DNA from: Candidatus Nanoarchaeia archaeon
Lineage (GTDB): Archaea; Nanobdellota; Nanobdellia; Woesearchaeales; GW2011-AR9
Assembly (NCBI GenBank): GCA_035289845.1
Contig: DATDWB010000028.1
Coordinates: 4,662-68,661 of the forward strand
Direction of reading: 5' to 3'
Length of the DNA stretch: 64,000 nucleotides
Part shown: piece after piece, positions 1 to 64,000 of the stretch
Layout of the letters: every line of letters starts with the position of its first letter
How positions within the stretch are numbered: the stretch's first letter is position 1
Program-made: the position numbers and the translations under genes
Notes under the pieces: model-generated
Seen by the model: the letters and a program-made list of their open reading frames with translations, nothing else
Told to the model about the DNA's origin: nothing
Database searches by the model: none

Positions 1-1
1 G

Positions 2-448
2 GTGATGTTCTCGGGAGCCGGTCCATTTCCACTGGTGATTGCCAAGAATTCTCCCGCAAAGAAAGTTTTGGGTATTGAAATTAATCCTTTTGCCCACCAA
101 TATTCATTAAATAATTTAGAATTGAATAAGCTGAAAGACCGGGTAATTTTCTATCCAGGCGAGGTGCGTAAAGTAATACCTAAGCTTAAATCCAAATTTA
201 ACCGGATTGTAATGCCCCTGCCTAAAAGCAGCGAAGAATATTTAGATTTAGCTTTAAAAAAGATTAAACCGGGCGGGGTAATTCATTTGTACTTATTTTT
301 AGAAAAATCCAAAATTGTTCAGAACGCTAAACGGATAAAAGAATTATGTTTAAAGTATGGTTATGGGGTAAAAATATTGCGTAAAGTCAAATGTGGGCAG
401 TACTCACCCAGCGTATATAGAGTGTGTTTGGATTTGAAGGTGGAGTAG
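2..448 (+). CDS. Trm5/Taw2-like class I SAM-dependent tRNA methyltransferase, C-terminal fragment (5' end lies outside the window)
   Basis: Open at the window edge. Translation (GAGPFPLVIAK...VLGIEINPFA...) matches the Met-10+/Trm5 methyltransferase fold. Stop TAG at 446-448. Confidence 0.55.
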   Translation: MMFSGAGPFPLVIAKNSPAKKVLGIEINPFAHQYSLNNLELNKLKDRVIFYPGEVRKVIPKLKSKFNRIVMPLPKSSEEYLDLALKKIKPGGVIHLYLFLEKSKIVQNAKRIKELCLKYGYGVKILRKVKCGQYSPSVYRVCLDLKVE

Positions 449-654
449 GAATTCAAAGAAACACTCAAAATATTCTGTTTAAGCGGTAGAATTTCACTAG
501 TCAGTTCCTTAGGAAATTCACAAATGATAGTGCAGAAATGATAGGGATTTGATATTGACCAGTGGGGTGGTCACGAGCATTTTGACTAATATTTTAATAC
601 TTTAACCTAAAAAAATCTTAAATAAAACAAAAAAAATAAAATTTAGAAAACTGC

Positions 655-939
655 TTATCCTTCGTAAGACTCTTCTTCACTTTCTTCGTCAGAATCGTTG
701 GATCTTTCCCTGCGTTCAGGTTGAGCTCCTTCCATCTCCGATGCTTTCTGCAATAATTGGACATTTTGAGCTTTAAGTCCTCTATCGCTTTCGGCAGTCT
801 CAAACGATACTTTGTCGCCGTCTCTTAGGAATGTTCCCTGAGGTAAGGCTGTGAAATGTACAAAATAGTCATTTCCGTCATCACCGGTTACAAAACCGAA
901 ACCTTTTTTTCTGTTGTAAAACTTTACTTTTCCTTCCAT
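655..939 (-). CDS. csp: Cold-shock protein (CspA family OB-fold) with an acidic C-terminal tail
   Basis: ATG at 939, SD AAGGTGA upstream. KGFGFV (RNP1) and VHF (RNP2) motifs are present. The C-terminus is Asp/Glu/Ser-rich (SNDSDEESEEESYEG). Confidence 0.85.
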   Translation of the reverse strand: MEGKVKFYNRKKGFGFVTGDDGNDYFVHFTALPQGTFLRDGDKVSFETAESDRGLKAQNVQLLQKASEMEGAQPERRERSNDSDEESEEESYEG

Positions 940-1094
940 TTTCTTTGTTCACCTTTATGCTTTAAAACCGCAGCCTTATTTAGCTACTTGGGGGTGGAAT
1001 AGAGCCTGTTTTATAAACTTTACTGCTAAAATTAAGGGGAAACTTTATAAATCAAGGTGGGAATGGTTTAAATAAGGTTTAAAATTATACTTAT

Positions 1095-1200
1095 CCATGG
1101 GGGCTGTTGCCCAAGAGTGGAATGCGCAATGACGGTAGTGAACACCAACTGAGCTTAGGCCGTGATGAACGGTAGTAACTTCCCAGCGCACACTGATCTT
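1095..1200. ncRNA. Candidate small structured RNA (GC-rich island with C/D-box-like motifs)
   Basis: About 52% GC in a roughly 30% GC intergenic region. Contains GUGAUGA at 1163-1169, CUGA at 1149-1152 and 1194-1197, and an internal direct repeat ACGGTAGT(G)AAC. No cloverleaf could be folded. Confidence 0.2.
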
Positions 1201-1286
1201 GGATAATAATTAATTGATGATTTCTTGATATTTTATAGACTTGTTTATCAATGTTAAAGACTAAGACTTAATATTTACCTACCATC

Positions 1287-2504
1287 TTAACCCAGCATAG
1301 ACTTATGTTCGTCATCGCCGTCATCTTCTACTTTTATTTTGTCAATAGCTTGAAGAAAATCCTCTCGAGTTACATAATCCCGGTTGTCACGTATAGCTCC
1401 GAATCCGGCTTCGGTACATACGGCTTTGATCTCAGCTCCAGTCAAATCTGCGGTTAAAGTAGATAATTCTTTCAACTTTACCTTGTTGAGGTTCATCCTT
1501 TTGGTGTGGACTTTGAGAATTTCTAATCTACCTTCCTCATCCGGCAGACCAATTTCAATTAATCTATCCAGCCTGCCTGGCCGAATTATAGCCTGATCCA
1601 AAATATCTATCCGGTTAGTAGCTCCGATAATTTTGACGTTATCCAAAGGTTCAAAACCATCTATTTCGGCTAATAACTGCATAAAAGTACGGCTGACTTC
1701 TCTTTCACCAGAGGTTCCGGTGTCCATTCTAGTTGCGGCTAAAGAATCAATCTCATCAATAAACACAATTGTAGGGGCCTTACTCCTGGCTAAACTAAAC
1801 ATCTCTTTGACTAACTTAGCTCCTTCTCCAATAAATTTTTGCACTAATTCCGATCCGACAACTTCAATGAAGGTGGCGTTAGTACTGTTGGCGACGGCTT
1901 TAGCTAGCAAAGTCTTCCCCGTACCGGGAGGACCATATAATAAAATTCCTTTAGGCGGATGAATTCCAACTTTTTCAAACAACTTAGGGTTTTTCAATGG
2001 AAGTTCAATTACTTCCTTAATTTCCCGGATTTCTTTCTTAAGTCCACCAATTTCACTCCAACTTTCTTTAGGTTTATCCAAAATAATAAATTTTTCCACA
2101 TCGGAGTTAGAGTTGATATCAATCTTATCAACTACATTGAGAGTTTTTTGATCAATAAGGATAGAGTCCCCCGGTTTAAGATCCTTAATGTCTTTAGAAA
2201 CATAACTATAAAATTTATTTCCGTTAGGCAGACGAACCACGGCGCTTTTATTGCCAAATACATTTACTGCCTCGGCAACTAATAAAGATGGTTTTTTAAG
2301 ATTATTTAATTCGCTGCTGGCATTGTTAAACAATTCCCGCAGCATAGCCCCCTCTTCTTCCAGCCGGTTAAGGGCGCCTTTCATGATTCTTTTTTCTTCC
2401 TCTAACTTTTTCATGGAATGGGACAACAATTTGTTTTCTGATTCCAAGTCTGGAAGGTTAATCGTTTCAGAATAAATTATTTTTTTAGTTTCTTCTTGGT
2501 CCAT
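1287..2504 (-). CDS. pan: Proteasome-activating nucleotidase PAN (AAA+ ATPase)
   Basis: N-terminal coiled coil, Walker A GPPGTGKTLLAKAVA, 405 aa. Typical archaeal PAN/Rpt architecture. Confidence 0.92.
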   Translation of the reverse strand: MDQEETKKIIYSETINLPDLESENKLLSHSMKKLEEEKRIMKGALNRLEEEGAMLRELFNNASSELNNLKKPSLLVAEAVNVFGNKSAVVRLPNGNKFYSYVSKDIKDLKPGDSILIDQKTLNVVDKIDINSNSDVEKFIILDKPKESWSEIGGLKKEIREIKEVIELPLKNPKLFEKVGIHPPKGILLYGPPGTGKTLLAKAVANSTNATFIEVVGSELVQKFIGEGAKLVKEMFSLARSKAPTIVFIDEIDSLAATRMDTGTSGEREVSRTFMQLLAEIDGFEPLDNVKIIGATNRIDILDQAIIRPGRLDRLIEIGLPDEEGRLEILKVHTKRMNLNKVKLKELSTLTADLTGAEIKAVCTEAGFGAIRDNRDYVTREDFLQAIDKIKVEDDGDDEHKSMLG

Positions 2505-2529
2505 TTGAGCTATAAAATCAGTTTGCTTT

Positions 2530-2800
2530 TTAAAAGTTGTGAGGAAAGAGGCTCGGTCCTCAATCTAACTCTGTAGCCCGGCCATTCACTCTTAGGCCGG
2601 ATAATTGTACTGTCCGACCTTCGTAGGTCCAGTCAATTCATTACGTTGGTGGAGTTTCCGATCGGAAACAGCCGTCCATCCGGGGCAAAGAACCGTGTAA
2701 GAAGATGTCCGCAGAAAAACTGACAACAATCAGTTTTCAGCGCAAAAATGAGATAGTTTTCTCATTTTTTGCGCTCATCTTAAGGCGGTGACAACAACAT
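2530..2800 (+). ncRNA. Candidate structured ncRNA (GC-rich, about 50% GC) with a terminal hairpin; identity unresolved
   Basis: A 630-nt non-coding gap lies between PAN and the small basic-protein gene. The segment 2530-2720 is GC-rich with multiple short helices. A strong hairpin GCGCAAAAATGAGA/TCTCATTTTTTGCGC lies at 2740-2775. Strand is assumed. No clear RNase P or SRP signature motifs were matched. Confidence 0.3.
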
Positions 2801-3135
2801 TTAGGATAGATCCTACGAAGAACTAAAATTTTGAATTTGGGGTTTTAATTTCTTAACTGGGTTTGATACCCCGTTGCTCTGCAACGATTAATCAATGATT
2901 ACCCAGTTAAGATTAAAAAATTCCAACTAATTAAATACCCCACAGCTCTGCTGCGATTGGGATTTTTTATTAATTTCAGGTTTAATTATTTATTTAGCTG
3001 GCAGTTATGTTTATTTTTTTAATTTTTTTTTCCAAACAGGTTTATGGAAATAAACTTTTTTAAAATTCAATTTATAGAAACTTTTAAAAAGGAAAACTAC
3101 TTACTTACCTTATAAAATTAAATTAAAGAGGTGTT

Positions 3136-3279
3136 ATGATGGCTAAAAAAAGAAAAGCTAGCTCTTCTAGTAAGAAGAAAACAACCAAGAGAAAAACTAC
3201 GAAGAGAAAGACAACCGCTAGAAAAAGCACTAAAAAGAAATCTGGTGTTAAAAAGCGAACAACTAAAAGAAAAAGATAA
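3136..3279 (+). CDS. Small lysine/arginine-rich basic protein (47 aa, MMAKKRKASSSSKKKTTKRKTTKRK...)
   Basis: Too short for the ORF track. SD AAAGAGGTG lies 5 nt upstream of ATG. Ends TAA at 3277-3279. The track's antisense ORF 3118-3321 is rejected. Confidence 0.55.
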   Translation: MMAKKRKASSSSKKKTTKRKTTKRKTTARKSTKKKSGVKKRTTKRKR

Positions 3280-3420
3280 GTTTAATTCTTTTTTTATTTT
3301 TTTTATTTTTAAAGTTAACAAATTCTAAAATTTATAGTTAGTCTAAAATGGTTGGTTTATTTAGTAATAGATAAATTTTAGTTAGGAGTTAAGATTGTAA
3401 ATTAATTTTTGGGGTAATAT

Positions 3421-5376
3421 TCAATAAAAAATTCTATTTAGGAACATTTTTATTCGATCTAAAATGGTTTTGGCCTGGCCTTGCACTACAATTTCCTCAT
3501 TATAATAAAAACTGTGGTTAAATTTATCTTTCCAAGCGGCAGTTATCTTAAATTTGTTCTCTTTTTTTAACGGAAAATTTTCCAAGTTCAGAATGATTGA
3601 ATGTTCATTTTTTAAATCTTCCAATTGCCATTCATTTCTAAAACTGCCTTCTTCAAGTAAAAGGGCGATATCTTCGGGTATGGAAAAAGAGTTTTTGTTT
3701 AAAGTGATATTAAAGCTGAAAGGCTGACCGTAAGCAACTTGTGCCGGCAGGCCGGCGGCAATTTTTAAGTCAGGATCATCTATTACTACATATTCTAAAG
3801 AGGTTTTCTTTTCTATATCTCCATTTTCAGCCCTTACAATTATTTTTTTCCATCCGGTGGTGCTAGTATCTATGGTTAGAGAGTGTTCAACTTGTTGATT
3901 AATTGGCAAATCAATAGTTTTACAGTCAGAATTTAAGCAAAATTTAAGATCCAATAAATTAGTATTACCAATATTTTTTAAATTGCAGTTAACAGCAGCT
4001 GAAGTGTTTAATTTTATTTCCTGGTTGTATTCACAATTAAATAATGTTTTTCGAGAATAGCTTTTATCTTCATCAGTTATCATTAGTTTGGATATGTCTT
4101 TTTCAGTGTAAAACACAGTGTCTTCCCTAGATATGAAAGAGCTGTCAACAGAAACATTTTTTTCAGAGTAAATCAAGAGTGGAAAACTGTAATAATAGCC
4201 TGATTTCAGGTTTTCAGATATTTTTATTATCCAATAGGTTTCTTTTACTTCCTTGGGTGCCAATAGGACGTTTCGCCGGCCTCTACCTACAACTTCCAAG
4301 CTTTCTGGCACAGCCAAATTTAAAGTAGTGGATAAATAATAGTCCGCCGTATTTTTGAGTATCCCTTTAACTAAGTTATAACTCCCCAAATCTACTTCAT
4401 TAGACAATATTTCGGAGCTAAGCTGGATTTTTTCGGGTACAGGCGTACCTTTTTTTTCTATATGGAGGTAAAATTGCAGGGGTTTGGTTTCGACTTGGAC
4501 ATTATTTGATTTCCAGCTAAATTCTACCGCTCCTTCAGTAGGATCGACACTTTCGGATAGCTTAACATGAGTAACGTCTATATAGCCGTATTCACCAAAA
4601 GTAATATCAAAACTAACCCAGCCAATAGTTGGAAAATAAACTTCCGCCCAACCGTGGGGCTGCCAGTTTTCAATGAAAAGTTCTGAAGTAGTATAACTAA
4701 TTCCGGATACAAATCTAGCAGGTATACCTAATGAACGGGCCATAGCAATGAATAAGGAGGTCATTTCATCACACACTCCCTGTTTATTTTGCAGAACCCA
4801 GCTGGCGGTTTGAGAAGCTTTAGCAGTTAAAGTATTTAGTTCGTATTTAATATTACCCTCTACCCAATCAGCTAATTTAAACACCACCTTAAATAAATCA
4901 TCTTCTCCATCGGCTAACTCAGAGGCGATAGCTATAATTTTGGGATCATCTGAATTTATAATAGTCGTGGGAGATAAATAATCCTCCCCATCCTGGATTT
5001 CTGGTGAAATTAGGGGGAAAGGAATTTTAGTCTTAACTTTGATGATTTCATTATTAGTCTCGATTAAGGCTTGATAGCTAAAAGTCTTAATTTCAAATTT
5101 ATGATCTTCCCAATTAAATATTACAGTATTATTTTTTACTTCACCAGCGGTATTTTCTTGGAGGATTGTCTGGCGGAAGTCTTCCCGCGGGTAAAGTTTA
5201 AGTTGAGCGGATACTTGCTCTAATTGGGGATTTTCTCCAGAAGGTTTTAGTTGAAATTCCCCAGAGATGGTAAGGTCAATGATTAATTTATCTTGTATGT
5301 AAAGATTTTCTTCCTGAGCGGAAACGGATATTAATAATACTAAAAATAAGACTAGGCTCAGAAAGTTCTTATTCAT
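3421..5376 (-). CDS. Secreted transglutaminase-like protein (Cys-His-Asp papain-like core)
   Basis: N-terminal signal peptide MNKNFLSLVLFLVLLISVSAQ. Transglutaminase core motif QGVCDEMTSLF...HGWAEVYF...SFD. Confidence 0.7.
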   Translation of the reverse strand: MNKNFLSLVLFLVLLISVSAQEENLYIQDKLIIDLTISGEFQLKPSGENPQLEQVSAQLKLYPREDFRQTILQENTAGEVKNNTVIFNWEDHKFEIKTFSYQALIETNNEIIKVKTKIPFPLISPEIQDGEDYLSPTTIINSDDPKIIAIASELADGEDDLFKVVFKLADWVEGNIKYELNTLTAKASQTASWVLQNKQGVCDEMTSLFIAMARSLGIPARFVSGISYTTSELFIENWQPHGWAEVYFPTIGWVSFDITFGEYGYIDVTHVKLSESVDPTEGAVEFSWKSNNVQVETKPLQFYLHIEKKGTPVPEKIQLSSEILSNEVDLGSYNLVKGILKNTADYYLSTTLNLAVPESLEVVGRGRRNVLLAPKEVKETYWIIKISENLKSGYYYSFPLLIYSEKNVSVDSSFISREDTVFYTEKDISKLMITDEDKSYSRKTLFNCEYNQEIKLNTSAAVNCNLKNIGNTNLLDLKFCLNSDCKTIDLPINQQVEHSLTIDTSTTGWKKIIVRAENGDIEKKTSLEYVVIDDPDLKIAAGLPAQVAYGQPFSFNITLNKNSFSIPEDIALLLEEGSFRNEWQLEDLKNEHSIILNLENFPLKKENKFKITAAWKDKFNHSFYYNEEIVVQGQAKTILDRIKMFLNRIFY

Positions 5377-5504
5377 AGAAGGATTTAGTCTTAAATAAGA
5401 TATAAAGTTAACTGTTGGCCGCCTTGGTGTCGTATCCTTAAACTATTTCCCTACAAGCCTTTCCCTACGAAATATTTTTAAGTTAAGTTGGTCTATAGCT
5501 ATTC

Positions 5505-6953
5505 ATGTCTTTATATTTATTCAATACTCTGACCAAAAAGAAAGAAAAATTTGTTCCGATATCCAAAAGCAAGGTAGGTCTTTACACCTGCGGCCCAACA
5601 GTTTATAATTCAGCCCATATCGGCAATCTAAGAGCTTACGTGTTTGAAGATGTCTTGAAAAGAACACTTTTTTTTAATGGATTTAAAGTTAAGCATGTCT
5701 TAAACATTACCGATGTTGGCCATTTAACTTCTGATGCTGATGAAGGTGAGGATAAGATGACCAAAGGGTTAAGGAGAGATGGCCTACCATTAACTTTAGC
5801 CGGCATGAAGAAGCTGGCCCAAAAATATACTAATTTGTTTGTTAAGGATATTAAACGACTTAATGTTATTTTGCCGGATGAAATGCCTAAAGCCAGTGAA
5901 AATATTGCAGAGGATATCGATCTGATTGAAAAATTAGATAAAAATGGATTTATCTACCAGATTGAGGATGGTGTTTATTTTGATACTTCCAAGCTGCCAG
6001 ATTATGGCCAGCTGGTAAATGGTAAAATAGATATAGATGAAGGACATCAAAGGATAAAGAAAGGCGGAAAAAAAAATAATAAGGACTTTGCCCTGTGGAA
6101 ATTCAATAATAAGCTGGGTTGGGATTCTAAATATGGTAAAGGTTTTCCCGGCTGGCATATAGAATGTTCAGCCATGGCCACTAAATATTTAGGTGAAAAA
6201 TTTGACATCCACTGCGGTGGTAAAGAACACATTGCAGTGCATCACACTAACGAAATTGCTCAATCAGAAGCGGCTTGGGGCAAGAAACCATGGGTTAAAT
6301 ATTGGCTGCATCATGAATGGTTAGAATTGGGTGGAAAAAAGATGGCCAAGTCTGGAGAAAATTTTATAACCCTATCACTTTTGGAAGAAAAATCATTTTC
6401 TCCATTGGATTTTCGATATTTGTGCTTAGGTACACATTACCGCAAACCGCTAATGTTTAACTATGGTGCTTTGGAAGGGGCAAGCCAAGCTAGAAAAAAA
6501 TTGGAAGAAAAAATGAAGGAATTTAAGTCTGAGTCCAAGATTATAGACTTAAAATCTAATTTATCCAATCCTAAAAAAATAAACAACCCGTTAATTAAAA
6601 AATATCAAGTTAAATTTTCAACTGAAGTTAATGATGACTTAAATACTCCGCAAGCCTTAGCTACCTTATGGGAGGTAATAAAGGACAAACAACTTAATGA
6701 GGGAAGTAAATATTATTTGCTTCTTCAATTTGATCGGATTTTTGGACTCAACTTAGGGCTGCTTAAAAAAGTGCAAAAGCAATTAAAAGTACCGCTTAAA
6801 GTAAAGCAGTTAGCGGAAGAGAGGTTGATTGCCCGCCAAAATAAAGATTGGAAAACAGCCGATAAAATCCGGCAGGAAGTAACTGATTTTGGCTATGTAG
6901 TTGAAGATACAAATGAGGGTTATAAATTCAAGAAGTTAGATGAAGTGAGCTAA
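5505..6953 (+). CDS. cysS: Cysteinyl-tRNA synthetase
   Basis: HIGH region CGPTVYNSAHIGNLR, KMSKS as KMAKSGENF, Zn-binding Cys residues. 482 aa. Confidence 0.92.
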   Translation: MSLYLFNTLTKKKEKFVPISKSKVGLYTCGPTVYNSAHIGNLRAYVFEDVLKRTLFFNGFKVKHVLNITDVGHLTSDADEGEDKMTKGLRRDGLPLTLAGMKKLAQKYTNLFVKDIKRLNVILPDEMPKASENIAEDIDLIEKLDKNGFIYQIEDGVYFDTSKLPDYGQLVNGKIDIDEGHQRIKKGGKKNNKDFALWKFNNKLGWDSKYGKGFPGWHIECSAMATKYLGEKFDIHCGGKEHIAVHHTNEIAQSEAAWGKKPWVKYWLHHEWLELGGKKMAKSGENFITLSLLEEKSFSPLDFRYLCLGTHYRKPLMFNYGALEGASQARKKLEEKMKEFKSESKIIDLKSNLSNPKKINNPLIKKYQVKFSTEVNDDLNTPQALATLWEVIKDKQLNEGSKYYLLLQFDRIFGLNLGLLKKVQKQLKVPLKVKQLAEERLIARQNKDWKTADKIRQEVTDFGYVVEDTNEGYKFKKLDEVS

Positions 6954-6996
6954 AGAGAAGTTTGCATAATTAAATTATTTATCCGCAAACTTCTCT
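6954..6996. repeat. Palindromic repeat element, copy A (12-bp perfect inverted repeat AGAGAAGTTTGC / GCAAACTTCTCT around a 19-nt loop)
   Basis: Identical 43-bp copies occur at 21109 (truncated) and 29513. Begins 1 nt after the cysS stop codon. Confidence 0.9.
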
Positions 6997-7026
6997 AAAC
7001 TAAGCTAAAAGTTTTTATAAATCCGG

Positions 7027-7260
7027 TTAAAAGTTATAATTAATGATTTTTTCTAGGTTATGTTTTGGAAAATTATTGGCGATGATATTAGGGACATATT
7101 TGTTAATATCAGACTCATAGCCTGCTTTATTCTCTAAAATGCTAGGAATTTTTGTCCCAGCACATCCTTTCCGGGAACAATCATAAACTAAAGAGGTTGA
7201 TCCTACAATTAATCCCAGCAATAAGATGCAGCCTTTAAGTCGAGTGGTATATTTGCTCAT
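7027..7260 (-). CDS. Small Cys-containing secreted/membrane-anchored hypothetical protein
   Basis: N-terminal hydrophobic segment CILLLGLIVGSTS. 77 aa with four Cys. Confidence 0.4.
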   Translation of the reverse strand: MSKYTTRLKGCILLLGLIVGSTSLVYDCSRKGCAGTKIPSILENKAGYESDINKYVPNIIANNFPKHNLEKIINYNF

Positions 7261-7326
7261 GGTAGTTAAAGTAGTTATTTATATTAATTATTTAAAAATG
7301 ATTGGCTTAAAACATAAGTATAACTA

Positions 7327-7590
7327 TTATTTACCTCCTGCTAGAGCTTGTTTAACAGCCTTAGGGTCATAACCTATGATTATGCTGCCACCGATGGTTA
7401 TAACTGGAACTCCGCTTTGGCCGGATAGGCGGATCATTTCATTACGAGCCTGGTCATTGGAAGTGACATCATATTCAGTATAATTAATTTTATTATCTTT
7501 AAGAAAATCTTTAGCTTTTTTACACCAGGGGCAAGACGGAGTGGTGTAAATTTTAACTTTAGGTTTAATCTTAGTTAGTGTTTTGGCCAA
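7327..7590 (-). CDS. Glutaredoxin/NrdH-like thioredoxin-fold protein
   Basis: CPWC active site (TTPSCPWCKKAKDFL), 87 aa. TTG start. Confidence 0.8.
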   Translation of the reverse strand: MAKTLTKIKPKVKIYTTPSCPWCKKAKDFLKDNKINYTEYDVTSNDQARNEMIRLSGQSGVPVITIGGSIIIGYDPKAVKQALAGGK

Positions 7591-7751
7591 ATCTAGGGTG
7601 GTTAGGAGTTATTACTTATATTATTTTCGGTTGGACAATCTAAGTAAAAAAATGGCGATTCGAATGCTTTTTAATAAGTTAATTTTAAATAGAATAAATG
7701 ATTATAAATAATAGTTAATAAATAATACTTAAACAAAAAGGTTAATTTAAA

Positions 7752-8582
7752 TTGAAAAATTCACGTAAAATAATCTCCTTAAAAGTAATTTTGGTGCTGT
7801 GTATACTTGGTTTTATAACTTCCTTATACTTGATATATAATCACTATTCCCTAGAATCGACAGCCTGTGATTTTGGAAATCTGGTTTCTTGTTCAATTGT
7901 TAACAGCAGTATATTCTCTGAACTGTTCAATGTTCCGGTAGCTTTATTTGGAGCATTGTGGTTTGTAGTGTTAGCAGTTATCACCTTCCAATCTTTTAAA
8001 AAAAAACATTATCTGGCGTATTCCTTGGTTTGGAATATAGTGGGAATACTATTCGTGTTCTATCTGGTGTGGGCGGAAACTTTCTTAGGAGCATTATGCC
8101 CTTACTGTACAGTTGTCCACATAATTATTACCCTCACTTTAATTCTGTCAATAATTCTATTTATGGCTGAGAAAGCGGCGCTGTCTTTCAAATTGTTAAG
8201 TTTAGGCAGAAGCTTTATTTTGGCAATTGTAGTGATTTATTTATTGGCCGTATTGTTGTTTAATATACCCTGGAGTGGAAAAAATAATTATGATCTCGAA
8301 GCTCAGTGTATAACTGAAAAAGGGGTTAACATGTACGGATCATTTCGCTGTGGTGTCTGCGCCAAAACCAGAGCTATGTTTGGCGATTCTTTCCAATATA
8401 TAAATGAAATAGAATGCCATCCCCAAGGAGAGAACTCACAAACTGAATTGTGTCTGCAGAAAGGCATAAAATTAACTCCAACCTGGATCCTTGAACCAAT
8501 GGGAGTGGAACAGAAAAGGCAGGAGGGTTTCAGGTCAGTAGATGAACTTAAAGTATTTGCTGGATGTGAAGTTGAGCCCTAA
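7752..8582 (+). CDS. Vitamin K epoxide reductase (VKOR)-family membrane protein fused to a C-terminal thioredoxin-like domain
   Basis: Five TM helices with a loop Cys pair (CDFGNLVSC) and a TM CxxC (CPYC). C-terminal CGVC thioredoxin-like domain. TTG start. Confidence 0.7.
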   Translation: MKNSRKIISLKVILVLCILGFITSLYLIYNHYSLESTACDFGNLVSCSIVNSSIFSELFNVPVALFGALWFVVLAVITFQSFKKKHYLAYSLVWNIVGILFVFYLVWAETFLGALCPYCTVVHIIITLTLILSIILFMAEKAALSFKLLSLGRSFILAIVVIYLLAVLLFNIPWSGKNNYDLEAQCITEKGVNMYGSFRCGVCAKTRAMFGDSFQYINEIECHPQGENSQTELCLQKGIKLTPTWILEPMGVEQKRQEGFRSVDELKVFAGCEVEP

Positions 8583-9293
8583 ATGTTGCCGGACGGATTA
8601 ACTATCCCCCTAATTATCGCAGCGGCTTTAGCTGACAGTATTAATCCCTGTGTGTTTGGTGTCCTCATCTTTCTATGTGCATTTATGCTGAAGACTTTTA
8701 AAAATCCCCTAAAGATGCTGTGGGGAGGATTGTTATACTCCTTGGTGGTTTACCTTACTTATTTATTAATTGGATTGGGGTTTATCCAATTTACAGTTTC
8801 ATTTGGTGTTTCAGTAATTGTTTATTGGATAGCGGCAGTTCTGGCCATACTGGCAGGGTTGATTGAAATTAAGGATTTTTTTTGGTATGGTAAGGGATTT
8901 AGCCTGCAAATAATTCCAGGAGCAGCTAAGAGGATAGGTTATTATACCACTAGAATAAAGAAAAGTTACAGTTCTCGAAGTTATAGGGGTTATTTAGGCG
9001 CCGGACTGTTAGTGGTGTTTGTAGTTTTAGTAGAATTACCTTGTACTGGCGCCCCTTACCTAGTGGTTTTAGCATTGATCGGACAGGGAAATTATGTTCA
9101 AGGTCTACCCCTGCTATTATTGTACAATCTGATATTTATCCTGCCCCTCCTAGTAATAATCGGATTAGTTTATGCTGGAAAATCAGCACAAGCCTTGGAA
9201 AAATGGCGTAAGGAAAATAGAAAATGGATGAGGCTGGGAGTAGGTTTGTTTTTAATTGCGTTGGGAATTTACATGATTTTTACTATTAGTTGA
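8583..9293 (+). CDS. ccdA: CcdA/DsbD-family thiol-disulfide transporter (cytochrome c biogenesis CcdA-like)
   Basis: Multipass membrane protein with the two conserved TM cysteines (SINPCVFGVL and LPCTGAPY). Start overlaps the VKOR stop (TAAATG). Confidence 0.75.
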   Translation: MLPDGLTIPLIIAAALADSINPCVFGVLIFLCAFMLKTFKNPLKMLWGGLLYSLVVYLTYLLIGLGFIQFTVSFGVSVIVYWIAAVLAILAGLIEIKDFFWYGKGFSLQIIPGAAKRIGYYTTRIKKSYSSRSYRGYLGAGLLVVFVVLVELPCTGAPYLVVLALIGQGNYVQGLPLLLLYNLIFILPLLVIIGLVYAGKSAQALEKWRKENRKWMRLGVGLFLIALGIYMIFTIS

Positions 9294-9338
9294 AAATATT
9301 TAAGTGGGGGGAAGTTAAAAAATAGAGGTAAAAACAAA

Positions 9339-9440
9339 ATGGTTAAGAAGAAAATAGTATCTAAAAAAACGAAAAAAACAAGGAAAAAAAATTCTAAAAA
9401 GAGTGTAAAAAGTAGTAAAAATGTGTGTGATTATTGTTAG
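9339..9440 (+). CDS. Small lysine-rich basic protein (33 aa, MVKKKIVSKKTKKTRKKNSKKSVKSSKNVCDYC)
   Basis: SD AATAGAGGT upstream. Short ORF absent from the track. Compositionally similar to the 3136-3279 protein. Confidence 0.4.
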   Translation: MVKKKIVSKKTKKTRKKNSKKSVKSSKNVCDYC

Positions 9441-9493
9441 AAAGGTTTATTAACTTTTTTTAATATTGTATTTTAATTAAAGAGGTCGAAATA

Positions 9494-10372
9494 GTGGGTA
9501 AACCAGTAATTAAACCAGTACCAAAAATAGACAATATCCTGAAATTAAAACTTCTAGCCAATCAAATTAGGCAGGACATCATTAATTCTCTGGCCGCGGC
9601 TGGTTCAGGACATAGTGCCGGTCCATTAGGGATGGCCGATGTTTTTACGGCATTATATTTTAATATCCTTAAGCATAATCCTAAGTATCATTTTTGGGAA
9701 GGACGTGATAGGATTGTACTGTCAAATGGGCACATCTGTCCAGTGCTCTATGCAGCGATGGCTAATGCGGGTTATTTCCCCAAAAAAGAATTGCAAACAC
9801 TGCGTCATTATGGTACGCGCCTGCAAGGACATCCCCACCGTTCCACATTGCCAGGTTTGGAAACAACATCTGGTCCGTTAGGGTCCGGTTTAAGTCAGGC
9901 TGCAGGAATGGCTTATGCCTTGCAGATGGATAAGAAAAAAAACCGCGTTTTTTGTTTGATGAGCGATGGAGAACAGGAATGCGGACAAACTTGGGAGGCA
10001 GCAATGTTTGCCGGCAAAAACAAATTACAAAATCTCACCGCGTTCATCGACAGAAACAACATTCAAATTGATGGCTATACCGAAGATATTATGCCGCTGG
10101 AACCGTTAGCGGATAAATATCGCGCTTTTAATTGGCACGTCATTGAAATAGATGCCAATAACATCCCAGCGGTTATCAACGCATGCAATGAAGCAGCAAC
10201 AATTCATGAAAAACCGACTTTAATCCTGGCCCATAATATTCCTGGCAAGGGGGTTTCCTTTATGGAAAATGATTATCTGTGGCATGGAAAGCCTCCGACT
10301 GCCGAAGAAGCGAAGGTTGCGTTGGCAGAATTAAAAGCCTGGCGGGAACGAATTATTAAGGATAAGGATTGA
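9494..10372 (+). CDS. tkt: Transketolase, N-terminal (thiamine diphosphate-binding) subunit
   Basis: GHSAGPLGMAD ... SNGH motifs. GTG start with an AGAGGT SD. Split-type transketolase typical of archaea. Confidence 0.9.
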   Translation: MGKPVIKPVPKIDNILKLKLLANQIRQDIINSLAAAGSGHSAGPLGMADVFTALYFNILKHNPKYHFWEGRDRIVLSNGHICPVLYAAMANAGYFPKKELQTLRHYGTRLQGHPHRSTLPGLETTSGPLGSGLSQAAGMAYALQMDKKKNRVFCLMSDGEQECGQTWEAAMFAGKNKLQNLTAFIDRNNIQIDGYTEDIMPLEPLADKYRAFNWHVIEIDANNIPAVINACNEAATIHEKPTLILAHNIPGKGVSFMENDYLWHGKPPTAEEAKVALAELKAWRERIIKDKD

Positions 10373-10404
10373 GGAGTGATTGAAGATTGAAAAGTGATTA
10401 AATA

Positions 10405-11418
10405 ATGAAATCAATAAACAAAAAGGCACATCTGGTAGGGAACTTATATTCCAAAGACATTAAGAAAGTTAAAACGAGGGACGGCTACGGAAAGGGTTTA
10501 GTTAAAGCCGGCGAGAAAAATAAAAATGTTGTTGTCCTCTGCGCGGACTTATCCGAATCGACTCGAAGTGAATGGTTTCAGAAAAAATTTCCCGAACGCT
10601 TTGTTGAAATCGGTGTTGCAGAACAAAATATGGCTTCCTTGGCTTCAGGTATGGCAGCTGCCGGCAAGATAGCTTTTATGTCCTCCTATGCTGCGTTTAG
10701 TCCAGGCAGAAATAATGAACAAATAAGGACCACAATAAGTTATAATTCATGGGGCAGCAAACCAGGAAGGGAAATTAACGTGAAGATCGCCGGTGCTCAT
10801 GCAGGCATTTCTGTTGGCCCCGATGGTGCTACTCATCAAGCGTTGGAAGATGTCGGCTTAATGCGTTTACAGCCAGGCATGGTAGTAATCGTGCCGTGTG
10901 ATGATGTTGAATGCGAAAAAGCAACAATTGCTGCCGCAGAAACGCCCGGTCCATTCTATCTGCGCTTTGGCAGAGCAGATTATCCTTCTATAACTACCGA
11001 AAAAACTCCTTTCAAAGTAGGAAGAATCGAAGAATTTCGTTCCGGAAAAGAGTGTACGATTGTGGCCAATGGTCCATTAGTCTATGAGGCGTTAATTGCG
11101 GCGAAAAAATTGGAAAAAGAAATTGACTGTCAAGTTTTAAATTGTCATACCGTAAAACCAATGGATGGAAAAACACTTCTTGCTGCGGTTAAAGTAACTG
11201 GCTGTGCCGTTACAGCAGAAGAGCATCAATGGCAAGGCGGCTTGGCAGGAGCAGTAGCAGAATTTCTTGGCGAGAATTATCCCGTTCCCATTAAACGAGT
11301 AGGCGTTAAAGATAGATTTGGTGAAAGCGGCAATCCGGATGAGTTATTCAAAGCATTTGGCTTGACTGCGGACGATATTGTAAAAGCGGTAAGAGCGGCC
11401 GTAAGAATGAAAAAATAG
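10405..11418 (+). CDS. tkt: Transketolase, C-terminal (pyrimidine-binding) subunit
   Basis: Pyr and C-terminal transketolase domains. 337 aa. Adjacent to the N-terminal subunit. Confidence 0.9.
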   Translation: MKSINKKAHLVGNLYSKDIKKVKTRDGYGKGLVKAGEKNKNVVVLCADLSESTRSEWFQKKFPERFVEIGVAEQNMASLASGMAAAGKIAFMSSYAAFSPGRNNEQIRTTISYNSWGSKPGREINVKIAGAHAGISVGPDGATHQALEDVGLMRLQPGMVVIVPCDDVECEKATIAAAETPGPFYLRFGRADYPSITTEKTPFKVGRIEEFRSGKECTIVANGPLVYEALIAAKKLEKEIDCQVLNCHTVKPMDGKTLLAAVKVTGCAVTAEEHQWQGGLAGAVAEFLGENYPVPIKRVGVKDRFGESGNPDELFKAFGLTADDIVKAVRAAVRMKK

Positions 11419-11494
11419 AAAAAGCATGGATACGCCCTGAAAAATTTCAACTTTTTTCTTATTTTTGAACTAAAATTTAATAGTTACTAATCCC

Positions 11495-12259
11495 TCAGCC
11501 AAATTCTCCATTCAGATATTCTCGGGTTAATTTATGTTTTGGATGGTTAAATATTTCTGGTGTTGGGGAAAATTCTATTATCTTTCCATCCAGTAAATAG
11601 CAGGTATAATCTGAGATTCGTTTTGCTTGCTGCATATTGTGAGTTACAATTACAACAGTCATTTCATCTTTTAATTTTTGTAGTAATGCTTCTATCTTTA
11701 CGGTAGCAATAGGGTCAAGGGCGGAGCAAGGCTCGTCAAATAATAGTATGTCGGGTTTAACCGCTAAAGCTCTAGCAATGCATAGTCTTTGTTGCTGCCC
11801 CCCAGACAACTTAAATGCAGGAAGATGTAATCTATCTTTGACTTCCTTCCACAGGTCAGCCTTCTCCAAGCTTTGTTGTACTATTTCCCGCAACTGATGC
11901 TTATCTTTTATATTCTGGATTCGCAAGCCGTAGGCAACATTATCAAAAATAGACATGGGGAAAGGATTCGGCTTCTGAAAAACCATTCCTATTTTTTTTC
12001 TGAGTTCAACTACGTCGGTGCTTTGATCATGGATTGGTATCTTGTCGTAATAAGCTCGACCTTCTACTTTACAATTACTGATAAGATCGTTCATCCTGTT
12101 AATGGATCTTAGCAAAGTCGATTTTCCGCAGCCGGAAGGTCCGATCAGCGCAGTAATTTTCCGGGTGGCTATTGCTAGGTTGATATCAAACAATACTTGT
12201 TTGCTTGCATACCAAAGATTGAAATGTTCAAAGTTTATTTTTGTATTTTCTGTACTAAT
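11495..12259 (-). CDS. pstB: Phosphate ABC transporter ATP-binding protein PstB; probable non-canonical ATT start at 12259 (the track calls TTG at 12193)
   Basis: Walker A GPSGCGKST and signature LSGGQQQR. The in-frame upstream extension ISTENTKINFEHFNLWYASKQV aligns with the PstB N-terminal strand. No ATG/GTG/TTG is in frame before a TAA. A GGAGTG SD lies 5 nt upstream of ATT. Confidence 0.8.
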   Translation of the reverse strand: MSTENTKINFEHFNLWYASKQVLFDINLAIATRKITALIGPSGCGKSTLLRSINRMNDLISNCKVEGRAYYDKIPIHDQSTDVVELRKKIGMVFQKPNPFPMSIFDNVAYGLRIQNIKDKHQLREIVQQSLEKADLWKEVKDRLHLPAFKLSGGQQQRLCIARALAVKPDILLFDEPCSALDPIATVKIEALLQKLKDEMTVVIVTHNMQQAKRISDYTCYLLDGKIIEFSPTPEIFNHPKHKLTREYLNGEFG

Positions 12260-12260
12260 T

Positions 12261-13127
12261 TTACCACTCCTTTTTCTTTCTTAATTTATATCTGATGATG
12301 AATACCCCTAGATTAAGGATAAAAGTCAGGCAGATTAATACTAGAGCAGTTCCAAGGGCATACTCTTGAGCATATTGGCTGGAATGCTGGGTAGCCAAAA
12401 TAAAAGTATGATATGGTAAGGCCATAAATTTGTCAAAAGGGGAAGTAGGCAGGTAACTCATGAAAAAAGTTGCACCTACTACAATGATCGGCGCAGTTTC
12501 TCCCATCGCTCGTGATATTCCTAATATTGACCCAGTAAGAATTCCACTCCAGGAATGGGGCAACACATTTCCTTGTATAGTCTGCCATTTTGAAGCTCCC
12601 AGAGCATAACTGCCTTCTCTTAATGAAAGTGGGACGGCTTTTAGCGCTTCTTCACTGGCGGTAATTATCCAGGGCAAAGTCATAACTCCTAAAGTTAATG
12701 AGGCTGCTGCCAGCGAAGTTCCTAACCGCAGAAACAATACAAAAAATGATAATCCAAATAATCCATAAATTATGGAAGGAATGCCGGCTAGATTTCTGAT
12801 GGCCAGTTTAATTGATCTGGTAAATAAATTATCTTTGGCATATTCATTAAGATAAATAGCTGCACCTATACCAATAGGGATAGAAGCCATGGCTACTCCT
12901 ATTCCCAGAAAGACCGATCCAAGTATTGCAGGAAAGATTCCTCCTTGTCGGATATCACTGTGCGACCACATTTTAGTCAGGTAATTTATATTAATCACTT
13001 CTGCCCCCCCCATAAAAACAAAAATAAATACTAAAATCAGCACTGCCACAGAAAAAAATGCAGCTACCCTGATAATCATGAACACAATCTTTTGTTTATT
13101 GTTTTCACTGATCATATTTTTTACCAT
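12261..13127 (-). CDS. pstA: Phosphate ABC transporter permease PstA
   Basis: Six TM helices with the EAA-like permease motif. Operon position. Confidence 0.88.
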   Translation of the reverse strand: MVKNMISENNKQKIVFMIIRVAAFFSVAVLILVFIFVFMGGAEVININYLTKMWSHSDIRQGGIFPAILGSVFLGIGVAMASIPIGIGAAIYLNEYAKDNLFTRSIKLAIRNLAGIPSIIYGLFGLSFFVLFLRLGTSLAAASLTLGVMTLPWIITASEEALKAVPLSLREGSYALGASKWQTIQGNVLPHSWSGILTGSILGISRAMGETAPIIVVGATFFMSYLPTSPFDKFMALPYHTFILATQHSSQYAQEYALGTALVLICLTFILNLGVFIIRYKLRKKKEW

Positions 13128-14017
13128 TGATATTTCCGCACTTGTTTTTGAATAATTAAATCTGAAATAAAGTTGATTACAAAGGTTAATGCAAACAATA
13201 CTAAACCCATGGCAAATAAAGTTTGATAGTGTAAGCTATCTTTCACCACTTCTTTAATTTCTATAGCAATATTAGCAGTAATTGGCCTGATCGGATCAAA
13301 AAAAGAAGTGGGCATGGCTCGGGAGTTGCCGGCTACCATCAAAACGACCATCGTTTCTCCGATAGCTCTCCCCAATCCTAACAACACTGCAGCAGAAAGT
13401 CCAGAAAGTCCCGCGGGAAGTAAAGTCATACGGATCATCTGCCATTTTGTTGCTCCTAAGGCTAAGCCGGCTTCTCTAAATTCTTTGGGCAGTGACCGCA
13501 AAACATCTTCAGAAATACTAACTATGGTCGGTAAAACCATAATCCCCACTATAATCGAGGAAGTAAGAGCATTAAGACCAGAACTAAGGTTGAAGAGATC
13601 AGCAATTGCCGGAGCAAGAAATAAAATTCCTAATAGTCCCAGTACTACAGAAGGAATTCCGGCAATCATTTCAATAATCGGTTTTACTATCTCTCGTACG
13701 TTGGGCCTGGCTATTTCTGACAAATAAATTGCGGCCGCTATTCCTAAAGGAATTGCTATTACTAAGGAACCAAGAGTTATCATTGCGGTTGAAACTAGTA
13801 ATCCTAGAATGCCCCATTGTGGCTCTTGATAAGCAGTTGGATTCCAATCTCTTCCAGTAAAAAAATCTCCTGCTGAAACTTGAGTAAAAGATTTTATTCC
13901 AGTAGTAAAAAGAAAAAGAAAAATCCCAATTAGGGTGAGTAAAGCAATTGCACCAGTTGCAGAAAAAATAAATTTGATTACCTTTTCTTTTAGGTTTTTA
14001 CAACTACCACTACCCAT
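13121..14017 (-). CDS. pstC: Phosphate ABC transporter permease PstC
   Basis: Permease homologous to PstA. Overlaps pstA by 7 nt. Confidence 0.88.
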   Translation of the reverse strand: MGSGSCKNLKEKVIKFIFSATGAIALLTLIGIFLFLFTTGIKSFTQVSAGDFFTGRDWNPTAYQEPQWGILGLLVSTAMITLGSLVIAIPLGIAAAIYLSEIARPNVREIVKPIIEMIAGIPSVVLGLLGILFLAPAIADLFNLSSGLNALTSSIIVGIMVLPTIVSISEDVLRSLPKEFREAGLALGATKWQMIRMTLLPAGLSGLSAAVLLGLGRAIGETMVVLMVAGNSRAMPTSFFDPIRPITANIAIEIKEVVKDSLHYQTLFAMGLVLFALTFVINFISDLIIQKQVRKYQW

Positions 14018-14020
14018 TTC

Positions 14021-14950
14021 TTAACCTAACTGCTCTTCATTGAGCTTCTTTTCAGTTAAAGTAAGGGGCAGGAATCCAGATTTAGTAACTATTTCTTGAC
14101 CTTTTTCACTTAACTCAAAGCGAAGGAAGTTGTAAAGAGTAGAGCCTTGTTCCGGTTTTTTGGCAAAATATTGGTATAATAATCGGGAGATGGGATATTC
14201 TGCTTGGCTGGAATAATCAAGGGGTGAGAGATATTCTGAGTTTTGGTCTCTGGCCACTTTGATGACTTTTAGGCCGTTGATTACTTTACCATCGTCATCA
14301 ACTACATATCCTAATCCATCATACCCAATACCATTTTTATCTTGCTTAACTGCTTCCACTATAGCCTGGCTGCCTTCCAAATTTCTCATATTTTGAGAGT
14401 AATCCCCTTTTACTACGTCTTCCATAAAGAAGACATAAGTTCCGGAAGTGCTTTGCCGTCCGTAGAGGGTAATCTCTTGATTATTACCCCCAACTTCTTT
14501 CCAGTTAGTTGTTTCTCCCTTGAAAATACTGCTAATCTGCTCCAAAGTTAATTCTGAGAGTGGATTATCCTTATTTACTACTACTGATAACATATCTCTC
14601 GCAATTATTAATTCAGAAGGATTTATCCCTCTTTCCTTAGCTTGGGTTATTTCCTTTTCTTTCATGGCACGGGAAGAATCGGCAATATCGGCTTCTCCAT
14701 TAATTAAAGCAGCAATCCCGGTCCCTGAACCACCACCAGTAACCGTCATTCTTACCTGAGGGTCTTGTTGAGAATATTCTTCCGCTAAAGCGGAAACTAA
14801 CTGTACCAGTGTATCCGATCCTTTAATCTCTAAACTATCTCTGTTTTTTACTGTTTCTCCTATCGCTCCTCCGGTAAGTTCTTGCGGAGTGGAACATCCA
14901 GCAATAAAAATAATTAAGCCTAATATCAAAGCTAAAACATATCTTTTCAT
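14021..14950 (-). CDS. pstS: Phosphate-binding protein PstS (lipoprotein)
   Basis: Start preferred at MKRYVLALILGLIIFIAGCS (ATG 14950, SD AGAGGTG 7 nt upstream). The track extends to 14974. Lipobox IAGC. PBP-like fold with TGGGSGTG. Confidence 0.85.
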   Translation of the reverse strand: MKRYVLALILGLIIFIAGCSTPQELTGGAIGETVKNRDSLEIKGSDTLVQLVSALAEEYSQQDPQVRMTVTGGGSGTGIAALINGEADIADSSRAMKEKEITQAKERGINPSELIIARDMLSVVVNKDNPLSELTLEQISSIFKGETTNWKEVGGNNQEITLYGRQSTSGTYVFFMEDVVKGDYSQNMRNLEGSQAIVEAVKQDKNGIGYDGLGYVVDDDGKVINGLKVIKVARDQNSEYLSPLDYSSQAEYPISRLLYQYFAKKPEQGSTLYNFLRFELSEKGQEIVTKSGFLPLTLTEKKLNEEQLG

Positions 14951-15070
14951 GATAGCACCTCTTCTTAAAATCATTTTAATTGGATAAGGTTAGGATAATT
15001 TATATAAATGACCTATAAATACTATGTAGTTAGTGCAATAATTTATATAGTTAAGGTATAGGCTTATATT

Positions 15071-16024
15071 GTGCATAAACGAAAAATACAATTAATTGCT
15101 GGTGCTACCTATTCCGTCTCTTTACCCAAGGAATGGGTCAAGAAAAATAATCTTAAAGAGAAAGAAGAAATTTTACTTTATGAGAGGAATGATAGGACTC
15201 TAGTTATCTCTCCTTACTCTATTAAGGAAAGTAAGCCTAATGATATTTCTTTAAATGTTGATGATTATGCCCCCACTATCGATCAGGTTTTATTTGCTAT
15301 TTATTATATCGGGATAGAAAATATTACGTTGTTCTCCATGAAAGAGCTATCTAAAGAAGTGAAAGCTAAAATTAGGAAAACATTGTCTAATATGAGCGGC
15401 ACGGAAATAATCCAGGAGGACCAACAGAAAATCATCATCAAGGTTCTAATAGATAAATCAAAGCTGGATATTTTTCAAATAGTTTATAGGATTGGGCTGA
15501 TTCTAGATCTATCTATTTCTAATATCATTGGTCAATTTAATCTAAGTGAAATAAAGATGAATGAAACAGAAATCGATAGACTATATCATTTAATCGCAAA
15601 AATAGTCTCTTTGTCTCTGATCGATTCAAATATTCTTCACTCTTCTAATATTAAAAACGTATCTTTTATTCCATCTTATTTTCTGATAGGTAAAAGACTG
15701 GAAAATATCGCTGACAATATAAATAATCTTTCAGAATATTTATATGATAAAAAAATAAGCTTTAAACATATGGAAATATTACAAATTATAAGAGCTGAAC
15801 TTAATCGAACAATGGCTTATTTTATGCGTATCCCGGGTAGTTTTGATATCTTTAATAAAATGGATGAACAAAACTTACATCAGATGAGAATACTTCTTTC
15901 TACAATAAAAGATACTGCTATCCGTAATTACATCGGTGATATAGCTAGATTTACTTTGGATGTGCAGGAAGAAATGATCAATATTTCATTTTATAATCAA
16001 CTGATTCAGAATAAAATATTGTGA
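15071..16024 (+). CDS. phoU: Archaeal phosphate uptake regulator: N-terminal AbrB/SpoVT swapped-hairpin domain fused to PhoU-like repeats
   Basis: N-terminus IQLIAGATYSVSLPKEWVKK...ILLYERNDRTLVISP is an AbrB-type domain. A 317-aa helical remainder. Divergent from pstSCAB. GTG start. Confidence 0.6.
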   Translation: MHKRKIQLIAGATYSVSLPKEWVKKNNLKEKEEILLYERNDRTLVISPYSIKESKPNDISLNVDDYAPTIDQVLFAIYYIGIENITLFSMKELSKEVKAKIRKTLSNMSGTEIIQEDQQKIIIKVLIDKSKLDIFQIVYRIGLILDLSISNIIGQFNLSEIKMNETEIDRLYHLIAKIVSLSLIDSNILHSSNIKNVSFIPSYFLIGKRLENIADNINNLSEYLYDKKISFKHMEILQIIRAELNRTMAYFMRIPGSFDIFNKMDEQNLHQMRILLSTIKDTAIRNYIGDIARFTLDVQEEMINISFYNQLIQNKIL

Positions 16025-16178
16025 GCCTGTTTACTAATACCTCTTCTATTTCTATCCCTTAAGGCTTTTAAAATATATTATCTGCCTTTCCCTTTTCAGT
16101 GCGTCTTTCTTTGTTCTGAACGTACCAAGAACTTTTTGTCCATCTTTGCTGTACAACACCCATTTATATCCTTCTTTT

Positions 16179-17609
16179 TTAAGTACCATTCTCTGCTCCA
16201 ACATTTAATGCCGCTCTGTGCACTACTTCGTTGAGAGCAGGGTGGATATGAATAGTGTTTTGCAATATTGACAAAGCTTTTCTTTTATTAGCTTTCATGG
16301 CCACCACAACTTCATGCAAAGCAATTGAAGCTTCCGGTCCAATGATGTGAAAACCTAGAATTTCTTTAGTTTTCTTATCCACAATAAACTTGGCAAAACC
16401 ATCCTTCTCTTCCATAGCTGCTCCCATGCCAGTATTTTTATAATAGTATTTGCCAACAGCATAATTTTTCCTAGCCTGACGGGCTTCCTGTTCAGTTAGG
16501 CCCACTCCAGCAACTTGAGGTGAAGTGAAAATAGCATGGGGCATGGGATAATAATCTACTTTGATTTTTTTAGATTTAAGTACATTATGGGCAACTACTT
16601 CTGCTTGCAAGTTAGCGGCATGCTTAAATAAATAAACTCCGGTAATGTCTCCCAACACCCAGATGTTCTTAACACCGGTTTCCATAAATTTGTTATGTTC
16701 TATAAATCCATACTTAGTAGTTTTAATTCCTATCTTTTCTACCTTAAGTAAGTCGCTATTGGGCTTTATCCCAGCAGCAATTAATATTTTTTCGGCACTG
16801 ACATTTTTTGAAGATGAACCCTGCTGGAAATAAACTTTAATCTTGGCACCTATTTTTTCTACCTTGCGGACTTCAGCGTTAGTTATTAAGTGGTATCTTT
16901 TTTTCCAAAGTTGGGTAAATAAAGAAGCTATTTCTTCATCTTCCCGAGGAATTAGGTTTGAGGCCCGCTGGATTATTGTTATTTTACAGCCCATTGAAGC
17001 ATAGAAGTAACCTAGTTCTACTCCAATATAACCTCCGCCAATAATAATCATGCTTTTAGGAAGCTTTGTTTGGCGTAAGGCTTCAGCGCTAGTTAAGTAG
17101 GGTACTTTTTCTAAACCTTTGATTGGCGGGATTAAAGGACGGGCTCCGGCAGCGATAACTATTTTTCTTCCTTGAATTCGCTCTCCATTTACTTCTAAGG
17201 TATTTTTAGTTACAAACACCGCCTTGCCCCTGAATAAAGTTTGGTTTTGCGTTGCGCGAACGCCGGTTTCAATTTCTCGCGAATCGGCATCTACTAATTT
17301 ATTAGCCCGGCCGGTGACCGCAGGAAAATTTATTTGATTAATTTTAGATTTAATCCCAAACAACTTAGAGCTGCGGATGATATCCGCAACTTCAGCGGTA
17401 TGGATTATCATTTTAGAAGGTATGCAGCCGCGGTTAAGGCAGGTACCGCCAAGAGGCCCTTTTTCGACAATGGCAACTTTCAATCCTCTATTGACCGCAG
17501 CAACAGCCACATCCAGCCCGGATCCGGAACCAACGACTATGAGGTCAAAAATTTTCATAAGTGAAACAAATAGTTGAAATATAAAAAAGTTGTTGTTAGG
17601 TTGATTCAA
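16179..17609 (-). CDS. lpd: Class I pyridine nucleotide-disulfide oxidoreductase (dihydrolipoamide dehydrogenase-like)
   Basis: FAD-binding GSGSGLDVA. Redox-active disulfide GGTCLNRGCIPSK. C-terminal dimerisation domain. True start possibly at internal MKIFDL (ATG 17558). Confidence 0.8.
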   Translation of the reverse strand: MNQPNNNFFIFQLFVSLMKIFDLIVVGSGSGLDVAVAAVNRGLKVAIVEKGPLGGTCLNRGCIPSKMIIHTAEVADIIRSSKLFGIKSKINQINFPAVTGRANKLVDADSREIETGVRATQNQTLFRGKAVFVTKNTLEVNGERIQGRKIVIAAGARPLIPPIKGLEKVPYLTSAEALRQTKLPKSMIIIGGGYIGVELGYFYASMGCKITIIQRASNLIPREDEEIASLFTQLWKKRYHLITNAEVRKVEKIGAKIKVYFQQGSSSKNVSAEKILIAAGIKPNSDLLKVEKIGIKTTKYGFIEHNKFMETGVKNIWVLGDITGVYLFKHAANLQAEVVAHNVLKSKKIKVDYYPMPHAIFTSPQVAGVGLTEQEARQARKNYAVGKYYYKNTGMGAAMEEKDGFAKFIVDKKTKEILGFHIIGPEASIALHEVVVAMKANKRKALSILQNTIHIHPALNEVVHRAALNVGAENGT

Positions 17610-18475
17610 ATTGCGGTTAAATTAATTATATTAGTGCTCAAAACCCGAAAAATTGTACCCGCCTTAAAATATTTAATGTCGGAACAGTTAGGGTCAATAG
17701 GATAAAAGTTCAATCCTTCCCATATTTTGTGTTCAATGCTTTCAGCTAATTCTATTTTAGGCTGTAAATCAGGGTTTATTCGGCCAATAAATTTCAATAA
17801 GTGATCAAATTTAGATACATGACTCTGGGATATTTTTTCTAGGGAAGAATAGCATTCAACAATATTAATTAATAGAGGAGTCAAATGTTCATCCGTATTA
17901 TGTTCAAGATCGAAGGTCAATTCATTTTTGCATCCTGGAAGAGATTTAGCTAATAAATTCCAAACTAAATAATCCTCGGCTAACTGGTCAGAGGTAATTT
18001 TATCTGAGAATTGGCTTTTATTAGCAATAGTGCTGATTACCCGTTGGTAGGAAGCAATGGAAGAAAGATTTAGGTGCTCAATTAGGTCAGAACTCATATC
18101 TAAATCCAGTCTTTTTCCAAAACCACGGAGATATTCTCTTCTTTTGCCAATATCACTAAGCAAACGATTTTCAACTGTTCTTTCATAATCTTGACGGGTT
18201 GTTTCCTTAAGTAAATCCTCTTTATCCAAAGTAGTGGCAATATTATAAACGGTGGTAAGCTGTCCAATTAAGGGCGGACCTCGCTGCAAGGAGGATAAAG
18301 GAAGAAAAAAGTTGTTGGGGTAATTGTTGAATATCAACTCGGCATTCAGCGGCCGAAATTTATCTTCGCCTAAATGATTTAGATCTCCTTTAGATATCCC
18401 CAATTTAAGTCTATCACTTACATCCAATAAAAAAATATACTTATCTCTGCCTAAATCGTCCCAAACCAATTCCAA
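17606..18475 (-). CDS. Hypothetical protein (289 aa)
   Basis: Long ORF consistent with its neighbours. No recognisable motif. Confidence 0.4.
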   Translation of the reverse strand: MELVWDDLGRDKYIFLLDVSDRLKLGISKGDLNHLGEDKFRPLNAELIFNNYPNNFFLPLSSLQRGPPLIGQLTTVYNIATTLDKEDLLKETTRQDYERTVENRLLSDIGKRREYLRGFGKRLDLDMSSDLIEHLNLSSIASYQRVISTIANKSQFSDKITSDQLAEDYLVWNLLAKSLPGCKNELTFDLEHNTDEHLTPLLINIVECYSSLEKISQSHVSKFDHLLKFIGRINPDLQPKIELAESIEHKIWEGLNFYPIDPNCSDIKYFKAGTIFRVLSTNIINLTAI

Positions 18476-18640
18476 TTTTGGACGTCCATCCGGTATATAA
18501 ATTGTGGTAATAATTAGGCTTTGAATATGAACTGTTATTTAATAGTTGTTTACGGCGGTATAAGGTTATTATTTTTGGTCTTATGGACTCCTACAGCGTA
18601 GTAACTAACCTTTAAAAAATACTTCTACTTTATAAAAAAG

Positions 18641-19621
18641 GTGGCTAAGATATTTGTAACCCGAAAAATACCGGAAGCGGGATTAAAATTACTGGCTAAA
18701 AATAATACTCTTAAAATTTACCCCGCTGATAAAGCAATCCCTAGAAAAGATTTGCTAGCCGGAGTTAAATGGTGTGACGCGCTTCTATGTCTGCTTACTG
18801 ATAAGATTGATAGTCAAGTAATTAAGGCCAACCCCCACCTTAAGATAATTTCTAATTATGCAGTCGGATTCAACAACATTGATGTTAAATCAGCCACTGC
18901 CAAAGGAATACCAATAGCCAATACTCCCGGGCCAGAGATTGTGGATGCAGTGGCAGAACATACTTTTGCCTTGATGCTGTCAATCAGCAAACGAGTGGTA
19001 GAAGGAGACCATTTTATCAGGAGGGGAAAGTATAAAGGCTGGGAACCGATGCTGCTGCTGGGTCAGCAAATTAAAGGTAAAATTCTAGGGATAGTAGGTT
19101 TAGGCCGAATCGGAGCGGGAGTAGCTGAAAGGGCGGGTAAAGGTCTGGGTATGAATATTTGGTATTATGATGTTATCCGAAATAAACAATTTGAACGTAA
19201 ATATAAAGCTAAATTTGTTTCTCTGCCAACCTTACTAAAGCAGGCTGATATTGTAACTGTACACGTTCCATTAATTAAGGAAACCAAACATCTTATTGGA
19301 ATTAAGGAATTTAGCCTGATGAAAAAGACAGCCTTCTTAATCAACACTTCCCGTGGACCAGTGGTGGATGAGATAGCTTTAGTTAAAGCATTGAAAGCTA
19401 AAAAACTTGCAGGTGCAGCTTTAGATGTGTTTGAGTTTGAACCTAAATTAGCACCAGGATTAATCAAGCTTAAGAATGTAATTTTAACCCCACATACAGC
19501 ATCAGCTACGGTTGAAGCTAGAGAGGAGATGTCTGTCTCAGCCGCAAAAAATATTCTGGCAGTGCTACGGGGTATGAAACCAACTAATCTAGTAAATCCG
19601 GAAATTTATGACCAGAAATGA
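18641..19621 (+). CDS. D-isomer-specific 2-hydroxyacid dehydrogenase (glyoxylate/hydroxypyruvate reductase family)
   Basis: NAD-binding GIVGLGRIGAGVA. Catalytic R/E/H triad region. GTG start with an AAGGTG SD. Confidence 0.82.
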   Translation: MAKIFVTRKIPEAGLKLLAKNNTLKIYPADKAIPRKDLLAGVKWCDALLCLLTDKIDSQVIKANPHLKIISNYAVGFNNIDVKSATAKGIPIANTPGPEIVDAVAEHTFALMLSISKRVVEGDHFIRRGKYKGWEPMLLLGQQIKGKILGIVGLGRIGAGVAERAGKGLGMNIWYYDVIRNKQFERKYKAKFVSLPTLLKQADIVTVHVPLIKETKHLIGIKEFSLMKKTAFLINTSRGPVVDEIALVKALKAKKLAGAALDVFEFEPKLAPGLIKLKNVILTPHTASATVEAREEMSVSAAKNILAVLRGMKPTNLVNPEIYDQK

Positions 19622-19690
19622 TGGTTTTTTGGTTCAATAAGTTATTAAATTTAACAATTTTATTGGGTCTTTATAGCATAGATATTGGTT

Positions 19691-20725
19691 TTATTTTTTA
19701 TAGTATCTGCGCATGGTTTTGAATTCAACAATTTTTTTTAATAAGGCGGGGATAACCCCGGTAAGGACAATGTTCCTAAAAAGGAATAAACCATTTTTCT
19801 TTCCCAAGCTTATAACCATTGGTCTTTCCAGAGAATAATATTTTTTAAGAGGTTTATGATGTTCTAATCTTAAGATATTATCAATAACCACTTGGGCCTG
19901 TTTTTCTGCTCCCTGAGCTGTTTTTTCTTCCGGCAGGTGAGCTATATCCCCCGCGGCAAAAATATGGGGGCGGCCTTTAACTTGCAGGGTATCGTCAACT
20001 TCTACAAAGTTAGATTTATTAAGAGATTCAGAGAAGTTTTTCTTTAGAAAATCATAATTGGGTTTTATGCCCGTACAAAAGAAAGTTAAGTCAGGGGTTA
20101 ATATTTTTCCAGAATTGGTCATAAATTGATTATTTTTATACTCAACCTTTTCATTTAATATGACCTCAACTCCTCTTTTTTCTAAAAACTGCTGGGCTAA
20201 TTTTCTAGCTTTAGGATGGTTCCTAGGCATAAGTTCAGAGTTAGCCTGAACTAAAATTATTTTTTTAAGAGGAAATTTCTCGATGACCTCGGCTGCCAAC
20301 TCCACTCCGACTATACCTCCGCCGATTATCAAAACATTTTTGGATTTAGATAATTTCTGAGCATACTCTTGGAGTTCCTTGGATCTGGAAGCAAAGACCA
20401 TATTTTTTTCTTTAATAGGGCGGTTATAGATAGATCCGCTGCAAATGATTAGATAATCATAAGAAATTTTATGTTTAGCGGTTATAACTTTATGTTCATT
20501 TAAATCTACAACTTCTTCAACAATTATTTTAGTTCGCGGCAAATAAGTGCTGTGCTTAACTTGAATTTTAGCAGCATGCCCCGGCTCTATCAGGGTTCTT
20601 AATATTCCAGGTGTAAATTCAAAATAATCTTTAGTGTCAATTAAAATTAAATTAAAAAATGGTTCTAATTTTTTAGCAGCATAAGCGCCGGCAAATCCTC
20701 CGCCAATAATTACTAAATTTTTCAT
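19691..20725 (-). CDS. FAD-dependent NADH dehydrogenase type II / sulfide:quinone oxidoreductase-family protein
   Basis: N-terminal VIIGGGFAGAYAAK and a second GGGIVGVELAAE dinucleotide fold. Confidence 0.7.
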   Translation of the reverse strand: MKNLVIIGGGFAGAYAAKKLEPFFNLILIDTKDYFEFTPGILRTLIEPGHAAKIQVKHSTYLPRTKIIVEEVVDLNEHKVITAKHKISYDYLIICSGSIYNRPIKEKNMVFASRSKELQEYAQKLSKSKNVLIIGGGIVGVELAAEVIEKFPLKKIILVQANSELMPRNHPKARKLAQQFLEKRGVEVILNEKVEYKNNQFMTNSGKILTPDLTFFCTGIKPNYDFLKKNFSESLNKSNFVEVDDTLQVKGRPHIFAAGDIAHLPEEKTAQGAEKQAQVVIDNILRLEHHKPLKKYYSLERPMVISLGKKNGLFLFRNIVLTGVIPALLKKIVEFKTMRRYYKK

Positions 20726-20799
20726 TTATCTTCAGAAATACGGGCAGTTTAATTAATTTACTCCTGATATTAAAAATATAAAAACAAAAAATGAATAAT

Positions 20800-20961
20800 T
20801 TATTTTTTCTTACCCATAATTCTAAACATGGTTGTTCCACAAGTGGGGCATTTTCCTTTCATGGCCTTTCTTACAGTACCGCCTTTGCCTTTCATGGTTA
20901 CTTCTTTACCATCTTTCATCTGTTTTTTTGCTTTACACTTAACACAATATGCTTCAGTCAT
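20800..20961 (-). CDS. Small C4 zinc-ribbon protein (53 aa, CVKCK...CPTCG)
   Basis: Minus-strand ORF MTEAYCVKCKAKKQMKDGKEVTMKGKGGTVRKAMKGKCPTCGTTMFRIMGKKK. The plus-strand track ORFs here are rejected. Confidence 0.5.
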   Translation of the reverse strand: MTEAYCVKCKAKKQMKDGKEVTMKGKGGTVRKAMKGKCPTCGTTMFRIMGKKK

Positions 20962-21108
20962 ATCCAACACCTCAATAGTATATTATTGTACTCTTTTATG
21001 CTTAAATGATGGTTGGTCTTAAAAAGATTTCGGAAATCTAAGCTTATTTAATCTCGTTCTAGGGATTAAACCCCTAGTTAGTTGCAATTGGCGGGCTCGC
21101 TAAACAAT

Positions 21109-21228
21109 AGAGAAGTTTGCATAATTAAATTATTTATCCGCAAACTTCTAAAGAGAATTTGAAATAAACGTAATTTTGGCATTAAACAAACGATATATTT
21201 GCCCAAATTACTATTTTTCAAACTTCTC
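21109..21228. repeat. Composite palindromic repeat unit 1: short element (21109-21149, right arm truncated) fused to a long 77-bp element (21152-21228, TIR AGAGAATTTGAAA/TTTCAAACTTCTC)
   Basis: Direct comparison with copies at 6954, 29513 and 45132. Confidence 0.85.
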
Positions 21229-21262
21229 AATAGTAAAATTTCTACGAAATTTGAAAAATTAT

Positions 21263-21387
21263 AGAGAACTTTGCAAAATTAGATGATTTATTATTAGCAA
21301 ATTTCTAAAGAGAAGTTTGAAATAGTCGTAATTTTGACCTTAAACAAACAATATATTAACCAAAATTACTTTTTTTCAAACTTCTCT
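21263..21387. repeat. Composite palindromic repeat unit 2: short element (21263-21306) plus a long 79-bp element (21309-21387). Exact reverse complement of 45132-45252.
   Basis: Revcomp of 45132-45210 equals 21309-21387 base for base. The adjacent short elements also correspond. Confidence 0.9.
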
Positions 21388-21407
21388 ATAATAAAAAGGC
21401 AGGACGT

Positions 21408-21935
21408 TTAAACAGAACCATATTCTGCAAGAGTCATAACTTTTGGCTTTAAATCTTCAAGTTTTGTTTTTAATCCTGCTACATGACCTAAACCAATAAC
21501 AGCAACTAATCTGCTGTTTTTATCATATAAACCTCTAATTTTTGTCCCCATCGCTTCGTCTCTTTGAGGATTATAAACCTGCTTTAATACTTGAACTACT
21601 TGTGGAGGTATAACTTCCTCCATAATTTCAAATATTTCAGGACCTCTAATTATTTTAATAAGTTCTTCTATTTCTTCCGCTTTTTGATATATTTGTTGAT
21701 CATCTCTTCTAAAATCTTTCAAATAATCATCAATTCCACCGTTTAATTTTTTAAGCAATGGCTTTACTAATTCCGAATCTTCAGCAATTTGCTTATACAT
21801 CCATTTTATTGTTTCAACGTAAGATTTAACAAATTCTTCTTTACCATCCGCAAAAATAGAAATATCAATGTATTCTAATTTTGAAGCAGGATTTCTGCGG
21901 GTATAATCTCTTGAAGATTTAAATTCGTAACCCAT
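21408..21935 (-). CDS. TraB/PrgY-family protein, C-terminal part (VAVIGLGHVAGL motif)
   Basis: Continues the upstream 86-aa ORF. The two ORFs share nt 21935 (TAATG overlap). Confidence 0.55.
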   Translation of the reverse strand: MGYEFKSSRDYTRRNPASKLEYIDISIFADGKEEFVKSYVETIKWMYKQIAEDSELVKPLLKKLNGGIDDYLKDFRRDDQQIYQKAEEIEELIKIIRGPEIFEIMEEVIPPQVVQVLKQVYNPQRDEAMGTKIRGLYDKNSRLVAVIGLGHVAGLKTKLEDLKPKVMTLAEYGSV

Positions 21936-22195
21936 TACATCATTAATGATTCTATTAGTCTTGCTCTTTGTCTTGGATTTAAATTCAAACCTGATTCATC
22001 AATCATTGCATTAATCTCTCTCTGTTCTTCTTCTGGTGATTTTCGCCATATATCAAAATCTTCTCTATCTTTATTAAATTCAAGAGCAATAATAGACGGA
22101 GAAAGTCTATCTAAAAGAGTATCAAGTCTTTCTCTGCCATCTAAATCACTATGTACTGTTCCTACCAAATATAAATCTACAGAGCCAATTAACAC
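21935..22195 (-). CDS. TraB/PrgY-family protein, N-terminal part (LVGTVHSD motif)
   Basis: The family domain is split across two overlapping ORFs. Either a genuine two-gene split or a frameshift. Confidence 0.5.
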   Translation of the reverse strand: MLIGSVDLYLVGTVHSDLDGRERLDTLLDRLSPSIIALEFNKDREDFDIWRKSPEEEQREINAMIDESGLNLNPRQRARLIESLMM

Positions 22196-22221
22196 CCTAT
22201 AATTAATAATTCCTCCTAAAA

Positions 22222-24711
22222 TTATTTTTCCACTCCCAGCTTAAATCTAAACTTATCACTTTCTAAACAGGTCTTTCCCTTAAAGAGTATATTTTTTACA
22301 TTCAATACCGCCTTAAGATCATCTTCAATCACTTTAATTAAGTTTGCAAATTCCTTCTCTTTACTAATAAGAATTAAAGAGGAGAGTTCTTCTTTTAAAG
22401 ACATTTGACTTTCAGACTTATATTTTCTAACTAGGGAGATTATTTCTACTCCTAGGTCGCCGGCCTTTTCAGCAGATTCATTAATTAACTTAGAATTGTA
22501 TTTTGGCCAGGAAGAAAGATGGATACTTTTTTTGCCTTCGATTTTATTAAAGTAAAGCTGGTAAACTTCCTCGGTTATATGAGGCATTATCGGGGAAATT
22601 AATTTTAGCAGGCTAAGAAGACTTTCTGATAATGCAAATTGAGCGGCTTGCCGGGGTTCATTCCCCCGCTGGTCAGGGTTGTATAACCTATCTTTAACTA
22701 TCTCTAAATAATTGTCACAAAAAGTATGCCAGAAAAAATTTTCTACTTCACTCTTAGATTTAAAATATTCATAATTTTCAAAGGATTCAGTACTTTCCTT
22801 AATCATGCGGTTTAACTTGCTTAACAGCCACTGGTCATAGGCGGCCAGTTTACTGGGAAGAGATTTGGATATTTTATAATCTTCCAGATGCATCAAGCAA
22901 AATTTAGAGGCGTTCCATAACTTGTTGACAAACTTATGTCCCGTTAATACATCTTTCTCTTGGTAAGGCAGGTCGTCCCCTAATTTTACCGAGGCCGCCC
23001 AGAAACGGAAAGCATCAGCACTATATTTTTTAATTACTTCCTGAGCCACAATAAAGTTGCCTTTACTTTTGGACATTTTTTGTCCTTTAGGATCCTGTCC
23101 ATGCCCAGAAATCATAATATTTTTCCAAGGAATGTCTTGATGGTGCAGATAAGATTTAACCAGAGTATAGAATGCCCAAGTACGTATTATGTCATGGGCC
23201 TGAGGTCGAAGGGACATGGGCAAGAATTCTTTGCGCTCGTCTTCACTTCCCCATCGAGAATTAATTTCGGGAGTAACTGAAGAAGTCATCCAAGTATCCA
23301 TAACATCCATTTCCGGTTCTATTTTGATTGAACCGCAGCTGCATTTGCCGGTATATTTTTGTTCTCGAGGGTCGATAGGTAAATCTTTTTCCTTAGGCAG
23401 CAGAACTTTTCCACACTGTTGGCAGTACCATACCGGGAAGGGAACACCATAATACCTCTGGCGGGAAATTCCCCAGTTCCACTGCAGATTTTTAACCCAG
23501 TGATCATATCTTACTTTCATGTGCTGGGGATACCAACTAACTTTCTCTGCTATTTTTAAGAGTTCTTCTTTCTTATCCAGCACTTTAATTTGCCATTGCT
23601 GTTTTTTAAGAAATTCAATCTCCTGTCCGCAGCGTTCATGAACGTTTACGGAGTGGGTTATGTTTTTTTGATTAATCAACTCCCCGTTTTGCCGGAGGTC
23701 AGCTAATATTTCTTTCCGCGCCTCCTTAACATTCAATCCGGAATATTTTCCGGCCAAATCATTCAATCTTCCATTTTCAGCAAGTATAATTCTCAAGGGA
23801 AGCTTATGCCGGTGCCATTTTTCTATATCTTCCTTATCCCCAAAGGTGCAAACCATCATCAATCCAGTCCCTTTGGTTGGATCGACATTTTCATCCGCCA
23901 GAATTGGAACCTTGTAATTAAAGATGGGAACTAAAGCTGATTTTCCGGCTAGATGCTTATATTTTTTATCCTGGGGGTTATAACATAAAGCCACACAAGC
24001 AGGCAGCAATTCCGGCCGGGTAGTGGAAATAGTTAAAATGGATGAAGTTTTAATGTTGGCTGCAGTTTTAACTTTGCTGGAGGGCGGTTCAACTTTAAAA
24101 TTAATATCATTAAAGCTGGAATCAAGATCTACATTTTCTAGATCAGCTTGAGCAATAGTTGTCTGGCAAGTGGTACACCAAGTAGTGGGATTGTAAGTTC
24201 TTTCCAAATGCCCATTTTGGTATAAGTCCAGGAAAGATTTCTGGGAAACTCGGATTGCTTCCGTTCCGATGGTGTGGTACAGCAAATTCCAGTCAATTGA
24301 AAAACCCAAGCGGGTAAATAGGTCCCGGTAAGTTTGTCCGGTTTTCTTAGTTTCCTGCAGGCACAACTTAATAAATTCTGACCGAGTAATTTTGGATTTG
24401 TTTAAGTTATATTTTTTTTCTACGTATCTTTCCGTAGGCAGGCCATTGTCATCAAACCCGATGGGGAAAAAAACATTATATCCCTGCATGCGCTTATATC
24501 TAGCCATAAATTCGAACTGGGAATAATGCATCCCGTGCCCAACGTGCAAGTGGTCGGCGGAAGCGTAAGGAGGCGGGGTGTCTATACTGTAAATATTAGA
24601 AGATTCTTTAACAGTCTTTGGCTCTTCAAATTTATAAATCTTATTTTTTTCCCAAAACTGCTGCAGCCTGGGTTCAGCTTCTTGAGGATTGTATTGGGAT
24701 GGAAGTTGCAT
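22222..24711 (-). CDS. valS: Class Ia aminoacyl-tRNA synthetase, most likely valyl-tRNA synthetase
   Basis: HIGH as HLHVGHG preceded by PPPYAS. KMSKS as KMSKSKGN. N-terminus MQLPSQYNPQEAE..FWEKN is ValRS-like. 829 aa. Confidence 0.6.
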   Translation of the reverse strand: MQLPSQYNPQEAEPRLQQFWEKNKIYKFEEPKTVKESSNIYSIDTPPPYASADHLHVGHGMHYSQFEFMARYKRMQGYNVFFPIGFDDNGLPTERYVEKKYNLNKSKITRSEFIKLCLQETKKTGQTYRDLFTRLGFSIDWNLLYHTIGTEAIRVSQKSFLDLYQNGHLERTYNPTTWCTTCQTTIAQADLENVDLDSSFNDINFKVEPPSSKVKTAANIKTSSILTISTTRPELLPACVALCYNPQDKKYKHLAGKSALVPIFNYKVPILADENVDPTKGTGLMMVCTFGDKEDIEKWHRHKLPLRIILAENGRLNDLAGKYSGLNVKEARKEILADLRQNGELINQKNITHSVNVHERCGQEIEFLKKQQWQIKVLDKKEELLKIAEKVSWYPQHMKVRYDHWVKNLQWNWGISRQRYYGVPFPVWYCQQCGKVLLPKEKDLPIDPREQKYTGKCSCGSIKIEPEMDVMDTWMTSSVTPEINSRWGSEDERKEFLPMSLRPQAHDIIRTWAFYTLVKSYLHHQDIPWKNIMISGHGQDPKGQKMSKSKGNFIVAQEVIKKYSADAFRFWAASVKLGDDLPYQEKDVLTGHKFVNKLWNASKFCLMHLEDYKISKSLPSKLAAYDQWLLSKLNRMIKESTESFENYEYFKSKSEVENFFWHTFCDNYLEIVKDRLYNPDQRGNEPRQAAQFALSESLLSLLKLISPIMPHITEEVYQLYFNKIEGKKSIHLSSWPKYNSKLINESAEKAGDLGVEIISLVRKYKSESQMSLKEELSSLILISKEKEFANLIKVIEDDLKAVLNVKNILFKGKTCLESDKFRFKLGVEK

Positions 24712-24764
24712 TGGTCAACATAGTGGGAAGGTATTTAAATATTTAATGTTCTATTTTTTAGAAT

Positions 24765-25145
24765 ATGAAACTACGCACCTGGATGGGGGAATGGCTGGTT
24801 GTTTTTACGATTCTGGCTACGGTTACGATCGCGACCGGAAATAAACCGCTAGAGTGGGTGGGGGTCTTTGCAGTTCTGTTTACCTTTGGCCATGCCGCAA
24901 TTAGTAATAGGATGGCTGAACGGCAGGCTAGGATGGTTACGCCGGATGTTCAGTGTTATAAATGGAGCGACCGTTATTTTATCTTCAAAGAAGGATTGTG
25001 GTTCATCTACTTTCTTTTCTCTCAGAGTTACGCTGCGCTAGTGGGGGTGATTATATTTTTGATCTATCCTTTCTGGCGGAAGTTGTATAGAAAGTGGAAA
25101 CCGTGGGAGATGGAAGGGGTATTGCACCCCTGCAGCAGGAAGTAA
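24765..25145 (+). CDS. Small membrane protein of atypical (about 47%) GC, hypothetical
   Basis: Three predicted TM segments. GC markedly above flanking genes. Confidence 0.4.
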   Translation: MKLRTWMGEWLVVFTILATVTIATGNKPLEWVGVFAVLFTFGHAAISNRMAERQARMVTPDVQCYKWSDRYFIFKEGLWFIYFLFSQSYAALVGVIIFLIYPFWRKLYRKWKPWEMEGVLHPCSRK

Positions 25146-25164
25146 ATGGGCAGGGTAATTAGTT

Positions 25165-26589
25165 TCATTCCTGGGTCTTCTTACCTCTGCTTTGGCTTTC
25201 CAGCCATCCGGCAGAAGTTATCTGAATAAATTCTGCGTTAGCCTGCATTTCGGTGATATTTCTAGCTCCACAGTAACTTATCCCGCTTTTTACCCCTTTA
25301 ATTATACTTTTTATTACTTCGCTTACAGAACCCTTATAATCAACTAAGGAAGAAACTCCTTCCACAAACACGTTCAATCGTTCCTTAACTTCTTTGCCTA
25401 AACTTTTCTCTTCTCGGAGATGATTGCTCTCATACGAGGCGCTGCCAATGTATTGTTTATACCTTCTTCCATCTTGGATGATTATCATTCCCGGTGATTC
25501 GTCCGTTCCGGCAAAAAATTTTCCGGAATAAGCAGTGCTAGCCCCCGCAGCTAAGGATTTAGTAACATCTCCCGGGTAAGCCATCCCTCCATCGGCAGAA
25601 ACTGGTATGCCATATTTTTGGGCCACAGAAGATACATCTTGGACCGCAGTAAACTGGGGCACACCACTGCCGGAAATTATTCTAGTTGTACAAACCGGAC
25701 TGGGGCCTATTCCAACTTTTAATCCGTCCGCTCCGGCTTCAATCAATTCTCTAGCGGCCTCAGCAGTGGCAATGTTGCCAACCATAATATCAGTATTTGG
25801 AAAATTTAGTTTTAACTCTTTTAATCTTTGAATCGCAAAATCAGAATGGGCGTGGGCAATATCTAAAACTATAACATCGGCTTCGGCTTCAATTAAAATT
25901 TTAGCCCGTTCAACTGTATCTTTAACTCCCACCGCGGCTCCAACCCTTAATCTTCCTTTTTCATCTCGGCAGGCATGAGGCCAATACTCATTTTTTTTAA
26001 TGTCTTTAGTAGTAATCAATCCTCTAACTTTTTCATTTTCTAACAAGGGCAGCTTTTCAATTCGATGTTGATGAAGGATAGTCTTGGCTTCTGCTAGAGT
26101 AGTTCCATACGGAGCGGTAATCAATCTTTCTTTAGGGGTCATTACTTCTGAAACTGGCCTGCTCAAATCATCTTCAAACAGATAATCCTTAGAAGTGAAT
26201 ATACCTACCAATTCCTGGTCTTTAATTATCAATAAACTGGTTACTCCTTCCTCCACCATTTTTTTTACTGACATTTCAATAGTGGCCGTAGGTTCAATAC
26301 AGATTGGATTTTCAATAATGTGGCTGGTGCTGCGTTTTACTTTCCTTACTTCTTTAACTTGTTCTTCAATAGTTCCAAATTGATGAATTATCCCTAATCC
26401 GCCTTCCCGGGCCATAGCAATAGCCAGCTTATGTTCAGTAACGGTTTTCATGTTAGAACTAACCAAAGGAATATTCAAGCAGATATTGCGGGTAAATTTA
26501 GTTTTTATGTCGGCTTCACTACGGGATTTAAGAACTGTCTTTTTGGGAACCAATAGCACATCAGAATAAGTTAATCCGAGTTTCATCAT
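25165..26589 (-). CDS. guaB: Inosine-5'-monophosphate dehydrogenase with CBS pair
   Basis: Catalytic loop GIGPSPVCTTR. CBS domains. 474 aa. Confidence 0.92.
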   Translation of the reverse strand: MMKLGLTYSDVLLVPKKTVLKSRSEADIKTKFTRNICLNIPLVSSNMKTVTEHKLAIAMAREGGLGIIHQFGTIEEQVKEVRKVKRSTSHIIENPICIEPTATIEMSVKKMVEEGVTSLLIIKDQELVGIFTSKDYLFEDDLSRPVSEVMTPKERLITAPYGTTLAEAKTILHQHRIEKLPLLENEKVRGLITTKDIKKNEYWPHACRDEKGRLRVGAAVGVKDTVERAKILIEAEADVIVLDIAHAHSDFAIQRLKELKLNFPNTDIMVGNIATAEAARELIEAGADGLKVGIGPSPVCTTRIISGSGVPQFTAVQDVSSVAQKYGIPVSADGGMAYPGDVTKSLAAGASTAYSGKFFAGTDESPGMIIIQDGRRYKQYIGSASYESNHLREEKSLGKEVKERLNVFVEGVSSLVDYKGSVSEVIKSIIKGVKSGISYCGARNITEMQANAEFIQITSAGWLESQSRGKKTQE

Positions 26590-26706
26590 ATCACCCGGTA
26601 AAATAAAATATGCGTTGTTGTTTAAATAGATTGTGGAGATGTTAAAGAGAAAAGATTATATAGTTGGTAACTATTTAATAGTCTTAAAATTAAGGTTAAT
26701 TTTAAA

Positions 26707-27228
26707 ATGGTTAAAGAAGCGGTGGCAGTACACAAATGTGTGGATCGTTCTATTTATTTGCAGGCTAATAATGGAGATATTTTATTGTTTTATAGTACTA
26801 GACCAATGCTGGTAGATAATGATTGTACGACCACTTCATTTGCGGGAGAATATTTTGTTCCGGCCGATATGGCTACAGAACTTTATAACTCTATCAACGC
26901 AGGTCATGATCCTTCCAGAATCGTTAAAGAACTAGGGTTGGAAAGACGGACTGTTTCTTCAGTTTTAGAAGATATTGCTAGAAGAGATGGTGGAACATCT
27001 CCTGCTCCAAATGTTACAAGAGATGGTGGAACACCTCCTGCTCCAAACATTCCTGATACATACCATCGTGGTGCAGCTGGACTTCACGCAATTGTAGACG
27101 ACTTTGGTATTGGTACGCCAGTGCCGCTTAGATATTTTGATAATGGCCGCGATCGCAGATTGTCTGTTAAGCGGATAAGATTGAAACCTGGTCCAGGCGG
27201 TCTCGTGCCTTATGTGGATGATGATTAA
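26707..27228 (+). CDS. Hypothetical protein with a tandem RDGGT(S/P)PAPN repeat; first gene of the GC-atypical island
   Basis: About 45% GC. Internal direct repeat DGGTSPAPNVTRDGGTPPAPNI. No homolog recognised. Confidence 0.4.
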   Translation: MVKEAVAVHKCVDRSIYLQANNGDILLFYSTRPMLVDNDCTTTSFAGEYFVPADMATELYNSINAGHDPSRIVKELGLERRTVSSVLEDIARRDGGTSPAPNVTRDGGTPPAPNIPDTYHRGAAGLHAIVDDFGIGTPVPLRYFDNGRDRRLSVKRIRLKPGPGGLVPYVDDD

Positions 27229-27436
27229 TTAAATAATTCTAATATTTTTCCAATTTATCTCTTCCGACATTCATCTGCAACTACTTTCAAAAATTCTTTT
27301 AAGTATTCCATCTTACTTTTTGCTTTTTCCGCGTCTTCCATAATTGCGGGGATAAGAAGGTTAATCAACTCTGTTCGAGCTTCTGTTGGTTACAGTTCAA
27401 TAAACTTTAAATAGTGTTTTTCTATAAAAGTAGTAA

Positions 27437-28468
27437 ATGGTGGATCGATCGAAACCAGACTTGTATGCAATTCTAGAAGTAAATCCACGAGCCCGAACGG
27501 AAGTTATTGATGCAGCTTATAAAGCATTGATGAAACAATATCATCCTGACATTAATCAGGACGATTCTAAAGGCAGTTCGGATATTGCTAGACAATTAAA
27601 TGAAGCTAGGACTACTTTGCTTAATCCTAATTTAAGATCTAAATATGATTCGTCCAGAAATATACTTAATAAAGGGGGTAATCCCATTATCAATGGCTAC
27701 CGTTTTTTAGAAAAGATTGCGGAAGGGGGTTTTGGGCCAACTTTTAAAGCTGAACATGTAGAGTCTGGACTGCCAGTTTGTGTTAAGGTTGGACATCAAA
27801 TTTCCCCGCAGCATGAACAAGTATTAAGGGATGAAGCACGGGCCATTTGGGATTTACGTCATTATGGTATTCCAGTCATGCGGGACATGTTCAAAACTGA
27901 TGATCAAGGCTTATTTTTGGTCATGAGCTATATACCGGGACCAACTTTAGAAAAAGTTGTTCAGAAAGCAGGCAACGGCTTAGATCCTGAACATGTGGCG
28001 TGGATTACGGAACGAACACTAAATGTCTTGATGTATCTGCATTACCACGGGGTTGTTCATGGGGATGTGAAACCGCAGAACATTATCATCCAACCTGAAA
28101 AACATGAGCTAGTACTAGTGGATTATGGGCTTTCAGCAATACGTCCAGAAGCTAAAGCTGGAAGTAAGGGCCATACTGAATTATTTTCTTCTCCGGAACA
28201 ATTAAAAGGTTTGACTATACTTCCTCAATCAGATTTTTATAGCTTAGCCATGACGATGATCTATGCTTTGGGCGGGGATATGAACACAAAAAGAGTTCCA
28301 GAATCAACTCCCAATCCAATGTGTAATTTTATTGCCCGCTGCTTGGTGCGCGATGTTCTGTCGCGTCCAGATTGGAATTCAGAAAATTTGTTTGAAAGTT
28401 TCAAGAAAGTAAGAACGGAATCTTTTGGCAGAAGTCGTTCAGCAATGAAGCCCCTACCCGGGGCATAA
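27437..28468 (+). CDS. J-domain (DnaJ N-terminal, HPD motif) fused to a Ser/Thr protein kinase domain
   Basis: DLYAILEV...YKALMKQYHPDIN is a J domain. The kinase carries the glycine loop region EGGFGPTF, the VCVK lysine, catalytic loop HGDVKPQNI, DFG-equivalent VDYGLS, and SPE. Confidence 0.7.
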   Translation: MVDRSKPDLYAILEVNPRARTEVIDAAYKALMKQYHPDINQDDSKGSSDIARQLNEARTTLLNPNLRSKYDSSRNILNKGGNPIINGYRFLEKIAEGGFGPTFKAEHVESGLPVCVKVGHQISPQHEQVLRDEARAIWDLRHYGIPVMRDMFKTDDQGLFLVMSYIPGPTLEKVVQKAGNGLDPEHVAWITERTLNVLMYLHYHGVVHGDVKPQNIIIQPEKHELVLVDYGLSAIRPEAKAGSKGHTELFSSPEQLKGLTILPQSDFYSLAMTMIYALGGDMNTKRVPESTPNPMCNFIARCLVRDVLSRPDWNSENLFESFKKVRTESFGRSRSAMKPLPGA

Positions 28469-28476
28469 ATGGAGGA

Positions 28477-29457
28477 TTGATAAATATGTCTGAAGCAGGA
28501 GATTATGAACCAGGTGATTGGAAAGGCCACGATTTTGCATCCGCACGCCAGGATTATGACCGGTATGCGAAAAGGAGTTATGCTGATGCACAAAATTCTA
28601 AGAAAGATGCAACAAAATTGGTACCTCAGTCAATGAACACAAATAGTTCCGCCCCTTTAGTTATTGCCTGTGACGTTACAGGCTCGATGGGGGAATGGCC
28701 AGCAACAATATTTTCTAAATTACCTTATCTGGATTTGGAAGGAAAACAATATCTTGGTCCAGATATGGAAATAAGTTTTGCGGCTATAGGAGACGCTTAT
28801 AGTGACCAATATCCATTACAGGTTAGACCGTTTACTTCCGGAACTGATTTAGCAACCCATCTTAAAGAATTGGTTATTGAAGGGAATGGCGGCGGGCAAG
28901 CAAGAGAAAGTTATGACCTACCTGCGTTATACTTTTCCCGTCAGGTGGAAATGCCCGGAGCAATAAACAAGCCGATCTTTATTTACATTGGAGATGAAGG
29001 AATATATGATTTTGTGGATAAAGATCAAGCTAAAAAATGGGCTAACACCACCTTAGAAGGACGGCTCTCATCTAGACAAGTTATGGAAGAATTGAAAGAT
29101 AAATTTTCAGTATATATTGTACGGAAAAATTTTGGCAGCGGTTCAGGTGATTCCAGAAACGATGCAGATCAGGCCATACAGCGTCAGTGGGAAACGTACT
29201 TAGGTGCAGATCACGTAGCAATCTTACCTAAGGCAGATCGGGTAGTGGATGTAATCTTTGGTATTTTAGCTCAGGAAACTGGCCGGATAGATTATTTTCG
29301 TGACGAAATTAAAGGAAGGCAGAGACCGGATCAAGTGACAGAAGCACTTAAGTCGTTAAAGTCAATCCATACTGGTTTACCTGGAGCACCACTTCTTCCC
29401 TCAGGTAAATCAGTAATGCGGCTTCCGGGTGGAAACAAAACCAAACCTATCTTATAA
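28477..29457 (+). CDS. von Willebrand factor A (vWA) domain protein with an intact MIDAS motif
   Basis: DVTGSMG (DxSGS), downstream TSGTD and GDEG. 8-nt gap from the kinase gene, so operonic. Confidence 0.7.
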   Translation: MINMSEAGDYEPGDWKGHDFASARQDYDRYAKRSYADAQNSKKDATKLVPQSMNTNSSAPLVIACDVTGSMGEWPATIFSKLPYLDLEGKQYLGPDMEISFAAIGDAYSDQYPLQVRPFTSGTDLATHLKELVIEGNGGGQARESYDLPALYFSRQVEMPGAINKPIFIYIGDEGIYDFVDKDQAKKWANTTLEGRLSSRQVMEELKDKFSVYIVRKNFGSGSGDSRNDADQAIQRQWETYLGADHVAILPKADRVVDVIFGILAQETGRIDYFRDEIKGRQRPDQVTEALKSLKSIHTGLPGAPLLPSGKSVMRLPGGNKTKPIL

Positions 29458-29512
29458 TTTTTTTATTTTTTAAATTTGTTTTTAATTTTCAAAGTATTAA
29501 CAAAAGTATTAA

Positions 29513-29555
29513 AGAGAAGTTTGCATAATTAAATTATTTATCCGCAAACTTCTCT
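29513..29555. repeat. Palindromic repeat element, copy F (identical to 6954-6996)
   Basis: 43/43 identity with copy A. Sits at the right edge of the GC-atypical kinase/vWA island. Confidence 0.9.
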
Positions 29556-29639
29556 AAACAAAGGTGATAACTAAATATCGCTCCTCCTCACAACAACTTT
29601 AAAAAATTAAATCCTAAAAATAATTAAGGTGTATGTTTC

Positions 29640-30647
29640 ATGAAAGATTTAGAATTGTTAGTAACTTTATGGCCTACATTTCCCCACTTTAAAAGGTTCG
29701 CTCAGGACAATAGGCTGGCGGGTATAAGGTTAAACAGTGCCATGATTGAATTGGAAGAGTTAGGCGACGAATTACAACTGGCTCAGAAAATTGGCGGTCA
29801 AGTGCCTTTATATTTTGATGTTAAGGCCAGGCAGCTGCGGGTAGCAGAAGTAATACCTAATTCAAATTATCTTGAACTGATTTTGAATCACCCCATCAGC
29901 GTGAAAACTCCAACTGAAGTTTTATTTAAAGCGGGAGAAGATTGTGCTGTTTTGGATAAAGTTAAGGAAGGGAAACATTTAATCTTTCAGGGCGGACCGC
30001 ATTACAAAGTTAAAAAAGGCGAGTCACTTCATATAAGGCACCCTAGTTTAGAAGTTGGAGGTTCAACCTTTGCAGATTCGGAAATTCCTAAAATCGAAAA
30101 AGCCAAAGCAGCTGGATTTGATAAATTTTTTATGTCCTATGTTGAATCCCAGCGGGACATCGATGCCTTCCGTGAACTAGTGGGTGATGCCTACATCATT
30201 GCTAAAATTGAAAATAATAAGGGATTAAATTATGTTGCTAAAGAATATGTCAAAAAAGATAATCTGGCACTGATTGCGGCCTGCGGAGATTTATATGTGG
30301 AGATAGGCAGACCCCATGAAATAATGGGGGCGCTGAAGTTGATAATTGAGAAAGACCCGCAAGCATATGTTGGGTCAAGAATGTTATTGTCAGTGATACA
30401 CAGTCCAGTTCCGTCCTTTGCAGATTTATTGCAATTGTCGTGGCTGTATGATACTGGTTATAAAAGGATGATGCTATGTGATGAGTTATGCTTAAAAGAA
30501 GATTTGCTAGGAACAGCAGTAAATGTTTTTGAAAGTTTCCGGGAGACTTATGCTCATGAAATACAAGAACAGATGGCTGTCGAACAATATGTTCCAATGG
30601 TAGGCAAAATAGGGATGATACAACTAGCAGAAAAGTTAATTTATTAA
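29640..30647 (+). CDS. Pyruvate kinase-like protein comprising the A (TIM barrel) and B domains only, lacking the C-terminal domain
   Basis: VTLWPTF / AGIRLNSA / IIAKIENNKG / ACGDLYVEIG parallel the PK motifs CTIGPAS / ARLNFSHG / KIEN / ARGDLGIEI. 335 aa versus roughly 470 for a canonical PK. Confidence 0.45.
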   Translation: MKDLELLVTLWPTFPHFKRFAQDNRLAGIRLNSAMIELEELGDELQLAQKIGGQVPLYFDVKARQLRVAEVIPNSNYLELILNHPISVKTPTEVLFKAGEDCAVLDKVKEGKHLIFQGGPHYKVKKGESLHIRHPSLEVGGSTFADSEIPKIEKAKAAGFDKFFMSYVESQRDIDAFRELVGDAYIIAKIENNKGLNYVAKEYVKKDNLALIAACGDLYVEIGRPHEIMGALKLIIEKDPQAYVGSRMLLSVIHSPVPSFADLLQLSWLYDTGYKRMMLCDELCLKEDLLGTAVNVFESFRETYAHEIQEQMAVEQYVPMVGKIGMIQLAEKLIY

Positions 30648-30748
30648 AACCAAGCACGTGGTTGGGCAGGAATAAATAAGAGTTATAACCTCTAGAAAAA
30701 GTATAATTCTGGAGATATTTTTAAATATAACTCCCTCCCAACAGTTTC

Positions 30749-31939
30749 ATGTCCCTATTTACTTTAAAATATGCCCCTCAAAATTCAGCCCAAATTCTAG
30801 GGCAGCAATTGGCAGTTTCCCAATTGAAGGATTTTATAGTTAATTATAATACTCAAAAACATAAGGCGGCCATACTTGTGGGAGAAATTGGGGTGGGCAA
30901 AACTAGTTCCGTTTATGCGCTGGCAAAGGAATTAAATTACGATGTTCTGGAAATTAATTCTTCTGATCTAAGGAATGCCGAAAATATAAAATCATTCCTA
31001 GATGCAGCTTTGGGGCAGCAATCACTATTCTTCCGCCCCAAACTGATTTTGATAGATGAAGTCGATAATATCTCTGGAATAAAAGATAGAGGCTGCATCC
31101 CGGCGGTAGTAGCAGCGATTGAGAAATCTAAATTTCCGATAATCTTAACCGCTAACGAGTACGAAGACAGCAAACTAAAGCCGCTGAGAAAGACAGCGCT
31201 GCAAATAGATTATCATAAATTACAGTACCGGACAATTTCCCACGCCTTGGAATTAATCTGCCAGCAGGAAAATATTTCCTATGAAGAAAAAGCAGTTCAT
31301 TCCTTGGCCAGGCAGGCTGATGGGGATATGAGGGCAGCGTTATTAGATTTACACTCTTGTGCGGAAGGATTAACTTCGGACAAAGTATTTAATCTTTCAG
31401 ACCGAAAAAGAACGGAATCAATACTGAATGTGTTAACAGTTATATTTAAATCGTCTACCGCTAAAAACGCTCTAGGGTCTTTAGATAATGTCGATCTGGA
31501 AATAGGCGAAATCTTTCTATGGATGGATGAAAACTTGCCCAAGGAATACATTAAACCTAATGATTTGGCTAAAGCGTATGAATGCCTTTCCCGGGCTGAT
31601 GTATTCAACGGGCGGATTAAACGGCAACAGCACTGGAGGCTGATGGTTTATATATATGATCTATTGACCGGAGGAGTTTCCTCTGCTAAAGAAGAAAAGA
31701 ATCCTGATTTTGTAGCTTACCGGCCAACGATGCGTCTATTGAGAATCTGGCAGTCAAATATGAAAAATTCCAAGAAGAAACAGATTGCGGAGAAACTAGC
31801 TAAAGCAACACATACCTCTCAGCGAGTGGCTGAAAGTCAGGTTGGTTATTTGCAGGAAATATTTAGGCATTCAGATGCTAAAGCGATGGCCGGGGAATTG
31901 AACTTGAACAATGAGGAAGTGGAATGGTTGACTCGGTAA
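30749..31939 (+). CDS. rfcL: Replication factor C large subunit
   Basis: N-terminal KYAPQN...ILVGEIGVGKTSSVYALAKE...EINSSD and the AAA+ lid. Confidence 0.6.
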   Translation: MSLFTLKYAPQNSAQILGQQLAVSQLKDFIVNYNTQKHKAAILVGEIGVGKTSSVYALAKELNYDVLEINSSDLRNAENIKSFLDAALGQQSLFFRPKLILIDEVDNISGIKDRGCIPAVVAAIEKSKFPIILTANEYEDSKLKPLRKTALQIDYHKLQYRTISHALELICQQENISYEEKAVHSLARQADGDMRAALLDLHSCAEGLTSDKVFNLSDRKRTESILNVLTVIFKSSTAKNALGSLDNVDLEIGEIFLWMDENLPKEYIKPNDLAKAYECLSRADVFNGRIKRQQHWRLMVYIYDLLTGGVSSAKEEKNPDFVAYRPTMRLLRIWQSNMKNSKKKQIAEKLAKATHTSQRVAESQVGYLQEIFRHSDAKAMAGELNLNNEEVEWLTR

Positions 31940-32017
31940 GAGTAAGAGCAGGTATTAAATTTAGGATTTAAATTCTAACCCCAAAACTTAATAAATAAAT
32001 AACCTCTTCTTAACTAA

Positions 32018-33514
32018 ATGACTCACACGGCTCAAGAATTAGCTGCCTTTTGCAAGAATAAAGGTTTTATTTATCCCTCTTCAGAAATTTATGGCGGGGT
32101 AGCGGGACTGTATGATTATGGCCACCTCGGAACTAGGCTGAAACATAATTTTGAAAACTTATGGAGGAAATATTTCTTAGGATTAAATGATAACTTCTTT
32201 GAGCTAGAAACAGCTAACATAATGCATGAAAATACTTTCAAAGCTTCCGGGCACTTGGAAAATTTTATTGATCCACTAGTAAAATGTTCAAAATGTGATT
32301 TTTCAGACCGGGCCGATCATTTTGTGGAAAAAAATGTTAAGAAGAGAATTGAAGGATTTACTCCCAACGAGTTAACTAAATTAATTCAGGATAAAAATCT
32401 TAACTGTCCTAAGTGCAAGAGCTCATTCAAACCGGTAGCGGGGTGGAATATGATGTTTCCACTGCAAATGGGAACAAATTCTTCCAATACTGCCTATTTA
32501 AGACCGGAAACAGCCCAATCACCCTATGTTAATTTTAGATTGCAGTATGAATTGCTGCGTAAAAAATTACCTTTGGGTCTGGCTTTGATTGGCCGAGCCT
32601 ACCGGAATGAAATCTCTCCGCGAAATCTAACTTTACGTCTGCGAGAATTTACTCAAGCTGAACTGCAGATTTTTTTTAACCCTTCTAAAATTAAGGAGCA
32701 TCCTTTTTTTTTTCAGGTAAATGAGTATCCGCTGAGGGTTATGCTAGCTGAAGATCGGGAACAAAACATGATCGTCGAACGATCGGCAGAAGAATTAGTG
32801 GAGTTAGGGCTGCCTAAATTTTATGTATATCATCTGGTTAAGATCCAGCAATTTTATTTGGATGTTCTTCATATTCCTAAAAATAAATTTAGGCTGTATC
32901 AATTGACTGATAAAGAGAAGGCTTTCTATAACCAGTATCATTTTGATATTGAAATAGAATTAAATGATTTTGGATATACTGAGATGGGTGGTCTGCATTA
33001 TCGAACTGATCATGATCTGAAAGGGCATCAGGAAATATCTAAGCAGAACCAGGAAATAGGGGACGAATCCAGCGGAGATAGTACTGGGAAAAAATTTATC
33101 CCTCATGTTTTGGAATTAAGTTTTGGAGTAGATAGGAATGTGTATGCCCTGCTGGATTTAAATTATACTAACAATCAGGAAAGAGGAAATATAGTATTAA
33201 GGTTAGAAAAAAAGTTAACCCCTTTCTATTTTGCAGTCTTTCCCCTAGTTAAAAATAAACCGGAAGTGGCGGCTAAGGCCCGGGAAGTGTATGATCATTT
33301 AAAAGAGTTGTATCCCGGTTTCTATGATGAAACTTCCAGCGTAGGAAGGAGATATGCTAGGGCGGATGAGATTGGGGTGAAGTACTGCTTGACCATAGAT
33401 TTTGATAGTTTAGAAGATAATTGTGTGACCATCCGGAATAGAGATACGACCCAACAGGAAAGGCTGCCCATAACGGAGCTGAAGGATAGGTTGTATGACT
33501 TGTTCATAAGTTAA
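32018..33514 (+). CDS. glyS: Glycyl-tRNA synthetase (archaeal/eukaryal alpha2 type)
   Basis: Class II motifs. N-terminal IYGGVAGLYDYGHLG. Zn-ribbon insert CSKCDF...CPKC. 498 aa. Confidence 0.9.
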   Translation: MTHTAQELAAFCKNKGFIYPSSEIYGGVAGLYDYGHLGTRLKHNFENLWRKYFLGLNDNFFELETANIMHENTFKASGHLENFIDPLVKCSKCDFSDRADHFVEKNVKKRIEGFTPNELTKLIQDKNLNCPKCKSSFKPVAGWNMMFPLQMGTNSSNTAYLRPETAQSPYVNFRLQYELLRKKLPLGLALIGRAYRNEISPRNLTLRLREFTQAELQIFFNPSKIKEHPFFFQVNEYPLRVMLAEDREQNMIVERSAEELVELGLPKFYVYHLVKIQQFYLDVLHIPKNKFRLYQLTDKEKAFYNQYHFDIEIELNDFGYTEMGGLHYRTDHDLKGHQEISKQNQEIGDESSGDSTGKKFIPHVLELSFGVDRNVYALLDLNYTNNQERGNIVLRLEKKLTPFYFAVFPLVKNKPEVAAKAREVYDHLKELYPGFYDETSSVGRRYARADEIGVKYCLTIDFDSLEDNCVTIRNRDTTQQERLPITELKDRLYDLFIS

Positions 33515-33529
33515 ATTTATAAGTTCAGG

Positions 33530-34087
33530 TTGACTTATAATGGTAAGATGTTGGGTCAAAAAAGAGGTTTTTCAGCAGTTTTATTGATTATGACAGTAGT
33601 AGGGGTTATTGTACCTTTAACACTATACTTGTTTGCGGTCTCAGTCCAAATTAAAACTTACAGCTTCTATGCTTTTGTTTCTTTTGCAGCTCTGTTGGCA
33701 GTACTGATAATAGCCAATTTTTTTTCTGCGGAAATGAAATTAAGGCATAAATTAGAAGAAATTGAATCTTCACTCGGTACTATTTCCTTAGAAGTTCTTA
33801 AACAGAGATATTTGGGGATATATAATCTGTATCTCAAGACTTCCGAACGGTATAAACGTAATTATTACGGCCGGGTAAACAAGATTAGGGAACGGGTTGA
33901 GTCCTATATTCAAGCTAAAAATAAAATTGATAACCTGCTGCGGGGGATTAACAGAGGGAGTTTACAGGAAAGGCAAGGCCGATATCAAGAGATACATGCG
34001 GCTTACCAAGCTCTGCCTCTAGAGAATCAGCAGGCTTATTATGAAGAAATAAAACATTTGAAAGAGCAGCTGGAGAGAGAAGGATGA
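33530..34087 (+). CDS. Hypothetical membrane protein with a C-terminal coiled coil
   Basis: Two TM helices followed by a heptad-rich region. Confidence 0.4.
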   Translation: MTYNGKMLGQKRGFSAVLLIMTVVGVIVPLTLYLFAVSVQIKTYSFYAFVSFAALLAVLIIANFFSAEMKLRHKLEEIESSLGTISLEVLKQRYLGIYNLYLKTSERYKRNYYGRVNKIRERVESYIQAKNKIDNLLRGINRGSLQERQGRYQEIHAAYQALPLENQQAYYEEIKHLKEQLEREG

Positions 34088-34181
34088 TATTTTTTGGGGG
34101 ATATTTGATCTAAGCCTAGAAAGAGATTTCTATTCCCTTCAACAGAAAATTATATAAAACCAACAGCCTAAGGCTTGCATT

Positions 34182-34616
34182 ATGGAAATAAAAGATGTAA
34201 AAGCCAATCAAGGCAATGTTGATTTAGTAATACAAGTAGTTAGTAAAGAAAACCCTCGCTCCTTTGAAAAATTTGGCAAGCAAGGGACTGTTTGCAACGT
34301 CATAGTGCAAGATGATACCGGGAAGCTAAAATTAACTCTCTGGAATGATGACATAGATAAAGTTAATATTGGAGATAAAATCCATCTTAAAAATGGCTGG
34401 TGTTCGGAGTATAAGGGGGAAAAACAGTTATCTTCCGGAAAATTGGGTTCAATTGAAGTCCTGGAAAAAAATGCTTCCAAGCTAGTAACTAATGACCCCA
34501 AAATATTAAACCGTATGAATGGGAATAATTATTCCGAAGATGATTCTGAAGGTGAAGAAGGGGAACAGGAAGGAGAGGGAGATTATATTGCAGATGAAGA
34601 GATGGTTGAGGATTAG
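34182..34616 (+). CDS. ssb: Single-OB-fold ssDNA-binding protein (SSB/RPA-like) with an acidic C-terminal tail
   Basis: OB-fold core. C-terminal DDSEGEEGEQEGEGDYIADEEMVED. Crenarchaeal-type SSB architecture. Confidence 0.65.
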   Translation: MEIKDVKANQGNVDLVIQVVSKENPRSFEKFGKQGTVCNVIVQDDTGKLKLTLWNDDIDKVNIGDKIHLKNGWCSEYKGEKQLSSGKLGSIEVLEKNASKLVTNDPKILNRMNGNNYSEDDSEGEEGEQEGEGDYIADEEMVED

Positions 34617-34682
34617 GTTCACCACTAATTATTTTTCTATTTTTAGATAACCTTTTTATAGGCGTTCTTATTAAGTAGGTTC

Positions 34683-35018
34683 ATGAAACTCCTCCCTTCT
34701 TTAAAACAAGTCAAGCGGTACATATTATTTGACCTAATCTCGGGTAAAAAGTTCGAATTCAGCGAAGTTGAAGCGGAAGTTAACTCCGCGCTGTTATTAT
34801 TCTTAGGCCAGTTAGGAATGGCTAAAGTCTCGCCCCTGCTTATAAAGGAAAGATATAAGAACAATAAATTTATATTAAAGGTCAATCATAAGTATGTGGA
34901 TGAGGCTATTGCCGCGATGATGTTAATAAAAAGCATTAAAGGAGTTCCAGTTATAATCAAGTCAGTAACAACTTCCGGCACGATCAGAAAAGCTGCGGAA
35001 AAAATTAAGGAGAAATAG
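34683..35018 (+). CDS. rnp2: RNase P protein component Pop5 (Rnp2)
   Basis: RYILFDL...HKYVDEAIAAMMLI...SGTIRKA conserved Pop5 pattern. Sits upstream of psmA as in the archaeal superoperon. Confidence 0.7.
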   Translation: MKLLPSLKQVKRYILFDLISGKKFEFSEVEAEVNSALLLFLGQLGMAKVSPLLIKERYKNNKFILKVNHKYVDEAIAAMMLIKSIKGVPVIIKSVTTSGTIRKAAEKIKEK

Positions 35019-35084
35019 AAAAATTTGAAATTTGAAATTTAAAATCAAGTAAGTTAATAAATTAAATTTAATGAGGTGTTTATC

Positions 35085-35810
35085 ATGCAAGGAAACAAAC
35101 AAATGATTGATAAAATGGGTTATGATCGTTCCATTACCATGTTTTCTCCCGATGGGAGATTATTACAAGTAGAGTATGCTAAAAAAACCGTACGCCAGGG
35201 ATCGACGGCGTTAGGAATTGTATGCAAGGAAGGAGTAGTATTGGTAGCAGACAAAAGGATAACTTCCAAAATGATGGTTCCGGAAGCCATTGAAAAAATG
35301 TTCAAGATCGATGACCATATCGCTGCCACTGCAGCAGGAATAATATCCGATGCACGGGTATTAGTAGATAGGGCTCAATTAAGAGCTCAACAGCACAGCG
35401 TGACTTATGATTCTAAGATTGATATTCTTTCAGTAGTCAAAGAAATGTGTGATCTGAAACAAATCTGCACCCAATCTGCGGGCTTAAGGCCATTTGGGGT
35501 TTCTATGCTAGTAGGGGGGGTAGAAGAGGATGGCACCCTAAAATTGTTTTTAACTGAACCTTACGGCTTATATTTCCAGTATCGGGCCAAAGCCATCGGT
35601 GAAGGAGAAGTTGAGGTGGATGATTACTTAACTAAGAAATACAAACCTACTCTGAGCTGCAATGAAGCGATCAAGCTGGGGTTGAGTGCCATGAAAGAGT
35701 TTCTTAAAGACGAATTTAATTTCGAGCGGGTAGATGCGATGTTAATTACCGTTGCTGACAAAAGAGTCAGAAGCCTGTCTAACGAGGAGATGAAGAATTT
35801 TTTAAAATGA
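35085..35810 (+). CDS. psmA: Proteasome alpha subunit
   Basis: YDRSITMFSPDGRLLQVEYA N-terminus. ATG at 35085 with a GAGGTG SD 6 nt upstream. The track begins at GTG 35076. Confidence 0.92.
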   Translation: MQGNKQMIDKMGYDRSITMFSPDGRLLQVEYAKKTVRQGSTALGIVCKEGVVLVADKRITSKMMVPEAIEKMFKIDDHIAATAAGIISDARVLVDRAQLRAQQHSVTYDSKIDILSVVKEMCDLKQICTQSAGLRPFGVSMLVGGVEEDGTLKLFLTEPYGLYFQYRAKAIGEGEVEVDDYLTKKYKPTLSCNEAIKLGLSAMKEFLKDEFNFERVDAMLITVADKRVRSLSNEEMKNFLK

Positions 35811-35856
35811 TCCTTAAAAGTAGTCTCAAAAAATAAGCTCCTAAAATAAAATTCTA

Positions 35857-36534
35857 ATGTCCAAGAAATTAACGGCGGCCCGAATTAAAAAGTACGGGCT
35901 AACTTTTGAAATTAGTGTGGATTCAGATAGAGCTCTGGAGTATAAACGCGGCCAGGCAGAGTTGGATGAAGTTTTATTAGCTGACCATATTTTTAGCGAT
36001 GCCCATAAAGGGTTGATTGCCCCGCAAGAAGATTTAAAGAAAGCTTTTGCGACTACTGATATCAATAAAATCGCTGATATAATTCTTAAACAGGGTGAAA
36101 TTCAATTATCAGCTGAGCACCGATCAGTGGAACGGGAACAAAAACTTAGGCGGATTATTGATTTGATTCATCGCCAAGCAATTGATGCCCGAACCAAGCT
36201 GCCTATACCTCCACAAAGAATAGAATCAGCCCTCGAAGAAGCCAAAGTTCATTTAGAGGAGCATAAAACCGCGGAGGAGCAATTAGAAGGAGTAATATCC
36301 AAACTTAGGCCAATTCTGCCAATTAGCATCGAACAGAAAGAAATGGTTGTACTCATACCGGCTCAGCACACGGGTAAAACTTATAATTTTGTCAAAAGCA
36401 ATAGTAAAATAATCAGCGAAGAATGGACCAATGATGGATCATGGAGAGCTAAAATTAAAATCACGGCGGGAATGCAGCAGGAATTTATCGATAAGTTGAA
36501 TTCTTTGACTAGGGGGGAAGCGGTGGTGCAATAG
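35857..36534 (+). CDS. sdo1: Ribosome maturation protein SBDS/Sdo1
   Basis: FYSH domain at the N-terminus. 225 aa. Conserved position between psmA and rrp4. Confidence 0.8.
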   Translation: MSKKLTAARIKKYGLTFEISVDSDRALEYKRGQAELDEVLLADHIFSDAHKGLIAPQEDLKKAFATTDINKIADIILKQGEIQLSAEHRSVEREQKLRRIIDLIHRQAIDARTKLPIPPQRIESALEEAKVHLEEHKTAEEQLEGVISKLRPILPISIEQKEMVVLIPAQHTGKTYNFVKSNSKIISEEWTNDGSWRAKIKITAGMQQEFIDKLNSLTRGEAVVQ

Positions 36535-36704
36535 CGAATACGCCCAAGAAACTTATCGTAGGGAAATAGTTTCGGGATAACACATACGCCCAAAAAACCA
36601 CAAACCTTTTAAATAAGCAGTAAATTAATGGAGTTATAGAGCGTAAAAGGAGAGATATCCGCACGCTTTTACCCATATTAAAACACCGGTGCGGATACAC
36701 AAAA

Positions 36705-37394
36705 ATGAGTAATATATTAGTAGAAGAAAGAAAGGTAGTAATACCTGGTGAGGCCTTAGCTGAAGGTTTGGATTATCTTCCGGGAGAAAACACTTACCGG
36801 GAAGACAACAAAATTTATTCTAAAGTTTTAGGATTAGTTTCCTTATCGGGTAGAGTAATTAAAATAACCCCTTTATCTGGACCCTATATCCATAAACCAG
36901 GGGATAAAGTAATTGGGCAAGTAGTAGACATTCTATTTTCCGGATGGAGAATTGACACTGGTACTGCCTATCAAGGTGTGCTTAATGTTAAAGATGCCAC
37001 TACCAGATTTATCAAAAAGGAAGAAGATTTAAGCAAAATTTTAGGTATTGGAGATTTTGTCATTGTTACAGTAACTAATGTCACTTCCCAAAACTTAATT
37101 GACTTAAGCATGAAAGAACCAGGACTTAAGAAAATTAATGGAGGAAGAATCATTAAAATTGGCTGCAACAAAGTGCCACGAGTTATTGGCAAAAAGGCCA
37201 GCATGATTTCTTTAATCAAAGACAAAACTGGCTGTGAAATTACAGTCGGCCAAAACGGATTGGTGTGGATCAAAGGGCCTACTCCGGAAGGAGAATCCCT
37301 AGCTGAGAGAGCAATTAAATTAATTGAAGAAAAATCCCACCAAGAAGGATTAACAATAAAAATTGAGGAGTTCCTAGAACAAAACAAGTTATAG
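36705..37394 (+). CDS. rrp4: Exosome complex RNA-binding protein Rrp4 (S1 + KH)
   Basis: S1 domain plus a KH domain (VIGKKASMISLIKDKTGCEITVGQNG). Confidence 0.85.
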   Translation: MSNILVEERKVVIPGEALAEGLDYLPGENTYREDNKIYSKVLGLVSLSGRVIKITPLSGPYIHKPGDKVIGQVVDILFSGWRIDTGTAYQGVLNVKDATTRFIKKEEDLSKILGIGDFVIVTVTNVTSQNLIDLSMKEPGLKKINGGRIIKIGCNKVPRVIGKKASMISLIKDKTGCEITVGQNGLVWIKGPTPEGESLAERAIKLIEEKSHQEGLTIKIEEFLEQNKL

Positions 37395-37406
37395 GGCTGA
37401 TTAAAA

Positions 37407-38180
37407 ATGGTTTACAAACAACGATTAGACGGAAGAAAAATTGACGAATTACGGCCGATGGAAGCTAAAGCGGGAGTAATCCCCAATGCGGATGGATCGG
37501 CTTCATTTAAAATAGGTAAAACCTGGGCTTTGGCGGCAGTATATGGTCCACGAGAATTGTATCCTAAATTTTTGCAAGATCCAAAGAAAGGGCTTCTAAG
37601 ATGCCACTATGGGATGATGCCATTTTCTGGTTCAGGGGAAAGAATAAGGCCGGGAAATAGCCGAAGGGCGCAAGAAATTTCCATGGTTATGACCAGTGCC
37701 TTAGAACCAGTAGTAGACTTAAGTGCTTTTCCAAATGCAGTAGTAGATATTTTTGTAGATTTACCTCAAACCGATGCTGGAACAAGATGTGCAGCTATCT
37801 CCGCGGCAGCTATAGCTTTAGCTGATGCAGGTATACCTATGACCGACATGGTCAGCTCAGTAGCCGTAGGAGAAGTAGACGGGATGGTCTGTGCGGACTT
37901 AACTTATAACGAAGAATCTTACGAGGGAATAGTTTCGGATATCCCGGTAGCTATGCTGCATAAGACTAAAGGGATTTCCCTGCTGCAGATGGATGGAGAA
38001 ATTTCCAAGAAAAATTTGGTTAAAGCGTTAGAATTAGCCGAAGCAGCTACGGAAAAAGTTTACGAATTGCAGAAGAAAGCATTGACTGAGAAATACGTCA
38101 GAGATCAAGATGGCAAGGGGAATAATAATGGAAAAAGTGAATATGAGCCCGAATTTGAAACTGAAGATTCAAGGGAGTAA
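37407..38180 (+). CDS. rrp41: Exosome complex exonuclease Rrp41 (RNase PH-like)
   Basis: RNase PH fold with DGR...ELRP and the phosphate-binding region. Confidence 0.88.
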   Translation: MVYKQRLDGRKIDELRPMEAKAGVIPNADGSASFKIGKTWALAAVYGPRELYPKFLQDPKKGLLRCHYGMMPFSGSGERIRPGNSRRAQEISMVMTSALEPVVDLSAFPNAVVDIFVDLPQTDAGTRCAAISAAAIALADAGIPMTDMVSSVAVGEVDGMVCADLTYNEESYEGIVSDIPVAMLHKTKGISLLQMDGEISKKNLVKALELAEAATEKVYELQKKALTEKYVRDQDGKGNNNGKSEYEPEFETEDSRE

Positions 38181-38195
38181 ATAGAGGAATTTAAA

Positions 38196-38984
38196 ATGAT
38201 AATTAACAAAGATTTAGTGCCTGAATTGGCATCGCAAGGGAAAAGGTTAGATAATCGAAGATTGGATGAATATCGTGAACCAATCCTAGTTGAAACTGAC
38301 ATCTCCTGGACGGCAGAAGGTTCAGCCAAAGTTCAAATAGGGAAAACGGTAGTTATGGCCGGTGTTAAACTGTCCATAGAGAAGCCCTATAATGATACCT
38401 CTGATGAAGGAGGGATAACCGTTAACGCAGAATTATTGCCGTTGTCCAGTCCGGAATATGAAACTGGACCGCCAAGTATAAAAGCAATCGAATTAGCCCG
38501 GGTAACTGATCGAGGAATCAGGGAAGCCAAAGCTATAGATTTTAAAAAATTATGTATCGAACCTGGAGTGAAGGCTTGGTTTGTTGTAATTGATATTATT
38601 ACAATTAATGACGATGGTAATTTGTTTGATGCTTCGGCCTTAGCAGTACTGGCGGCGCTTAAATCAGCTAAGTTTCCAGAAGTTGATCCCGAAACAGGAG
38701 CAATAGATTACAAGAAGAAAACTGATAAATCTTTACCTCTAACCAAAGAACCATTGACTGTAACTGTGTACAAAGTTAAAGGGAAACTGATGGTTGATCC
38801 TAATAAATATGAAGAACAGGCTTATGATGCCCGATTGACGGTGGCTTCTGATTCCAAAGGAACTATTTCTGCGTTACAGAAGGGAGGGTTCCATCCGTTG
38901 ACTGCGGAAGATATTTCCCAGATGGTAGATATAGCTTTAGATAAAGCTAAATTTTTGAGGGGGAAATTAAATCAATCTCTTTAA
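38196..38984 (+). CDS. rrp42: Exosome complex protein Rrp42 (inactive RNase PH-like)
   Basis: RNase PH-like. Directly follows rrp41. Confidence 0.85.
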   Translation: MIINKDLVPELASQGKRLDNRRLDEYREPILVETDISWTAEGSAKVQIGKTVVMAGVKLSIEKPYNDTSDEGGITVNAELLPLSSPEYETGPPSIKAIELARVTDRGIREAKAIDFKKLCIEPGVKAWFVVIDIITINDDGNLFDASALAVLAALKSAKFPEVDPETGAIDYKKKTDKSLPLTKEPLTVTVYKVKGKLMVDPNKYEEQAYDARLTVASDSKGTISALQKGGFHPLTAEDISQMVDIALDKAKFLRGKLNQSL

Positions 38985-39067
38985 CTGAAACAAATTGAAG
39001 TCATTTTTATTTTTATCAATTTTAAACAAAAAGTCTAAAAACAGCAAAGTAAATACTAACCTTAACC

Positions 39068-39295
39068 ATGGTCAAAGAAACTAAACCCTTTAAATATACT
39101 AAGTATGAGAAAGCTAGGATGATTGGTTCAAGAGCCTTGCAGATTTCGATGGGAGCTCCATTCCTGGTAAAGCTGACAGACAAAGAGTTGGAAAATATAA
39201 GGTACGATCCGATTGAAATTTCTATTTTGGAATTTAATGGGGGAATACTTCCAATTACCGTCAGAAGACCAGGCATTAAATCTAGGGAAAATTGA
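39068..39295 (+). CDS. rpoK: DNA-directed RNA polymerase subunit K (Rpo6/omega-like)
   Basis: YEKARMIGSRALQISMGAP motif. 75 aa. Confidence 0.85.
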   Translation: MVKETKPFKYTKYEKARMIGSRALQISMGAPFLVKLTDKELENIRYDPIEISILEFNGGILPITVRRPGIKSREN

Positions 39296-39612
39296 AAGTT
39301 CAATTTCCTGGTTTAGGCAGACTAAAAATGAACAACCAGATTACTTCAGCTAAATTAGACCGTTATTTTTCTATTACCAAAGAGGCTTTAGCCCAAGCTG
39401 GACAAGCTCTGGATTCCCAACGCTTGGATAAGGCTAAAGACTTTTTGGATATGGCTTCCCGCTATTTTGCGGATGCCAAATATTTCTCGGAACAGAAACA
39501 AGATTGGGTTCTAGCCTTTGCAGCCTTAAATTATGCTCACGGCTGGCTGGATGCCGGGGCCAGGATCGGGCTGTTTAAAGTTAAGGATAATCGGCTGTTT
39601 ACGGTAGATTAA
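39292..39612 (+). CDS. Conserved archaeal hypothetical protein (helical; true start possibly ATG 39328)
   Basis: ORF coupled to rpoK. No catalytic motif recognised. Confidence 0.4.
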   Translation: MKVQFPGLGRLKMNNQITSAKLDRYFSITKEALAQAGQALDSQRLDKAKDFLDMASRYFADAKYFSEQKQDWVLAFAALNYAHGWLDAGARIGLFKVKDNRLFTVD

Positions 39613-39774
39613 TCCGGTAAGCACTAAGCAGGTAAAATTTAGTAAGTACTACTAAACAGTACTAAATTCAGAAAGATTTATAAATAAGCCTGAACTATAG
39701 CTTAAAAAAGAGTTCTGGTAGAAGGTAAAATTAAGATTTAAGGCTTAAGATTTAAGATTAAGGGGGAACAAATA

Positions 39775-40560
39775 ATGATTATTCAAAAGGATTTCCTAAA
39801 CAAACTAAAAGACTTTGGACTAAATTCATACGAGAGTAAATTATGGATAGCTTTGCTATCCCGAGGAGTTTCTACGGCCGGCGAGTTATCGGACATTTCT
39901 AACGTGCCTCGAAGCCGGGCTTATGATGTTCTAGACTCATTGGAAAAAAAAGGGTTTATTATTGTTAAAGTTGGCAAACCAATCAAATATTTAGCGGTAT
40001 CTCCCGCTGAAGTAATTGAACGAGTTAAGAAAAAAGTAGTTCAAGAAGCCGAACAGCAGGACAAAATATTATCCCAACTTAAAGGCAGTGATATCCTGGA
40101 AGAATTAAGTGTACTGCACAATCAAGGAATAAAATTAATTGATCCAACTGACAGAAGCGGGGCTTTCCGAGGACGGGATAAGGTTCATGAACATCTGTTG
40201 ACTTTAATTAAAGGAGCCAAGAAAAGCATAACTTTAATGGTGTCTAAAGATGGTCTAGACCGGAAATACGATCTGTTAATAAACCATCTGCGCAAGGCAG
40301 CTAAAAATGGAGTGAACATTAAAATTTCTATTCCAGCTGGTGCAAATAAGGACAAAGTCAGCGACTTAAGTAAATTTGTTCAAGTTAAACAGGATAAGGA
40401 TATATCTACCCGCTTCTGCATTGTTGACAACAAAGAATTGTTGTTGTTTTTGACAGACGACGAAAAAGTGCACAAGAGTTACGATTGCGCAGTGTGGATT
40501 GATGCTCCGTATTTTGTTGAATATTTCAGCGCGCTGTTTGAGAGTGCGTGGAAGGAGTAG
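39775..40560 (+). CDS. TrmB-family transcriptional regulator
   Basis: N-terminal winged HTH YESKLWIALLSRGVSTAGELSDISNVPRSRAYDVLDSLEKKGFI plus the TrmB C-terminal domain. Confidence 0.8.
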   Translation: MIIQKDFLNKLKDFGLNSYESKLWIALLSRGVSTAGELSDISNVPRSRAYDVLDSLEKKGFIIVKVGKPIKYLAVSPAEVIERVKKKVVQEAEQQDKILSQLKGSDILEELSVLHNQGIKLIDPTDRSGAFRGRDKVHEHLLTLIKGAKKSITLMVSKDGLDRKYDLLINHLRKAAKNGVNIKISIPAGANKDKVSDLSKFVQVKQDKDISTRFCIVDNKELLLFLTDDEKVHKSYDCAVWIDAPYFVEYFSALFESAWKE

Positions 40561-40563
40561 ACA

Positions 40564-42012
40564 ATGAGCGAGGAGGTGGTATCTTTTCTGGACGAAGTAG
40601 AGCGGTTGGCTGCAGCTGCGTATGGTGTTGTGTTGGATTTGCGGTTAGGTTATGGTCGTGACGTTAAATTAGCTCGCAATAATTTAGAAGACTACTTAAC
40701 TCAGGAACGTAACTTTTCTGAACCCGATTCTGCTCTTGTTGTTTATATTTTACAAGATTATTTTACAGCGGAAAATTTGGCGAAGAAGGCAGATCTTTCC
40801 ACAGATAATAAGGATCCAATTGCTGATAATTCTTCGGTATTTCCATTTCAAGCAGATGCTTGGCGGAAAAAAGTGTATACTGCTCGAAAAAGACTCATAG
40901 ATATGAAGGTAGAAACTACATATCGTGCAGCGATGCACAACGCAGATATTGCCGCCAGCCGTTCTGTTGTCGGAGAATTATATGTCATCGAATTTAGAAC
41001 AGAAGGTATTGAAGACAGGCTTCATAATCCCTCCACTTCATCACCAGATGATTTTTTTTACAAGGAAGCTCATCTTAAAGAAAATCTTTATAAGGCGGCA
41101 GAACTCGAGCATCATGATCAACCCCTATTATTGTACAAAACTACTTTTCGTCACTTAGCTAAATCCCGCGGCTGGCATAAATTATCAGATGCCGACTTAG
41201 TTAGGGAATTAGATCACGCGCACGTTCCGCTGGAAGTTGCGAAAGGATGTTTGATGCGTAGGATTGAACGGCCGGCGGTTGGAGCAGGACTGGATATTAC
41301 TATTTCTGGAGATCAACAACATTCTATTCGTGTTACTTCGAACTTGGTGGACGTCGAAGGTAATCTACAATCAGCCTACGCTCAAATTCAGCCGGGCACG
41401 ATGTGTACTGCAGCGGAAATAACTAAAGAACGGCTGACAAACGAATCCCTGCGCCAGCGCGCCTATTATACTGCGAATGGAATAATTTATTGTATGCAGG
41501 ATGGCAAACCGGTGCTGTATATAACCCCCGAAAAAGGTAATTTAGTTTTACGGCATCTTGCTGATGCTCAGAATAGTTCTTATGATCAATTAGTTAATAA
41601 TCATAATTATCGTCCTTCGCTGGACGAAGTTAGTGAGGTAATCTCCCCCGGGCAAGGTGCGGAAAAATTTGATTTGTCGGACTTGGTATTAGCTGGCGGT
41701 AATGATGAATGGCAATATTTTACCATCGGTACGTCGCCTCGGGATTATAGTAAGTTGATTGGAATCGGGAAACGGTTAGCGGAACGAGTTTTTGGCAGCG
41801 GTCCAGATTTTACGGCGGCGATGCAGATGTTCGCTGATGCTGGGATTACAGCAACCAAAATAGGGGTCTTGAAACCGAGTTATGTTGCCAGCAATGCAGG
41901 CACTCCCCTCGGGCGGGCTTCGTGGCTGGATAGTTTCAGCTACAATTCCAGTTTCATTGCCGATGATCGTACTGTAGACATTCTTAACGCCCTGCGTGGG
42001 GTAGCGGGGTAG
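40564..42012 (+). CDS. DGR target (variable) protein, 482 aa, about 50% GC, with the variable repeat at its extreme C-terminus
   Basis: The last 33 codons align to the template repeat upstream of the RT. TR AAY codons are replaced by D/S/Y/I/T codons in this gene. No signal peptide, so likely intracellular. Confidence 0.75.
   Translation: MSEEVVSFLDEVERLAAAAYGVVLDLRLGYGRDVKLARNNLEDYLTQERNFSEPDSALVVYILQDYFTAENLAKKADLSTDNKDPIADNSSVFPFQADAWRKKVYTARKRLIDMKVETTYRAAMHNADIAASRSVVGELYVIEFRTEGIEDRLHNPSTSSPDDFFYKEAHLKENLYKAAELEHHDQPLLLYKTTFRHLAKSRGWHKLSDADLVRELDHAHVPLEVAKGCLMRRIERPAVGAGLDITISGDQQHSIRVTSNLVDVEGNLQSAYAQIQPGTMCTAAEITKERLTNESLRQRAYYTANGIIYCMQDGKPVLYITPEKGNLVLRHLADAQNSSYDQLVNNHNYRPSLDEVSEVISPGQGAEKFDLSDLVLAGGNDEWQYFTIGTSPRDYSKLIGIGKRLAERVFGSGPDFTAAMQMFADAGITATKIGVLKPSYVASNAGTPLGRASWLDSFSYNSSFIADDRTVDILNALRGVAG
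41911..42005 (+). repeat. DGR variable repeat (VR)
   Basis: About 95 nt align to 42342-42436 with roughly 70% identity. 14 of about 28 TR adenines are substituted versus 13 of about 68 non-A positions. Confidence 0.75.
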
Positions 42013-42058
42013 GCGAGCGTACGCGAGCAATCAGATACTCCTGGGCGCCGAAGGCGCC
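42001..42058 (+). promoter_or_regulatory. GC-rich IMH-like segment plus downstream hairpin (GGCGCC-GAA-GGCGCC, 42044-42058) at the VR 3' boundary
   Basis: GGGGTAGCGGGGTAGGCGAGCG followed by a 6-bp GC stem-loop, analogous to the DGR homing cis-elements. Confidence 0.5.
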
Positions 42059-42341
42059 ACTTTTCAGTAGTCAGTTTTTATCGTTGTATATTCAGCTATT
42101 TCAACCTCGAGGTTATAACACCACAATATTCTTAAAATAAATTTATTTTATTGTTAATCTCGGCATATTCCTCTCACAGAGGAAGCTGCTGGGCTACATG
42201 CCATTGGGCCATGGTCGAGGCGACTTGATTATGAAACCCTTATCTCGAACCAGTTCTGGGATGATAAAACAATCGTGACACGATGCTTAAGAGCATTATG
42301 ATTGAAACGGTGAAGAAAATAGAGGCTTGATGGCTACAGCA

Positions 42342-42440
42342 CGGGCGGGCGTCGTGGCTTAACAATTTCAATAACATTTCCTACTTCAATGCCAATGATC
42401 GCAATGTTAACAATCATAACCGCGTGCGTGGAATAATCCA
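42342..42440 (+). repeat. DGR template repeat (TR), extremely rich in AAC/AAT codons
   Basis: In the VR reading frame the TR reads RASWLNNFNNISYFNANDRNVNNHN. It ends about 20 nt before the RT start codon. Confidence 0.75.
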
Positions 42441-42462
42441 GCAGTTGTCCGAGGTTCTTTCT

Positions 42463-43615
42463 ATGAAACGACCTTCTAGAAATTTGTGGAATGAACTTTG
42501 CTCCTACCCCAACCTCGAACTTGCCTATAAGAAAGCGCGGAAAGGAAAAACAACACGCGACTACGTCCTTGAATTTGAGCACAATCTTCAAGACAATCTT
42601 TTGCAATTGCGCAGTGATTTGCTGTTTCATTCCTATCGGCCCAAACCACTGCAAACGTTCATTCTTCGTGATCCTAAAACGAGGAAAATTAGCAGGTCGG
42701 CTTTCCGAGATCGGATAGTACATCATGCGCTCTGTAACATTATTGAACAGTTCTTCGAACGAAGTTTTATCTTTGATTCGTACGCCAACCGGAAAGGCAA
42801 AGGCACACTGAAGGCAATAGAGCGTTTTGCACACTTCTCTCGGAAAGTAACTCATAATAACACCCAGCGGGCTTTTGTCTTGAAAGCGGATATAAAACAG
42901 TATTTTGAAAATGTGAATCATGCTCTTCTCCTGGGCATCATCCAGAAAAAAATAAGGGATCAGAAAATACTGTGGCTCATCAAAAAAATTCTTTCCAATT
43001 ATTCCGCCGCAGAAAAAAATGTTGGCATGCCTTTAGGAAATCTCACCTCCCAGTTCACGAGAAAAGACAACGATCTTTTCTGTGCCCTGATAAAGTCGTT
43101 GCTTTATCTTGGGTTTTGCTAATGTCTATCTGCACGAATTAGATCATTATGTCAAACAGCAGTTGAAAGCGAAATACTACGCGCGCTACGTGGACGATTT
43201 TGTGATTCTCGACCGTTCACGGTCAAAACTCGAGAAATACAAGACACACATCGTTTCTTTTCTCGCCACACGACTTGCCTTGCAGCTTCACCCCCAAAAG
43301 TCACGTATCATCAATCTTGAGAGGGGTACAGATTTTCTCGGGATGCGACATTTTCCTCATCATAAACTTATCAAAAAGAAAAATGTACGAAAATTTCGTA
43401 CTAAATTAAGTCTGCTTTCTCTTCGCTTTAAGCAGGGAGAATTATTATATGATAACCTCTACGATTTCATGGAAGGGTGGGTTGCGTATGCCAAGAATGC
43501 CGATACGTACCGATTACGGCAGGGCATTTTAACTGTGTTTGAACAGAATTATCGGCAGGAAATGGCGACTAAGGAGATTAATCGAGGTAAGAATTTTTTA
43601 ATGCCTGCCCTTTAA
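42463..43615 (+). CDS. DGR-type reverse transcriptase, reading frame interrupted by an insertion of about 58 nt between the PLGNLTSQF and FANVYLHELD motifs
   Basis: RT motifs are present: RPKPLQTFILRDPKTRKISR, VLKADIKQYFENVNH, GMPLGNLTSQF / FANVYL, YARYVDDFVIL. Two overlapping ORFs (to 43122; from 43109) reveal the frame break. Confidence 0.75.
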
Positions 43616-43656
43616 GAGAGAAATATTTAAATGGTATTAAGCTTATTGAAGGTATA

Positions 43657-44034
43657 ATGGCGAAAGAAGAAATAACCCTCTGGATTGAGCAGTCTTTTGA
43701 AGACTTCAAAGCGGCACAATATAATCTAAAAGGTAAACAGTTTCATGTGACAGCCCTTTTAGTCCAGCAGGCAGTGGAAAAGGGATTGAAAGCTCTCTTC
43801 ATTAAAAAATTTGGTGAAGTCCCAAAAGTACACGATTTAGTATTTCTGGCTAAGCGATTAGACCTTCCTGAGAAACTTCTTCACTATTGCAAGAAAATTT
43901 CTCCTTTCTATATTGAAACACGGTATCCTGATGCGAAAGGTTTTAGGAAAACAACTGATTTTACGCTTAACGAGTGTAAAGAAGCTCTTAATAATTGTGA
44001 GGAGATTCTGAGATGGATAAAGCTGAACATTTAG
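43657..44034 (+). CDS. HEPN domain protein (toxin-like partner of the MNT gene)
   Basis: HEPN helical pattern QQAVEKGLKALFIK ... ETRYPD. Overlaps the downstream MNT gene by 22 nt. Confidence 0.7.
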   Translation: MAKEEITLWIEQSFEDFKAAQYNLKGKQFHVTALLVQQAVEKGLKALFIKKFGEVPKVHDLVFLAKRLDLPEKLLHYCKKISPFYIETRYPDAKGFRKTTDFTLNECKEALNNCEEILRWIKLNI

Positions 44035-44330
44035 CCAAACAGCTGAAGGCTTTCAAGAAGGAGGTTTCAAAGAAAATACCTCTCAAAGCCCTGGTCTTTT
44101 TTGGCAGCCGAGCAAAAGGGAAGGGGAAAAAATATAGTGACATCGATTTGTTGGTCGTATCGTCAAAATTCAAGAACAAAAAATTTCACCAGCGCGCAAC
44201 GGCGTTATATGACTATTGGACTTTAGATTATCCGGTTGATTTTCTTTGCTATACACCGGAAGAATTCAATAAAAATAAAAAGATGATTGGCATTGTCCGC
44301 CGCGCAGTTGAAGAAGGAATAAAAATATGA
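44013..44330 (+). CDS. Minimal nucleotidyltransferase (MNT) domain protein
   Basis: GSRAKGKGKKYSDIDLLV (GS...DxD) nucleotidyltransferase signature. 105 aa. Confidence 0.75.
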   Translation: MDKAEHLAKQLKAFKKEVSKKIPLKALVFFGSRAKGKGKKYSDIDLLVVSSKFKNKKFHQRATALYDYWTLDYPVDFLCYTPEEFNKNKKMIGIVRRAVEEGIKI

Positions 44331-44334
44331 CTAC

Positions 44335-44694
44335 TTATCTCCATTGACATTCCTCAGCAACTAATTTTAAGAATTCTTTTAATCGTTCTATTTTTGGTTT
44401 CAATTTAATGGTTTCTTCCATCCCCAGCATTGTGTCTTGCTGAAGTTTCATAATGTGCTGGAAATAGTTAATATCAGAAGTGTAATGAAGAGCAACTCTG
44501 GCCAATTCTGCATACGGAAAAGGTTTTATGAGCGGTAAATGGGGTTCCCATTCGTGAAAATTATCTTTCAAGATTTGTCCCAATATTTCAGTTTGAGGGA
44601 AATAACCACCATTTTTCCCAGTTTGGAAATGGTGTACTTCCCAATAAGCATTGCGGGCGATACGCACTAAGTCCGGTGAAGTAATATCGTTCAT
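44335..44694 (-). CDS. Hypothetical protein, possibly DUF86/HepT-like HEPN (ARVALHY R-x3-H)
   Basis: 119 aa. Weak R..H motif. Convergent with the MNT gene. Confidence 0.3.
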   Translation of the reverse strand: MNDITSPDLVRIARNAYWEVHHFQTGKNGGYFPQTEILGQILKDNFHEWEPHLPLIKPFPYAELARVALHYTSDINYFQHIMKLQQDTMLGMEETIKLKPKIERLKEFLKLVAEECQWR

Positions 44695-44787
44695 TTTTTA
44701 ATCGCTGATGGAGGGGTATTTAATGATTATGAAATTTTAGCCAATGATAGGCATACCTTTTTAAATTTCTTCTTCTTTTCAAGAATT

Positions 44788-45126
44788 ATGAAACAGGTTC
44801 TAATTGTCCGTCAGGATCTAAATCTACCTAAAGGGAAGCTGGCGGCTCAGGCGGCACATGCTTCAGTGGAAGCAGTTCTTAAAACAGATTTGGCTATAGT
44901 CAAGAAGTGGCAGCGGGAAGGTATGGCTAAAATAGTTCTTAAAGTAAAAGATGAGAAAGAATTGGTGTATTATTTTCAGAAAGCCAAGGAAGCAGGATTG
45001 CCAGCAGCCTTGATTACAGATGCCGGCAGGACGGTTATCGCTCCTGGAACTAAGACTTGTGTCGGAATCGGGCCGGAAGAGGAAGAAGAGATCGATGCAA
45101 TAACCGGAAATTTGAAATTATTGTAA
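44788..45126 (+). CDS. pth2: Peptidyl-tRNA hydrolase, archaeal Pth2 type
   Basis: VLIVRQDLNLPKGKLAAQAAHAS...CVGIGP is the Pth2 signature. 112 aa. Confidence 0.9.
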   Translation: MKQVLIVRQDLNLPKGKLAAQAAHASVEAVLKTDLAIVKKWQREGMAKIVLKVKDEKELVYYFQKAKEAGLPAALITDAGRTVIAPGTKTCVGIGPEEEEEIDAITGNLKLL

Positions 45127-45131
45127 ATTAT

Positions 45132-45252
45132 AGAGAAGTTTGAAAAAAAGTAATTTTGGTTAATATATTGTTTGTTTAAGGTCAAAATTACGACTATTTC
45201 AAACTTCTCTTTAGAACTTTGCTAATAAATCATCTAATTTTGCAAAGTTCTC
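45132..45252. repeat. Composite palindromic repeat: long 79-bp element (45132-45210) plus a short element (45211-45252). Reverse complement of 21263-21387.
   Basis: Base-for-base revcomp match to the unit-2 array copy. Confidence 0.9.
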
Positions 45253-45295
45253 TATACTATAAAATTTATATATTAGATTTTCTAGCAGTTATTTT

Positions 45296-45694
45296 ATGAC
45301 TTTAGATAGAAAAATTAGGGAGGATTTGGGAGAAATAGGCTTGGTGGCCAGCTGGGCAGCTTTAGATGGGGTAGCTACGGATTTCGCTCTTAATAACGGT
45401 TATAATCTTTTAAATCACAATTTAACGGCTATGGAAGGAAACCCGTTGCTGCTAGAATGGATGGAAGAATTAGGACAGGGGTTGGGCCTGGCTGCTTATA
45501 AGTTAGCGGGAGTAGCAGTTATTATTGGCGGGTATTACTTATTTAAAAAACTAGGAGAAATAGCCCAGTCTGGAAGCAATCATTATATTCGTGATCCAAA
45601 ATTTGGAATTTTTCCTAAAATTGTTACCAGGACGGTTTCAATGCTATATGCAGCAGGAGTATTAACGGGGCCAGTATCACATTATTTTGTTTAA
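45296..45694 (+). CDS. Hypothetical membrane protein
   Basis: Two or three TM helices. No motif. Confidence 0.4.
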   Translation: MTLDRKIREDLGEIGLVASWAALDGVATDFALNNGYNLLNHNLTAMEGNPLLLEWMEELGQGLGLAAYKLAGVAVIIGGYYLFKKLGEIAQSGSNHYIRDPKFGIFPKIVTRTVSMLYAAGVLTGPVSHYFV

Positions 45695-45794
45695 TTGGGT
45701 TTAGTATTTGATATTGGGGTAAACTCTCCTAAAGAGATACAAGTCATTACAATACAAAAACTTTATAAATAGAGTATTTTCTAATCATCCTAAG

Positions 45795-46103
45795 ATGAAA
45801 ATACCCAAAACGATGAAGCGCTTGTGTAAGTTCTGTAAAAAACATACGGAACATAAAGTTGCTCAAAACAAGAAAAAAACTCCCAGTTCGTTAAGCCACG
45901 GGTCAAAATATCGAGCTCGGCTTAGAGGTCAAGCCAGGGGAGTAGGCGGGTGGGGCAGGTATTCTAAACCGGCTATAACTAAATTCAAGCGGGCTGGAGC
46001 TAAAAGCAGTAAAAAGACAGATTTAAGGTATACCTGTAATGTGTGCAAAAAATCATCGGTCCAATCGAAAGGAATCAGGTCTAAGAAAGTAGAATTCGTG
46101 TGA
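45795..46103 (+). CDS. rpl44e: Ribosomal protein L44e
   Basis: C4 Zn ribbon (CKFCKKH...CNVCKK) and the TDLRYTC motif. Confidence 0.85.
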   Translation: MKIPKTMKRLCKFCKKHTEHKVAQNKKKTPSSLSHGSKYRARLRGQARGVGGWGRYSKPAITKFKRAGAKSSKKTDLRYTCNVCKKSSVQSKGIRSKKVEFV

Positions 46104-46118
46104 GGATAATATTTAAAA

Positions 46119-46297
46119 TGATAAGAACTCTCAAAAGTAAATTTATAAAAGTAAGATGTGCTAAATGCAAGAATGAACAAATTATTTTTGGAAATTCAGC
46201 CAGTGTAGTAAAATGTTTAGTCTGTGCCAAGGATCTGGCTTATCCTACCGGTGGGAAATCAAAGATTTCTGGTCGAGTGTTGGAAGTATTAGAGTAA
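46119..46297 (+). CDS. rps27e: Ribosomal protein S27e
   Basis: FIKVRCAKCKNEQIIF...CLVCAKDLAYPTGGKSKI. ATG 46119 preferred over the track's GTG 46100. Confidence 0.85.
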
Positions 46298-46345
46298 GTA
46301 GTCTTCTCCTAAACATTTATAAATAGTCCTTTTACTTAGTTAATT

Positions 46346-47125
46346 ATGCTATATCACCGATCAGGTTTTCCGGAAGAAAATGAAATTGTATTGTGTAAAG
46401 TAACTAAATTATATCCTAACTCGGTATTTGTGAATCTATTAGAATATGATAAACCTGGTATAGTCCATATCTCGGAAGTATCCCCCGGCAGGATCAGAAA
46501 TTTGCGGGATTTTGTAAGCATAGATCGGCAGATTGTATGTAAAATCCTGAAGATAGATCAGCAGAAAGGCCATATCGATTTATCCCTCAGAAGGGTAAAT
46601 TCTACTGAACGGCGGGATAAGCTGGATGAAATAAAGCAGGAAATGAAAGCCGAAGCATTGCTTAAAAATCTAGCCAAAAAGTTGAATCAGCCGCTGGAAA
46701 AATTGTATGTTGAAGTTTCAGAAAAAATACTTAAAGAATATTCTCATCTCCATAGCTGTTTTAAAGAGGTTGTTTCAGAAGGTATTGATCTGAAAAAGAT
46801 GGGTTTAAATAAACAACTAGCGGATGAATTAACTTCAGCGATCATAGACAAATTTAAACCTAAAAAATTTATTATCAAAGGGGAAATTAAGGTTCAGACT
46901 TATGATTCCTATGGCTTGGAAAAAATTAAAACTTTGCTAAGCGGGATTGATAAATTGTCACCAACTTTAGGCCTATTTTATTTAGGTGCCGGAAGATATA
47001 AATTTAATATAGAAGATGTTGATCATAAAGCTGCTGAAAATACTCTTAAAAAAATCGAGCAGTTGTTAGAAAAGTTTAAGGATAAACTTTCAACTTCTGT
47101 ACTAGAGCGGGAAAAGAGCGATTAA
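46346..47125 (+). CDS. eif2a: Translation initiation factor 2 alpha subunit
   Basis: N-terminal S1 domain (IVLCKVTKLYPNSVFVNL...GIVHISEV) followed by the helical and alpha/beta domains. Confidence 0.88.
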   Translation: MLYHRSGFPEENEIVLCKVTKLYPNSVFVNLLEYDKPGIVHISEVSPGRIRNLRDFVSIDRQIVCKILKIDQQKGHIDLSLRRVNSTERRDKLDEIKQEMKAEALLKNLAKKLNQPLEKLYVEVSEKILKEYSHLHSCFKEVVSEGIDLKKMGLNKQLADELTSAIIDKFKPKKFIIKGEIKVQTYDSYGLEKIKTLLSGIDKLSPTLGLFYLGAGRYKFNIEDVDHKAAENTLKKIEQLLEKFKDKLSTSVLEREKSD

Positions 47126-47166
47126 TTAAAAACTGATTGAAGACTAATTAAAGATAATATTAATTC

Positions 47167-47346
47167 ATGGCTAAACAAATTCTAAAGTGCATTCTATGCG
47201 GTAAGTATACTCTATTGAAAAACTGTCCGGAATGCAGCAAAGAGGTTGTTCCACCAAAACCCCCAAAATTTTCTTTAGAAGATAAATATGCCAGCTACCG
47301 AAGGAAGATTAAACGTGCGGAGCTGGAAAAAAAAGGATTGATCTAG
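47167..47346 (+). CDS. nop10: H/ACA ribonucleoprotein component Nop10
   Basis: 59-aa ORF not in the track. ILKCILCGKYTLLKNCPECSKEVVPPKPPKFSLEDKYASYRRKIKR. Conserved eIF2alpha-Nop10 adjacency. Confidence 0.8.
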   Translation: MAKQILKCILCGKYTLLKNCPECSKEVVPPKPPKFSLEDKYASYRRKIKRAELEKKGLI

Positions 47347-47384
47347 GAATATTATATTGAGAAATAAAAAAATATATTTGGGAT

Positions 47385-48119
47385 TTAATCTAAATTAAAG
47401 TTAAGTGAAGTTCCGCTTACGGTAAGGCCGTCAATTTTTCCTTCAAAGATTGAAGATTGGCTGCTGCCAGAAGTTAAATTAACATTTCCTTGGAAATTTT
47501 TTACAGTAAGAATTTCTTGCTCCAACGAATAGCTTAATTTTTCTTCAACTTTTAAGGTTCCATCTCCTTTTTCCAACCTAATTTCTTTAAGAGCCAAATT
47601 ATCTGAATTTAATGAATTATATCCTAACTCCTCAAATTCTATATCTAGGCCTTTAGAAGAAGAAAACACTAGGCCATTTACTTCAAAAACCGCGGTTATT
47701 CCATTAATTGTTACGGTGTCAGCATCAAATTTAAGCCGGCCGGTAAAACCTTTTAATTTTAAATTTACTTCACCAACATTGTTAAGTTGCAATTGGTCGT
47801 CATTGACTTTAATTTTAGTTTCTAAATCTAGAGACTGAATTTCTAAATTAGTTTCCTGCACATCCTGGTCATTCAGGGGGATGCGGTTAAAGATCAGGTT
47901 GAAAGGAACTTCAGTAAAATCTACTCCTCGGGGTTTAACCAGGTTAGTTAGGCTAGAATTATCATCACCGCCATTCAAACTTTTAATAACGGTGCTGGTA
48001 ATGCCATTTCCGCTGCCATTACGGGTGGTGAGAATAAAAATACCTACAATGATAAGGGTGGTAATTAGGATATAGATTCGTAGATTACTGCGCCCAGAAA
48101 TGTGAGTTTGATGTTCCAT
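47385..48119 (-). CDS. Hypothetical membrane-anchored protein (N-terminal TM, beta-rich ectodomain)
   Basis: A TM helix at residues 12-32, followed by a Ser/Thr/Asn-rich repetitive region. Confidence 0.4.
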   Translation of the reverse strand: MEHQTHISGRSNLRIYILITTLIIVGIFILTTRNGSGNGITSTVIKSLNGGDDNSSLTNLVKPRGVDFTEVPFNLIFNRIPLNDQDVQETNLEIQSLDLETKIKVNDDQLQLNNVGEVNLKLKGFTGRLKFDADTVTINGITAVFEVNGLVFSSSKGLDIEFEELGYNSLNSDNLALKEIRLEKGDGTLKVEEKLSYSLEQEILTVKNFQGNVNLTSGSSQSSIFEGKIDGLTVSGTSLNFNLD

Positions 48120-48338
48120 CTTTTAGTTAGAATGGAAATTAAGTTTAATAAATGTTTTGGTAGCGGCTAAGCAGTTACACCGCTTTCTAACACAACATTT
48201 TTAAATAACCAGCCTAATTTAACCTTAAATTCAAGGGACAAGTCGGTCTAAGGGCTTACTTGTACTGGAGAAAGACTGTTTCTCCTTAGGATTTAATAAA
48301 ATAATCTAAAAAAGCTGCCAGTCAGCTAGAGGTAAAAA

Positions 48339-48791
48339 ATGGCACGAATGCACTCCCGAGCTAAAGGAAAAAGTGGAAGTAAAAGACCTATTAAAAAAGT
48401 TGCTTCCTGGTCTCCTTACAAAGGTAATGAAGTAGAAAAATTGATTATAAAGTATGCTAAAGCCGGAAAAACATCCAGTGAGATTGGAGTTATCCTGCGA
48501 GATAGTTATGGTATAAATAGCATTAGGGCTTTGACTGGAAAGAAAGTAGGGATTGTACTTCAAGAAAAAGAATTGTCCAAAGATTTGCCGGAAGATTTAT
48601 TGAGCCTGATCCGAAAAGTGATCTCTATCAAGCAGCATATGGAAAAAAACAAACAGGACCAAACTGCTAAACGGGGTTTAGGCCTTACTACTTCCAAAAT
48701 AAATAGGCTAATTAAGTATTACAAGAGAACTAAAATCCTGGCTCCAGATTGGAACTTAGATATGGATAGGTTAAAGATGTACCTAGAATAA
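48339..48791 (+). CDS. rps15: Ribosomal protein S15 (S13e)
   Basis: MARMHSRAKGKSGSKRP N-terminus and the S15 C-terminal helix bundle. 150 aa. Confidence 0.88.
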   Translation: MARMHSRAKGKSGSKRPIKKVASWSPYKGNEVEKLIIKYAKAGKTSSEIGVILRDSYGINSIRALTGKKVGIVLQEKELSKDLPEDLLSLIRKVISIKQHMEKNKQDQTAKRGLGLTTSKINRLIKYYKRTKILAPDWNLDMDRLKMYLE

Positions 48792-49027
48792 ATCGCAGGT
48801 TTATTAGTTTTTTTTTAGATTATTATTATTGTTATTTTAGTTATTATTTTAGTTATTTTTTAAGATATTGTTGGGGTTATTAGTGTTGTCTAGTGCATAT
48901 TCAAGAGATATAATTTAGGACTACTAATGTCGTAAATAACAATTAAGAAAAAAAAGAAAACAAACCTAAATGGTAAAAATAAATGGATAAAAACGAAATA
49001 ACTAAACCTAAATTAATGGTTATCCAA

Positions 49028-49300
49028 TCATAATTTTGTTTTTATGCTTTCAATATTGGAGGCAATTTCATTGCCTTTTTTAGTAAGCTCCAACAATTTC
49101 AAGCGGCCTTCCTTTTTGAAATTTATCAAATCAGCTTTCTGCATTTCTTGCAGTATTTTTACCACGTGGGAATAGGTACAGTCTATCTGTTTGGCCAACA
49201 CTGATGCGTAAACGCCCGAATCAGCATTCTTTAACTCTACCAGCATCATTGCTGGTTTTTCTCTAAAAAACACGTCAAATATAGATTTATCTCTTCTCAA
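49028..49300 (-). CDS. Small winged-helix transcriptional regulator (ArsR/MarR-like)
   Basis: HTH region SGVYASVLAKQIDCTYSHVVKILQEMQKADLI. Confidence 0.55.
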   Translation of the reverse strand: MRRDKSIFDVFFREKPAMMLVELKNADSGVYASVLAKQIDCTYSHVVKILQEMQKADLINFKKEGRLKLLELTKKGNEIASNIESIKTKL

Positions 49301-49591
49301 ATTTACACCCCGCTAATCATCACACCCCTTTGTTGATTTGCTTAATGGTTATATTTAAACATTTATTAATTATAACATTCATTTTGCAATGGGTATGTTT
49401 ATATAAATGTTACGAAATTAGTATCCTAACCTAACTATCATTAAATCGGATAAACTGAGATATAGACCCCATCTTAATTTTTAGTTAAGTTAGCATTAAT
49501 AATACGAGCAGAGAATTGAGGGTGCAGACTAACTTCTCAATAACACTGCAAAGGAACAATCTTTTTAAAGAATTCTCTTCCTTTACTAGGT

Positions 49592-51466
49592 ATGAATTCT
49601 GATGACAGGAATTATGAGACCAATTATTTTCCCTATACAACCATTCGCTCCGGCCAAAAAGAATTGATTGAAGATATTGAAACTGCTTTCTCCAGCCAAA
49701 AAATTTTACTAGCCAATGCCCCTACCGGTTTAGGGAAAACAGCCAGTGCTTTGGCGGTGGCTCTAAAGTACGCTCTGGAGAAAGATAAAATTGTTTTTTT
49801 TCTAACCAATCGACATACACAGCACCAGCTGGCAGTAAATACCTTAAAATTAATTCAAGAAAAATTTAAGCTGGATTTTGCAGTAGTCGATCTAATTGGC
49901 AAAAAATGGATGTGTAACCAGGATGTGGCCAAGCTGTTTGGCAATGATTTTAACGAGTACTGCAAATCGGTAGTAGAAAAAGGGGAATGTGAATTTTATA
50001 ACCGGTTTAAAGAGAAAAATAATTTGACAGTGGAAGCTAAATTATTAGTAAAGGAATTGCAGTCCCAAATACTGCACAATGAACAGCTGATTGCCTTAGG
50101 CAAAGAAAAAAAGATGTGCAGTTATGAAATCTCTTTAAGCCTGGCCAAGAAAGCAAAAGTGATTATTGGTGATTATTATTATCTGTTTAATCCGTATGTT
50201 CAATCAACCTTGTTCAAAAAATTAGATCTGGAGATCGAGGATATAATCATAATTGTGGATGAAGGTCATAATTTACCTTCCCGGGTTAGTGAGATGCTTA
50301 GCTCAAATTTAACTTCCCTCATGATTAAAAATGGAGTAATAGAAGCTAAAAAGTTTGGTTATCCCGGAATGATAGTTTGGCTGCAGGAATTGATGAAGGT
50401 TTTAGATTCATTGGCCGTATTTAACACTGCCGATAAAGAAAAATTGGTCACTAAGGATTTATTTAGGTATAAAATAGAGTCAGTTGTGAATTACGATCGG
50501 TTGTTAGATGAATTAGAGCAGGCAGCAGAGGAAATCCGTAAAAAACAACCGCGGAGTTATTTGGGAGGAATTTTGAGTTTCCTTAGTTCATGGCTAGGTG
50601 AAGAGGAAGGATTTGTGAGAATAATCTCCCAAAAGCCCAGCAAATATGGTCCGGTAACTAGTTTAAGCTATTCGTGTTTAGATCCAGGAATAGTAACTGC
50701 TGATATTTTTAAGCAAGTTCATGCCGGGGTGATAATGAGCGGAACTCTAACCCCAACGTTTATGTACCGAGATTTATTAGGTATTAAAAATTCCATTGAA
50801 AAAGATTACAAGTCTCCATTCCTGCCGGAAAATAAATTATCTTTGGTAGTAACTAAAACAACTACCCGGTTTACTTCCCGAAATGATATGATGTATCAGC
50901 AAATGGCTGCTGTATGCAGCCAGATTGAGGAATTAGTCCCGGGTAATGTAGCTTTGTTTTTTCCATCATATAAACTTCGCGATGATGTGGGATTATTTTT
51001 TAGTTCTAAAAAAAAGTTATTCTGGGAGAAAGCGGAGATGAGCAAAGAAGAAAAGGAAGATCTGTTAAATAAATTTAAGGAAGCCAGAAAGGAAGGCGGA
51101 GTTTTGCTGGCGGTAACTGGGGCTAATTTTGCGGAAGGGATTGATTTACCCGGAGATTTGCTTCAGGGAGTTATAGTAGTGGGCTTACCATTGGCGCGGC
51201 CAGGAATTAAGACTAAAGAAATTATTAATTATTATGAAAAAAAATTTGGTCGAGGATGGGATTATGGGTATATTTATCCAGCCATGAACAAATGTCTTCA
51301 ATCTTCCGGCCGATGCATTCGCACCGAAAATGATCGCGGGGTGGTGGTGTATTTAGATGAGCGTTTTGCCTGGGAGAAATATTACAATTGTCTGCCTAAG
51401 GAAGGGCTGATTGTAACTCAAAAATTTGAGGAACATTTGCGTAAATTTTTTAATGAGGAAGGTTAG
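49592..51466 (+). CDS. xpd: XPD/Rad3-family 5'-3' DNA helicase with a FeS domain
   Basis: Walker A APTGLGKT. DEGH box. Four FeS Cys (C...C...C...C near residues 100-140). Helicase motifs V-VI. Confidence 0.88.
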   Translation: MNSDDRNYETNYFPYTTIRSGQKELIEDIETAFSSQKILLANAPTGLGKTASALAVALKYALEKDKIVFFLTNRHTQHQLAVNTLKLIQEKFKLDFAVVDLIGKKWMCNQDVAKLFGNDFNEYCKSVVEKGECEFYNRFKEKNNLTVEAKLLVKELQSQILHNEQLIALGKEKKMCSYEISLSLAKKAKVIIGDYYYLFNPYVQSTLFKKLDLEIEDIIIIVDEGHNLPSRVSEMLSSNLTSLMIKNGVIEAKKFGYPGMIVWLQELMKVLDSLAVFNTADKEKLVTKDLFRYKIESVVNYDRLLDELEQAAEEIRKKQPRSYLGGILSFLSSWLGEEEGFVRIISQKPSKYGPVTSLSYSCLDPGIVTADIFKQVHAGVIMSGTLTPTFMYRDLLGIKNSIEKDYKSPFLPENKLSLVVTKTTTRFTSRNDMMYQQMAAVCSQIEELVPGNVALFFPSYKLRDDVGLFFSSKKKLFWEKAEMSKEEKEDLLNKFKEARKEGGVLLAVTGANFAEGIDLPGDLLQGVIVVGLPLARPGIKTKEIINYYEKKFGRGWDYGYIYPAMNKCLQSSGRCIRTENDRGVVVYLDERFAWEKYYNCLPKEGLIVTQKFEEHLRKFFNEEG

Positions 51467-51704
51467 GTTTTCTAATGACCAACTCTTTGTACTAACTTTT
51501 AATGATCGTTTTTCTACCTTAGTGTAGTTATTGGCTTATTCAAGTTACTAGTATACAAAATAGTAATATTTATATACCATTTGGACTTTTCTTAGTTATC
51601 AAATAATGAGTAATTATGGTGATCACGTGGGTTCCGTAAGAATTCTACCACCCTCACCCCCTCTTCCGGGGCCCATTGTGTTCTTTTATTTTAGGTTATT
51701 TAAT

Positions 51705-53243
51705 TTACTGCTGAATTGATGTCCCGCAAGTGTGGAATACTTCATCCACAGTTAGGGTAAATCCGTATAATTCCACAAAGGGATGAGTGATTTCCTTACT
51801 TTTTTGTCCGGTCTTTAAAGCTACAACTTCTTCACTCAATACCTGTCCCTGGTGCTTAAGGATAATTTTAATCGGGATAACAACTTCCGTAGTGGGAATT
51901 TGACAGTAATCCGGTCCTTCTAAGATCAGCCATTCCACCGCTCCGGCTCCGGTATAACTGCCTCCTTTACGGGGTAAGACATATTCTTCCGGATTCATTT
52001 CTGGGTACTTTTCGTTTCGGGCAGTTATTTTAGCTCTAATAAGATTGCACTTGACATTACAGCCGGTGGTGGCATATAGTTCACTGACAAAATAGCAGGC
52101 TTGATCGACGCAGGATCGTCCTAATGGACAATCAGCACTTTTAGTACAGGCCGATCCGGCACCTTCATCAATGAAACTTTCGGCATCATCACATTTTCCG
52201 TTGGAATTGATATCCAAACAACATCCGGTTCCACTTTGGATCTTGGGGGGGAAACAAAGCAAAGTTTTCTGTCCAGTACTTTCTACATAATCTTGGACTC
52301 CACCATAGGAAAAGTAAGCCTGACCTACTGTTGTACCTCGAATGACTAAGATCGCTCCTATTATCACCAAGATACTTACTATAGAAATGAAAATAACTTT
52401 ATTTTTGTCAATATTTGGGGTGGAATTTGAAGTTTTGGACCGTAGTTCAGGAGGAGAGGTTCCAATTAATGATTTAGTTTGATCTGCAGGGGCAGGAGCC
52501 GTATTTTCAGAATATTTAGCATAATTATGCTTCATGGTTTCTTTATATGCTTCCTGGATTTTATCCTTAGGCCAGCCGGCTTGCAGCAGACTGCTTTCAA
52601 TGGCCAAGTATTTATTGCCTTTTTTTATATGATGGGTTATATAATTTTTAACGTCGGGATGGAATTGCGTTTTTTTTCTATAATATGTTAATACAATGAT
52701 AGCAATAATTATGGAAGCTACAATCAGCACTACAAATTGGGTTAAGCTGCGCCTTTTTTTATCTACCGATTCCACGTTAACATCAATAGATTCTAAATTT
52801 TCCTGTAAGGCTGCCAATCCAGTAGCGACGTTATCAAATCCTTTATTTAGTTCAGTCTTCAGTCCCTGCTGCTGGGTAGAAATTAATTGTAAATTAGTGC
52901 TGACTTGATTTAGTTGGTCTTGGAAATCTTTTTGCTTAGTTTTGATAGCGCCCAGTTCCTGTTTTAGGTTTAAATCTTCAGTCTGAAGAATATTGATTTT
53001 GTTTTCCAAATCCAGGTTAGTGGCATTGGTGACTGTAGCTACGGTTGGTTCGGTGGGCTGAGGTAGGACTATTTCCGGCTCAAAACAAGTAAAACTCTGT
53101 AGGCTGCAGGTATATCCTGGGCCGAAGATGGAGACACAGTCTAGATCTTCCTGGCAGAAAGTGGCCGGGGTGGCCTCTTTAGCATAAATTAAAGATGTAA
53201 TTAACAGAACTACAATTACAACTACCAAGCTTAATTTTCTCAT
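51705..53243 (-). CDS. Cys-rich surface/membrane protein with signal peptide, coiled coil and an internal TM
   Basis: Start chosen at MRKLSLVVVIVVLL (ATG 53243, SD GAGGA upstream). The track extends to 53330. Confidence 0.45.
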   Translation of the reverse strand: MRKLSLVVVIVVLLITSLIYAKEATPATFCQEDLDCVSIFGPGYTCSLQSFTCFEPEIVLPQPTEPTVATVTNATNLDLENKINILQTEDLNLKQELGAIKTKQKDFQDQLNQVSTNLQLISTQQQGLKTELNKGFDNVATGLAALQENLESIDVNVESVDKKRRSLTQFVVLIVASIIIAIIVLTYYRKKTQFHPDVKNYITHHIKKGNKYLAIESSLLQAGWPKDKIQEAYKETMKHNYAKYSENTAPAPADQTKSLIGTSPPELRSKTSNSTPNIDKNKVIFISIVSILVIIGAILVIRGTTVGQAYFSYGGVQDYVESTGQKTLLCFPPKIQSGTGCCLDINSNGKCDDAESFIDEGAGSACTKSADCPLGRSCVDQACYFVSELYATTGCNVKCNLIRAKITARNEKYPEMNPEEYVLPRKGGSYTGAGAVEWLILEGPDYCQIPTTEVVIPIKIILKHQGQVLSEEVVALKTGQKSKEITHPFVELYGFTLTVDEVFHTCGTSIQQ

Positions 53244-53364
53244 ACCGTCCTCTTTTAGGGGGAATACGGTTTTTTGGTTTATATATTTTTGGTTTTGGGA
53301 AAATCTTAATAGGCTTGAATGGTGTTCCATATTATTTATAAATCAGTTTTTTCTAGTTGAGAAA

Positions 53365-53742
53365 ATGGTAAAAATAATTGATGTTAAAACTGATTATAAG
53401 CCCCATAATTTTAGCCAGGGCGGAATATTTTATGGACACGGGGCAACCACAACCGTTTATGGTTTGCAGGTTGAAGGAATTGACTTGTTAGGTCTTGAGA
53501 ATAGGCCAATAGGGGTCTTAGAGCGAGTGGTAGTGGATTTATTTAAAAAAGATGCTGTCCCAGATAAATATAATGAAGTTGATGTATTGTATTGTTTAGT
53601 TAATGAAAATTATAAGATTGATGGTATTTCTAATGCAAACAATAACTCTAAGAAATCTCTTCAGGATAAGCTTGTCGTTGGTGATGTATTAACCTTAACG
53701 GTTAGAAGGACTGTGGGGACGGGTATTACTTCCATTGTTTAA
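53365..53742 (+). CDS. Hypothetical protein (125 aa)
   Basis: ORF only. Confidence 0.35.
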   Translation: MVKIIDVKTDYKPHNFSQGGIFYGHGATTTVYGLQVEGIDLLGLENRPIGVLERVVVDLFKKDAVPDKYNEVDVLYCLVNENYKIDGISNANNNSKKSLQDKLVVGDVLTLTVRRTVGTGITSIV

Positions 53743-53828
53743 CTATCTACTAACTTTTTGGTTAATTTTTATATAGATTATTATTTTGCTCGTAACTTTT
53801 ATATAGCGCTTCTTATTTTCTAGAATCA

Positions 53829-55127
53829 ATGTTAGATATTAAGTTAATTAGGGAAAATTCCAATCAGGTTAAGGCTTCGGAAAAGAAAAGAAACCGAGAT
53901 CCTAAACTAGTGGATGAAGTTCTTAAATTGGATCTGCAGTGGAAGACAGAGTTAGCTTCAATTGAAAAGTTAAAACACCAGCGGAATGTAGTTTCTCAGG
54001 AGATTAACCAGCTTAAAAAATCCGGTAAAAGCGCAGTTTCTAAAATTAAACAGATGCAGTCCGTAGGGGAGGATATTAAATCTGGAGAAGAAAAAGTAAA
54101 AATCCTGCTGGAAAAAAGAGATGCAGCAGTTAAGACGCTGGGAAATGTGATGCATCCTAAAGTTCCGCCGGGAAAAGATGATTCACAGAATGTAGAACTA
54201 AAAAAAGTAGGAAAAATACCTAAATTTTCTTTTCCCCTAAAAAATCACGTGGAATTGGCAGAGCAATTGGGGTGGGCAGATTTTGATTCTTCAGCCAAAA
54301 CTTCCGGAAATGGATTTTATTTCCTAAAAGGCGATTTGGCCCTTTTAAATCAAGCCCTGATAAGATTTACTGTTGATTTCATGCATTCTCAAGGGTATTT
54401 GTATATTGAGCCGCCATTGCTAATTCGGAAAAGAATACTGGAAGCGGCGATAGATGTGCAAGAGTGGGATAAAACTATTTATTCGATTAAAGATGAAGAT
54501 TTAGCTTTGATTGGTACTAGCGAGCATGCATTGCTAGGCATACATTCGGATGAAACTCTGAGTGAAAAAGATTTTCCTAAAAAATATTTTTCTTACAGTA
54601 TGTGTTTCCGTAAAGAAGTTGGGGCGCATGGAATTAACGAGAAAGGTTTATGGCGGACTCACCAATTTAACAAAATTGAACAATTTATTTTCTGCAAACC
54701 GGAAGAAAGTGATAATTTTTTCCTAGAATTGTTGAACAATTCTGAAGGAATCTTGAAGGCTCTAGGTTTACCTTATCGAGTTATTGAAATCTGTTCCGGG
54801 GATTTAAGTTTATGGAAGCAGCGCAGTTATGATGTTGAAGTCTGGAGGCCCACAACTAATAGTTACGGTGAAGTAATGTCCTTAAGCAACTGTACCGATT
54901 ATCAAGCCCGAAAATTAGGGATAAAGGTAGTATACAATGATGGGAGCAGGGAAGTAGTACATACCTTAAACAACACCGCTTTAGCTACCTCGCGGATAAT
55001 GGTAGCCCTATTAGAAAATTTTCAAACCAAGAAAGGGACAGTAAAAATTCCGCAAGTGTTAGGGCCATATATGCAGGGTAAAACAGAATTGGGACCAATA
55101 AAAAATGAATATAATCTCAGAAATTAA
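53829..55127 (+). CDS. serS: Seryl-tRNA synthetase
   Basis: N-terminal coiled-coil arm. Class II motifs 2 and 3. 432 aa. Confidence 0.9.
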   Translation: MLDIKLIRENSNQVKASEKKRNRDPKLVDEVLKLDLQWKTELASIEKLKHQRNVVSQEINQLKKSGKSAVSKIKQMQSVGEDIKSGEEKVKILLEKRDAAVKTLGNVMHPKVPPGKDDSQNVELKKVGKIPKFSFPLKNHVELAEQLGWADFDSSAKTSGNGFYFLKGDLALLNQALIRFTVDFMHSQGYLYIEPPLLIRKRILEAAIDVQEWDKTIYSIKDEDLALIGTSEHALLGIHSDETLSEKDFPKKYFSYSMCFRKEVGAHGINEKGLWRTHQFNKIEQFIFCKPEESDNFFLELLNNSEGILKALGLPYRVIEICSGDLSLWKQRSYDVEVWRPTTNSYGEVMSLSNCTDYQARKLGIKVVYNDGSREVVHTLNNTALATSRIMVALLENFQTKKGTVKIPQVLGPYMQGKTELGPIKNEYNLRN

Positions 55128-55827
55128 TTTAGAAGGCTTAGCCGAGAAAGTTTGGAAGAATTATTATTTAACTGCCAAAGAAAAAATTCCTAATTTGGAA
55201 AAGACTGCCGAACATTCCTTAGCTTGGGAAGCAGGTTTAAAATTGTTTGGACACCGAGCGGCTGAGGTAAACTTAAATTTAGGCTATATTGGACCAGAAG
55301 TACAAATGATGCACTTAAAAATAAGTTCACCTTCCGGGGAGGAAGATTTGAAGATTTTTTATAATTACGCGGCTTCTAATAAATCCTATGAAACTTATTT
55401 AATTGATAAAAAAAATCCTCAAGATAGCGAAGTTATTATGGGTAATAGAAGATTTCCCGAAGATTGCGGAGTGTTAGAACGGCGGTTAAATCCATATGTT
55501 CCAGATAAATTTATGAATTTGGATTGGAAAGTTGAGTCCATTGATCGGTTAAATACGGGTGATTTAAGTAAGGATAGGAGAGAGTTAAATAGTAAATCAA
55601 CTCGTCCAAATAATTCTTATGAAGATGCGAAAAGAACATTTAAAAAATTGGTACTGGGCGGGATAGCCGTTGCTCTTTTAATTTATGGAGCTAGCTATAT
55701 GATGAAATGCGGCTATGAGATGCAAGAGACTAAGGAAAAAGCGGTGCAAAAGCCTAAATCTAAAGCAGCTTACTATGAGGAAGACCCCTGCAGGCCTGGG
55801 TCATCCATTCGCAGTCAGAAAGATTAG
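55105..55827 (+). CDS. Hypothetical protein with a C-terminal TM helix
   Basis: Overlaps the serS 3' end by 23 nt. No motif. Confidence 0.35.
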   Translation: MNIISEINLEGLAEKVWKNYYLTAKEKIPNLEKTAEHSLAWEAGLKLFGHRAAEVNLNLGYIGPEVQMMHLKISSPSGEEDLKIFYNYAASNKSYETYLIDKKNPQDSEVIMGNRRFPEDCGVLERRLNPYVPDKFMNLDWKVESIDRLNTGDLSKDRRELNSKSTRPNNSYEDAKRTFKKLVLGGIAVALLIYGASYMMKCGYEMQETKEKAVQKPKSKAAYYEEDPCRPGSSIRSQKD

Positions 55828-55885
55828 GTCGATACAGCCAATCTTCACAACATTAATATAACCATTAAGTAAAAACTTAATTATT

Positions 55886-56953
55886 ATGTCCTTGTTCAAA
55901 GATATGTTAAGAAGCGGAGAATCGCTGTTTAGAGATACAATCTTTTTGAGCTATGATTTTCAGCCCAAGATTCTTTACGGACGGGAAAATGAGCAGATGC
56001 GCTTTGCAGCGGCTATCAAACCGTTGCTCCAGGGTAATAACGGCCGGAATATTTTTGTCTCCGGAGCACCGGGAATTGGAAAAACTACCGCCTGCCGGCA
56101 TGTACTGCGGGAGTTGGAAGAAGAAACTGAGGAAGTAGTTCCAATTTATGTTAATTGCTGGAAGGAAAATACTACCTATAAGATATTCTATAAAATCTGT
56201 GAAGATTTAGGGTTTAAATTTATCCAGAGCAAGAAAACCAGTGAATTGTTCGGCTTAATAAAAACCAAGCTCAATAAAAAAGCAGTGGTGTTTGTATTTG
56301 ATGAAATTGACAAATTAGAAGATTATGATTTTTTGTATACTGTTTTAGAAGATGTTTATCGTAAATCTATCTTTTTGATAACTAACTATCGCGATAGTTA
56401 CACTAAGCTGGATGAGAGGATTAGAAGCCGATTAAATCCGGAATTTCTAATTTTCAGACCATATAGCGAATCCGAAATTGCTTCCATATTAAAGCAGCGC
56501 CGGGATTATGCCTTTGTCCAGGGATGCTGGGATGAAGCAGCATTTAAGGAGATTGTAGAGAAATGCACTGAAACCAAAGATATCCGGGTAGGGTTATATT
56601 TAATGCAGGAATCAGGGAATGCTGCTCAGGAAAAAAATTCCCGGCAGATCAATGGACAGCATGTGATTGCAGCAATTAAAAAAGTAGAAGAGTTCCACGT
56701 CAAACCTAAAGCCGAGTTAGAGGAAGACCTGCAAGTTTTATTAGATTTGGTTAAAGACCATACCGGTAAAAAAATAGGAGATATTTATGCTGCTTATAGT
56801 GAGATGGGCGGGGAATTAAGCTATAAAAGCTTTCAGAGGAGGATGATGAAGCTGAAGGAAGGAAAGTTTATTGACACCGAAAAAATTTCGGGAAAGGATG
56901 GCAACACCACTATTTTACATTCTTCTGAATATAAGAAATTGACCGAGTATTAG
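55886..56953 (+). CDS. cdc6: Orc1/Cdc6 replication initiator (AAA+ plus winged helix)
   Basis: Walker A SGAPGIGKTT. Walker B FVFDEID. C-terminal wH. 355 aa. Confidence 0.88.
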   Translation: MSLFKDMLRSGESLFRDTIFLSYDFQPKILYGRENEQMRFAAAIKPLLQGNNGRNIFVSGAPGIGKTTACRHVLRELEEETEEVVPIYVNCWKENTTYKIFYKICEDLGFKFIQSKKTSELFGLIKTKLNKKAVVFVFDEIDKLEDYDFLYTVLEDVYRKSIFLITNYRDSYTKLDERIRSRLNPEFLIFRPYSESEIASILKQRRDYAFVQGCWDEAAFKEIVEKCTETKDIRVGLYLMQESGNAAQEKNSRQINGQHVIAAIKKVEEFHVKPKAELEEDLQVLLDLVKDHTGKKIGDIYAAYSEMGGELSYKSFQRRMMKLKEGKFIDTEKISGKDGNTTILHSSEYKKLTEY

Positions 56954-57076
56954 TGTGCAACAAAAGTTAAGGAAATTGAAAGAATTGAGAAGTGTGACTA
57001 CAAAGTGACAAACTAAGCAAAAGTTTTATAAATAGTGTTTAGTTAGGTTTTCTTAGGTAATTTTAACGATATTAAT

Positions 57077-58054
57077 ATGGGAAGGATAATCAACAAAATA
57101 AGGCCTAAAGCAGGATTAGCGGCTATTGCAGCTAATGCAATGATATTTTTTTGCACTCCGGAACACAACAGTGCCTTAAACCGCTGGAAGGATCCGGTAG
57201 AAATAGTTGAACCAGTTAAAGCTGCCGGAAATAATGAATCTGAATCAGAAGCGTTAACTTATTTTAAACAGTTTCCGGAATATTTGCTGGGGGCGGGTGA
57301 AATAAATAAGTTTCGGTACATCGGAGGTTCAGACGGCGAAGAGCCTAAACATGTTTTAGTTCATATTAAGCAAAGCCATTGGGTAGAAGGTTTAGATAAA
57401 GAGTTAGGTGAGTTGGTAAAAAAATCGCAGGCGGATGTACTTAAGATAGTATCTTCATTGATGGACAGTTATTCTTTGGATACAGTCTATTGGGAGGGTG
57501 TGGATAAAGATTCTTATAAACTGGTTTGTCAAATTTTGGAGAGAAATTATAATATTGGTGAGAAAATATATAATAATCTTTTTGATGAAATTACTGATTT
57601 GGAAGATGAATTAAAATATTGCGAGAGTACATCTCTAAATCCTGATGACTGCTCTGAGCTAAGGTATAATTATGAGAATGCAGAAAAAATATATGGTGAA
57701 AGGCTTTCTATTGCAGCTCTAGATTATATAAGTTATAAAACACATTCAATTGCCTATTTGCATTGTGAAAAAGGATTAAAAATTAAACCAGCAGAAAGCC
57801 GGGAGATATCAGATCTTATTGATACCATGGAAAAATCAAATCTACCTGTCCCGAGCTTCTTATATTATCGTTTAGTATTTGAGGATCGAGAAGATTTTTT
57901 ACTTAAAACAATTGTTGAAAACGGTGATAAGATTGCAGTTACCGTTTACGGAGCAGATCACAGTTGGTACAATAATATTCAAAAATGGAATCGTGAACAT
58001 CCAGATCAAAAATTTGCCTTGATTGAAGTTATACCTCAATCTCATCTCAAATAA
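57077..58054 (+). CDS. Hypothetical protein (325 aa)
   Basis: ORF only. Confidence 0.35.
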   Translation: MGRIINKIRPKAGLAAIAANAMIFFCTPEHNSALNRWKDPVEIVEPVKAAGNNESESEALTYFKQFPEYLLGAGEINKFRYIGGSDGEEPKHVLVHIKQSHWVEGLDKELGELVKKSQADVLKIVSSLMDSYSLDTVYWEGVDKDSYKLVCQILERNYNIGEKIYNNLFDEITDLEDELKYCESTSLNPDDCSELRYNYENAEKIYGERLSIAALDYISYKTHSIAYLHCEKGLKIKPAESREISDLIDTMEKSNLPVPSFLYYRLVFEDREDFLLKTIVENGDKIAVTVYGADHSWYNNIQKWNREHPDQKFALIEVIPQSHLK

Positions 58055-58452
58055 TAAACCAACACTGCAACTCCAAATCCCAGCAATGATCCAATGATAA
58101 CCTGGGAAGGGGTGTGTCCCAGCGCAAAATGGGTTCTAGTCTTCAACTTTACTTTTTTTAAGATCTGATTGATAATTATACCTTCTTCACCCACACTTCT
58201 ACGGACTCCAAACGCGTCCCGGATTACAATCACCGCTAAAATTAAACTGATAGCAAAAGAGGTAGATGTTCCTTCAACTAAATAAATAATGGCAGCCAAA
58301 GAAACTACGAAGGCGGAATGGGAGGAGGGCATACCGCCGGTAACTACCAAATCTTTCCAGGATAAAGTCTTATGTTTAAACCAATAAATTATTAATTTCA
58401 GAAGTTGGGATCCAAAACCGGCTAGAATGACGGCCAGGAGGATGATATTCAT
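58042..58452 (-). CDS. DUF212 / PAP2-related membrane protein (acid phosphatase/vanadium haloperoxidase-related)
   Basis: GGMPSSHSA motif. Four TM helices. Confidence 0.7.
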   Translation of the reverse strand: MNIILLAVILAGFGSQLLKLIIYWFKHKTLSWKDLVVTGGMPSSHSAFVVSLAAIIYLVEGTSTSFAISLILAVIVIRDAFGVRRSVGEEGIIINQILKKVKLKTRTHFALGHTPSQVIIGSLLGFGVAVLVYYLR

Positions 58453-58559
58453 GATTGTAGGATTTTTTTATTATTTATATATCTTTTTAAGCAACGATTA
58501 GACCACTGGACACAGGTCAAGTCTCCGTAGAATATTTAAACAACAATTCTTTTGATTAG

Positions 58560-58763
58560 ATGAATGAAACAAAAAACAAAGAATATTTTATTGGCCTAGC
58601 CATTGCTTTTCTCACCCAACAGGTTTCTTTAACTAACCCAGTCCAGTTGCTGGCGGCGGCTTTGTTGACAATTGTTGTTTCTTCTATTGTACTTCTACTT
58701 ATGCTTAACTTTAAAACTAAGCCAGAAAATATTATTTCTCAGTTAGAAAATATTAATTTATAG
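58560..58763 (+). CDS. Small hypothetical membrane protein
   Basis: Two TM segments. 67 aa. Confidence 0.3.
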   Translation: MNETKNKEYFIGLAIAFLTQQVSLTNPVQLLAAALLTIVVSSIVLLLMLNFKTKPENIISQLENINL

Positions 58764-58802
58764 ACCGCAACCTTTTTAATCTAAGTTCTTTATTATTGAA
58801 TA

Positions 58803-59483
58803 ATGCACCTTGGAATAATTATGGATGGCAACCGCCGCTGGGCGCAGGAAAGGGGATTACCTTCCTGGAAAGGCCATGAAGCGGGGGCGGAAGTACTAAG
58901 AAATTTACCCCAGTGGGCCAAAGAATTAGGGATTAAGGAATTTACCCTGTTTGTATTCTCGATGCAGAACTTTGAGCGCAATCCAAATGAAGTAAAATTT
59001 TTAATGAAGCTGGCTTCTAAGTTTTTTAAACAATTGCTTAAAAATAAAGAATACATGAGCCAGGTAAGGATTAACTTTATCGGCCAATTGCAGCGTTTTG
59101 ATAAAAATATTCAAGCCTTGCAGCAAGAGTTAATTCGAAAGACACAGAAAAATACTCATTTGAAAGTTAATTTTGCCATGGGTTATGGCGGACGGGAAGA
59201 AATTGTAGATGGGATTAAGAAAGTTATGGATGAGTTCAAGAAAGGAAAAATTGTCAAAAAGGATATTACGGTTGAGTCCTTTTCCCAATATCTTTATTTA
59301 CAAAGCGAACCCGATTTGATCATCCGCACCAGCGGAGAGAAGAGAACATCTAATTTTTTGATTTGGCAGTCTTGGTACAGCGAATGGTTCTTTTTGGATA
59401 AGTACTGGCCGGAGGTTGTTAAGGAAGATTTGAAAAAGGTGCTGCAGGAATTTAAGGGAAGAGAGAGAAGGTTTGGGAAATGA
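58803..59483 (+). CDS. uppS: Undecaprenyl (di-trans,poly-cis-polyprenyl) diphosphate synthase
   Basis: HLGIIMDGNRRWA and the RTSGE...SNFL motifs. Confidence 0.9.
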   Translation: MHLGIIMDGNRRWAQERGLPSWKGHEAGAEVLRNLPQWAKELGIKEFTLFVFSMQNFERNPNEVKFLMKLASKFFKQLLKNKEYMSQVRINFIGQLQRFDKNIQALQQELIRKTQKNTHLKVNFAMGYGGREEIVDGIKKVMDEFKKGKIVKKDITVESFSQYLYLQSEPDLIIRTSGEKRTSNFLIWQSWYSEWFFLDKYWPEVVKEDLKKVLQEFKGRERRFGK

Positions 59484-59487
59484 TTGA

Positions 59488-60144
59488 TTAGAATGCGTTC
59501 TTAAGTTCTAGTTTGATGATAATTGAAAATGATTCCATTCCTTGGTTGGGGTCAATATCTGCAATATAGACCACTATTTTTTGATTGATCGGGATGGAAA
59601 AACTTTGTCCCTTCTGCCTGCTAATGCTCATAGCAGGCATAAGTATTCCAATATCATTAATTCCAATATTGGTAAGGGTTGCAAATTCTAGGCTGCTAGC
59701 ACTAATTTCAACATGCTTCCTGGAAAAATGTGCAGAAAGACCTGGGATATTATCCCGGCCTAAGATTAAAGGTTCTTTTTTCTTAAGTTCAAATGATTGG
59801 GTATTTTCACCAGGAGATTTTACAATTACCGTGAAAACTTGTTTCATAATCACCGCCTTATCCTCACTCTTTTCCAATTCTTGGGATACGGCAGTTATCT
59901 TTTTTAACTCTGCCCGCATCAGGTTCAAATCTTTAAGAATTCCCTGCGCCCGCAAATGGACGTTTTTGGCAAGGATAGGTTTCTTGCTCTTTTTTAGCAT
60001 TTCCACAGCATTCTTGAATTCATTCATTTTAGGAAGAAGATCATTAAATATAACTGTTAATTCGCTTAATCTTTTGACAATAATATCTATTTCTTTGTCG
60101 GCTAGTTTTTGCCAGGCTTCCGGACTCTTATTAAAAAAACTCAT
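59488..60144 (-). CDS. FHA-domain protein
   Basis: C-terminal LILGRDNIPGLSAHFSRKHVEI ... NIGIND matches the FHA G-R/S-R-x-H/N pattern. Confidence 0.6.
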   Translation of the reverse strand: MSFFNKSPEAWQKLADKEIDIIVKRLSELTVIFNDLLPKMNEFKNAVEMLKKSKKPILAKNVHLRAQGILKDLNLMRAELKKITAVSQELEKSEDKAVIMKQVFTVIVKSPGENTQSFELKKKEPLILGRDNIPGLSAHFSRKHVEISASSLEFATLTNIGINDIGILMPAMSISRQKGQSFSIPINQKIVVYIADIDPNQGMESFSIIIKLELKNAF

Positions 60145-60199
60145 AACTCTGGAAAATTTAGAAAGTATTTATTGTTTTCTATACTAAAAATAACACCAC

Positions 60200-60691
60200 T
60201 CATCCTTTAATCTGAAACTCAAAGGCATTAGTATCGCTGATAAAAATTTGGTAAACTTTGGGAGAAAATGGATCTACTTCTAATTCCTGGTCCTTACGCA
60301 GTGATCCACGGACAGAATTGGCAACAACTACTTGTATGGGGATGCTCCCGGTATTCTTAATGAAGCCTTTACGATTGCGCAAGTGAACCACCACTTGCCG
60401 TCCATAAACTGTATCCGGCAGGTTAGGCCAGGTATCGCGTCCTAAACTTACTGGTTCATTAGAAGACAGGCTGAATTTTCGGCTTATACCCCCTTTAGCA
60501 GAAGCTTCCACTGAAAATCGAATTCCAGACGAGGAATAAGACCTATCCATGTTTTCTTGCACAGCTGAACTTTTAGAATTATTCGGATTATTTAGAACTA
60601 TTCGTTTTTGCCCTAATCCTGGTTCGAGGTGGCTAGAGGGGTTGTATTTATCACTATCCCACCCCTTAGGGGTGTTCTTAACTAAAACCAT
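60200..60691 (-). CDS. FHA-like domain protein
   Basis: VSLGRDTWPNLPDTVYGRQVVVH...IKNTGS is an FHA-like core. Tandem with the previous gene. Confidence 0.45.
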   Translation of the reverse strand: MVLVKNTPKGWDSDKYNPSSHLEPGLGQKRIVLNNPNNSKSSAVQENMDRSYSSSGIRFSVEASAKGGISRKFSLSSNEPVSLGRDTWPNLPDTVYGRQVVVHLRNRKGFIKNTGSIPIQVVVANSVRGSLRKDQELEVDPFSPKVYQIFISDTNAFEFQIKG

Positions 60692-60870
60692 ATGGTTTTT
60701 AGAGTTTTTGAATATAAATAATTTGTGGCGGTACAGGATATTTCTGCGTTAATTTGTACATGACAAAGGTTTTAGTGGAATAGCTCTTTCTACTAAGCTT
60801 AGGAGGTAGTGTTTAAACATTAGTCTGCGTTATGCAAAACAATATAAAATTTAACTACGATTAACTTAAT

Positions 60871-62715
60871 ATGGCTATAATTAAGCTGCTAAGTGAAGAA
60901 ATAATCAATAAAATTGCTGCCGGGGAAGTAATTGAAAGGCCAGCTTCAGTAGTAAAGGAATTAATTGAAAATTCGTTAGATGCGGGTGCTGGCAGTATTA
61001 GGGTGGAAATTAAAAATTCAGGCCAAGATTTGATAAAAGTAACCGATGACGGGCAGGGAATGGATGAAGAAGATGCCCGGAATTCAATTCTTCCCCATGC
61101 CACCAGCAAATTAGCTTCAGTAGAAGATTTGTATTCCCTTCAAACCCTGGGTTTTAGGGGAGAAGCCTTAGCCAGCATTGCGGCAGTTTCTCAGCTGGCT
61201 ATAATTACCAAACCTAAGGGTAAATTGGAAGGATTTAATTTGGTAGCAGAAGGCGGTTCTATGGTCAGTTGCGGCATAATTGCCGCAGATCAAGGTACAA
61301 CCGTGGAGGTAAGAAATTTATTTTATAACACTCCCGCCAGGAAAAAATTTCTAAAAACTGAAGCAGTAGAATTGAGGCATATTATTGAAGTGCTAACTCA
61401 CTATGCCTTGTTTAATAACCATATAGCATTTAAATTGATTCATGATAATCACCAATTAATAAATTCTCCAGCTTTGATTGACATGCGGGATAACATCGCT
61501 TCAATTTATGGCATAGGTTTGGCTAAAGATTTATTGGAGGTTAATTATAAAGATGAAGGAGTAATAGTCAGCGGCTATGTGGCTAAACCCAGCCGAGCCA
61601 GGAATGACAAATCTCAGCAAGCTTTATTTGTCAATGGAAGGTGGGTTAAAAATAATGATATTAATAAAGCGGTCTATGAGGCTTTTCATTCTTTATTAAT
61701 GGTAGGAAAACATCCCATTTTTGTGCTTTCAATTACCATTAATCCCCAAAAGATTGATGTTAATGTACACCCCCAAAAATTAGAAATTAAATTTGAACAA
61801 ACTGAGAAAGTTTTTTCAGCGGCATTTAATTCGGTTCGAGAATCTCTGCAGCGGAATAATTTAATCCCCATTGTAGATGAAATCTACCCTCAGTTTAATA
61901 TAGGTTTGGGCAAGAATATTTTTAAATATAATTTTGAAAGAAGCACCCAAACTATTTTTCCTTCAGAAAACAATCTATCACCAACAGAAGATTCTTTAAC
62001 TTGGGCCGGAGTGAATCCGCTGCTGTTGGGTGAAGAGATAAATAGCCATAATAATGACTCTGATGTTTTTAAGGATGCAGCTGCAGTCATACAATCTAAC
62101 AACCATCATCTGTCTAGTAAAGAGTTCTCTCCCATTTTTTTCCCTAGTATGAAAATATTGGGGCAAATCCATAAAACTTTCTTTGCAGCGGAAACGGAAG
62201 GCGGAGTGTTCTTTCTAGATCAACACGCAGTCCACGAACGTATTTTATATGAAAAATTTATGAATCAATTTATGAATTCTGAAGTCAAGATCCAAAGTTT
62301 GCTTCAAGGGGAAATAATAAATTTTACTCCGGCAGAGAAAATTTTGGTGTTGGAACATAAAACTGAATTGAGCCGGTTGGGATTTAATTTGGAGGAATTC
62401 GGTGATTCTACTTTTGTCATTAAAACTGTACCTTTAATCTTTGGCCGGTTGCAGCATTCGCAGACTATCCAGGAAGTAGTGAGCACCTTGCTGGAAAAAC
62501 AAAATAGCATTGAAATGTTAAAAGAGGAAATAATCACCCGAATGGCCTGCCGGGCGGCAGTCATGGCGGGGGAGGAATTAACAGTATCGAGATTTGAAAC
62601 TTTGGTGCAGGAATTGTCCTTAACCAGACTGCCCTATACCTGTCCTCACGGACGCCCCTCATTGTTTAAAATTACCAGCGAAGAGCTGGAAAAAAAGTTT
62701 AAGAGGAGAGGGTGA
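60871..62715 (+). CDS. mutL: DNA mismatch repair protein MutL
   Basis: GHKL ATPase N-terminus (ELIENSLDAGA, GFRGEAL). C-terminal dimerisation/endonuclease domain. 614 aa. Confidence 0.9.
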   Translation: MAIIKLLSEEIINKIAAGEVIERPASVVKELIENSLDAGAGSIRVEIKNSGQDLIKVTDDGQGMDEEDARNSILPHATSKLASVEDLYSLQTLGFRGEALASIAAVSQLAIITKPKGKLEGFNLVAEGGSMVSCGIIAADQGTTVEVRNLFYNTPARKKFLKTEAVELRHIIEVLTHYALFNNHIAFKLIHDNHQLINSPALIDMRDNIASIYGIGLAKDLLEVNYKDEGVIVSGYVAKPSRARNDKSQQALFVNGRWVKNNDINKAVYEAFHSLLMVGKHPIFVLSITINPQKIDVNVHPQKLEIKFEQTEKVFSAAFNSVRESLQRNNLIPIVDEIYPQFNIGLGKNIFKYNFERSTQTIFPSENNLSPTEDSLTWAGVNPLLLGEEINSHNNDSDVFKDAAAVIQSNNHHLSSKEFSPIFFPSMKILGQIHKTFFAAETEGGVFFLDQHAVHERILYEKFMNQFMNSEVKIQSLLQGEIINFTPAEKILVLEHKTELSRLGFNLEEFGDSTFVIKTVPLIFGRLQHSQTIQEVVSTLLEKQNSIEMLKEEIITRMACRAAVMAGEELTVSRFETLVQELSLTRLPYTCPHGRPSLFKITSEELEKKFKRRG

Positions 62716-62861
62716 AGTGTTATACCAGATTTAGTACTTATCCTAATCTTAAGGCGGTGACCACAACAGCCAGAGCCTTTACCACCGAAACATTTAAAAA
62801 TTAGCAGACTTTTATAGCTAAAACAAGAGGTTTAGATAAAAATAATTCTTGGTGTATAAGT

Positions 62862-63500
62862 ATGGAAGAAAGATTAAAAACTGGTACAACCACCATAGGT
62901 ATGGTCTGTAAAGATGGTGTAGTCTTGGCAGCGGATATGCGGGCTACAGCCGGAAATATGATTGTAGATAAAAGAGCGGAAAAGGTTCACGTTCTTACGG
63001 ATGATTTTGCAGTTACCATTGCAGGTGTAGTTTCAGATGCTCAATTATTGATCAAATTAGTTCGAGCGGAATTAAAACTAAAAGAAGTTCGGACTTATAA
63101 ACGGCCAACTTCCAAGGAAGCAGCTAACTTATTAGGCGGTTTATTATATTCTAATATCCGCCGGATGAGTATGATGCCGGGTATTGCCCATTTCTTGTTG
63201 GGAGGAAAGGATGTGTCCGGAGTTTACTTGTATGATTTATTTCCAGATGGGAGCGTAACTAAGATTAGAGATTATGTTTCTTCAGGTTCGGGATCAGTGT
63301 TTGCCTACGGTGTTCTAGAAACTCATTATAAACCGGAGATTACAGTGGCAGAAGGGGTTAAATTAGCAGTTAAAGCCGTTAATACTGCCTTGCAAAGAGA
63401 TAGTGCCTCAGGTAACGGGGTAGACGTAATAGTGATTAATGATAAGGAAATAAAACGAGTAATGCATAAAGAAGTAGAAATGAGCTTGTACAGCTCCTAA
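62862..63500 (+). CDS. psmB: Proteasome beta subunit (propeptide + Thr1 active site)
   Basis: MEERLKTG/TTTIGMVCKDGVVLAADMRAT. 212 aa. Confidence 0.92.
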   Translation: MEERLKTGTTTIGMVCKDGVVLAADMRATAGNMIVDKRAEKVHVLTDDFAVTIAGVVSDAQLLIKLVRAELKLKEVRTYKRPTSKEAANLLGGLLYSNIRRMSMMPGIAHFLLGGKDVSGVYLYDLFPDGSVTKIRDYVSSGSGSVFAYGVLETHYKPEITVAEGVKLAVKAVNTALQRDSASGNGVDVIVINDKEIKRVMHKEVEMSLYSS

Positions 63501-63609
63501 ATACAGCACCTAAATTTTAGGTAATCTAAATTTTAGTTAATGATAGGGGTATTTTTTTAGAATCGAGTAAATAATCTGATTAAATTTAATTAAAGGAGTT
63601 TTAACTACA

Positions 63610-64000
63610 ATGGCTGATATATTAAAAGAAATTATAAAAGTATTACCGGAAGGTAAGATAGCAGATGCTGCCTTTGAAGGAGCAAATATTGTGCTTTATA
63701 CTAAGGATAAAAATTATTTTCTAGATAACGAAGGCTCGATTAGGGAAGCAGTTAAGCAGTTTAAAAAGCGAATCGAGCTGCGTCCAGATCCATCAATGTG
63801 TATGGAAGTTGAAAAAGCGGAGAAAGAAATCCGTAAAATTGTACCTGAAGATGCGGGATTAAAAGAAGTTATTTTTGATCCTCCCAGATCGCAGGTTATA
63901 ATGCATGCCGAGAAACCGGGGCAGGTAATTGGAAAAAAAGGGGAAATATTAAGAGAGATAGCTCAAAAGACCATGTGGGTAGCTTTTGTTAAACGAATTC
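63610..64000 (+). CDS. aCPSF1/FttA-like beta-CASP ribonuclease, N-terminal KH-domain part (3' end lies outside the window)
   Basis: N-terminus ILKEIIKVLPEG...FEGANIVLYTK...RIELRPDPS matches the KH-domain N-terminus of archaeal CPSF1. Open at the window edge. Confidence 0.55.
   Translation, partial: MADILKEIIKVLPEGKIADAAFEGANIVLYTKDKNYFLDNEGSIREAVKQFKKRIELRPDPSMCMEVEKAEKEIRKIVPEDAGLKEVIFDPPRSQVIMHAEKPGQVIGKKGEILREIAQKTMWVAFVKRI

Follow-up and report, generated by a model that had tools for sequence, protein, structure and literature searches.

A palindromic repeat family in a Woesearchaeota-type archaeon: very likely MITEs, probably derived from IS5

Palindromic elements in the window

The stretch of DNA analysed here (64 kb, denoted as the window) harbors one repeat family with exactly five elements, and no additional diverged copies were detected by profile search. 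The family comprises two solo 41-bp hairpins and three two-hairpin units of ~120 bp. The DNA between the copies carries housekeeping genes, e.g. for tRNA synthetases, RFC, and subunits of the exosome and the proteasome, and shows a flat base composition. An earlier note on this DNA had located the elements in intergenic regions, which is borne out; its further statement that they sit at both edges of acquired islands finds no support in this gene content and composition. The elements and their 4-bp target-site duplications (TSDs) are:

6951-6954: left TSD copy (TAAA) of the solo at 6955-6995; its first three bases, TAA, form the stop codon of CysRS (gene at 5505-6953)
6955-6995, forward strand: solo 41-bp hairpin with arms GAGAAGTTTGC/GCAAACTTCTC and a 19-nt loop
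6996-6999: right TSD copy (TAAA) of the same solo
21106-21109 and 21229-21232: TSD (AATA) of the unit at 21110-21228; the non-T first base is identical on both sides
21110-21228, forward strand: two-hairpin unit, subfamily A (profile search, 46.4 bits; fold -22.3 kcal/mol, z -5.8); hairpin 1 at 21110-21149 with the loop of the solos, junction AAA, hairpin 2 at 21153-21228
21260-21263 and 21387-21390: TSD (TATA) of the unit at 21264-21386
21264-21386, forward strand: two-hairpin unit, subfamily B, left end GAGAACTTTGCAAAA (profile search, arm pattern, fold); hairpin 1 at 21264-21306, junction AAA, hairpin 2 at 21310-21386
29510-29513 and 29555-29558: TSD (TAAA) of the solo at 29514-29554
29514-29554, forward strand: solo 41-bp hairpin, identical to 6955-6995 (profile search, arm pattern)
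45129-45132 and 45253-45256: TSD (TATA) of the unit at 45133-45252
45133-45252, reverse strand: two-hairpin unit, subfamily B, reversed (profile search; fold -23.5 kcal/mol, z -7.75); hairpin 2 at 45133-45209, hairpin 1 at 45213-45252

The arm AGAGAAGTTTG (at most one mismatch) occurs 14 times in the window, where 1.9 occurrences are expected and 100 shuffles yield 6 at most, and the paired-arm pattern is found in 4 places versus 0 expected. As DNA, the solo at 6955-6995 folds with -10.1 kcal/mol (z -6.75). Hairpin 2 of the subfamily A unit contains an inner stem (GTAATTT.GGCA/TGCC.AAATTAC), and the segment 21152-21228 matches 21309-21387 at 86%, as a diverged copy. The reversed unit lies 6 nt past the stop codon of PTH2 and 43 nt ahead of the next start codon. 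Two extra copies, likewise bordered by a 4-bp TSD, are located on the same contig ~5.5 kb beyond the window end, which amounts to 7 elements per ~75 kb of this genome and ~1 per 10 kb on the contig. Independent assemblies end at repeat copies.

The palindromic family described in the earlier note is real, with every copy it listed present in the window. The identity it proposed for 43-bp elements at three loci holds for 6954-6996 and 29513-29555, but not for 21109-21149. There, the arms are not perfect: the 3' arm is defective (...CAAACTTCT followed by AAA), and the sequence forms hairpin 1 of the subfamily A unit. The copy at 45.1 kb was presented as an exact reverse complement of 21263-21387, but a 3-nt indel divides the match into one stretch of 102 nt (99% complementary) and one of 34 nt (100%). 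All boundaries have to be shifted, as the true ends lie one base further in and the outer A and T form part of the 4-bp TSD.

Ends, target sites and distribution

The elements end in an inverted repeat of at least 10 bp, GAGAAGTTTG(M)...(K)CAAACTTCTC, and the outer ends of the two-hairpin units agree on average at 10.4 of 13 positions. A perfect 4-bp TSD borders all seven copies on this contig (TAAA, AATA, TATA, TAAA, TATA, ATTA, TAAA). Among automatically delimited copies in MAGs, whose boundaries were set by simple clustering of arms (extension by arm self-complementarity delimited worse and was not used), perfect 4-bp flanking repeats were found in 32/48, compared to 6.2 +/- 2.1 by random pairing and a maximum of 16 in 20,000 trials. 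Six additional elements inspected by eye show perfect TSDs, too. The consensus of the duplication is TWWA, its sequence varies even among copies of one MAG, and none of the repeats reaches 5 bp. TSDs that deviate from the T...A rule (ATTA, AATA, CATA, TGTG, TATT, TTTT) are equal on both sides; thus, the outer bases represent target sequence and not element. An alternative model, a 2-bp duplication with AGAG...CTCT ends, was dropped in favor of the 4-bp model because TSDs without T...A ends still agree across both flanks.

Further instances, for which the earlier note had suggested a genome-wide search, do exist: an exact-arm scan with one genome per species detected the family at 70 loci in 30 archaeal MAGs, labelled as Woesearchaeota, Nanoarchaeota, Pacearchaeota, and some as 'Methanosarcinales'. 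One MAG harbors 15 loci and another one 10. Loops are near-identical inside one MAG and diverged between MAGs. Regarding viral carriers, the exact hairpin and one variant gave 0 matches in IMG/VR; eight matches to a looser 20-base pattern, lacking a TSD and the family loops, were rejected as chance.

Element size ranges from 41 to 123 bp in the window and from 38 to ~270 bp in the MAGs, and no ORF fits. The commonest mobile unit (~80-130 bp) consists of two abutting palindromic modules, a ~40-nt hairpin followed by a 40-90-nt hairpin with an additional inner stem, and the spacer between arms measures 16 to 74 nt. Elements are often paired or nested. The inner arms of the two-hairpin unit stay complementary across MAGs, with some compensatory changes, and an alignment of 10 sequences contains three covarying pairs. 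A model of two end-binding sites alone does not require that the inner arms stay complementary.

Among 86 profile matches, 58 lie between flanking ORFs (25 in tandem, 17 in convergent, and 16 in divergent arrangement), 14 share >30 nt with a mechanical ORF, and the remainder have no ORF called on one side. With respect to co-directional genes, 11 copies show the same and 10 the opposite orientation. The end of one copy is followed 11 nt later by a start codon. The intergenic position and the lack of an orientation bias argue against simple terminators and against oriented RNA genes.

Origin of the elements

In this DPANN archaeon, the repeats very likely represent non-autonomous DNA transposons (MITEs). 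The MITE-like nature and recent mobility assumed in the earlier note are supported by the terminal inverted repeats, the variable 4-bp TSD, the many copies, the absence of coding capacity, and the intergenic position. The recombination sites or protein-binding operators considered there as well leave the target duplication unexplained. A transposase supplied in trans would bind the terminal repeats and make a 4-bp staggered cut at AT-rich tetranucleotides (consensus T-W-W-A), where the element would be inserted; this would give rise to the 4-bp duplication flanking every copy here, and transfer may follow a cut-and-paste or a copy mechanism. Judged by end sequence and duplication length, this enzyme would most likely belong to the IS5 family of DDE transposases. 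From their appearance, the 41-bp solos in the window may be deletion derivatives of the two-hairpin unit, formed when the 3' arms of its hairpins, which are direct repeats, recombined. For the CysRS site, the predicted empty allele before insertion is ...GAAGTGAGCTAAACTAAGC... with a single TAAA.

The IS5 group is characterized by a short duplication of 4 bp, a T...A/R tetranucleotide (YTAR, ISfinder subgroup table). On the basis of its ends and of the duplication length, the present family is probably IS5-derived: over the ~15 bp compared, the left end GAGAACTTTGCAAAA and the right end TTTTGCAAAGTTCTC of other MAGs each agree with the ISNme1 repeats GAGACCTTTGCAAAA/TTTTGCAAAGGTCTC at 14/15 positions. 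They also resemble ISPg1 and ISPg4 and follow the IS5-type pattern of a GAG/GGN start and a ...TTGCA core (published terminal repeats of ISNme1, ISPg1, and ISPg4: Table 2 of PMC4596501). IS5 itself makes 4-bp YTAR duplications (PMC5009759). Like these, the duplications found here comprise an AT-rich tetranucleotide with T/A ends, but their consensus reads TWWA instead of YTAR. MITEs derived from the IS5 family include ATR in Neisseria meningitidis, whose parent is ISNme1, and BrickBuilt/MITEPgRS in Porphyromonas gingivalis (PMC4596501). The present elements resemble ISNme1-type MITEs in that their ends begin with GAG and take the form GAGNNNTTTGCA(AAA). As ATR and BrickBuilt, they have short non-coding sequences, occur in multiple copies between genes, and are predicted to fold into stem-loops. 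They differ in their DPANN archaeal host, the much smaller unit (41-130 bp), and the two abutting hairpins. No parent IS of the present family was found in the sampled DNA, whereas ISNme1 and ISPg1/4/9 accompany their MITEs in the same genomes.

Similarities also exist to SM1-SM4 of Sulfolobus solfataricus, said to have been described by Redder et al. in 2001, which are reportedly small (~80-190 bp) non-autonomous archaeal MITEs with inverted-repeat ends. The evidence for their mobility reportedly came from duplications at their flanks and from end sequences in common with IS families, IS5 and IS630 types among them. SM1-SM4 reportedly have a partner IS in the same genome, whereas none was found for the present family in the sampled DNA; unlike them, the present family keeps its 10-bp ends across 30 species-level MAGs. 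Hairpin-forming bacterial MITEs include Correia (Neisseria), RUP, ERIC, and Nezha; Correia elements are not known to have a cognate transposase. Correia and other hairpin-forming bacterial MITEs are likewise 100-150 bp long, nearly palindromic, intergenic, and able to fold in RNA, but Correia and RUP elements duplicate TA rather than 4 bp, carry other end sequences, and are bacterial, not archaeal.

A cognate transposase, proposed as a check in the earlier note, was detected neither in the window (proteins, including unannotated ones, scanned with Pfam and NCBIfam), nor among genes called on contigs of the same genome, nor in ~600 kb of MAG DNA around the elements. In the latter, all-against-all DNA comparison recovered no multi-copy DNA >250 bp, and tblastn/phmmer searches with the E. 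coli IS5 transposase as query found no IS5-like ORF. Likewise, no autonomous element with the same ends was present in the window, the neighboring contig DNA, or the ~600 kb of MAG loci. Clusters of neighboring ORFs comprise Bro-N, TrmB, nucleotidyltransferase, and uncharacterized families only. A gene between two inverted solos in one MAG locus (L078) appears by eye to be ZPR1-type zinc-finger-like. An orthologous empty (pre-insertion) site was not recovered when joined flanks were BLASTed against all loci and relatives of the CysRS and TraB-like genes were inspected; the sole junction-spanning match is another palindromic repeat on one side. This is attributed to the available relatives being too diverged or not syntenic: those compared share 64-67% protein identity or less and are non-syntenic. 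The CysRS relatives (JGI metagenomes, <=64% identity) have other downstream genes, the relatives of the TraB-like gene are not syntenic, and the element is wholly absent from the relatives sampled via both genes.

Since compensatory changes keep the inner arms and the inner stem complementary across 30 species-level MAGs and no multi-copy transposase was seen near the copies, an outside chance is given to a variant in which the two-hairpin unit exceeds a mere decayed pair of IS ends and is served by a single-copy domesticated Woesearchaeales transposase or was exapted as a small RNA or a promoter/terminator module of these very small genomes. A vertically inherited enzyme could need a cruciform or hairpin substrate; this would be a REP/RAYT-like partnership of host and element, but with DDE-style 4-bp duplications.

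A hairpin-dependent, single-strand mode of transposition as in REP/REPIN-RAYT or IS200/IS605-PATE elements, with a Y1 (HUH) transposase recognizing the folded hairpins, is very improbable. Like REP elements and PATEs, the present elements are extragenic palindromes, often paired or nested, with many copies per genome; they consist almost wholly of stable hairpins, and their arms differ between subfamilies yet remain complementary inside each hairpin, with a few compensatory changes. However, IS200/IS605 and REP elements insert beside a fixed tetra- or pentanucleotide and leave no target duplication, whereas a duplicated 4-bp sequence borders the present elements on both flanks and varies even in one MAG. 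In addition, the ends match IS5-family DDE elements, and neither the window nor the annotated contigs contain a Y1_Tnp (HUH) or TnpB gene.

An even slimmer chance is assigned to locally selected regulatory hairpins, i.e. terminators, mRNA-stabilizing stem-loops, or protein operators conserved by their function. The strong folds, the arm sequence conserved in 30 MAGs, and several copies situated few bases past stop codons (e.g. of CysRS and PTH2) would fit, yet the 4-bp flanking duplications are left unexplained. Simple terminators, mentioned as a counter-hypothesis in the earlier note, are contradicted by copies in tandem, convergent, and divergent intergenic regions, by the copy located 11 nt ahead of a start codon, and by the random orientation relative to the flanking genes. 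The arm spacer of 16 to 74 nt does not suit a dimeric operator, and the relatives sampled via CysRS and the TraB-like gene do without the element. A secondary, exapted role at some sites may nevertheless exist.

Least probable is a multi-copy family of structured non-coding RNA genes encoding a two-hairpin small RNA. The conserved two-hairpin architecture and its three covarying pairs are what such a family would display, but there are 0 Rfam matches at gathering score, and sub-threshold matches comprise only generic miRNA hairpins (best mir-994, 29 bits versus a threshold of 93). No orientation bias relative to genes and no conserved promoter or terminator context were seen, and the target duplications show insertion to be the source of the copies. 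The copy number, the variable spacer, and the TSD do not match integron attC sites, archaeal origin-recognition boxes, C/D-box and H/ACA RNAs, or dif sites, which were dropped on these grounds.

Significance for DPANN genomes

The family adds a new member to the MITEs, a type of element already well known, and leaves the understanding of how these work unchanged. The genomes of DPANN archaea (~1 Mb) are usually called streamlined; despite this picture, ~1 element per 10 kb is found here. Literature searches for MITEs of DPANN archaea or Woesearchaeota turned up a bulk census only, an automated survey that places a Woesearchaea genome among the most MITE-dense archaea (PMC11602168). A defined family now accounts for assembly breaks in these MAGs and serves as a marker for strain-level insertion polymorphism. 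Its GAGAAGTTTG ends together with the TWWA duplication provide a handle for finding the parent transposase. As insertions fall few bases from stop and start codons, the family may affect expression signals in these compact genomes.

Copies and architecture of the repeat family

The repeats previously described from the sequence are present in the window at counts above expectation. The 11-nt arm AGAGAAGTTTG occurs 14 times with ≤1 mismatch (1.9 expected; maximum of 6 in 100 shuffles), and the paired-arm pattern is found at four places, with none expected. A profile derived from related copies recovers exactly five elements and no other diverged copies. The two-hairpin units (composites) of the window belong to subfamilies A and B.

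Repeat elements in the window
6955-6995, solo hairpin with subfamily-A loop
21110-21228, two-hairpin unit, subfamily A
21264-21386, two-hairpin unit, subfamily B
29514-29554, solo hairpin with subfamily-A loop
45133-45252, reversed, two-hairpin unit, subfamily B

Solo hairpins 6954-6996 and 29513-29555 do not differ in sequence; in the short copy (21109-21149), the 3' arm is defective. The copy at 45.1 kb, which the earlier note took for an exact reverse complement, is only a near one of 21263-21387: stretches of 102 nt (99% complementary) and 34 nt (100%) are separated by a 3-nt indel.

Comparison with related loci revealed two abutting hairpins as the conserved unit. Hairpin 1 (~40 nt) runs from GAGAAGTTTG via a loop beginning MATAAYY to CAAACTTCTC, and the junction that follows spans 0-3 nt, reaching 6 nt in one subfamily. 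In hairpin 2 (40-90 nt), the arms are GAGAMYTTTG.../...CAAAGTTCTC, and the long forms harbor an extra inner stem, e.g. GTAATTTTG/CAAAATTAC. As single-stranded DNA, the two-hairpin units fold into two hairpins (-19 to -25.6 kcal/mol, z -4.6 to -7.8); for the solo, the value is -10.1 kcal/mol (z -6.75). The 3' arm is complete in solos (GCAAACTTCTC), whereas that of hairpin 1 is defective in the composite (GCAAACTTCTaaa). Hairpins 1 and 2 recombining at their direct-repeated 3' arms would leave this product, and solos may have originated in this way. Complementarity of the unit's inner arms and of the inner stem of hairpin 2 is maintained across MAGs, with compensatory changes in 3 of 19 pairs of a 10-sequence alignment; its source could be long symmetric end-binding sites or a requirement for hairpin or cruciform DNA. 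Rfam yielded no matches in the window and sub-threshold ones only to generic miRNA hairpins; those at 21310-21386 (the animal precursors mir-994, mir-548 and mir-3047, far under thresholds) reflect the element's generic shape as a long hairpin.

Target-site duplication

A first-pass model with a 2-bp flanking repeat (T at -3 and A at +3, each in 30/34) was superseded by one of element ends G...C plus a duplicated 4-bp target, which fits better. All five window copies are bordered by such duplications (TAAA, AATA, TATA, TAAA, TATA), as are two copies farther along the contig, ~5.5 kb beyond the end of the window (ATTA, TAAA). Of 48 elements delimited automatically in the MAG loci, 32 show perfect 4-bp repeats, compared with 6.2 +/- 2.1 under random pairing (20,000 trials, none above 16); in none of these 48 does the repeat extend to 5 bp. 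Most elements lacking a perfect repeat are boundary errors or tandem or nested copies; in six additional copies inspected by eye the duplication was perfect. The consensus is T-W-W-A. Duplications without T...A ends (ATTA, AATA, CATA, TGTG, TATT, TTTT) agree on both sides, which places the outer bases in the target rather than in the palindrome. The TAA stop codon of CysRS is provided by the duplication at 6951-6954. Assignment to REP/RAYT or IS200/IS605-type families is excluded by the variable target duplication.

Distribution and genomic context

Scanning one genome per species for exact arms 16-76 nt apart gave 79 loci. Archaeal MAGs, 30 in number, account for 70 of these; their labels are Woesearchaeota, Nanoarchaeota, Nanoarchaeia or Pacearchaeota, except that three with the same two-hairpin unit are labeled 'Methanosarcinales'. 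One MAG holds 15 loci and another 10. In the 'uncultured Methanosarcinales archaeon' MAGs (CAYSCV01, CAYHXI01, CAYUHB01; loci L011, L016, L017, L021, L023, L028, L031, L036, L038, L039 and others), the unit has loops near-identical to those of Woesearchaeota/Nanoarchaeia MAGs, and these taxonomic labels may be wrong. Nine matches in bacteria and true Methanosarcina, about chance level, lack the family loops. They comprise the 11-nt arms at L012, L022, L024, L034, L061, L076 and L079, and an orthologous site in Pseudanabaena (L054 1754-1797, L081 876-919), where the arms lie in a perfect or near-perfect 44-nt palindrome. Because none of the nine has the 4-bp duplication, they are probably unrelated or due to chance.

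Loops are nearly identical inside one MAG and different among MAGs, a pattern that would be expected of amplification inside each genome. The family is patchy: no copies occur in ~150 kb from relatives chosen via CysRS or the TraB-like gene, nor in IMG/VR viral contigs. The cluster at 21.1-21.4 kb is a breakpoint in independent assemblies.

Among 86 profile matches, 58 lie between flanking ORFs (25 tandem, 17 convergent, 16 divergent) and 14 overlap a mechanical ORF by >30 nt; for the remainder, no ORF was called on one side. Relative to co-directional genes, 11 elements have the same and 10 the opposite orientation. These varied contexts, the balanced orientation and a copy located before a start codon rule out simple terminators or oriented RNA genes. 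The latter copy belongs to two subfamily-A units ~5.5-6.1 kb beyond the window end (L112, the same contig, 15527-15645 (-) and 16030-16148 (+)), the pair with duplications ATTA and TAAA, inverted around a 384-bp segment; a CCA-adding-enzyme-like gene has its start codon 11 nt after the end of the (+) unit.

Adjoining the tandem elements, a TraB/PrgY/GumN-family homologue is split (21408-21935 and 21935-22195 (-)) into ORFs of 86 aa and 175 aa; its relatives are single proteins of ~260 aa. At five loci in four MAGs, Bro-N-domain proteins (~270 aa) are encoded 0-200 nt from an element (L017 886-1695, L023 1518-1943, L026 7286-7906, L070 4844-5823, L082 799-1410), two being paralogues within one MAG; this family contains no transposase domain. 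Other short palindromic repeats, e.g. AGAAACGGACA...TGTCCGTTTCT and GTCACTAGCGTTC..., are nested inside elements of other MAGs (L066 320-560, L015 4483-4690, L045 4650-4790, L041 5740-5850, L036 6810-7208); several small hairpin repeat families occur in these genomes.

The window is archaeal and encodes PTH2, CysRS, a class I aminoacyl-tRNA synthetase (Val/Ile/Leu type), RFC, exosome and proteasome subunits, L44e, S27e, eIF2-alpha, Nop10 and Cdc6, with tRNA-splicing endonuclease, FEN1 and PAN genes just upstream on the contig; it contains no tRNA genes. Identical proteins are carried by Rifle groundwater metagenome contigs. The MAGs sharing the repeat family point to a Woesearchaeota-type host. 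With a flat GC content of ~37% and housekeeping genes, the window lends no support to the earlier placement of the repeats at edges of acquired islands. A reverse-transcriptase gene (Pfam RVT_1) occupies two overlapping ORFs (42424-43122 and 43109-43615 (+)) that align to profile positions 8-125 and 131-204; this split points to a frameshift or pseudogene. The gene is preceded by a 482-aa gene of unknown function (40564-42012), ~80 nt after which one JGI contig stops, and followed by a HEPN/nucleotidyltransferase pair (43657-44034 and 44013-44330). ORF 26707-27228, without a family match, contains a 36-nt tandem duplication (26976-27047, 92% identical).

Mobilization and affinities

Scanned against Pfam and NCBIfam, the unannotated proteins of the window included no transposase, nor did the gene tables of surrounding contigs list one, and ~600 kb of MAG loci contained no multi-copy DNA >250 bp and no match to an IS5 transposase query (E. 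coli IS5, sequence approximate). In ISfinder, GA/G or GAG ends and 3-4-bp duplications characterize the subgroups IS5 and IS1031. The left end of subfamily B (GAGAACTTTGCAAAA) and the right end in many MAGs (TTTTGCAAAGTTCTC) each agree at 14/15 positions with the terminal repeats of ISNme1, GAGACCTTTGCAAAA/TTTTGCAAAGGTCTC; the ends also resemble ISPg1 and ISPg4 (PMC4596501, Table 2). Judged by sequence, the ends are of IS5-family type. Given these ISNme1-like ends and a 4-bp duplication as in IS5, which generates YTAR duplications (PMC5009759), we infer with moderate confidence that an IS5-family DDE transposase would act on the elements in trans.

The closest known systems are IS5-derived MITEs, e.g. 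Neisseria ATR and P. gingivalis BrickBuilt, and, among archaea, the Sulfolobus SM elements. The present family differs from these in its host, its very small two-hairpin build, its TWWA target and a partner element not found in the sampled DNA. MITEs were already known from this lineage, since an earlier bulk census included a very MITE-dense Woesearchaea genome (PMC11602168). The 4-bp duplications and the many copies in archaeal MAGs bear out the original interpretation of the repeats as MITE-like and mobile: they form an ordinary MITE family.

Follow-up and report, generated by a model that had tools for sequence, protein, structure and literature searches.

A conserved gene trio encoding a J-domain kinase, a vWA-fold protein and a pyruvate-kinase-like enzyme in DPANN archaea, CPR bacteria and large phages

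Is the pairing of a J-domain kinase with a vWA-type protein in a small archaeal genome a foreign acquisition or part of a native unit, and what could these proteins do together? The initial annotation of positions 26707-29457 of the window (the 64-kb stretch of archaeal DNA analyzed here) described three genes: a J-domain/Ser/Thr kinase fusion (J-kinase), a vWA protein and an upstream repeat-containing ORF (ORF1). All three ORFs exist at these coordinates, and the J-kinase and vWA genes do belong to a common unit. However, ORF1 does not, as it was present in 0 of 75 related loci, and the true third gene, omitted at the time, is a downstream pyruvate-kinase-like (PK-like) ORF (Table 1). We consider it highly probable that the J-kinase, vWA and PK-like genes constitute a native, self-contained operon.

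Table 1. Features of the J-kinase/vWA/PK-like locus (window coordinates)
Feature	Position	Strand	Details
J-domain/Hanks-type Ser/Thr kinase fusion	27437..28468	+	343 aa; HLD00704.1; DnaJ and Pkinase above Pfam gathering cut-offs
J domain, aa 8-71, HPD at aa 36-38	27458..27649	+	PF00226
Protein kinase catalytic domain, aa 88-283, non-RD (HGD)	27698..28285	+	PF00069
Shine-Dalgarno GGAGGA of vWA gene	28471..28476	+	Read from sequence; 9 nt 5' of ATG 28486
vWA-fold protein, 323 aa from ATG	28486..29457	+	HLD00705.1
MIDAS-type motif D66-V-T68-G-S70 (numbered from TTG 28477)	28672..28686	+	D66, T68 and S70 invariant in 36 sequences
AT-rich spacer, 22% GC, T-run after vWA stop	29458..29639	+	182 nt, between vWA and PK-like genes
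Perfect inverted repeat, 12-nt arms	29513-29524 / 29544-29555		Within vWA-PK spacer
Pyruvate-kinase-like enzyme, 335 aa	29640..30647	+	HLD00706.1; A (TIM barrel) and B domains, without C domain, long C-terminal helix

Profile searches bore out the proposed fusion of a J domain to a Hanks-type kinase. PF00226 matched over profile positions 1-63 of 63 (E 5.6e-14; 52.4 bits against a cut-off of 27.8), PF00069 scored 105.1 bits (E 5.5e-30; cut-off 31.7), and all of the motifs HPD (36-38), VCVK (K117), HGDVKPQN (208-215), DYG (229-231) and SPE (252-254) are present. The protein has the complete Hanks-kinase residue set, comprising the Gly loop, the VAIK Lys, the alpha-C Glu, the catalytic-loop Asp and Asn, the DFG Asp and the APE Glu, and residues G97, G100, K117, E133, H208-G209-D210, N215, D229, G231 and E254 are invariant in 55 of 55 sequences, as is C115. 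With all catalytic residues invariant, the J-kinase is apparently an active enzyme, and it is of the non-RD type because its catalytic loop reads HGD. A J domain encoded by a separate gene was not seen; all 55 relatives examined carry the same fusion, indicating that the ORF is not mis-joined, and the identical architecture is found in more than 1000 homologs.

On the strength of the model match and the HPD motif, the window protein is predicted to be a class C J-domain protein (Hsp40). The fusion had been taken to imply Hsp70 recruitment. The HPD is indeed canonical here, but this does not hold family-wide: the motif is kept in 44 of 55 members and lost in 11 (~20%), including the Woesearchaeal L001. 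The kinase is still intact in the members that lack HPD, and Hsp70 recruitment is therefore not essential to the core function of the family. The 64-kb window contains no Hsp70 gene. A J domain is not, as had been suggested, odd in a small archaeal genome, since many DPANN archaea have a complete DnaK-DnaJ-GrpE system (PMC8204110).

The vWA gene begins at ATG 28486 and not at TTG 28477, because a GGAGGA sequence precedes this ATG by 9 nt, the homologs all begin MSE(S/A)GDY and the product annotated by NCBI has 323 aa. Between the kinase stop and the vWA start there are therefore 17 nt, rather than the 8 nt originally reported. The encoded protein (ORF3) has a vWA (Rossmann-like alpha/beta) fold with a conserved, putative metal-site motif. 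Residues D66, T68, S70, D106, D110 and D173-E174 are invariant in 36 sequences; compared with the canonical D-x-S-x-S plus distal Thr and Asp, the D66-x-T68-x-S70 motif plus D173 has Thr, not Ser, in the second position. A conserved N-terminal helix precedes the vWA domain; C-terminal to the domain come a helical bundle and then a disordered tail, basic and rich in K/R and S/T, that ends in [KR]x[LIVM][LIVM] in ~57% of the proteins. The locus does encode a vWA protein, probably of the MIDAS type, closely linked to the J-kinase, as claimed, but the curated vWA models of Pfam, NCBIfam and PADLOC were silent at E <= 1, and the sole profile match was to phrog_2971, whose function is unassigned.

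The spacer that separates the vWA and PK-like genes is 182 nt long here, whereas 60 loci give a median of 23 nt and the two genes overlap in many of them. With its T-run and hairpin, this spacer suggests that the PK-like gene of this genome may be transcribed separately from the vWA gene. The inverted repeat is the palindrome at which the supposed island had been said to end; instead, it lies between the second and third conserved genes. A promoter and terminator scan, which relied on the consensus of bacterial sigma-70, was uninformative and returned counts no higher than the shuffled expectation.

The PK-like protein scored 36.9 bits (E 3e-9) with the PK barrel model of Pfam, whose cut-off is 30. 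Foldseek with its AF2 model (pLDDT 90.9) returned pyruvate kinases for all of the best 50 matches (E ~5e-18, TM 0.62-0.70). HMMER alignment placed K189/E191, D217 and S246 on the catalytic K/E, Mg-binding D and proton-donor T sites of pyruvate kinase, with S246 in the position of the catalytic Thr. Residues R30, N32, D60, K62, D281 and E282 are invariant as well, their equivalence to the R/N/D/K of pyruvate kinase being judged by eye from motif order, and so are the motifs K-I-E-N, G-D, S-R-x-L and D-E that align to the active site. The protein therefore shares with canonical pyruvate kinases (PykF/PykA, PKM) the A (TIM barrel) plus B fold and the positions of the catalytic Lys/Glu/Asp/Thr(Ser). 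It differs from them in being only 15-20% identical, in being encoded with the J-kinase and vWA genes in nearly all loci, and in lacking the C-terminal alpha/beta domain, which is allosteric and tetramer-forming: PK_C had no match in the protein, which ends at residue 335 with a single long helix (287-334), compared with ~470 aa for canonical pyruvate kinase. Judged by the modeled A and B domains and the catalytic residues, the gene product is a minimal pyruvate kinase (mini-PK) that is apparently catalytically competent. NCBI annotates it as pyruvate kinase, and it scored 38.5 bits against a cut-off of 306.4 for the NCBIfam pyruvate kinase equivalog. If genomes with the trio also hold a canonical pyruvate kinase, the mini-PK may act on a different substrate or serve a different purpose.

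The order J-kinase, vWA, PK-like was constant in ~60 non-redundant loci, with median spacers of 36 nt and 23 nt. The J-kinase gene adjoined the vWA gene in ~65 of 68 loci, in agreement with the conserved kinase-vWA pairing that had been proposed, and the PK-like gene followed the vWA gene in nearly all loci. Carriers include Woesearchaeota, Pacearchaeota, Nanoarchaeia, more than 10 CPR/Patescibacteria phyla, Spirochaetales MAGs, MAGs labeled Bdellovibrionota and Omnitrophota, and phages. Clustering of the neighbors in 75 loci yielded three recurrent families only, all further "families" being antisense shadow ORFs, with no Hsp70, GrpE, phosphatase, FHA or other gene recurring as a fourth member. 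ORF1 contains the reported repeat, a 36-nt tandem at 26976-27047; however, it formed a singleton cluster, was otherwise found solely on a near-identical strain contig, and is a strain-specific orphan outside the conserved unit.

Pairwise distances of the three proteins were correlated (r 0.51-0.69). A tree of the concatenated proteins separated a DPANN clade from a CPR clade and placed the window copy among the DPANN copies; identity to this copy was 55-66% within Woesearchaeota/Nanoarchaeia and 47-57% to CPR. Since both clades exist, the module crossed domains at some point. MAGs labeled Methanosarcinales (GC 30-31%) and Gammaproteobacteria nested in the DPANN/CPR clades, are probably mis-binned, and were left out as independent lineages. 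DPANN and CPR inherit the three genes together, and large phages carry them as well. Full-text searches of the literature found no account of the trio, nor, for DPANN, CPR or phages, of a J domain fused to a Hanks kinase, although J-protein surveys may mention the latter.

What might such an operon do? The explanation that we place first, at a probability of roughly one half, is a native operon devoted to trans-acting control of a minimal pyruvate kinase. The three proteins would jointly form a control module for the ATP-forming conversion of PEP to pyruvate, standing in for the allosteric regulation that usually comes from the pyruvate kinase C domain, missing here. More tentatively, we propose that phosphorylation and Hsp70 recruitment control the mini-PK in trans. 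The vWA protein would be the adaptor, its MIDAS face binding the mini-PK, the Ser/Thr-rich basic tail of the vWA protein itself, or both; the J-kinase would phosphorylate enzyme or adaptor and thereby switch activity or assembly; and the J domain would bring in the DnaK/Hsp70 of the cell, by which the complex would be remodeled or turned over. Regulation of pyruvate kinases by Ser/Thr phosphorylation is known from M. tuberculosis, where PknJ acts on PykA, and from liver pyruvate kinase. An HSC70-dependent destabilization of PKM2 by human HSP40 has been described (PMC3962495), and MoxR ATPases have vWA proteins as client-binding co-chaperones (PMC7159879).

Several other readings have to be weighed against control of the mini-PK. 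The initial annotation had pictured a foreign, GC-atypical island of ORF1, J-kinase and vWA, bacterial in origin, that served conflict or signaling together with FHA readers 30 kb off. Its J-kinase and vWA calls were correct, kinase-vWA pairings are known in bacteria, and the module has moved between domains. The composition, however, is ordinary. GC content had been given as 40-45% against 33%, but we measured 40.6% in the region and 37.4% in the whole window (z = 1.33; 9% of equal-sized windows are equally high), and the IMPDH and RFC genes flanking the trio have 40.5%. Because GC is ordinary and the flanks are housekeeping genes (aaRS, IMPDH, RFC), the trio is not an island; horizontal acquisition of a GC island was discarded on these grounds and on the nearest relatives, which belong to Woesearchaeota/Nanoarchaeia and not, as had been expected for the kinase, to bacteria. 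The island also included ORF1 and left out the PK-like gene, the most constant partner. Finally, the ORFs at 59488-60691, proposed as FHA-domain phospho-Thr readers, show a loose LGR...SRKH pattern by eye only, had no FHA match by HMM even at E <= 10, and are unlinked to the trio, and no FHA gene was linked to it in any locus. Refuted on GC, membership and the FHA link, this model is most improbable. We find it similarly hard to believe that the adjacency is coincidental, with the PK-like gene simply the glycolytic pyruvate kinase of the cell and functionally unrelated to the J-kinase and vWA genes. Its NCBI label would fit this idea, as would the T-run-containing spacer in this genome, but chance would have to account for a constant order across two domains and phages while all other neighbors vary, for the short median spacer and many overlaps, and for the correlated divergence of the three proteins.

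A phage-derived module for conflict or host takeover, by contrast with control of the mini-PK, would make the J-kinase an effector that phosphorylates many targets or that hijacks or modifies DnaK, with the vWA protein as sensor or adaptor; the module would help phages, episymbionts and predators to manipulate a host cell, or would provide defense by abortive infection. The trio is found in real phage genomes, including the 485-kb huge phage LR745208.1, locus L069, which has a gene for a major head protein immediately upstream, and L060/L061, with their typical large-phage genes; Cluster C mycobacteriophages (201 records) have kept a pair consisting of a J-like kinase homolog (a pseudokinase) and a vWA gene. 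Most of the cellular carriers belong to host-dependent lineages (DPANN, CPR and the Bdellovibrionota- and Omnitrophota-labeled MAGs), genes flanking the trio differ from genome to genome, and PADLOC found the kinase domain to resemble the PD-T4-6 and MAD6 defense kinases. However, the PADLOC and NCBIfam matches involve the generic kinase domain alone and fall far under family cut-offs (MAD6, 76 bits against 460; PglW, 48 against 990), and no partner genes of PD-T4-6, MADS or BREX lie nearby, so that membership in these systems was rejected. Furthermore, conservation is high and uniform and the tree largely tracks the DPANN/CPR split, unlike fast-evolving, patchy defense genes; the surroundings are housekeeping genes, and no other defense genes recur nearby. 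A takeover role would also leave a strictly conserved, apparently competent PK-like enzyme unexplained. The conflict reading that had been attached to kinase and vWA is possible but unlikely, and we do not favor it. A role in nucleotide supply, which we judge to be quite improbable, would give the mini-PK the main task of phosphorylating (d)NDPs with PEP or of otherwise serving purine-nucleotide metabolism, with the J-kinase and vWA protein as a pair dedicated to regulating or assembling purine-nucleotide enzymes. Pyruvate kinase can use NDPs other than ADP and can replace nucleoside diphosphate kinase. In mycobacteriophage LinStu and Vibrio phage pv27, the gene after the vWA homolog is not PK-like but resembles adenylosuccinate synthetase (PurA-like; Pfam Adenylsucc_synt, E 2.5e-55); IMP dehydrogenase adjoins the trio upstream in the window; and L001 has PurH-like, thymidylate kinase and ribonucleotide reductase genes within 8 kb. 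DPANN and CPR are also nucleotide scavengers (PMC8204110). But the nucleotide-metabolism neighbors are not conserved across loci and therefore may be coincidence, and the PurA-like link comes from two phage groups whose vWA homologs are distant (26-36% identity over part of the protein). Phage carriage and the PurA-like replacement are accounted for by nucleotide supply or host takeover no less well than by pyruvate kinase control, and perhaps better.

The proposed control operon resembles several known systems in part. The TerY-P triad reportedly consists of the TerY vWA protein, a Ser/Thr kinase and a PP2C phosphatase, and like the trio it is a compact, laterally spreading phospho-signaling cassette in which a Hanks-type kinase is coupled genetically to a MIDAS-type vWA protein. 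The trio, however, lacks PP2C, its vWA protein is unrecognized by Pfam vWA models, its kinase has a J domain and its third gene is PK-like; with no phosphatase among the neighbors in 75 loci, membership was rejected. Likeness to the archaellum network of Sulfolobus (ArnB vWA, ArnA FHA/Zn-ribbon, ArnC/ArnD kinases) is at the level of the generic vWA fold only. The trio has no FHA/ArnA partner or ArnB_C domain and differs in lineage, gene context and associated enzyme, and membership was likewise rejected, as linked genes and proposed ORFs contained no FHA and the ArnB_C match was non-significant (E 0.22) and fell on the kinase. Unlike the MoxR-vWA pairs (CbbQ-CbbO Rubisco activase, NorQ-NorD), the trio has a kinase domain and no AAA+ MoxR gene, and it would reach an ATPase motor only indirectly, via the Hsp70-recruiting J domain. 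PrkA(YeaG)-YeaH-YcgB, a conserved prokaryotic operon of three genes, likewise brings together a Ser kinase and a vWA-like protein (DUF444), but PrkA belongs to the AAA+ type and not to the Hanks kinases with a J domain, a SpoVR-like gene takes the third place where the trio has its PK-like gene, and homology to the trio was not detected.

The J-kinase itself has a eukaryotic analog in the cyclin-G-associated kinase GAK/auxilin-2, a single polypeptide with a Ser/Thr kinase and a J domain that couples phosphorylation to Hsp70-driven complex disassembly. In GAK, however, the order is reversed, with the kinase at the N terminus and the J domain at the C terminus, and the protein has additional PTEN-like and clathrin-binding regions and is eukaryote-specific; nothing points to common descent of the two fusions. 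Phage-encoded J-domain proteins such as RB43 Rki engage host DnaK, and the phage copies of the module (L005, L069, LinStu gp257) similarly bear J or J-like domains. Rki is a small stand-alone J protein, whereas in the module the J domain forms one protein with a kinase or pseudokinase and has a vWA gene as its partner.

A broader and more speculative proposal, which we think improbable, is that DPANN, CPR and huge phages, all of them host-dependent, share the module laterally as an "energy or nucleotide tap", in which a stand-alone catalytic core of pyruvate kinase would be switched by the dedicated J-kinase and a vWA adaptor engaging Hsp70, possibly that of the host, and of which the J-pseudokinase/vWA/PurA-like cassettes in mycobacteriophages and Vibrio phages would be variants. 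If so, chaperone recruitment, phosphorylation and PEP-driven (d)NTP production would be joined in one module. A prokaryotic or phage J-domain-kinase fusion would be a new coupling of Hsp70 to phospho-signaling, and the Bxz1-like phages of M. smegmatis, with gp257/gp258, offer a genetically tractable version of the module. Pyruvate kinase is the routine annotation of the third gene, which is probably tallied as pyk, and metabolic reconstructions count PYK without separating its forms. Because the mini-PK has no regulatory domain and travels with a kinase and an adaptor, inferences about energy metabolism may need revisiting. DPANN and CPR are vast radiations of ultra-small, mostly host-dependent organisms whose biology is largely inferred from annotation, and a strictly linked, conserved operon common to both and to large phages is a rare handle on the biology that they share.

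The three genes J-kinase (ORF2, HLD00704.1), vWA (ORF3, HLD00705.1) and pyruvate kinase-like (PK-like; ORF4, HLD00706.1) form a conserved unit. Homologue searches returned more than 1000 relatives for each protein at 55-70% identity, mostly from Woesearchaeota, Pacearchaeota and Nanoarchaeia MAGs, and contig sizes agreed across the three lists. In the neighbourhoods, the order J-kinase, vWA, PK-barrel protein was constant and all other neighbours varied. A vWA profile scan identified 49 loci in species-representative genomes and 19 in IMG/VR. In these and the earlier loci, the trio was adjacent and in order in nearly every locus of sufficient length. When all neighbour ORFs were clustered, no family beyond these three recurred, apart from sets of antisense shadow ORFs. 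In this clustering across loci, the trio had no linked gene for a phosphatase, FHA protein, Hsp70 or GrpE. Read from sequence, the trio is a strictly linked operon in which the J-domain kinase is apparently active, the vWA protein is of MIDAS type and the PK core is catalytically equipped but without the allosteric domain; we consider this anatomy about 90% probable.

Coordinates of features in the window and at related loci
Feature	Sequence	Position	Strand	Details
ORF1, hypothetical	window	26707-27228		
Tandem duplication in ORF1	window	26976-27047		36 nt; encodes RDGGT(S/P)PAPN(V/I)
ORF2, J-kinase	window	27437-28468	+	343 aa
ORF3 start codon, vWA	window	28486	+	ATG
End of vWA tail	window	29395-29457	+	last residues TKPIL
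vWA-PK-like spacer	window	29458-29639		182 nt
Inverted repeat in spacer	window	29513-29524 / 29544-29555		perfect 12-nt arms, 19-nt loop
ORF4, PK-like	window	29640-30647	+	
Transglutaminase-core protein	window	3421-5376		651 aa
Small ORF near trio	window	24765-25145		47% GC
XPD/DinG-like helicase	window	49592-51466		624 aa
ORF with LGRD-type motif	window	59488-60144	-	weak Prefoldin_2-like coiled-coil match, E 0.0017
ORF with LGRD-type motif	window	60200-60691	-	
Bacterial-type MutL	window	60871-62715		614 aa
LinStu cassette	L006, NC_023714.1	2667-6383		gp257 -> gp258 -> gp260 (adenylosuccinate-synthetase-like)
vWA homolog and PurA-like gene	L007, Vibrio phage pv27	4986-7068		
Thg1-like tRNA-His guanylyltransferase gene	L005, huge phage LR745208.1	9398-10291		
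ORF similar to Thg1-like gene	L063	8408-9256		
Tandem vWA duplicates	L012, Nanoarchaeota SAG AM-311-M09	6007-9104		P0032, P0108

The median kinase-vWA spacer is 36 nt and the median vWA-PK-like spacer 23 nt. In the window, the latter is unusually long compared to the median in 60 loci, is AT-rich (22% GC), and has a T-run directly past the vWA stop and an inverted repeat. The initial annotation had placed this palindrome at the end of its island; the repeat is real, but it lies between two members of the unit. In the source genome specifically, the spacer may serve as a terminator or attenuator, or as a promoter region of its own. In a Nanoarchaeota SAG, the vWA gene is duplicated in tandem (locus tags ACFL1H_03545/03550) and the PK-like gene thus lies 1.1 kb downstream; L035 and L052 have similar gaps of ~1 kb. 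In a Saccharibacteria/Parcubacteria subclade (L036, L040, L054), J-kinase is on the opposite strand, divergent from the vWA and PK-like genes and still adjacent to them.

The three ORFs listed in the initial annotation are all present, and the repeat it described in ORF1 is a genuine tandem duplication. However, it had counted ORF1 as the third gene of the unit, and ORF1 was found in none of the vWA-scan and earlier loci; the real third gene is ORF4. ORF1 is a singleton protein cluster whose one further occurrence is in a contig from a near-identical strain (L076), and its product weakly matches a helix-turn-helix model (HTH_29, E 0.042). The proposed GC anomaly, against a claimed background of 33%, did not hold: the window has 37.4% and the region 40.6% (z = 1.33), 9% of windows of equal size have a GC at least as high, and the flanking IMP dehydrogenase (IMPDH) and replication factor C (RFC) genes are at 40.5%. 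The genes on either side belong to the ordinary archaeal core (aminoacyl-tRNA synthetase, IMPDH, RFC, class II aaRS). A small ORF has the highest GC among the genes checked near the trio. Similarly, the two ORFs proposed as FHA-domain readers had zero FHA matches even at E <= 10; a loose LGR...SRKH pattern is visible and no more. Both share an LGRD-type motif. MutL, XPD/DinG-like and transglutaminase-core proteins are encoded elsewhere in the window. In NCBI, the proteins of the source MAG ('Candidatus Nanoarchaeia archaeon', locus tags VJC39_*) at the locus are HLD00703-HLD00706.

ORF2 encodes a full-length J domain (Pfam DnaJ, aa 8-71, E 5.6e-14) fused to a protein kinase domain (Pfam Pkinase, aa 88-283, E 5.5e-30), both above curated cut-offs, and the fusion recognized in the initial annotation is thus borne out. 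The catalytic residues of the kinase core are present as well: G97, G100, C115, K117, E133, H208-G209-D210, N215, D229, G231 and E254 are invariant in all 55 sequences. The catalytic loop reads HGD, which makes this a non-RD kinase. By contrast, the HPD tripeptide for Hsp70/DnaK stimulation is kept in 44 of the 55; in the other 11, Woesearchaeal members included, its place is taken by PPS, RPE, SKD or GPD, for example. Loci with HPD loss include L001, L008, L012 and L021. Since the catalytic residues are constant and HPD is not, kinase activity is predicted to be a constant feature of the family and Hsp70 stimulation a common but dispensable one.

ORF3 actually begins at the ATG in the table, since a Shine-Dalgarno sequence (GGAGGA) 9 nt upstream, the homolog starts (all at MSE(S/A)GDY) and the NCBI call (323 aa) agree. 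Besides MIDAS-type residues, the protein has a conserved ~55-aa N-terminal extension, and none of the curated vWA models recognise it. From residue 301 on, pLDDT is below 50, and this disordered C-terminal tail is enriched in K/R (22% versus 14%) and S/T (18% versus 13%). The last residues of the tail fit [KR]-x-[LIVM]-[LIVM] in 36 of 63 sequences (for example SKSLL or TKSLL), which may be a short linear motif by which the protein docks to the kinase, Hsp70 or a protease.

For the third protein, the best 50 Foldseek matches of the structure model (pLDDT 90.9) were all pyruvate kinases (E about 5e-18, TM 0.62-0.70, 15-20% identity). HMMER alignment to PK matched K189-I-E191-N to the catalytic Lys/Glu, G216-D217-L to the Mg-binding Asp and S246-R-x-L to the proton-donor Thr site; R30, N32, D60, K62, D281 and E282 are invariant. 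The protein ends after the A and B domains with a single long helix (287-334), the C domain is absent, and the NCBIfam pyruvate kinase score is 38.5 versus a cut-off of 306 bits. By model and alignment, the protein has the fold and active site of PK and lacks the C domain of a canonical pyruvate kinase.

Among DPANN archaea, the carriers are Woesearchaeota, Pacearchaeota and Nanoarchaeia, along with the complete genome of Archaeon GW2011_AR15 (CP010425.1). At least 10 CPR/Patescibacteria groups carry the trio (Saccharibacteria, Parcubacteria, Falkowbacteria, Nealsonbacteria, Collierbacteria, Daviesbacteria, Lloydbacteria, Buchananbacteria, Sungiibacteriota and Peribacteria), as do three Spirochaetales MAGs and single MAGs labelled Bdellovibrionota, Omnitrophota, Obscuribacterales and others. 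The vWA family has 1513 clusters at 50% identity. In a neighbour-joining tree of the concatenated trio, a DPANN clade that includes the window copy is apart from a CPR clade, and the huge phage belongs to neither. The three proteins also have correlated pairwise distances (r 0.51-0.69), the pattern that co-inheritance would give. The Spirochaetales copies (L014/L003, L020 and L030, from one study) are nested in the DPANN clade at 61-63% identity. One of their contigs carries genes for TerB-domain proteins and for an outer-membrane efflux protein as well, pointing to a real transfer into a diderm bacterium and not to mis-binning. Spirochaetales vWA proteins (P0084, P0113) have long Lys/Thr-rich repetitive C-terminal extensions, up to 555 aa. 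Contigs labelled Methanosarcinales (L023 and L035, GC 30-31%) and Gammaproteobacteria (L028 and L031) fall inside the DPANN/CPR clades, have atypically low GC for their labels and are probably mis-binned DPANN/CPR.

The trio is truly phage-borne. LR745208.1 (485 kb) has all three genes in order, with a kinase 40% identical over its full length and a PK-like protein at 44%; a major head protein gene lies directly upstream of the kinase in one IMG/VR locus (L069), and typical large-phage genes are present in L060 and L061. In LR745208.1 the trio is followed, a few kb on, by a Thg1-like gene, and several IMG/VR loci have an ORF similar to it. Among Cluster C mycobacteriophages, 201 records have a vWA homolog, gp258 in LinStu, right after gp257. 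LinStu gp257 aligns with the window kinase from J-domain helix II onward and keeps HPD; with HGA in its catalytic loop and DWC instead of DFG, it is probably a pseudokinase. In Vibrio phages of ~190 kb, the vWA homolog is followed by a PurA-like gene. The PurA-like gene after vWA in both phage groups suggests a recurring vWA/purine-enzyme association in phages.

Ser/Thr phosphorylation regulates bacterial and mammalian pyruvate kinases. The three proteins are inferred to act together, and the explanation we favour, though with considerable doubt, is regulation in trans. The vWA protein would be an adaptor whose MIDAS face grips the client and whose Ser/Thr-rich tail is a candidate kinase substrate, the kinase would fix the state of the enzyme or adaptor, and the J domain would recruit DnaK, with the complex being remodelled or cleared. 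Adaptor, kinase and J domain/DnaK would thereby replace the missing PK allosteric domain. The vWA domains associated with MoxR ATPases are client-binding co-chaperones (PMC7159879), DnaK-DnaJ-GrpE is reported in many DPANN (PMC8204110), and control of PKM2 stability by HSP40 via HSC70 has been reported (PMC3962495). Against trans-regulation, HPD is lost in one fifth of the family and no Hsp70 gene lies within the 64-kb window.

Phage carriage and the swap of the PK-like gene for a PurA-like one fit two other explanations as well as they fit trans-regulation. That the trio is a conflict or host-takeover module seems unlikely, and its matches to defence kinases were generic to the kinase domain and far under cut-offs; that it serves nucleotide supply, which the same two observations fit, we judge quite improbable.

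In its working, the trio resembles kinase-vWA cassettes (the TerY-P triad, ArnB/ArnC and PrkA-YeaH) and vWA-adaptor/ATPase enzyme activases (CbbQO and NorQD), and eukaryotic GAK has a similar kinase-plus-J-domain logic. However, the PP2C partner of TerY-P, the FHA/ArnA partner of the Arn system and the MoxR partner of CbbQO/NorQD are absent from trio loci. With partners missing and curated vWA models silent, membership in TerY-P, Arn, PrkA-YeaH, CbbQO/NorQD and GAK was ruled out. Public annotation lists the proteins as 'protein kinase' (or 'DnaJ'/'CbpA'), 'hypothetical protein' and 'pyruvate kinase', and the full-text literature searched, with incomplete coverage of J-protein surveys, described neither the trio nor, in DPANN, CPR or phages, any fusion of a J domain to a Hanks kinase. 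The trio belongs among the kinase-vWA signalling cassettes, with an unusual composition and a striking spread across two ultra-small radiations, DPANN and CPR, and large phages.

Follow-up and report, generated by a model that had tools for sequence, protein, structure and literature searches.

An interrupted nanoarchaeal diversity-generating retroelement whose variable gene was probably last rewritten in trans by a second retroelement

According to our analysis, the cassette at positions 40564 to 43615 of the window, the stretch of 64,000 nucleotides from a Candidatus Nanoarchaeia genome of aquifer origin analyzed here, is by descent a diversity-generating retroelement (DGR) of the nanoarchaeal type which is no longer autonomous. 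Its template and reverse transcriptase (RT) are probably a recently inactivated paralogous TR-RT module, and the VR of its target gene was, on the same reading, last written in trans by a second DGR. We refer to the cassette in the window as DGR-A and to the second element as DGR-B. In DGR-A, the target gene with its VR is followed by the IMH, a hairpin with a GAA loop, the structured RNA motif RT-11, the resident template TR-A, and the resident RT, RT-A; all features given below lie on the + strand.

The target gene (40564 to 42012; NCBI HLD00720.1, VJC39_03160) encodes a variable protein of 482 amino acids, with an all-helical N-terminal domain at about residues 1 to 240, for whose function no match was found in Pfam, PADLOC, or fold searches, and an AvpA-like C-terminal domain at about residues 260 to 482, which has a C-type lectin fold and carries the VR. 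The initial annotation had reported that the target lacks a signal peptide, and indeed the open reading frame (ORF) has neither a stretch resembling a signal peptide nor a transmembrane one (Kyte-Doolittle maximum of 1.11; net charge of −4 over the first 12 residues). The VR, taken as the last 31 codons of the target ORF (41911 to 42003) and compared with both TR-A and the template of DGR-B, has at its 3′ end the IMH TGGGGT (41997 to 42002), which is identical across all relatives and is known from the DGRs of Nanoarchaeota (PMC4372165). The target is ended two codons past the VR by an in-frame TAG (42010 to 42012), recognized by alignment with the relatives, which is an ordinary stop codon in this window. 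The targets of the relatives run about 50 to 90 residues past this point, and the tail of AvpA after the VR comprises 46 residues (PMC5006420). Behind the TAG, the frame has no further stop until about 42138; it bears a weak resemblance to the tails of the relatives, with DNA resembling the tail of locus L007.

Downstream of the VR, a hairpin with a 6-bp stem and a GRA trinucleotide loop (GGCGCC-GAA-GGCGCC, 42044 to 42058) corresponds to the equivalent hairpin, with a GAA, GCA, or GTA loop, that follows the VR of every relative, and GRA-loop hairpins were described in nanoarchaeal DGRs. DGR-A thus has the IMH, the IMH*, and the hairpin downstream of the VR, all three matching the published description (PMC4372165). 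A putative, divergent copy of RT-11 (RF03106) was located by cmscan at 42165 to 42315, 24 nt upstream of TR-A; its 69 bits (E = 8.5e-14) fall below the gathering score of 143.5, the alignment spans the whole model, and nearly all stems of the copy pair. The same motif lies 24 to 58 nt upstream of the TR in seven related loci (L004, L012, L015, L020, L021 with 158.7 bits, L023, and L026). No avd gene was recognized at DGR-A, where the interval between target and RT contains no + strand ORF of at least 40 amino acids, and the intact relatives L004, L020, L021, and L023 are likewise without a called gene in this interval.

The VR and TR-A form a direct repeat of 96 nt, ungapped and with an offset of 432 (41908 to 42003 and 42340 to 42435), which substantiates the repeat reported in the initial annotation. 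TR-A itself (42343 to 42435) carries the IMH* TGGAAT at 42429 to 42434, and its 3′ end lies 28 nt upstream of the likely ATG of RT-A at 42463, where the initial annotation had given about 20 nt. The bias of the substitutions toward adenines was reproduced as well: over the 96 nt, the 26 mismatches affect 14 of the 28 TR adenines (50%) and 12 of the 68 bases that are not adenines (17.6%), with p = 0.002 in Fisher's test, and over alignment positions 4 to 96 there are 13 adenine mismatches and 12 mismatches among 66 non-adenine positions. Taken over both comparisons, the adenine enrichment against TR-A has p = 0.002 to 0.005. Of the 14 adenine mismatches, two are due to the fixed difference between IMH and IMH* (TGGGGT versus TGGAAT), and another lies at the edge of the homology. 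Read in frame, TR-A gives ...RASWLNNFNNISYFNANDRNVNNHN..., most of whose AAY codons are altered in the VR, in line with the earlier reading.

The non-adenine mismatches number 12 in the DGR-A pair and zero in all six of the intact relatives, and the published criterion for nanoarchaeal DGRs admits no more than 2 per 100 bp (PMC4372165), a limit that the DGR-A pair exceeds, so that adjacent TR and VR do not differ by adenine-only changes. Compared with the other TRs of the family, the window VR shows 13 to 15 non-adenine mismatches, as against the 12 with TR-A; TR-A is thus no closer to the window VR than other family templates are, which marks it as non-cognate. TR-A also has 27 adenines, versus 30 to 35 in the TRs of the relatives, has lost two AAY codons (to ATT and TAC), and carries bases at 42377, 42382, and 42402 that are absent from every other family TR or VR examined. 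No further VR for TR-A was detected within the window.

A fitting template was found, instead, in DGR-B, a second, intact DGR that lies on a different contig within the NCBI MAG of the window (locus L020). It has the target HLD00811.1 (VJC39_03640) and the RT HLD00812.1, and VJC39_03655 is a neighboring gene. Against its template TR-B (L020 3525 to 3617), the window VR is mismatched at 13 of 30 adenines and at one of 63 other bases (p = 5e-7), so that, with this single exception, it differs only at adenines from a TR bearing the same VJC39 prefix. On these comparisons, the VR appears not to descend from the adjacent TR-A and would derive from TR-B, which it equals at all non-adenine positions but one. 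Because the window VR and the VR of DGR-B depart from TR-B at different adenines, the two are regarded as independent copies. The placement of DGR-A and DGR-B in one genome rests on MAG binning, on composition (their tetranucleotide correlation, 0.973, is the highest among all loci compared), and on their co-occurrence in the assembly ERZ4903055, and not on a closed chromosome. The same imprint on the VR would be left by a former B-like TR at DGR-A whose place was afterwards taken by the present TR-RT module.

RT-A was presented in the initial annotation as a single gene, which is not the case, since it consists of two ORFs in different frames, 42424 to 43122 (232 amino acids) and 43109 to 43615 (168 amino acids). 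Alignment with 15 homologues places the 5′ part of the RT at 42463 to 43056, where it ends in ...GMPLGNLTSQF and covers Pfam RVT_1 positions 8 to 125, and the 3′ part at 43115 to 43615, where it starts with FANVYLHELD..., includes YVDD, and covers RVT_1 positions 131 to 204. The two are separated by an insertion of 58 nt (43057 to 43114, boundaries ambiguous by 1 nt), which shifts the frame by +1 inside the invariant motif NLTSQF|FANVYL, between the two F residues of NLTSQFFANVYL; its removal restores NLTSQFFANVYL, invariant among the aligned homologues. All assemblies spanning this position contain the insertion, four or five of them being independent. While the interruption itself is seen in the DNA, we infer from it that the polymerase activity of RT-A should be abolished. 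The repaired RT-A departs from the family at one of 78 invariant columns, a deviation no larger than that of intact homologues, and this lack of other decay points to a recent inactivation. Removal of the insertion at the RNA level would equally give an undecayed RT-A. In situ neutral decay was rejected as the source of the 12 non-adenine mismatches, since the RT halves are undecayed and TR-B accounts for the VR.

The assignment of the RT to the DGR clade, rather than to retrons or group II introns, was borne out. The best PDB match of the repaired RT-A is the Bordetella phage DGR RT (bRT; 8ub7_A, E = 1.4e-49), whereas group II intron RTs match at 6e-25 or weaker, and on RT-A the NCBIfam models for group II introns and retrons fall far short of their cut-offs. 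More than 7,000 homologues of the repaired RT were retrieved at E ≤ 1e-10; among these are six whose TR/VR pairs differ at adenines only. The best 120 of these homologues are 59 to 66% identical and, where a name is attached, are labeled Nanoarchaeota, Woesearchaeota, or simply archaeon, against which the description of archaeal DGRs as rare in the initial annotation is an understatement.

Under the explanation that we deem probable, RT-A would have been split recently by the 58-nt insertion within SQFFAN, and the most recent retrohoming into the window VR, in one event or several, would have used cDNA made by DGR-B from TR-B, primed and adenine-mutagenized in the usual DGR manner. This cDNA may have found its target by the 5′ homology (GGGCGGGCTTCGTGGCTG) and the 3′ end (GCCCTGCGTGGGGTA) that the two loci share, together with the hairpin. 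The window target would therewith be a remote (trans) target of DGR-B which sits beside a dead paralogous TR-RT. It counts against this history that the hairpin follows the VR at 41 nt in the window target and at about 13 nt in the target of DGR-B, and that the two target scaffolds are only 37% identical. Cross-recognition may be considered plausible.

The alternative that survives best, although we consider it unlikely, is a fossil left by a module swap, in which a B-like TR of this locus wrote the VR in the distant past, the present TR-RT and RT-11 were then swapped in and later inactivated, and no diversification takes place now. The components of nanoarchaeal DGRs have separate histories, with partial or fossil DGRs reported (PMC4372165), and recombination break-points adjoin both target genes (P0135; L026 versus L020), which would suit such an exchange, as would the loss of the C-terminal tail of the target through the in-frame TAG. 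The VR is, moreover, unchanging: no population-level variation was seen among the consensus assemblies, with the window VR identical in all of them. However, the VR of DGR-B is also identical across assemblies, so this invariance says little either way. Against a swap, the exactly matching TR is found in the same MAG and a vanished one need not be assumed, the single non-adenine difference from TR-B argues for a recent write, and the IMH and the hairpin are intact.

Much less credible is the view that the 58-nt insert is an archaeal intron of non-canonical type spliced from the mRNA, or that ribosomes bypass it, and that RT-A is still made. If true, an archaeal protein-coding gene would contain a small intervening sequence of a new kind, RT-A would be functional, and the absence of decay in both RT halves would be explained. 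The length of the insert (58 = 3n+1) and its position restore the invariant motif exactly, and it forms two stable local hairpins, AGAAAAGA-CAACGA-TCTTTTCT (43060 to 43081) and GATAAAG-TCGTTG-CTTTATC (43089 to 43108), whose loops are complementary. The regional fold, however, is not unusual (z = −1.23). We scanned 756 splice registers, complemented by a manual check, for a BHB motif, defined by two 3-nt bulges that contain the splice sites, a 4-bp helix between them, and flanking helices, and found no credible fit, on which basis a BHB intron was rejected. The two registers that restore SQFFAN form two to three of the four central pairs and one of the four outer pairs, and the single hit among the 756 has three G·U pairs and one G-C pair, lacks an outer helix, and would put T in place of the invariant F. 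Known bypass sites have matched take-off and landing codons followed by a stop. Such codons with a stop after them are absent here, and ribosomal bypass or +1 frameshifting was rejected on sequence; reading through the insertion would place 19 residues within the catalytic motif. No second copy of the insertion or homologous insert was found in the window (up to 3 mismatches; shared 11-mers), in the fetched loci, or in the JGI metagenomes, where a 27-mer of it occurs solely at the DGR-A locus. Lacking a near-identical second copy in these same data, the insertion was likewise rejected as a mobile element or MITE. Part of it resembles an inverted copy of the RT at 43250 to 43265, which suggests a replication error, and the VR bears no imprint of TR-A.

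The model of the initial annotation, with DGR-A as an autonomous, active cassette that copies TR-A into the neighboring VR by means of its own RT-A, seems very improbable. In its favor are the complete cis elements in canonical order, the otherwise intact RT halves, and the adenine enrichment against TR-A, which arises because TR-A and TR-B have most AAY codons in common. Against it stand a frameshift in an invariant RT motif, 12 non-adenine mismatches where six intact relatives have none, and a VR far better explained by TR-B. The class assignment made in the initial annotation can be retained, the locus being a DGR of a DPANN archaeon with a C-type-lectin-fold target and a DGR-clade RT, while the self-contained active cassette cannot, with the RT split, TR-A non-cognate, and TR-B fitting.

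Concerning the genomic context, the GC content of the cassette is 43.1% and that of the remainder of the window 37.1%, which replaces the values of 50% and 33% given before; the lateral acquisition deduced from those figures loses its numerical basis. Synteny does show that the DGR block fills a variable slot between the conserved TrmB and Pth2 genes. A syntenic TrmB with 73% identity to that of the window occurs in a locus whose TrmB and Pth2 genes enclose no DGR, and a role of the TrmB-like gene as a DGR accessory was rejected on this ground. A 502-amino-acid ORF in the same slot of locus L027 shows no similarity to the target and was rejected as its homologue.

DGRs of DPANN archaea are already well documented, and the locus is therefore not new as a class. 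With the DGRs of the DUSEL4 Nanoarchaeota and AvpA (PDB 5IOO; PMC4372165, PMC5006420), DGR-A shares the TGGGGT/TGGAAT pair of IMH and IMH*, the GRA-trinucleotide-loop hairpin after the VR, a DGR-clade RT with no obvious avd, and the occurrence of several DGRs per genome together with partial ones, perhaps fossils or remote targets. Unlike in those systems, the resident RT is interrupted, and the ORF stops two codons past the VR, which leaves the hairpin outside the coding region; the target is just 13% identical to AvpA and has an extra helical N-terminal domain of 260 residues. With the DGR of Bordetella phage BPP-1 (bRT-Avd, Mtd; PDB 8UB7), there are in common an RT homologous over its full length (E = 1.4e-49) with SQxFANxY and YxDD motifs, adenine-specific transfer from TR to VR, a hairpin downstream of the VR, and a variable protein with a C-type lectin fold. 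DGR-A differs in being without Avd and in being chromosomal in an archaeon rather than carried by a phage; in BPP-1 the structured RNA RT-10 lies between TR and RT (PMC5737381), whereas the RT-11 motif here precedes the TR on its 5′ side. DGRs that serve several targets through remote VRs are known, for example, in Treponema denticola (cited in PMC5758913), where one TR-RT acts on distant VRs sharing VR ends and cis elements. Here, in contrast, the remote target sits beside its own broken paralogous TR-RT, and its scaffold is 37% identical to the target of the donor.

The value of the locus lies in its being a case caught in the act: next to the variable gene stand an RT broken only recently and a template that is not cognate, yet the gene bears the clean adenine-only imprint of another DGR in the same genome. 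As a practical lesson, pairing each VR with the nearest TR in VR scans can choose the wrong template. Whether partial nanoarchaeal DGRs are fossils or remote targets was left open by Paul et al. in 2015 (PMC4372165). For the window VR, a specific remote TR can be given as its source, and the fact that its donor is identifiable suggests that paralogous DGRs in one cell may service each other's targets, which would buffer the loss of an RT.

According to our analysis, the target ORF of the locus (DGR-A; 40564-42012, 482 aa) ends in the upstream copy of an ungapped 96-nt direct repeat (VR; 41908-42003, the last 32 codons), whose downstream copy (TR-A; 42340-42435) lies between genes, with its end 28 nt ahead of the likely RT start ATG at 42463. 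Of the 28 adenines in TR-A 14 are mismatched, as are 12 of the 68 remaining bases (26 mismatches in all; Fisher p=0.002), so the initial annotation, which described a VR/TR pair with mismatches enriched at TR adenines, was accurate as to the repeat. The 3' ends read TGGGGT (IMH) in the VR and TGGAAT (IMH*) in TR-A, and a hairpin, GGCGCC-GAA-GGCGCC, lies 3' of the VR at 42044-42058; the same motifs and a hairpin with a GRA trinucleotide loop have been reported for Nanoarchaeota DGRs (PMC4372165) and are present in every relative that we fetched. Between hairpin and TR, positions 42165-42315 give a full-length, divergent match to the Rfam family RT-11 (RF03106), with 69 bits and an E value of 8.5e-14, under the gathering score. 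Seven related loci likewise carry RT-11 24-58 nt 5' of the TR, with one copy over threshold (copies include L004, 5858-6000; L012, 3697-3829; L015, 267-460; L020, 3341-3496; L021, 3370-3514; and L023, 3341-3496). To our knowledge, this family was published without an assigned function; since its position upstream of the TR is constant here, RT-11 probably makes up the structured 5' portion of the template RNA of DGRs in this DPANN family, whereas in phage BPP-1 RT-10 is placed between TR and RT.

The RT of DGR-A (RT-A), previously taken for one gene, is split over two ORFs that lie in different frames (42424-43122 and 43109-43615), each matching one half of Pfam RVT_1. The window sequence runs to NLTSQF, continues with 58 nt and resumes with FANVYLHELD in the +1 frame; the corresponding stretch, GMPLGNLTSQFFANVYLNELD, is ungapped in all aligned RT homologues. 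When RT-A is repaired by deletion of 43057-43114, its closest solved relative is bRT, the DGR enzyme of Bordetella phage BPP-1 (8ub7_A, E 1.4e-49), with group II intron RTs at 6e-25 or weaker. More than 7000 homologues were found at E<=1e-10, of which the best 120 are 59-66% identical, the named ones belonging to Nanoarchaeota or Woesearchaeota. The match to bRT and the nanoarchaeal cis elements bear out the DGR class proposed initially. The host is confirmed as DPANN by the flanking genes (exosome, proteasome alpha subunit, RpoK, L44e, S27e, eIF2-alpha, Nop10, and Pth2) and by the NCBI name of a protein identical to the target (HLD00720.1, Candidatus Nanoarchaeia archaeon); together, cis elements, RT clade, RT-11, and host make the assignment as a DGR secure. 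Its kind is already known, since it agrees with the nanoarchaeal family described by Paul et al. 2015 and Handa et al. 2016 in its cis elements, in the clade of the RT, and in the fold of the target.

The 58-nt insertion was confirmed in independent assemblies of the same population (L001, L002, and L019). We detected no second copy of it in the window or the fetched loci, and among 241 million JGI metagenome records a 27-mer of it occurred only at this locus. It contains two hairpins (43060-43081 and 43089-43108) with mutually complementary loops of six bases, and the fold of the region is unexceptional (z = -1.23). Its 5' part (43058-43074) is the reverse complement of RT positions 43250-43265, about 190 nt downstream (16 of 17 bases, one indel), an agreement that 2 of 500 shuffled sequences also attained; this inverted match hints at an origin by template-switch replication error. 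That the insertion is instead an element excised or bypassed during expression is deemed very improbable. A BHB intron was rejected after 756 splice registers had been scanned, the one weak candidate having three G.U pairs and one G-C pair and swapping out an invariant phenylalanine of RT-A. Outside the insertion, RT-A shows one departure at the 78 columns conserved at >=98% among the 120 homologues, which is typical for intact homologues. Apart from the interruption RT-A thus appears pristine, and since it shows no further decay, the lesion is judged to be recent, removal at the RNA level being a less likely alternative; RT-A is probably inactive.

In six intact relatives (L004, L012, L020, L021, L023, and L024), the VR departs from its TR at 11 to 17 adenines and at no other base, whereas over the same 93 positions the window VR shows 13 adenine and 12 non-adenine mismatches to TR-A, which by the non-adenine count is no nearer to it than are the TRs of unrelated family members (13 to 15). 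Against TR-B, the template of a second DGR (DGR-B, locus L020), mismatches fall on 13 of 30 adenines and 1 of 63 other bases (p=5e-7), and the codons altered are all AAY or CAT. The non-adenine disagreements with TR-A form two groups: states specific to TR-A, such as ATT and TAC where every other family TR has AAY, and a family variant common to the VR and TR-B, such as GCC CTG for the CGC GTG of TR-A. On this comparison, TR-A is not the template of the window VR. The window VR and the VR of L020 depart from TR-B at different adenines and are thus independent mutagenised copies of TR-B, not of each other; each is identical in all assemblies.

DGR-B is intact, with a 283-aa target (HLD00811.1, VJC39_03640), an RT-11 motif, a TR, and an uninterrupted RT (HLD00812.1) carrying SQFFANVYL and YVDD; VJC39_03655 is a gene located downstream. 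The window target is VJC39_03160, with neighbours HLD00712 to HLD00730, and the common prefix VJC39 places both loci in one NCBI assembly. Among all loci compared, L020 is also the one whose tetranucleotide composition correlates best with that of the window (0.973), and assembly ERZ4903055 contains both DGRs; their presence in one genome is supported at the MAG level, not by a closed chromosome. DGR-A and DGR-B are distant paralogues with RTs 61% and target scaffolds 37% identical; they differ little in VR ends and cis elements, with the hairpin 41 nt past the VR in DGR-A versus about 13 nt in DGR-B. AvpA-like genes (AvpA being a known nanoarchaeal variable protein) with adenine-mutagenised-looking VRs, IMH, and hairpin were also found in L005 and L007 (both 5571-5663); no RT was detected within 5 kb, and they are orphan or remote targets. 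The metagenome assemblies that contain the window are also the source of L007 and L009, and TR-A did not match as template of the L005 or L007 VR (20 and 15 non-adenine mismatches, respectively).

The first 260 residues of the target form an all-helical domain with 13 distant homologues, which could be assigned to no family and matched no fold. The target has neither a transmembrane nor a signal-like segment, in line with the initial annotation. An in-frame TAG closes the ORF two codons past the VR, whereas AvpA and the relatives run on for about 46 to 90 residues; beyond the TAG, a normal stop within the window, the frame stays open for 41 further codons with weak likeness to the relatives' tails. 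The TAG looks like a recent nonsense mutation that left the hairpin in the 3' UTR. In the strain variant P0135 (SRR3989338; compared with 41330-41950), a short unrelated N-terminus replaces the 260-aa domain, and the sequence is identical to the target from residue 326 on, including the first VR codons, except for P414Q. Likewise, L026 differs from L020 upstream of nt 2470, with a His_biosynth gene in place of the TrmB-like gene before the DGR-B target. These variants place recombination break-points beside both target genes.

The DGR lies in a block (40564-44694) between TrmB and Pth2 that holds target, TR, RT, a HEPN/nucleotidyltransferase pair, and one ORF of unknown function. The HEPN gene (43657-44034, + strand) directly follows the broken RT and overlaps by 22 nt the minimal nucleotidyltransferase gene (44013-44330, + strand), which has matches to PDC-S09 and PDC-M05A, two candidate families of PADLOC; the two genes are a typical toxin-antitoxin pair, followed by the unknown 119-aa ORF (44335-44694, - strand). 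The Woesearchaeota locus L028 keeps the surrounding cluster, from the OB-fold/Rpp14 genes through Pth2, with a TrmB 73% identical to that of the window and two unrelated small ORFs in the slot. Across related archaeal loci, the TrmB-Pth2 interval (window 39775-45126; L028 5991-8348; L027 3677-8348) is variable: L028 has those two ORFs there, L027 has five, and in the window the DGR occupies it with the toxin-antitoxin block. Since the cluster is conserved and the slot content differs, the block is an insertion into a variable slot, which is better support for the lateral acquisition proposed initially than base composition is, the claimed GC contrast of 50% versus 33% being a modest 43.1% in the cassette and 37.1% in the rest of the window. 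A TrmB-like helix-turn-helix gene precedes the target in L020 (1606-2292), L023 (1362-2108; the L023/L024 DGR), and the window (39775-40560); these three are mutually 24-34% identical, and their recurrence may be coincidence because the window TrmB is a conserved syntenic gene. L019, a JGI contig spanning the RT, shows no difference from the window as far as 44716 and is out of register from 44717, which points to a population-variant indel in the intergenic region before Pth2.

DGR-A thus lacks two features of an autonomous DGR, an intact RT and an adjacent TR/VR pair differing only at adenines; the adenine-only relation is found between the window VR and the remote TR-B. In the history that we propose, the RT-11/TR RNA would be transcribed and reverse transcribed with errors at adenines, and the cDNA would be integrated under guidance of the IMH, the hairpin, and 5' homology; the window VR would last have been written in trans by DGR-B, and the 58-nt insertion would recently have knocked out RT-A. 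A single retrohoming event from TR-B would swap the entire VR, so that no long period of decay is needed and the 12 non-adenine mismatches are reconciled with an otherwise undecayed RT-A. We infer that the remote locus, and not a vanished local B-like TR, was the source of the write, and DGR-B would then be able to recognise a target with its hairpin at the greater distance. The locus would be of high novelty only if the insertion proved to be excised or bypassed. Multiple DGRs per genome, as well as partial DGRs that are fossils or remotely diversified, have already been discussed for DUSEL4 (PMC4372165); what DGR-A adds is a case in which the donor TR can be named despite a non-cognate TR next door.

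Follow-up and report, generated by a model that had tools for sequence, protein, structure and literature searches.

Diversity-generating retroelements (DGRs), which are particularly common in DPANN archaea, are the only natural means of targeted protein hypermutation known to date. The locus described here, which lies in a 64,000-nt stretch of archaeal chromosome (hereafter the window), holds a DGR whose reverse transcriptase (RT) gene is cut in two by 58 nt, and it raises the question of what these 58 nt are: a fault of assembly, a chance lesion, a sequence that the cell removes or skips, or a mobile element that has settled in the gene. We prefer, with a probability of roughly 0.6, the last of these, in the form of a small non-autonomous mobile element that inserted recently and site-specifically and thereby inactivated the RT.

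The RT gene is split by a 58-nt insert

The features of the split gene are as follows.

42463 to 43056, + strand: 5' part of the RT gene, residues 1-198, ending ...GMPLGNLTSQF; alternative start GTG 42424
43057 to 43114 (equivalently 43056 to 43113), + strand: the 58-nt insert, an RT-type double-hairpin element; the open reading frame is restored on its removal; covariance model 86.9 bits, E = 5e-20
43056 to 43084, + strand: hairpin 1 of the insert, CAC-G-AGAAAAGA / loop CAACGA / TCTTTTCT-GTG, present in the MFE folds, with family covariation in helices 1 and 2
43085 to 43113, + strand: hairpin 2 of the insert, CCC-N-GATAAAGU / loop CGUU / GCUUUAUC-UU-GGG, present in the MFE folds
43115 to 43615, + strand: 3' part of the RT gene, FANVYLHELDHYV...YVDD..., in the +1 frame relative to the 5' part
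43120 to 43122, + strand: premature UAA stop, met when the upstream frame reads through the insert

The upstream frame (ORF A, from GTG 42424 or ATG 42463 to 43122) reads ...GMPLGNLTSQF and then passes into 21 unrelated codons (TRKDNDLFCALIKSLLYLGFC) before the UAA at 43120-43122. An earlier note on this DNA, made from the sequence alone, had counted 19 unrelated codons up to the stop; the tail in fact consists of 19 codons and one further base of the insert, followed by two out-of-frame host codons. The same note had the RT resume in the +1 frame, as it does: ORF B is called from a TTG at 43109, and its homologous part (FANVYLHELDHYV..., that is, FANVYL...) begins at 43115. Exact removal of 58 nt (43057-43114 or, equivalently, 43056-43113) joins the two ORFs into an open RT of 364 aa (...NLTSQFFANVYL...) with the junction ...GNLTSQF|FANVYL..., so that the interruption by 58 nt claimed at the outset is confirmed in kind and in length, and only its placement at 43058-43115 was off by one base.

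A check of the junction against orthologous DGR RTs, which the note had proposed, finds it unbroken in L001-L004, L006 and L007, and structure comparison finds it contiguous also in the solved Bordetella DGR RT (8ub7). Residues 3-332 of the repaired RT align to this Bordetella bRT with E = 1.4e-49, GMPLGNLTSQFFANVY standing opposite GIPIGSLTSQLFANVY; the repaired protein also matches Pfam RVT_1 and carries the (I/L)GxxxSQ motif that marks RTs of the DGR clade. Its closest full-length relative among 5.8 billion protein clusters is 66% identical, and neither these clusters nor exact look-ups of the repaired proteins returned an intact allele of the window RT. What the window contains is not the continuous, translatable RT gene that a DGR should have: the insert shifts the frame to the stop at 43120, and the RT is cut short inside a motif which all relatives and the solved DGR RT have uninterrupted.

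Directly 3' of the RT, positions 43657-44330 encode a HEPN-domain protein and an MntA-like nucleotidyltransferase, a type VII toxin-antitoxin-like pair.

An assembly or sequencing error, which the earlier note had listed among its explanations, is rejected. The same DNA has been assembled from at least six samples, is 99.8-100% identical across the region and contains the insert in all of them, and both RT fragments are found in ENA, NCBI, JGI and Logan assemblies (the NCBI annotation is Candidatus Nanoarchaeia). An artefact would have had to give identical junctions in at least six independent assemblies, which differ in sample and in assembler, and again in five further diverged lineages; its probability is negligible, and nothing speaks for it except the prior suspicion voiced in that note. 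The 58-nt insertion is real, and it is fixed in this population.

The same insert occupies the same nucleotide in other RT lineages

When the N-terminal RT fragment, including its frameshifted tail, was used as the query, the top non-self matches were four proteins of ~220 aa (P0132-P0135) that are 68-73% identical and all end in the tail TRKDNDLFCA.IKSLLYLG.C. Their DNA (L015-L021), together with that of one further lineage from a metagenome scan (L025), shows that at least six RT lineages, at 62-80% protein identity, contain a near-invariant insert, placed at an identical nucleotide and oriented alike. In the flanking codons almost all synonymous sites differ, and conservation begins and ends abruptly at the insert boundaries.

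Empty sites read CAR TTC|TTT GCN AAT (L030, L031, L001-L004), which encodes NLTSQF|FAN, the catalytic-core motif of DGR RTs, and filled sites are longer by exactly 58 nt. Filled and empty sites occur in close relatives (L019 vs L030, L015 vs L031), with a clean difference of 58 nt. The target-site duplication that classical MITEs leave is absent, the ambiguity of the boundaries being at most 1 nt. Co-conversion tracts, which would be a sign of homologous recombination, were considered and rejected, because the flanks differ right up to the junction.

The L015 RT is nearest to insert-free RTs, including P0067 (85%), and the L019 RT is nearest to the insert-free P0020 (87%); L015 and L019 are 80% identical to each other, and the RTs of the window and of L021 are ~62-66% identical to everything else. 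Judged by these identities, the insert-bearing RTs are not one clade but are interleaved with empty-site relatives. This bears on an older history for the insert, namely a single ancient insertion followed by vertical descent, with near-invariance maintained by selection and with precise loss in most RT lineages. The shared site and orientation, and the fact that the few variable positions are mostly unpaired, would agree with such a history. We nevertheless consider it very unlikely, since filled genes interleaved with empty-site genes at 85-87% identity would demand many independent precise losses, and since the stems are invariant among the RT copies though free to covary across the family, which fits recent spread better than a structural constraint acting over long times. 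The exact same position of the RT is occupied again and again in DPANN DGRs, which gives the insert more interest than an isolated lesion would have.

In L025 the RT gene has another insertion as well, a ~187-nt composite of small repeats like those described below, located ~60 nt upstream of the 58-nt insert; joining the sequence across it restores IWL(I/V)KTILSNY. Disruptions of other kinds were also seen. The insert-free RT of L027 (~3580), as well as of L028 and L029 (protein P0136), is short of 1 nt (T6 to T5, CAGTTTTTGCAG) at precisely the position of the insertion; such a deficit equals the removal of a 59-nt unit, 43056-43114 in the window, and could be an excision footprint or, equally, the result of homopolymer slippage. 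Two more DPANN DGR RTs (L005 ~1140-1170, and protein P0197) have a simple frameshift in an A-rich run just 5' of GMPLGNLTSQ. RT genes of this clade seem often to be disrupted near motif 4.

The searches beyond these lineages were negative: viral contigs scanned for the element gave no match, a short-peptide search with the translated tail gave no candidates, and an exhaustive HMMER search with the junction peptide returned unrelated repeat proteins only.

The insert belongs to a dispersed family of double hairpins

The insert is predicted to fold into two abutting 29-nt hairpins (z = -4.6), and none of 200 shuffles folds as well. Among the RT copies the invariant core is AGAAAAGACAACGATCTTTTCTGTGCCC-N-GATAAAGTCGTTGCTTTATC; the variable positions are 43059 and 43088, both of which are predicted to be unpaired, and 43109-43114, at the base of the hairpin-2 stem. 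The apical TCGTTG of hairpin 2 is the reverse complement of the hairpin-1 loop, a complementarity (CAACGA/UCGUUG) that exists because hairpin 2 is an inverted version of the hairpin-1 type. Loop-loop kissing between the two was rejected, as the changes seen in L026 are not compensatory. No Rfam family covers the insert.

A covariance model of the two hairpins was used to find related copies, one of which lies in the window itself.

2712 to 2772, no strand assigned: second, diverged member of the family, intergenic, ~40 kb from the DGR; 51.9 bits, E = 4e-11

Further matches to the model occur in L005, L015 (two more), L021, L025, L026 and L031. Going by sequence and predicted fold, the 58-nt insert and these copies form one family of ~60-nt double-hairpin repeats, scattered through DPANN (Nanoarchaeota/Woesearchaeota-type) genomes, with the multiple dispersed, related copies and conserved hairpins that characterize MITE- and REP-like elements. 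The 'tiny intervening element' that had been among the suggestions of the earlier note is apt in this descriptive sense, as a 58-nt double-hairpin element from a repeat family.

The loops are conserved across the family (CAACGA and TAGTTT, or their reverse complements), as are junction motifs of the form G[C/T]GC...TGC. The stems vary between copies yet remain complementary: in the family alignment 93% of cells are paired, compared with 37-57% with slid partners, and 18 of the 22 pairs change on both sides. The observed covariation was reached by 0 of 500 shuffles, with an alignment that was fitted to the model and that holds both strands of each palindromic copy. Within the family, the RT-type element stands out as a variant with an inverted hairpin-1 loop on hairpin 2.

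The RT-type 58-mer is not confined to RT genes, as copies that are 96% identical lie in non-coding DNA of L023 and L026. There the element sits within a structured domain of ~165-265 nt that is closed by a long stem, and in L026 this domain is found ~265 nt upstream of an archaeal 16S rRNA gene. The domain (L026 425-690; L023 6910-7115, - strand) has the stem AAAAGUCGUCUUGGCC / GGCCUAGACGAC.ACUUUU, with fold z-scores of -6.6 and -4.4, respectively, and in L026 it combines the RT-type element with a generic copy of the family.

Could the insert be removed or bypassed?

An insert that restores the frame exactly when taken out might be a true intervening sequence, either an unconventional archaeal mini-intron or a segment that is passed by a ribosomal hop or a +1 frameshift, with the RT still being made; the element would in that case have homed, like an intron or intein, to an invariant target, which would account for its place in the most conserved motif. 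Several observations are in line with this idea. The site, the orientation and the length of 58 nt with exact restoration of the frame are identical in six lineages, the insert has a strong and conserved structure, and in four complete genes both RT halves are fully open (N/S 0.3-0.5). In addition, tRNA-Phe decodes both the UUC before the insert and the UUU after it, all copies have a +1 slip site of the form [C/U]UU_UGC, and in the window alone the exon sequence CCCAG can pair with UUGGG of the insert. We nonetheless think it unlikely that the RT is made in this way, for reasons that concern each of the conceivable routes.

For splicing, a search for a canonical BHB intron was made both by hand and by a systematic scan. 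None of the 209 frame-restoring splice pairs has a complete 4-bp central helix with flanking helices in all five genes, a conserved arrangement of two 3-nt bulges around a 4-bp helix is lacking, and the better candidates all lie away from the true junction; the exon-insert pairing of the window, moreover, is lost in L015 and L019. For a hop of the gene 60 type, the stimulatory signals are absent: the codon after the take-off site is ACG, ACA or ACC, neither a stop nor rare, and GGG stands 1-2 nt before the landing codon instead of the 5-7 nt of a mini-SD. UUC (43054-56) and UUU (43115-17) are Phe codons in all copies, but they are the host's own FF codons, and a hop from one to the other would remove one Phe from the invariant motif. 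A +1 frameshift at [C/U]UU_UGC likewise lacks stimulatory signals and would leave 19 extra amino acids in a motif that is contiguous in 8ub7. A split RT that re-initiates at TTG 43109 was also considered and set aside, as the start is not conserved (L015 has TCT). Three further observations tell against an intervening sequence of any sort, namely the presence of the same element in non-coding DNA as one of a family of intergenic repeats, the non-adenine TR/VR drift in insert-bearing DGRs (see below), and the fact that no protein in a 15-billion-protein collection matches a spliced-type RT product.

The insert might instead be a reversible switch, such that its precise excision from the DNA in some cells turns on a DGR mutagenesis that is normally off; frequent precise losses, along with gains, would in that case account for the scattered distribution of the insert. 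The insertion is seamless, without duplication, so that precise excision would restore the gene, and the element has terminal hairpins and lies between intact RT ORFs. A Logan contig (L012) that ends at 43058, the 5' edge of the insert, and the T6 to T5 change of L027-L029, which matches removal of the unit 43056-43114, could be read as traces of excision. We hold a switch to be quite improbable, however, as no empty-site allele of any interrupted lineage was found in the protein cluster search or by exact look-ups, the VR is invariant between strain variants while TR and VR have drifted, and no transposase is present among the 40 largest ORFs of the window; the contig end and the T-run deletion may have trivial explanations, low coverage and homopolymer slippage, respectively. 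More broadly, the insert may be pictured as a homing mini-element of DGR RT genes that would be removed or skipped by a mechanism that is neither BHB splicing nor gene 60-type hopping, or else excised from DNA, and that would act as an on/off gate on hypermutation in DPANN archaea. This picture we regard as doubtful.

State of the DGR and age of the insertion

The template and variable repeats (TR and VR) are arranged in the window as follows.

41910 to 41999, + strand: VR, at the 3' end of a 482-aa target gene (40564-42012); 74% identical to TR
42165 to 42315, + strand: structured RNA motif resembling RT-11, located between VR and TR; its Rfam match (RF03106, 69 bits, E = 8.9e-14) falls short of the gathering score of 143.5
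42342 to 42431, + strand: TR, rich in AAY codons

The RT gene is directly downstream of the TR, and the RT-11-like motif is probably part of the DGR non-coding RNA. A weaker match to RT-16 (RF03019) overlaps this motif.

TR and VR of the window differ at 11 of 24 A positions and at 12 of 66 non-A positions, and the differences are thus not confined to TR adenines in the manner of a DGR. Seven of the twelve are synonymous third-position changes, and the description of the TR/VR differences as non-adenine and largely synonymous, given in the earlier note, is accurate. The non-A differences between TR and VR in the DGRs that were scored are:

window, with insert: 12/66 (7 synonymous)
L015, with insert: 5/56
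L030, without insert: 0/53
L031, without insert: 0/56
L002, without insert: 0/57
L003, without insert: 0/58

Summed, this is 17/122 for the insert-bearing DGRs, only two of which were scored, against 0/224 for the four insert-free ones, and the pattern of the latter is the signature of recent mutagenic homing. Strain variants in the window population differ in other parts of the target gene but have the same VR. The loss of adenine-specific correspondence between TR and VR fits a knock-out of the RT, and the insert most likely switches the mutator off. What the earlier note had called a recent inactivating insertion in a DGR that stopped homing holds in outline, given a broken frame, searches for recoding and splicing signals that found none, TR/VR drift at non-A positions and an RT that is otherwise intact. 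The VR of L015, it should be noted, is a perfect adenine-only derivative of an L030-type TR and not of its own adjacent TR, and its mismatch to the adjacent TR may therefore mean recombination or a second DGR rather than loss of the RT.

With respect to age, all four of the completely sequenced interrupted RTs are open on both sides of the insert, and lineage-specific N/S is 0.2-0.5 on insert-bearing and insert-free branches, with a neutral expectation of roughly 3; the insertions would therefore be recent in comparison with those branches. That the insert, with its stems, is invariant in hosts whose synonymous divergence is saturated also points to recent insertion. Two points nevertheless weigh against the reading that we favour. 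One is the same set of open frames and low N/S (0.3-0.5 in the four interrupted RTs), and the other is that 18% TR/VR non-A divergence in the window goes with an RT that has no other lesion: either homing had stopped long before the insertion, or the RT has stayed under selection despite the insert.

The DGRs of the L015 clade are laid out differently, with the TR downstream of the RT on the opposite strand and with two generic double-hairpin copies right after the end of the VR, in the IMH region (in L015, TR 6187-6268, VR 6705-6786 and hairpin copies at 6554-6614 and 6640-6700). A conserved motif, GGCGAGCGTA[A/C]GCGAGCA, is found both in the window at 42012-42029, directly 3' of the VR-bearing gene, and in L015 at 6621-6636 (- strand), between the hairpin copies downstream of the VR. 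Two Logan contigs end at marked positions of the DGR, L012 at window position 43058 (the 5' edge of the insert) and L011 at 41903 (the start of the VR); these ends may reflect population heterogeneity there, or chance in low-coverage data.

Target site and a possible mobilizing enzyme

The 5' flank of the insert is always YARTTC, with RTTC conserved, and the flanks in L026, AGTTC|TTCGCAAA, resemble those of the RT site, AGTTC|TTTGCAAA. Ten other TCNYARTTC sites in the window are unoccupied, and a preference for a flank of 4-9 nt cannot on its own explain why six of six insertions are at one site.

Based on these observations we can present a proposal for how the RT gene came to be split. The 58 nt would be one copy of a mobile element that is small, non-coding and non-autonomous and that consists of two hairpins side by side. 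A near-invariant subfamily of it would insert, without target duplication and in one orientation, at CAR TTC^TTT GCN AAT. The insertions would have been independent and recent, each would abolish the function of the RT, and the VR would no longer be rewritten by the DGR. An enzyme whose gene lies elsewhere would mobilize the element in trans, possibly a hairpin-recognizing, single-strand transposase of the HUH/Y1 type; this notion is prompted by the hairpins at the ends, by the absence of a duplication and by the conserved 5' RTTC. IS200/IS605-type elements (PATEs) have hairpins at both ends, insert 3' of a short conserved target and leave no duplication. The present element has hairpins at both ends, a constant RTTC (YARTTC) on its 5' side and no duplication, but its hairpins are immediately at the ends, and its target preference is far stricter than 4-5 nt.

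The 40 largest ORFs of the 64-kb window include no transposase, HUH enzyme, integrase or homing endonuclease, and the window is an ordinary piece of DPANN chromosome, with genes for tRNA synthetases, proteasome, exosome, RFC and Orc1/Cdc6. Free-standing proteins with a LAGLIDADG_3 domain are encoded within a few kb of two DGR RT loci (L015 126-806, L027 4143-5327).

Comparison with known systems

Short, non-coding, hairpin-forming and dispersed elements that occasionally lie inside coding sequence are known from several sources, among them REP/REPIN sequences, the IS200/IS605-derived PATEs and the Rickettsia palindromic elements. The present element resembles these, as well as the GC clusters and the mitochondrial elements for which 'double-hairpin elements' is the attested class name, in being tens of nucleotides long, in forming hairpins and in having many copies with filled and empty sites; with the mitochondrial double-hairpin elements it shares the same two-hairpin layout. 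It differs from other small palindromic repeats in its DPANN host and in that one subfamily has extreme specificity, of site and of orientation, for the sequence encoding a single protein motif in diverged genes. Tolerance as an in-frame peptide, as in the case of the Rickettsia elements, is impossible here, because the length of the insert is not a multiple of three.

A second comparison is with the bypass cassette of T4 gene 60 and the MobA element, which is ~1.1 kb long and encodes its own HNH homing endonuclease, and whose cassette has a stop or 'hungry' codon after take-off, a mini-SD 5-7 nt before landing and nascent-peptide signals (Manning & Atkins, bioRxiv 10.1101/2022.08.31.505936). 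MobA has inserted repeatedly and independently at one position of a conserved enzyme gene, with empty-site relatives and clean break points (bioRxiv 10.1101/2022.08.31.505936). The DGR insert is similarly a short, structured, frame-breaking sequence that is conserved, recurs at the same position and has close relatives with an empty site, but it comes without a linked endonuclease and without bypass signals.

Archaeal BHB introns exist in protein-coding genes, for example crenarchaeal cbf5, and the insert is like them in its archaeal host, in its similar size range, in being structured and in restoring the frame upon exact removal. It is unlike them in that it has no conserved 3-4-3 bulge-helix-bulge at its junctions and in that it also occurs between genes, as part of a repeat family. 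Finally, the window shares with decaying or domesticated DGRs a broken RT ORF, non-adenine TR/VR differences and a VR that is invariant between strains, but the lesion is not a random one, as the same mobile insert is present at the same base in many lineages.

The repeated landing of the element on the bases that encode the catalytic motif of an RT would represent either a previously unrecognized way in which mutators are shut down or gated in nature, or a new example of the intron- and intein-like strategy of hiding in an invariant site, used in this case by a 58-nt non-coding element without an enzyme of its own. There is also a practical side. Split RTs are called as two truncated genes, so that DGR surveys will miscount them, and the invariant 58-mer is a simple marker by which they can be recognized. 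The double-hairpin family as a whole, in which loops are conserved and stems covary freely, is an uncharacterized feature of DPANN genomes.

Other repeats in the window

The diverged family member at 2712-2772 forms, with ~2934-2973, a small cluster of palindromic repeats between the genes for a PAN-like ATPase and a transglutaminase-like protein. A different short palindrome, CCCCACAGCTCTGCTGCGATTGGGATTTTTT, is also part of this cluster, and two copies of it lie in the ~187-nt insertion of the L025 RT. An intergenic repeat of ~130 nt, which has no relation to the 58-nt element, is present in three copies, at 45127-45256, 21260-21392 and 21107-21232; relative to the first of these, the other two are both inverted and are 97% and 86% identical, respectively.
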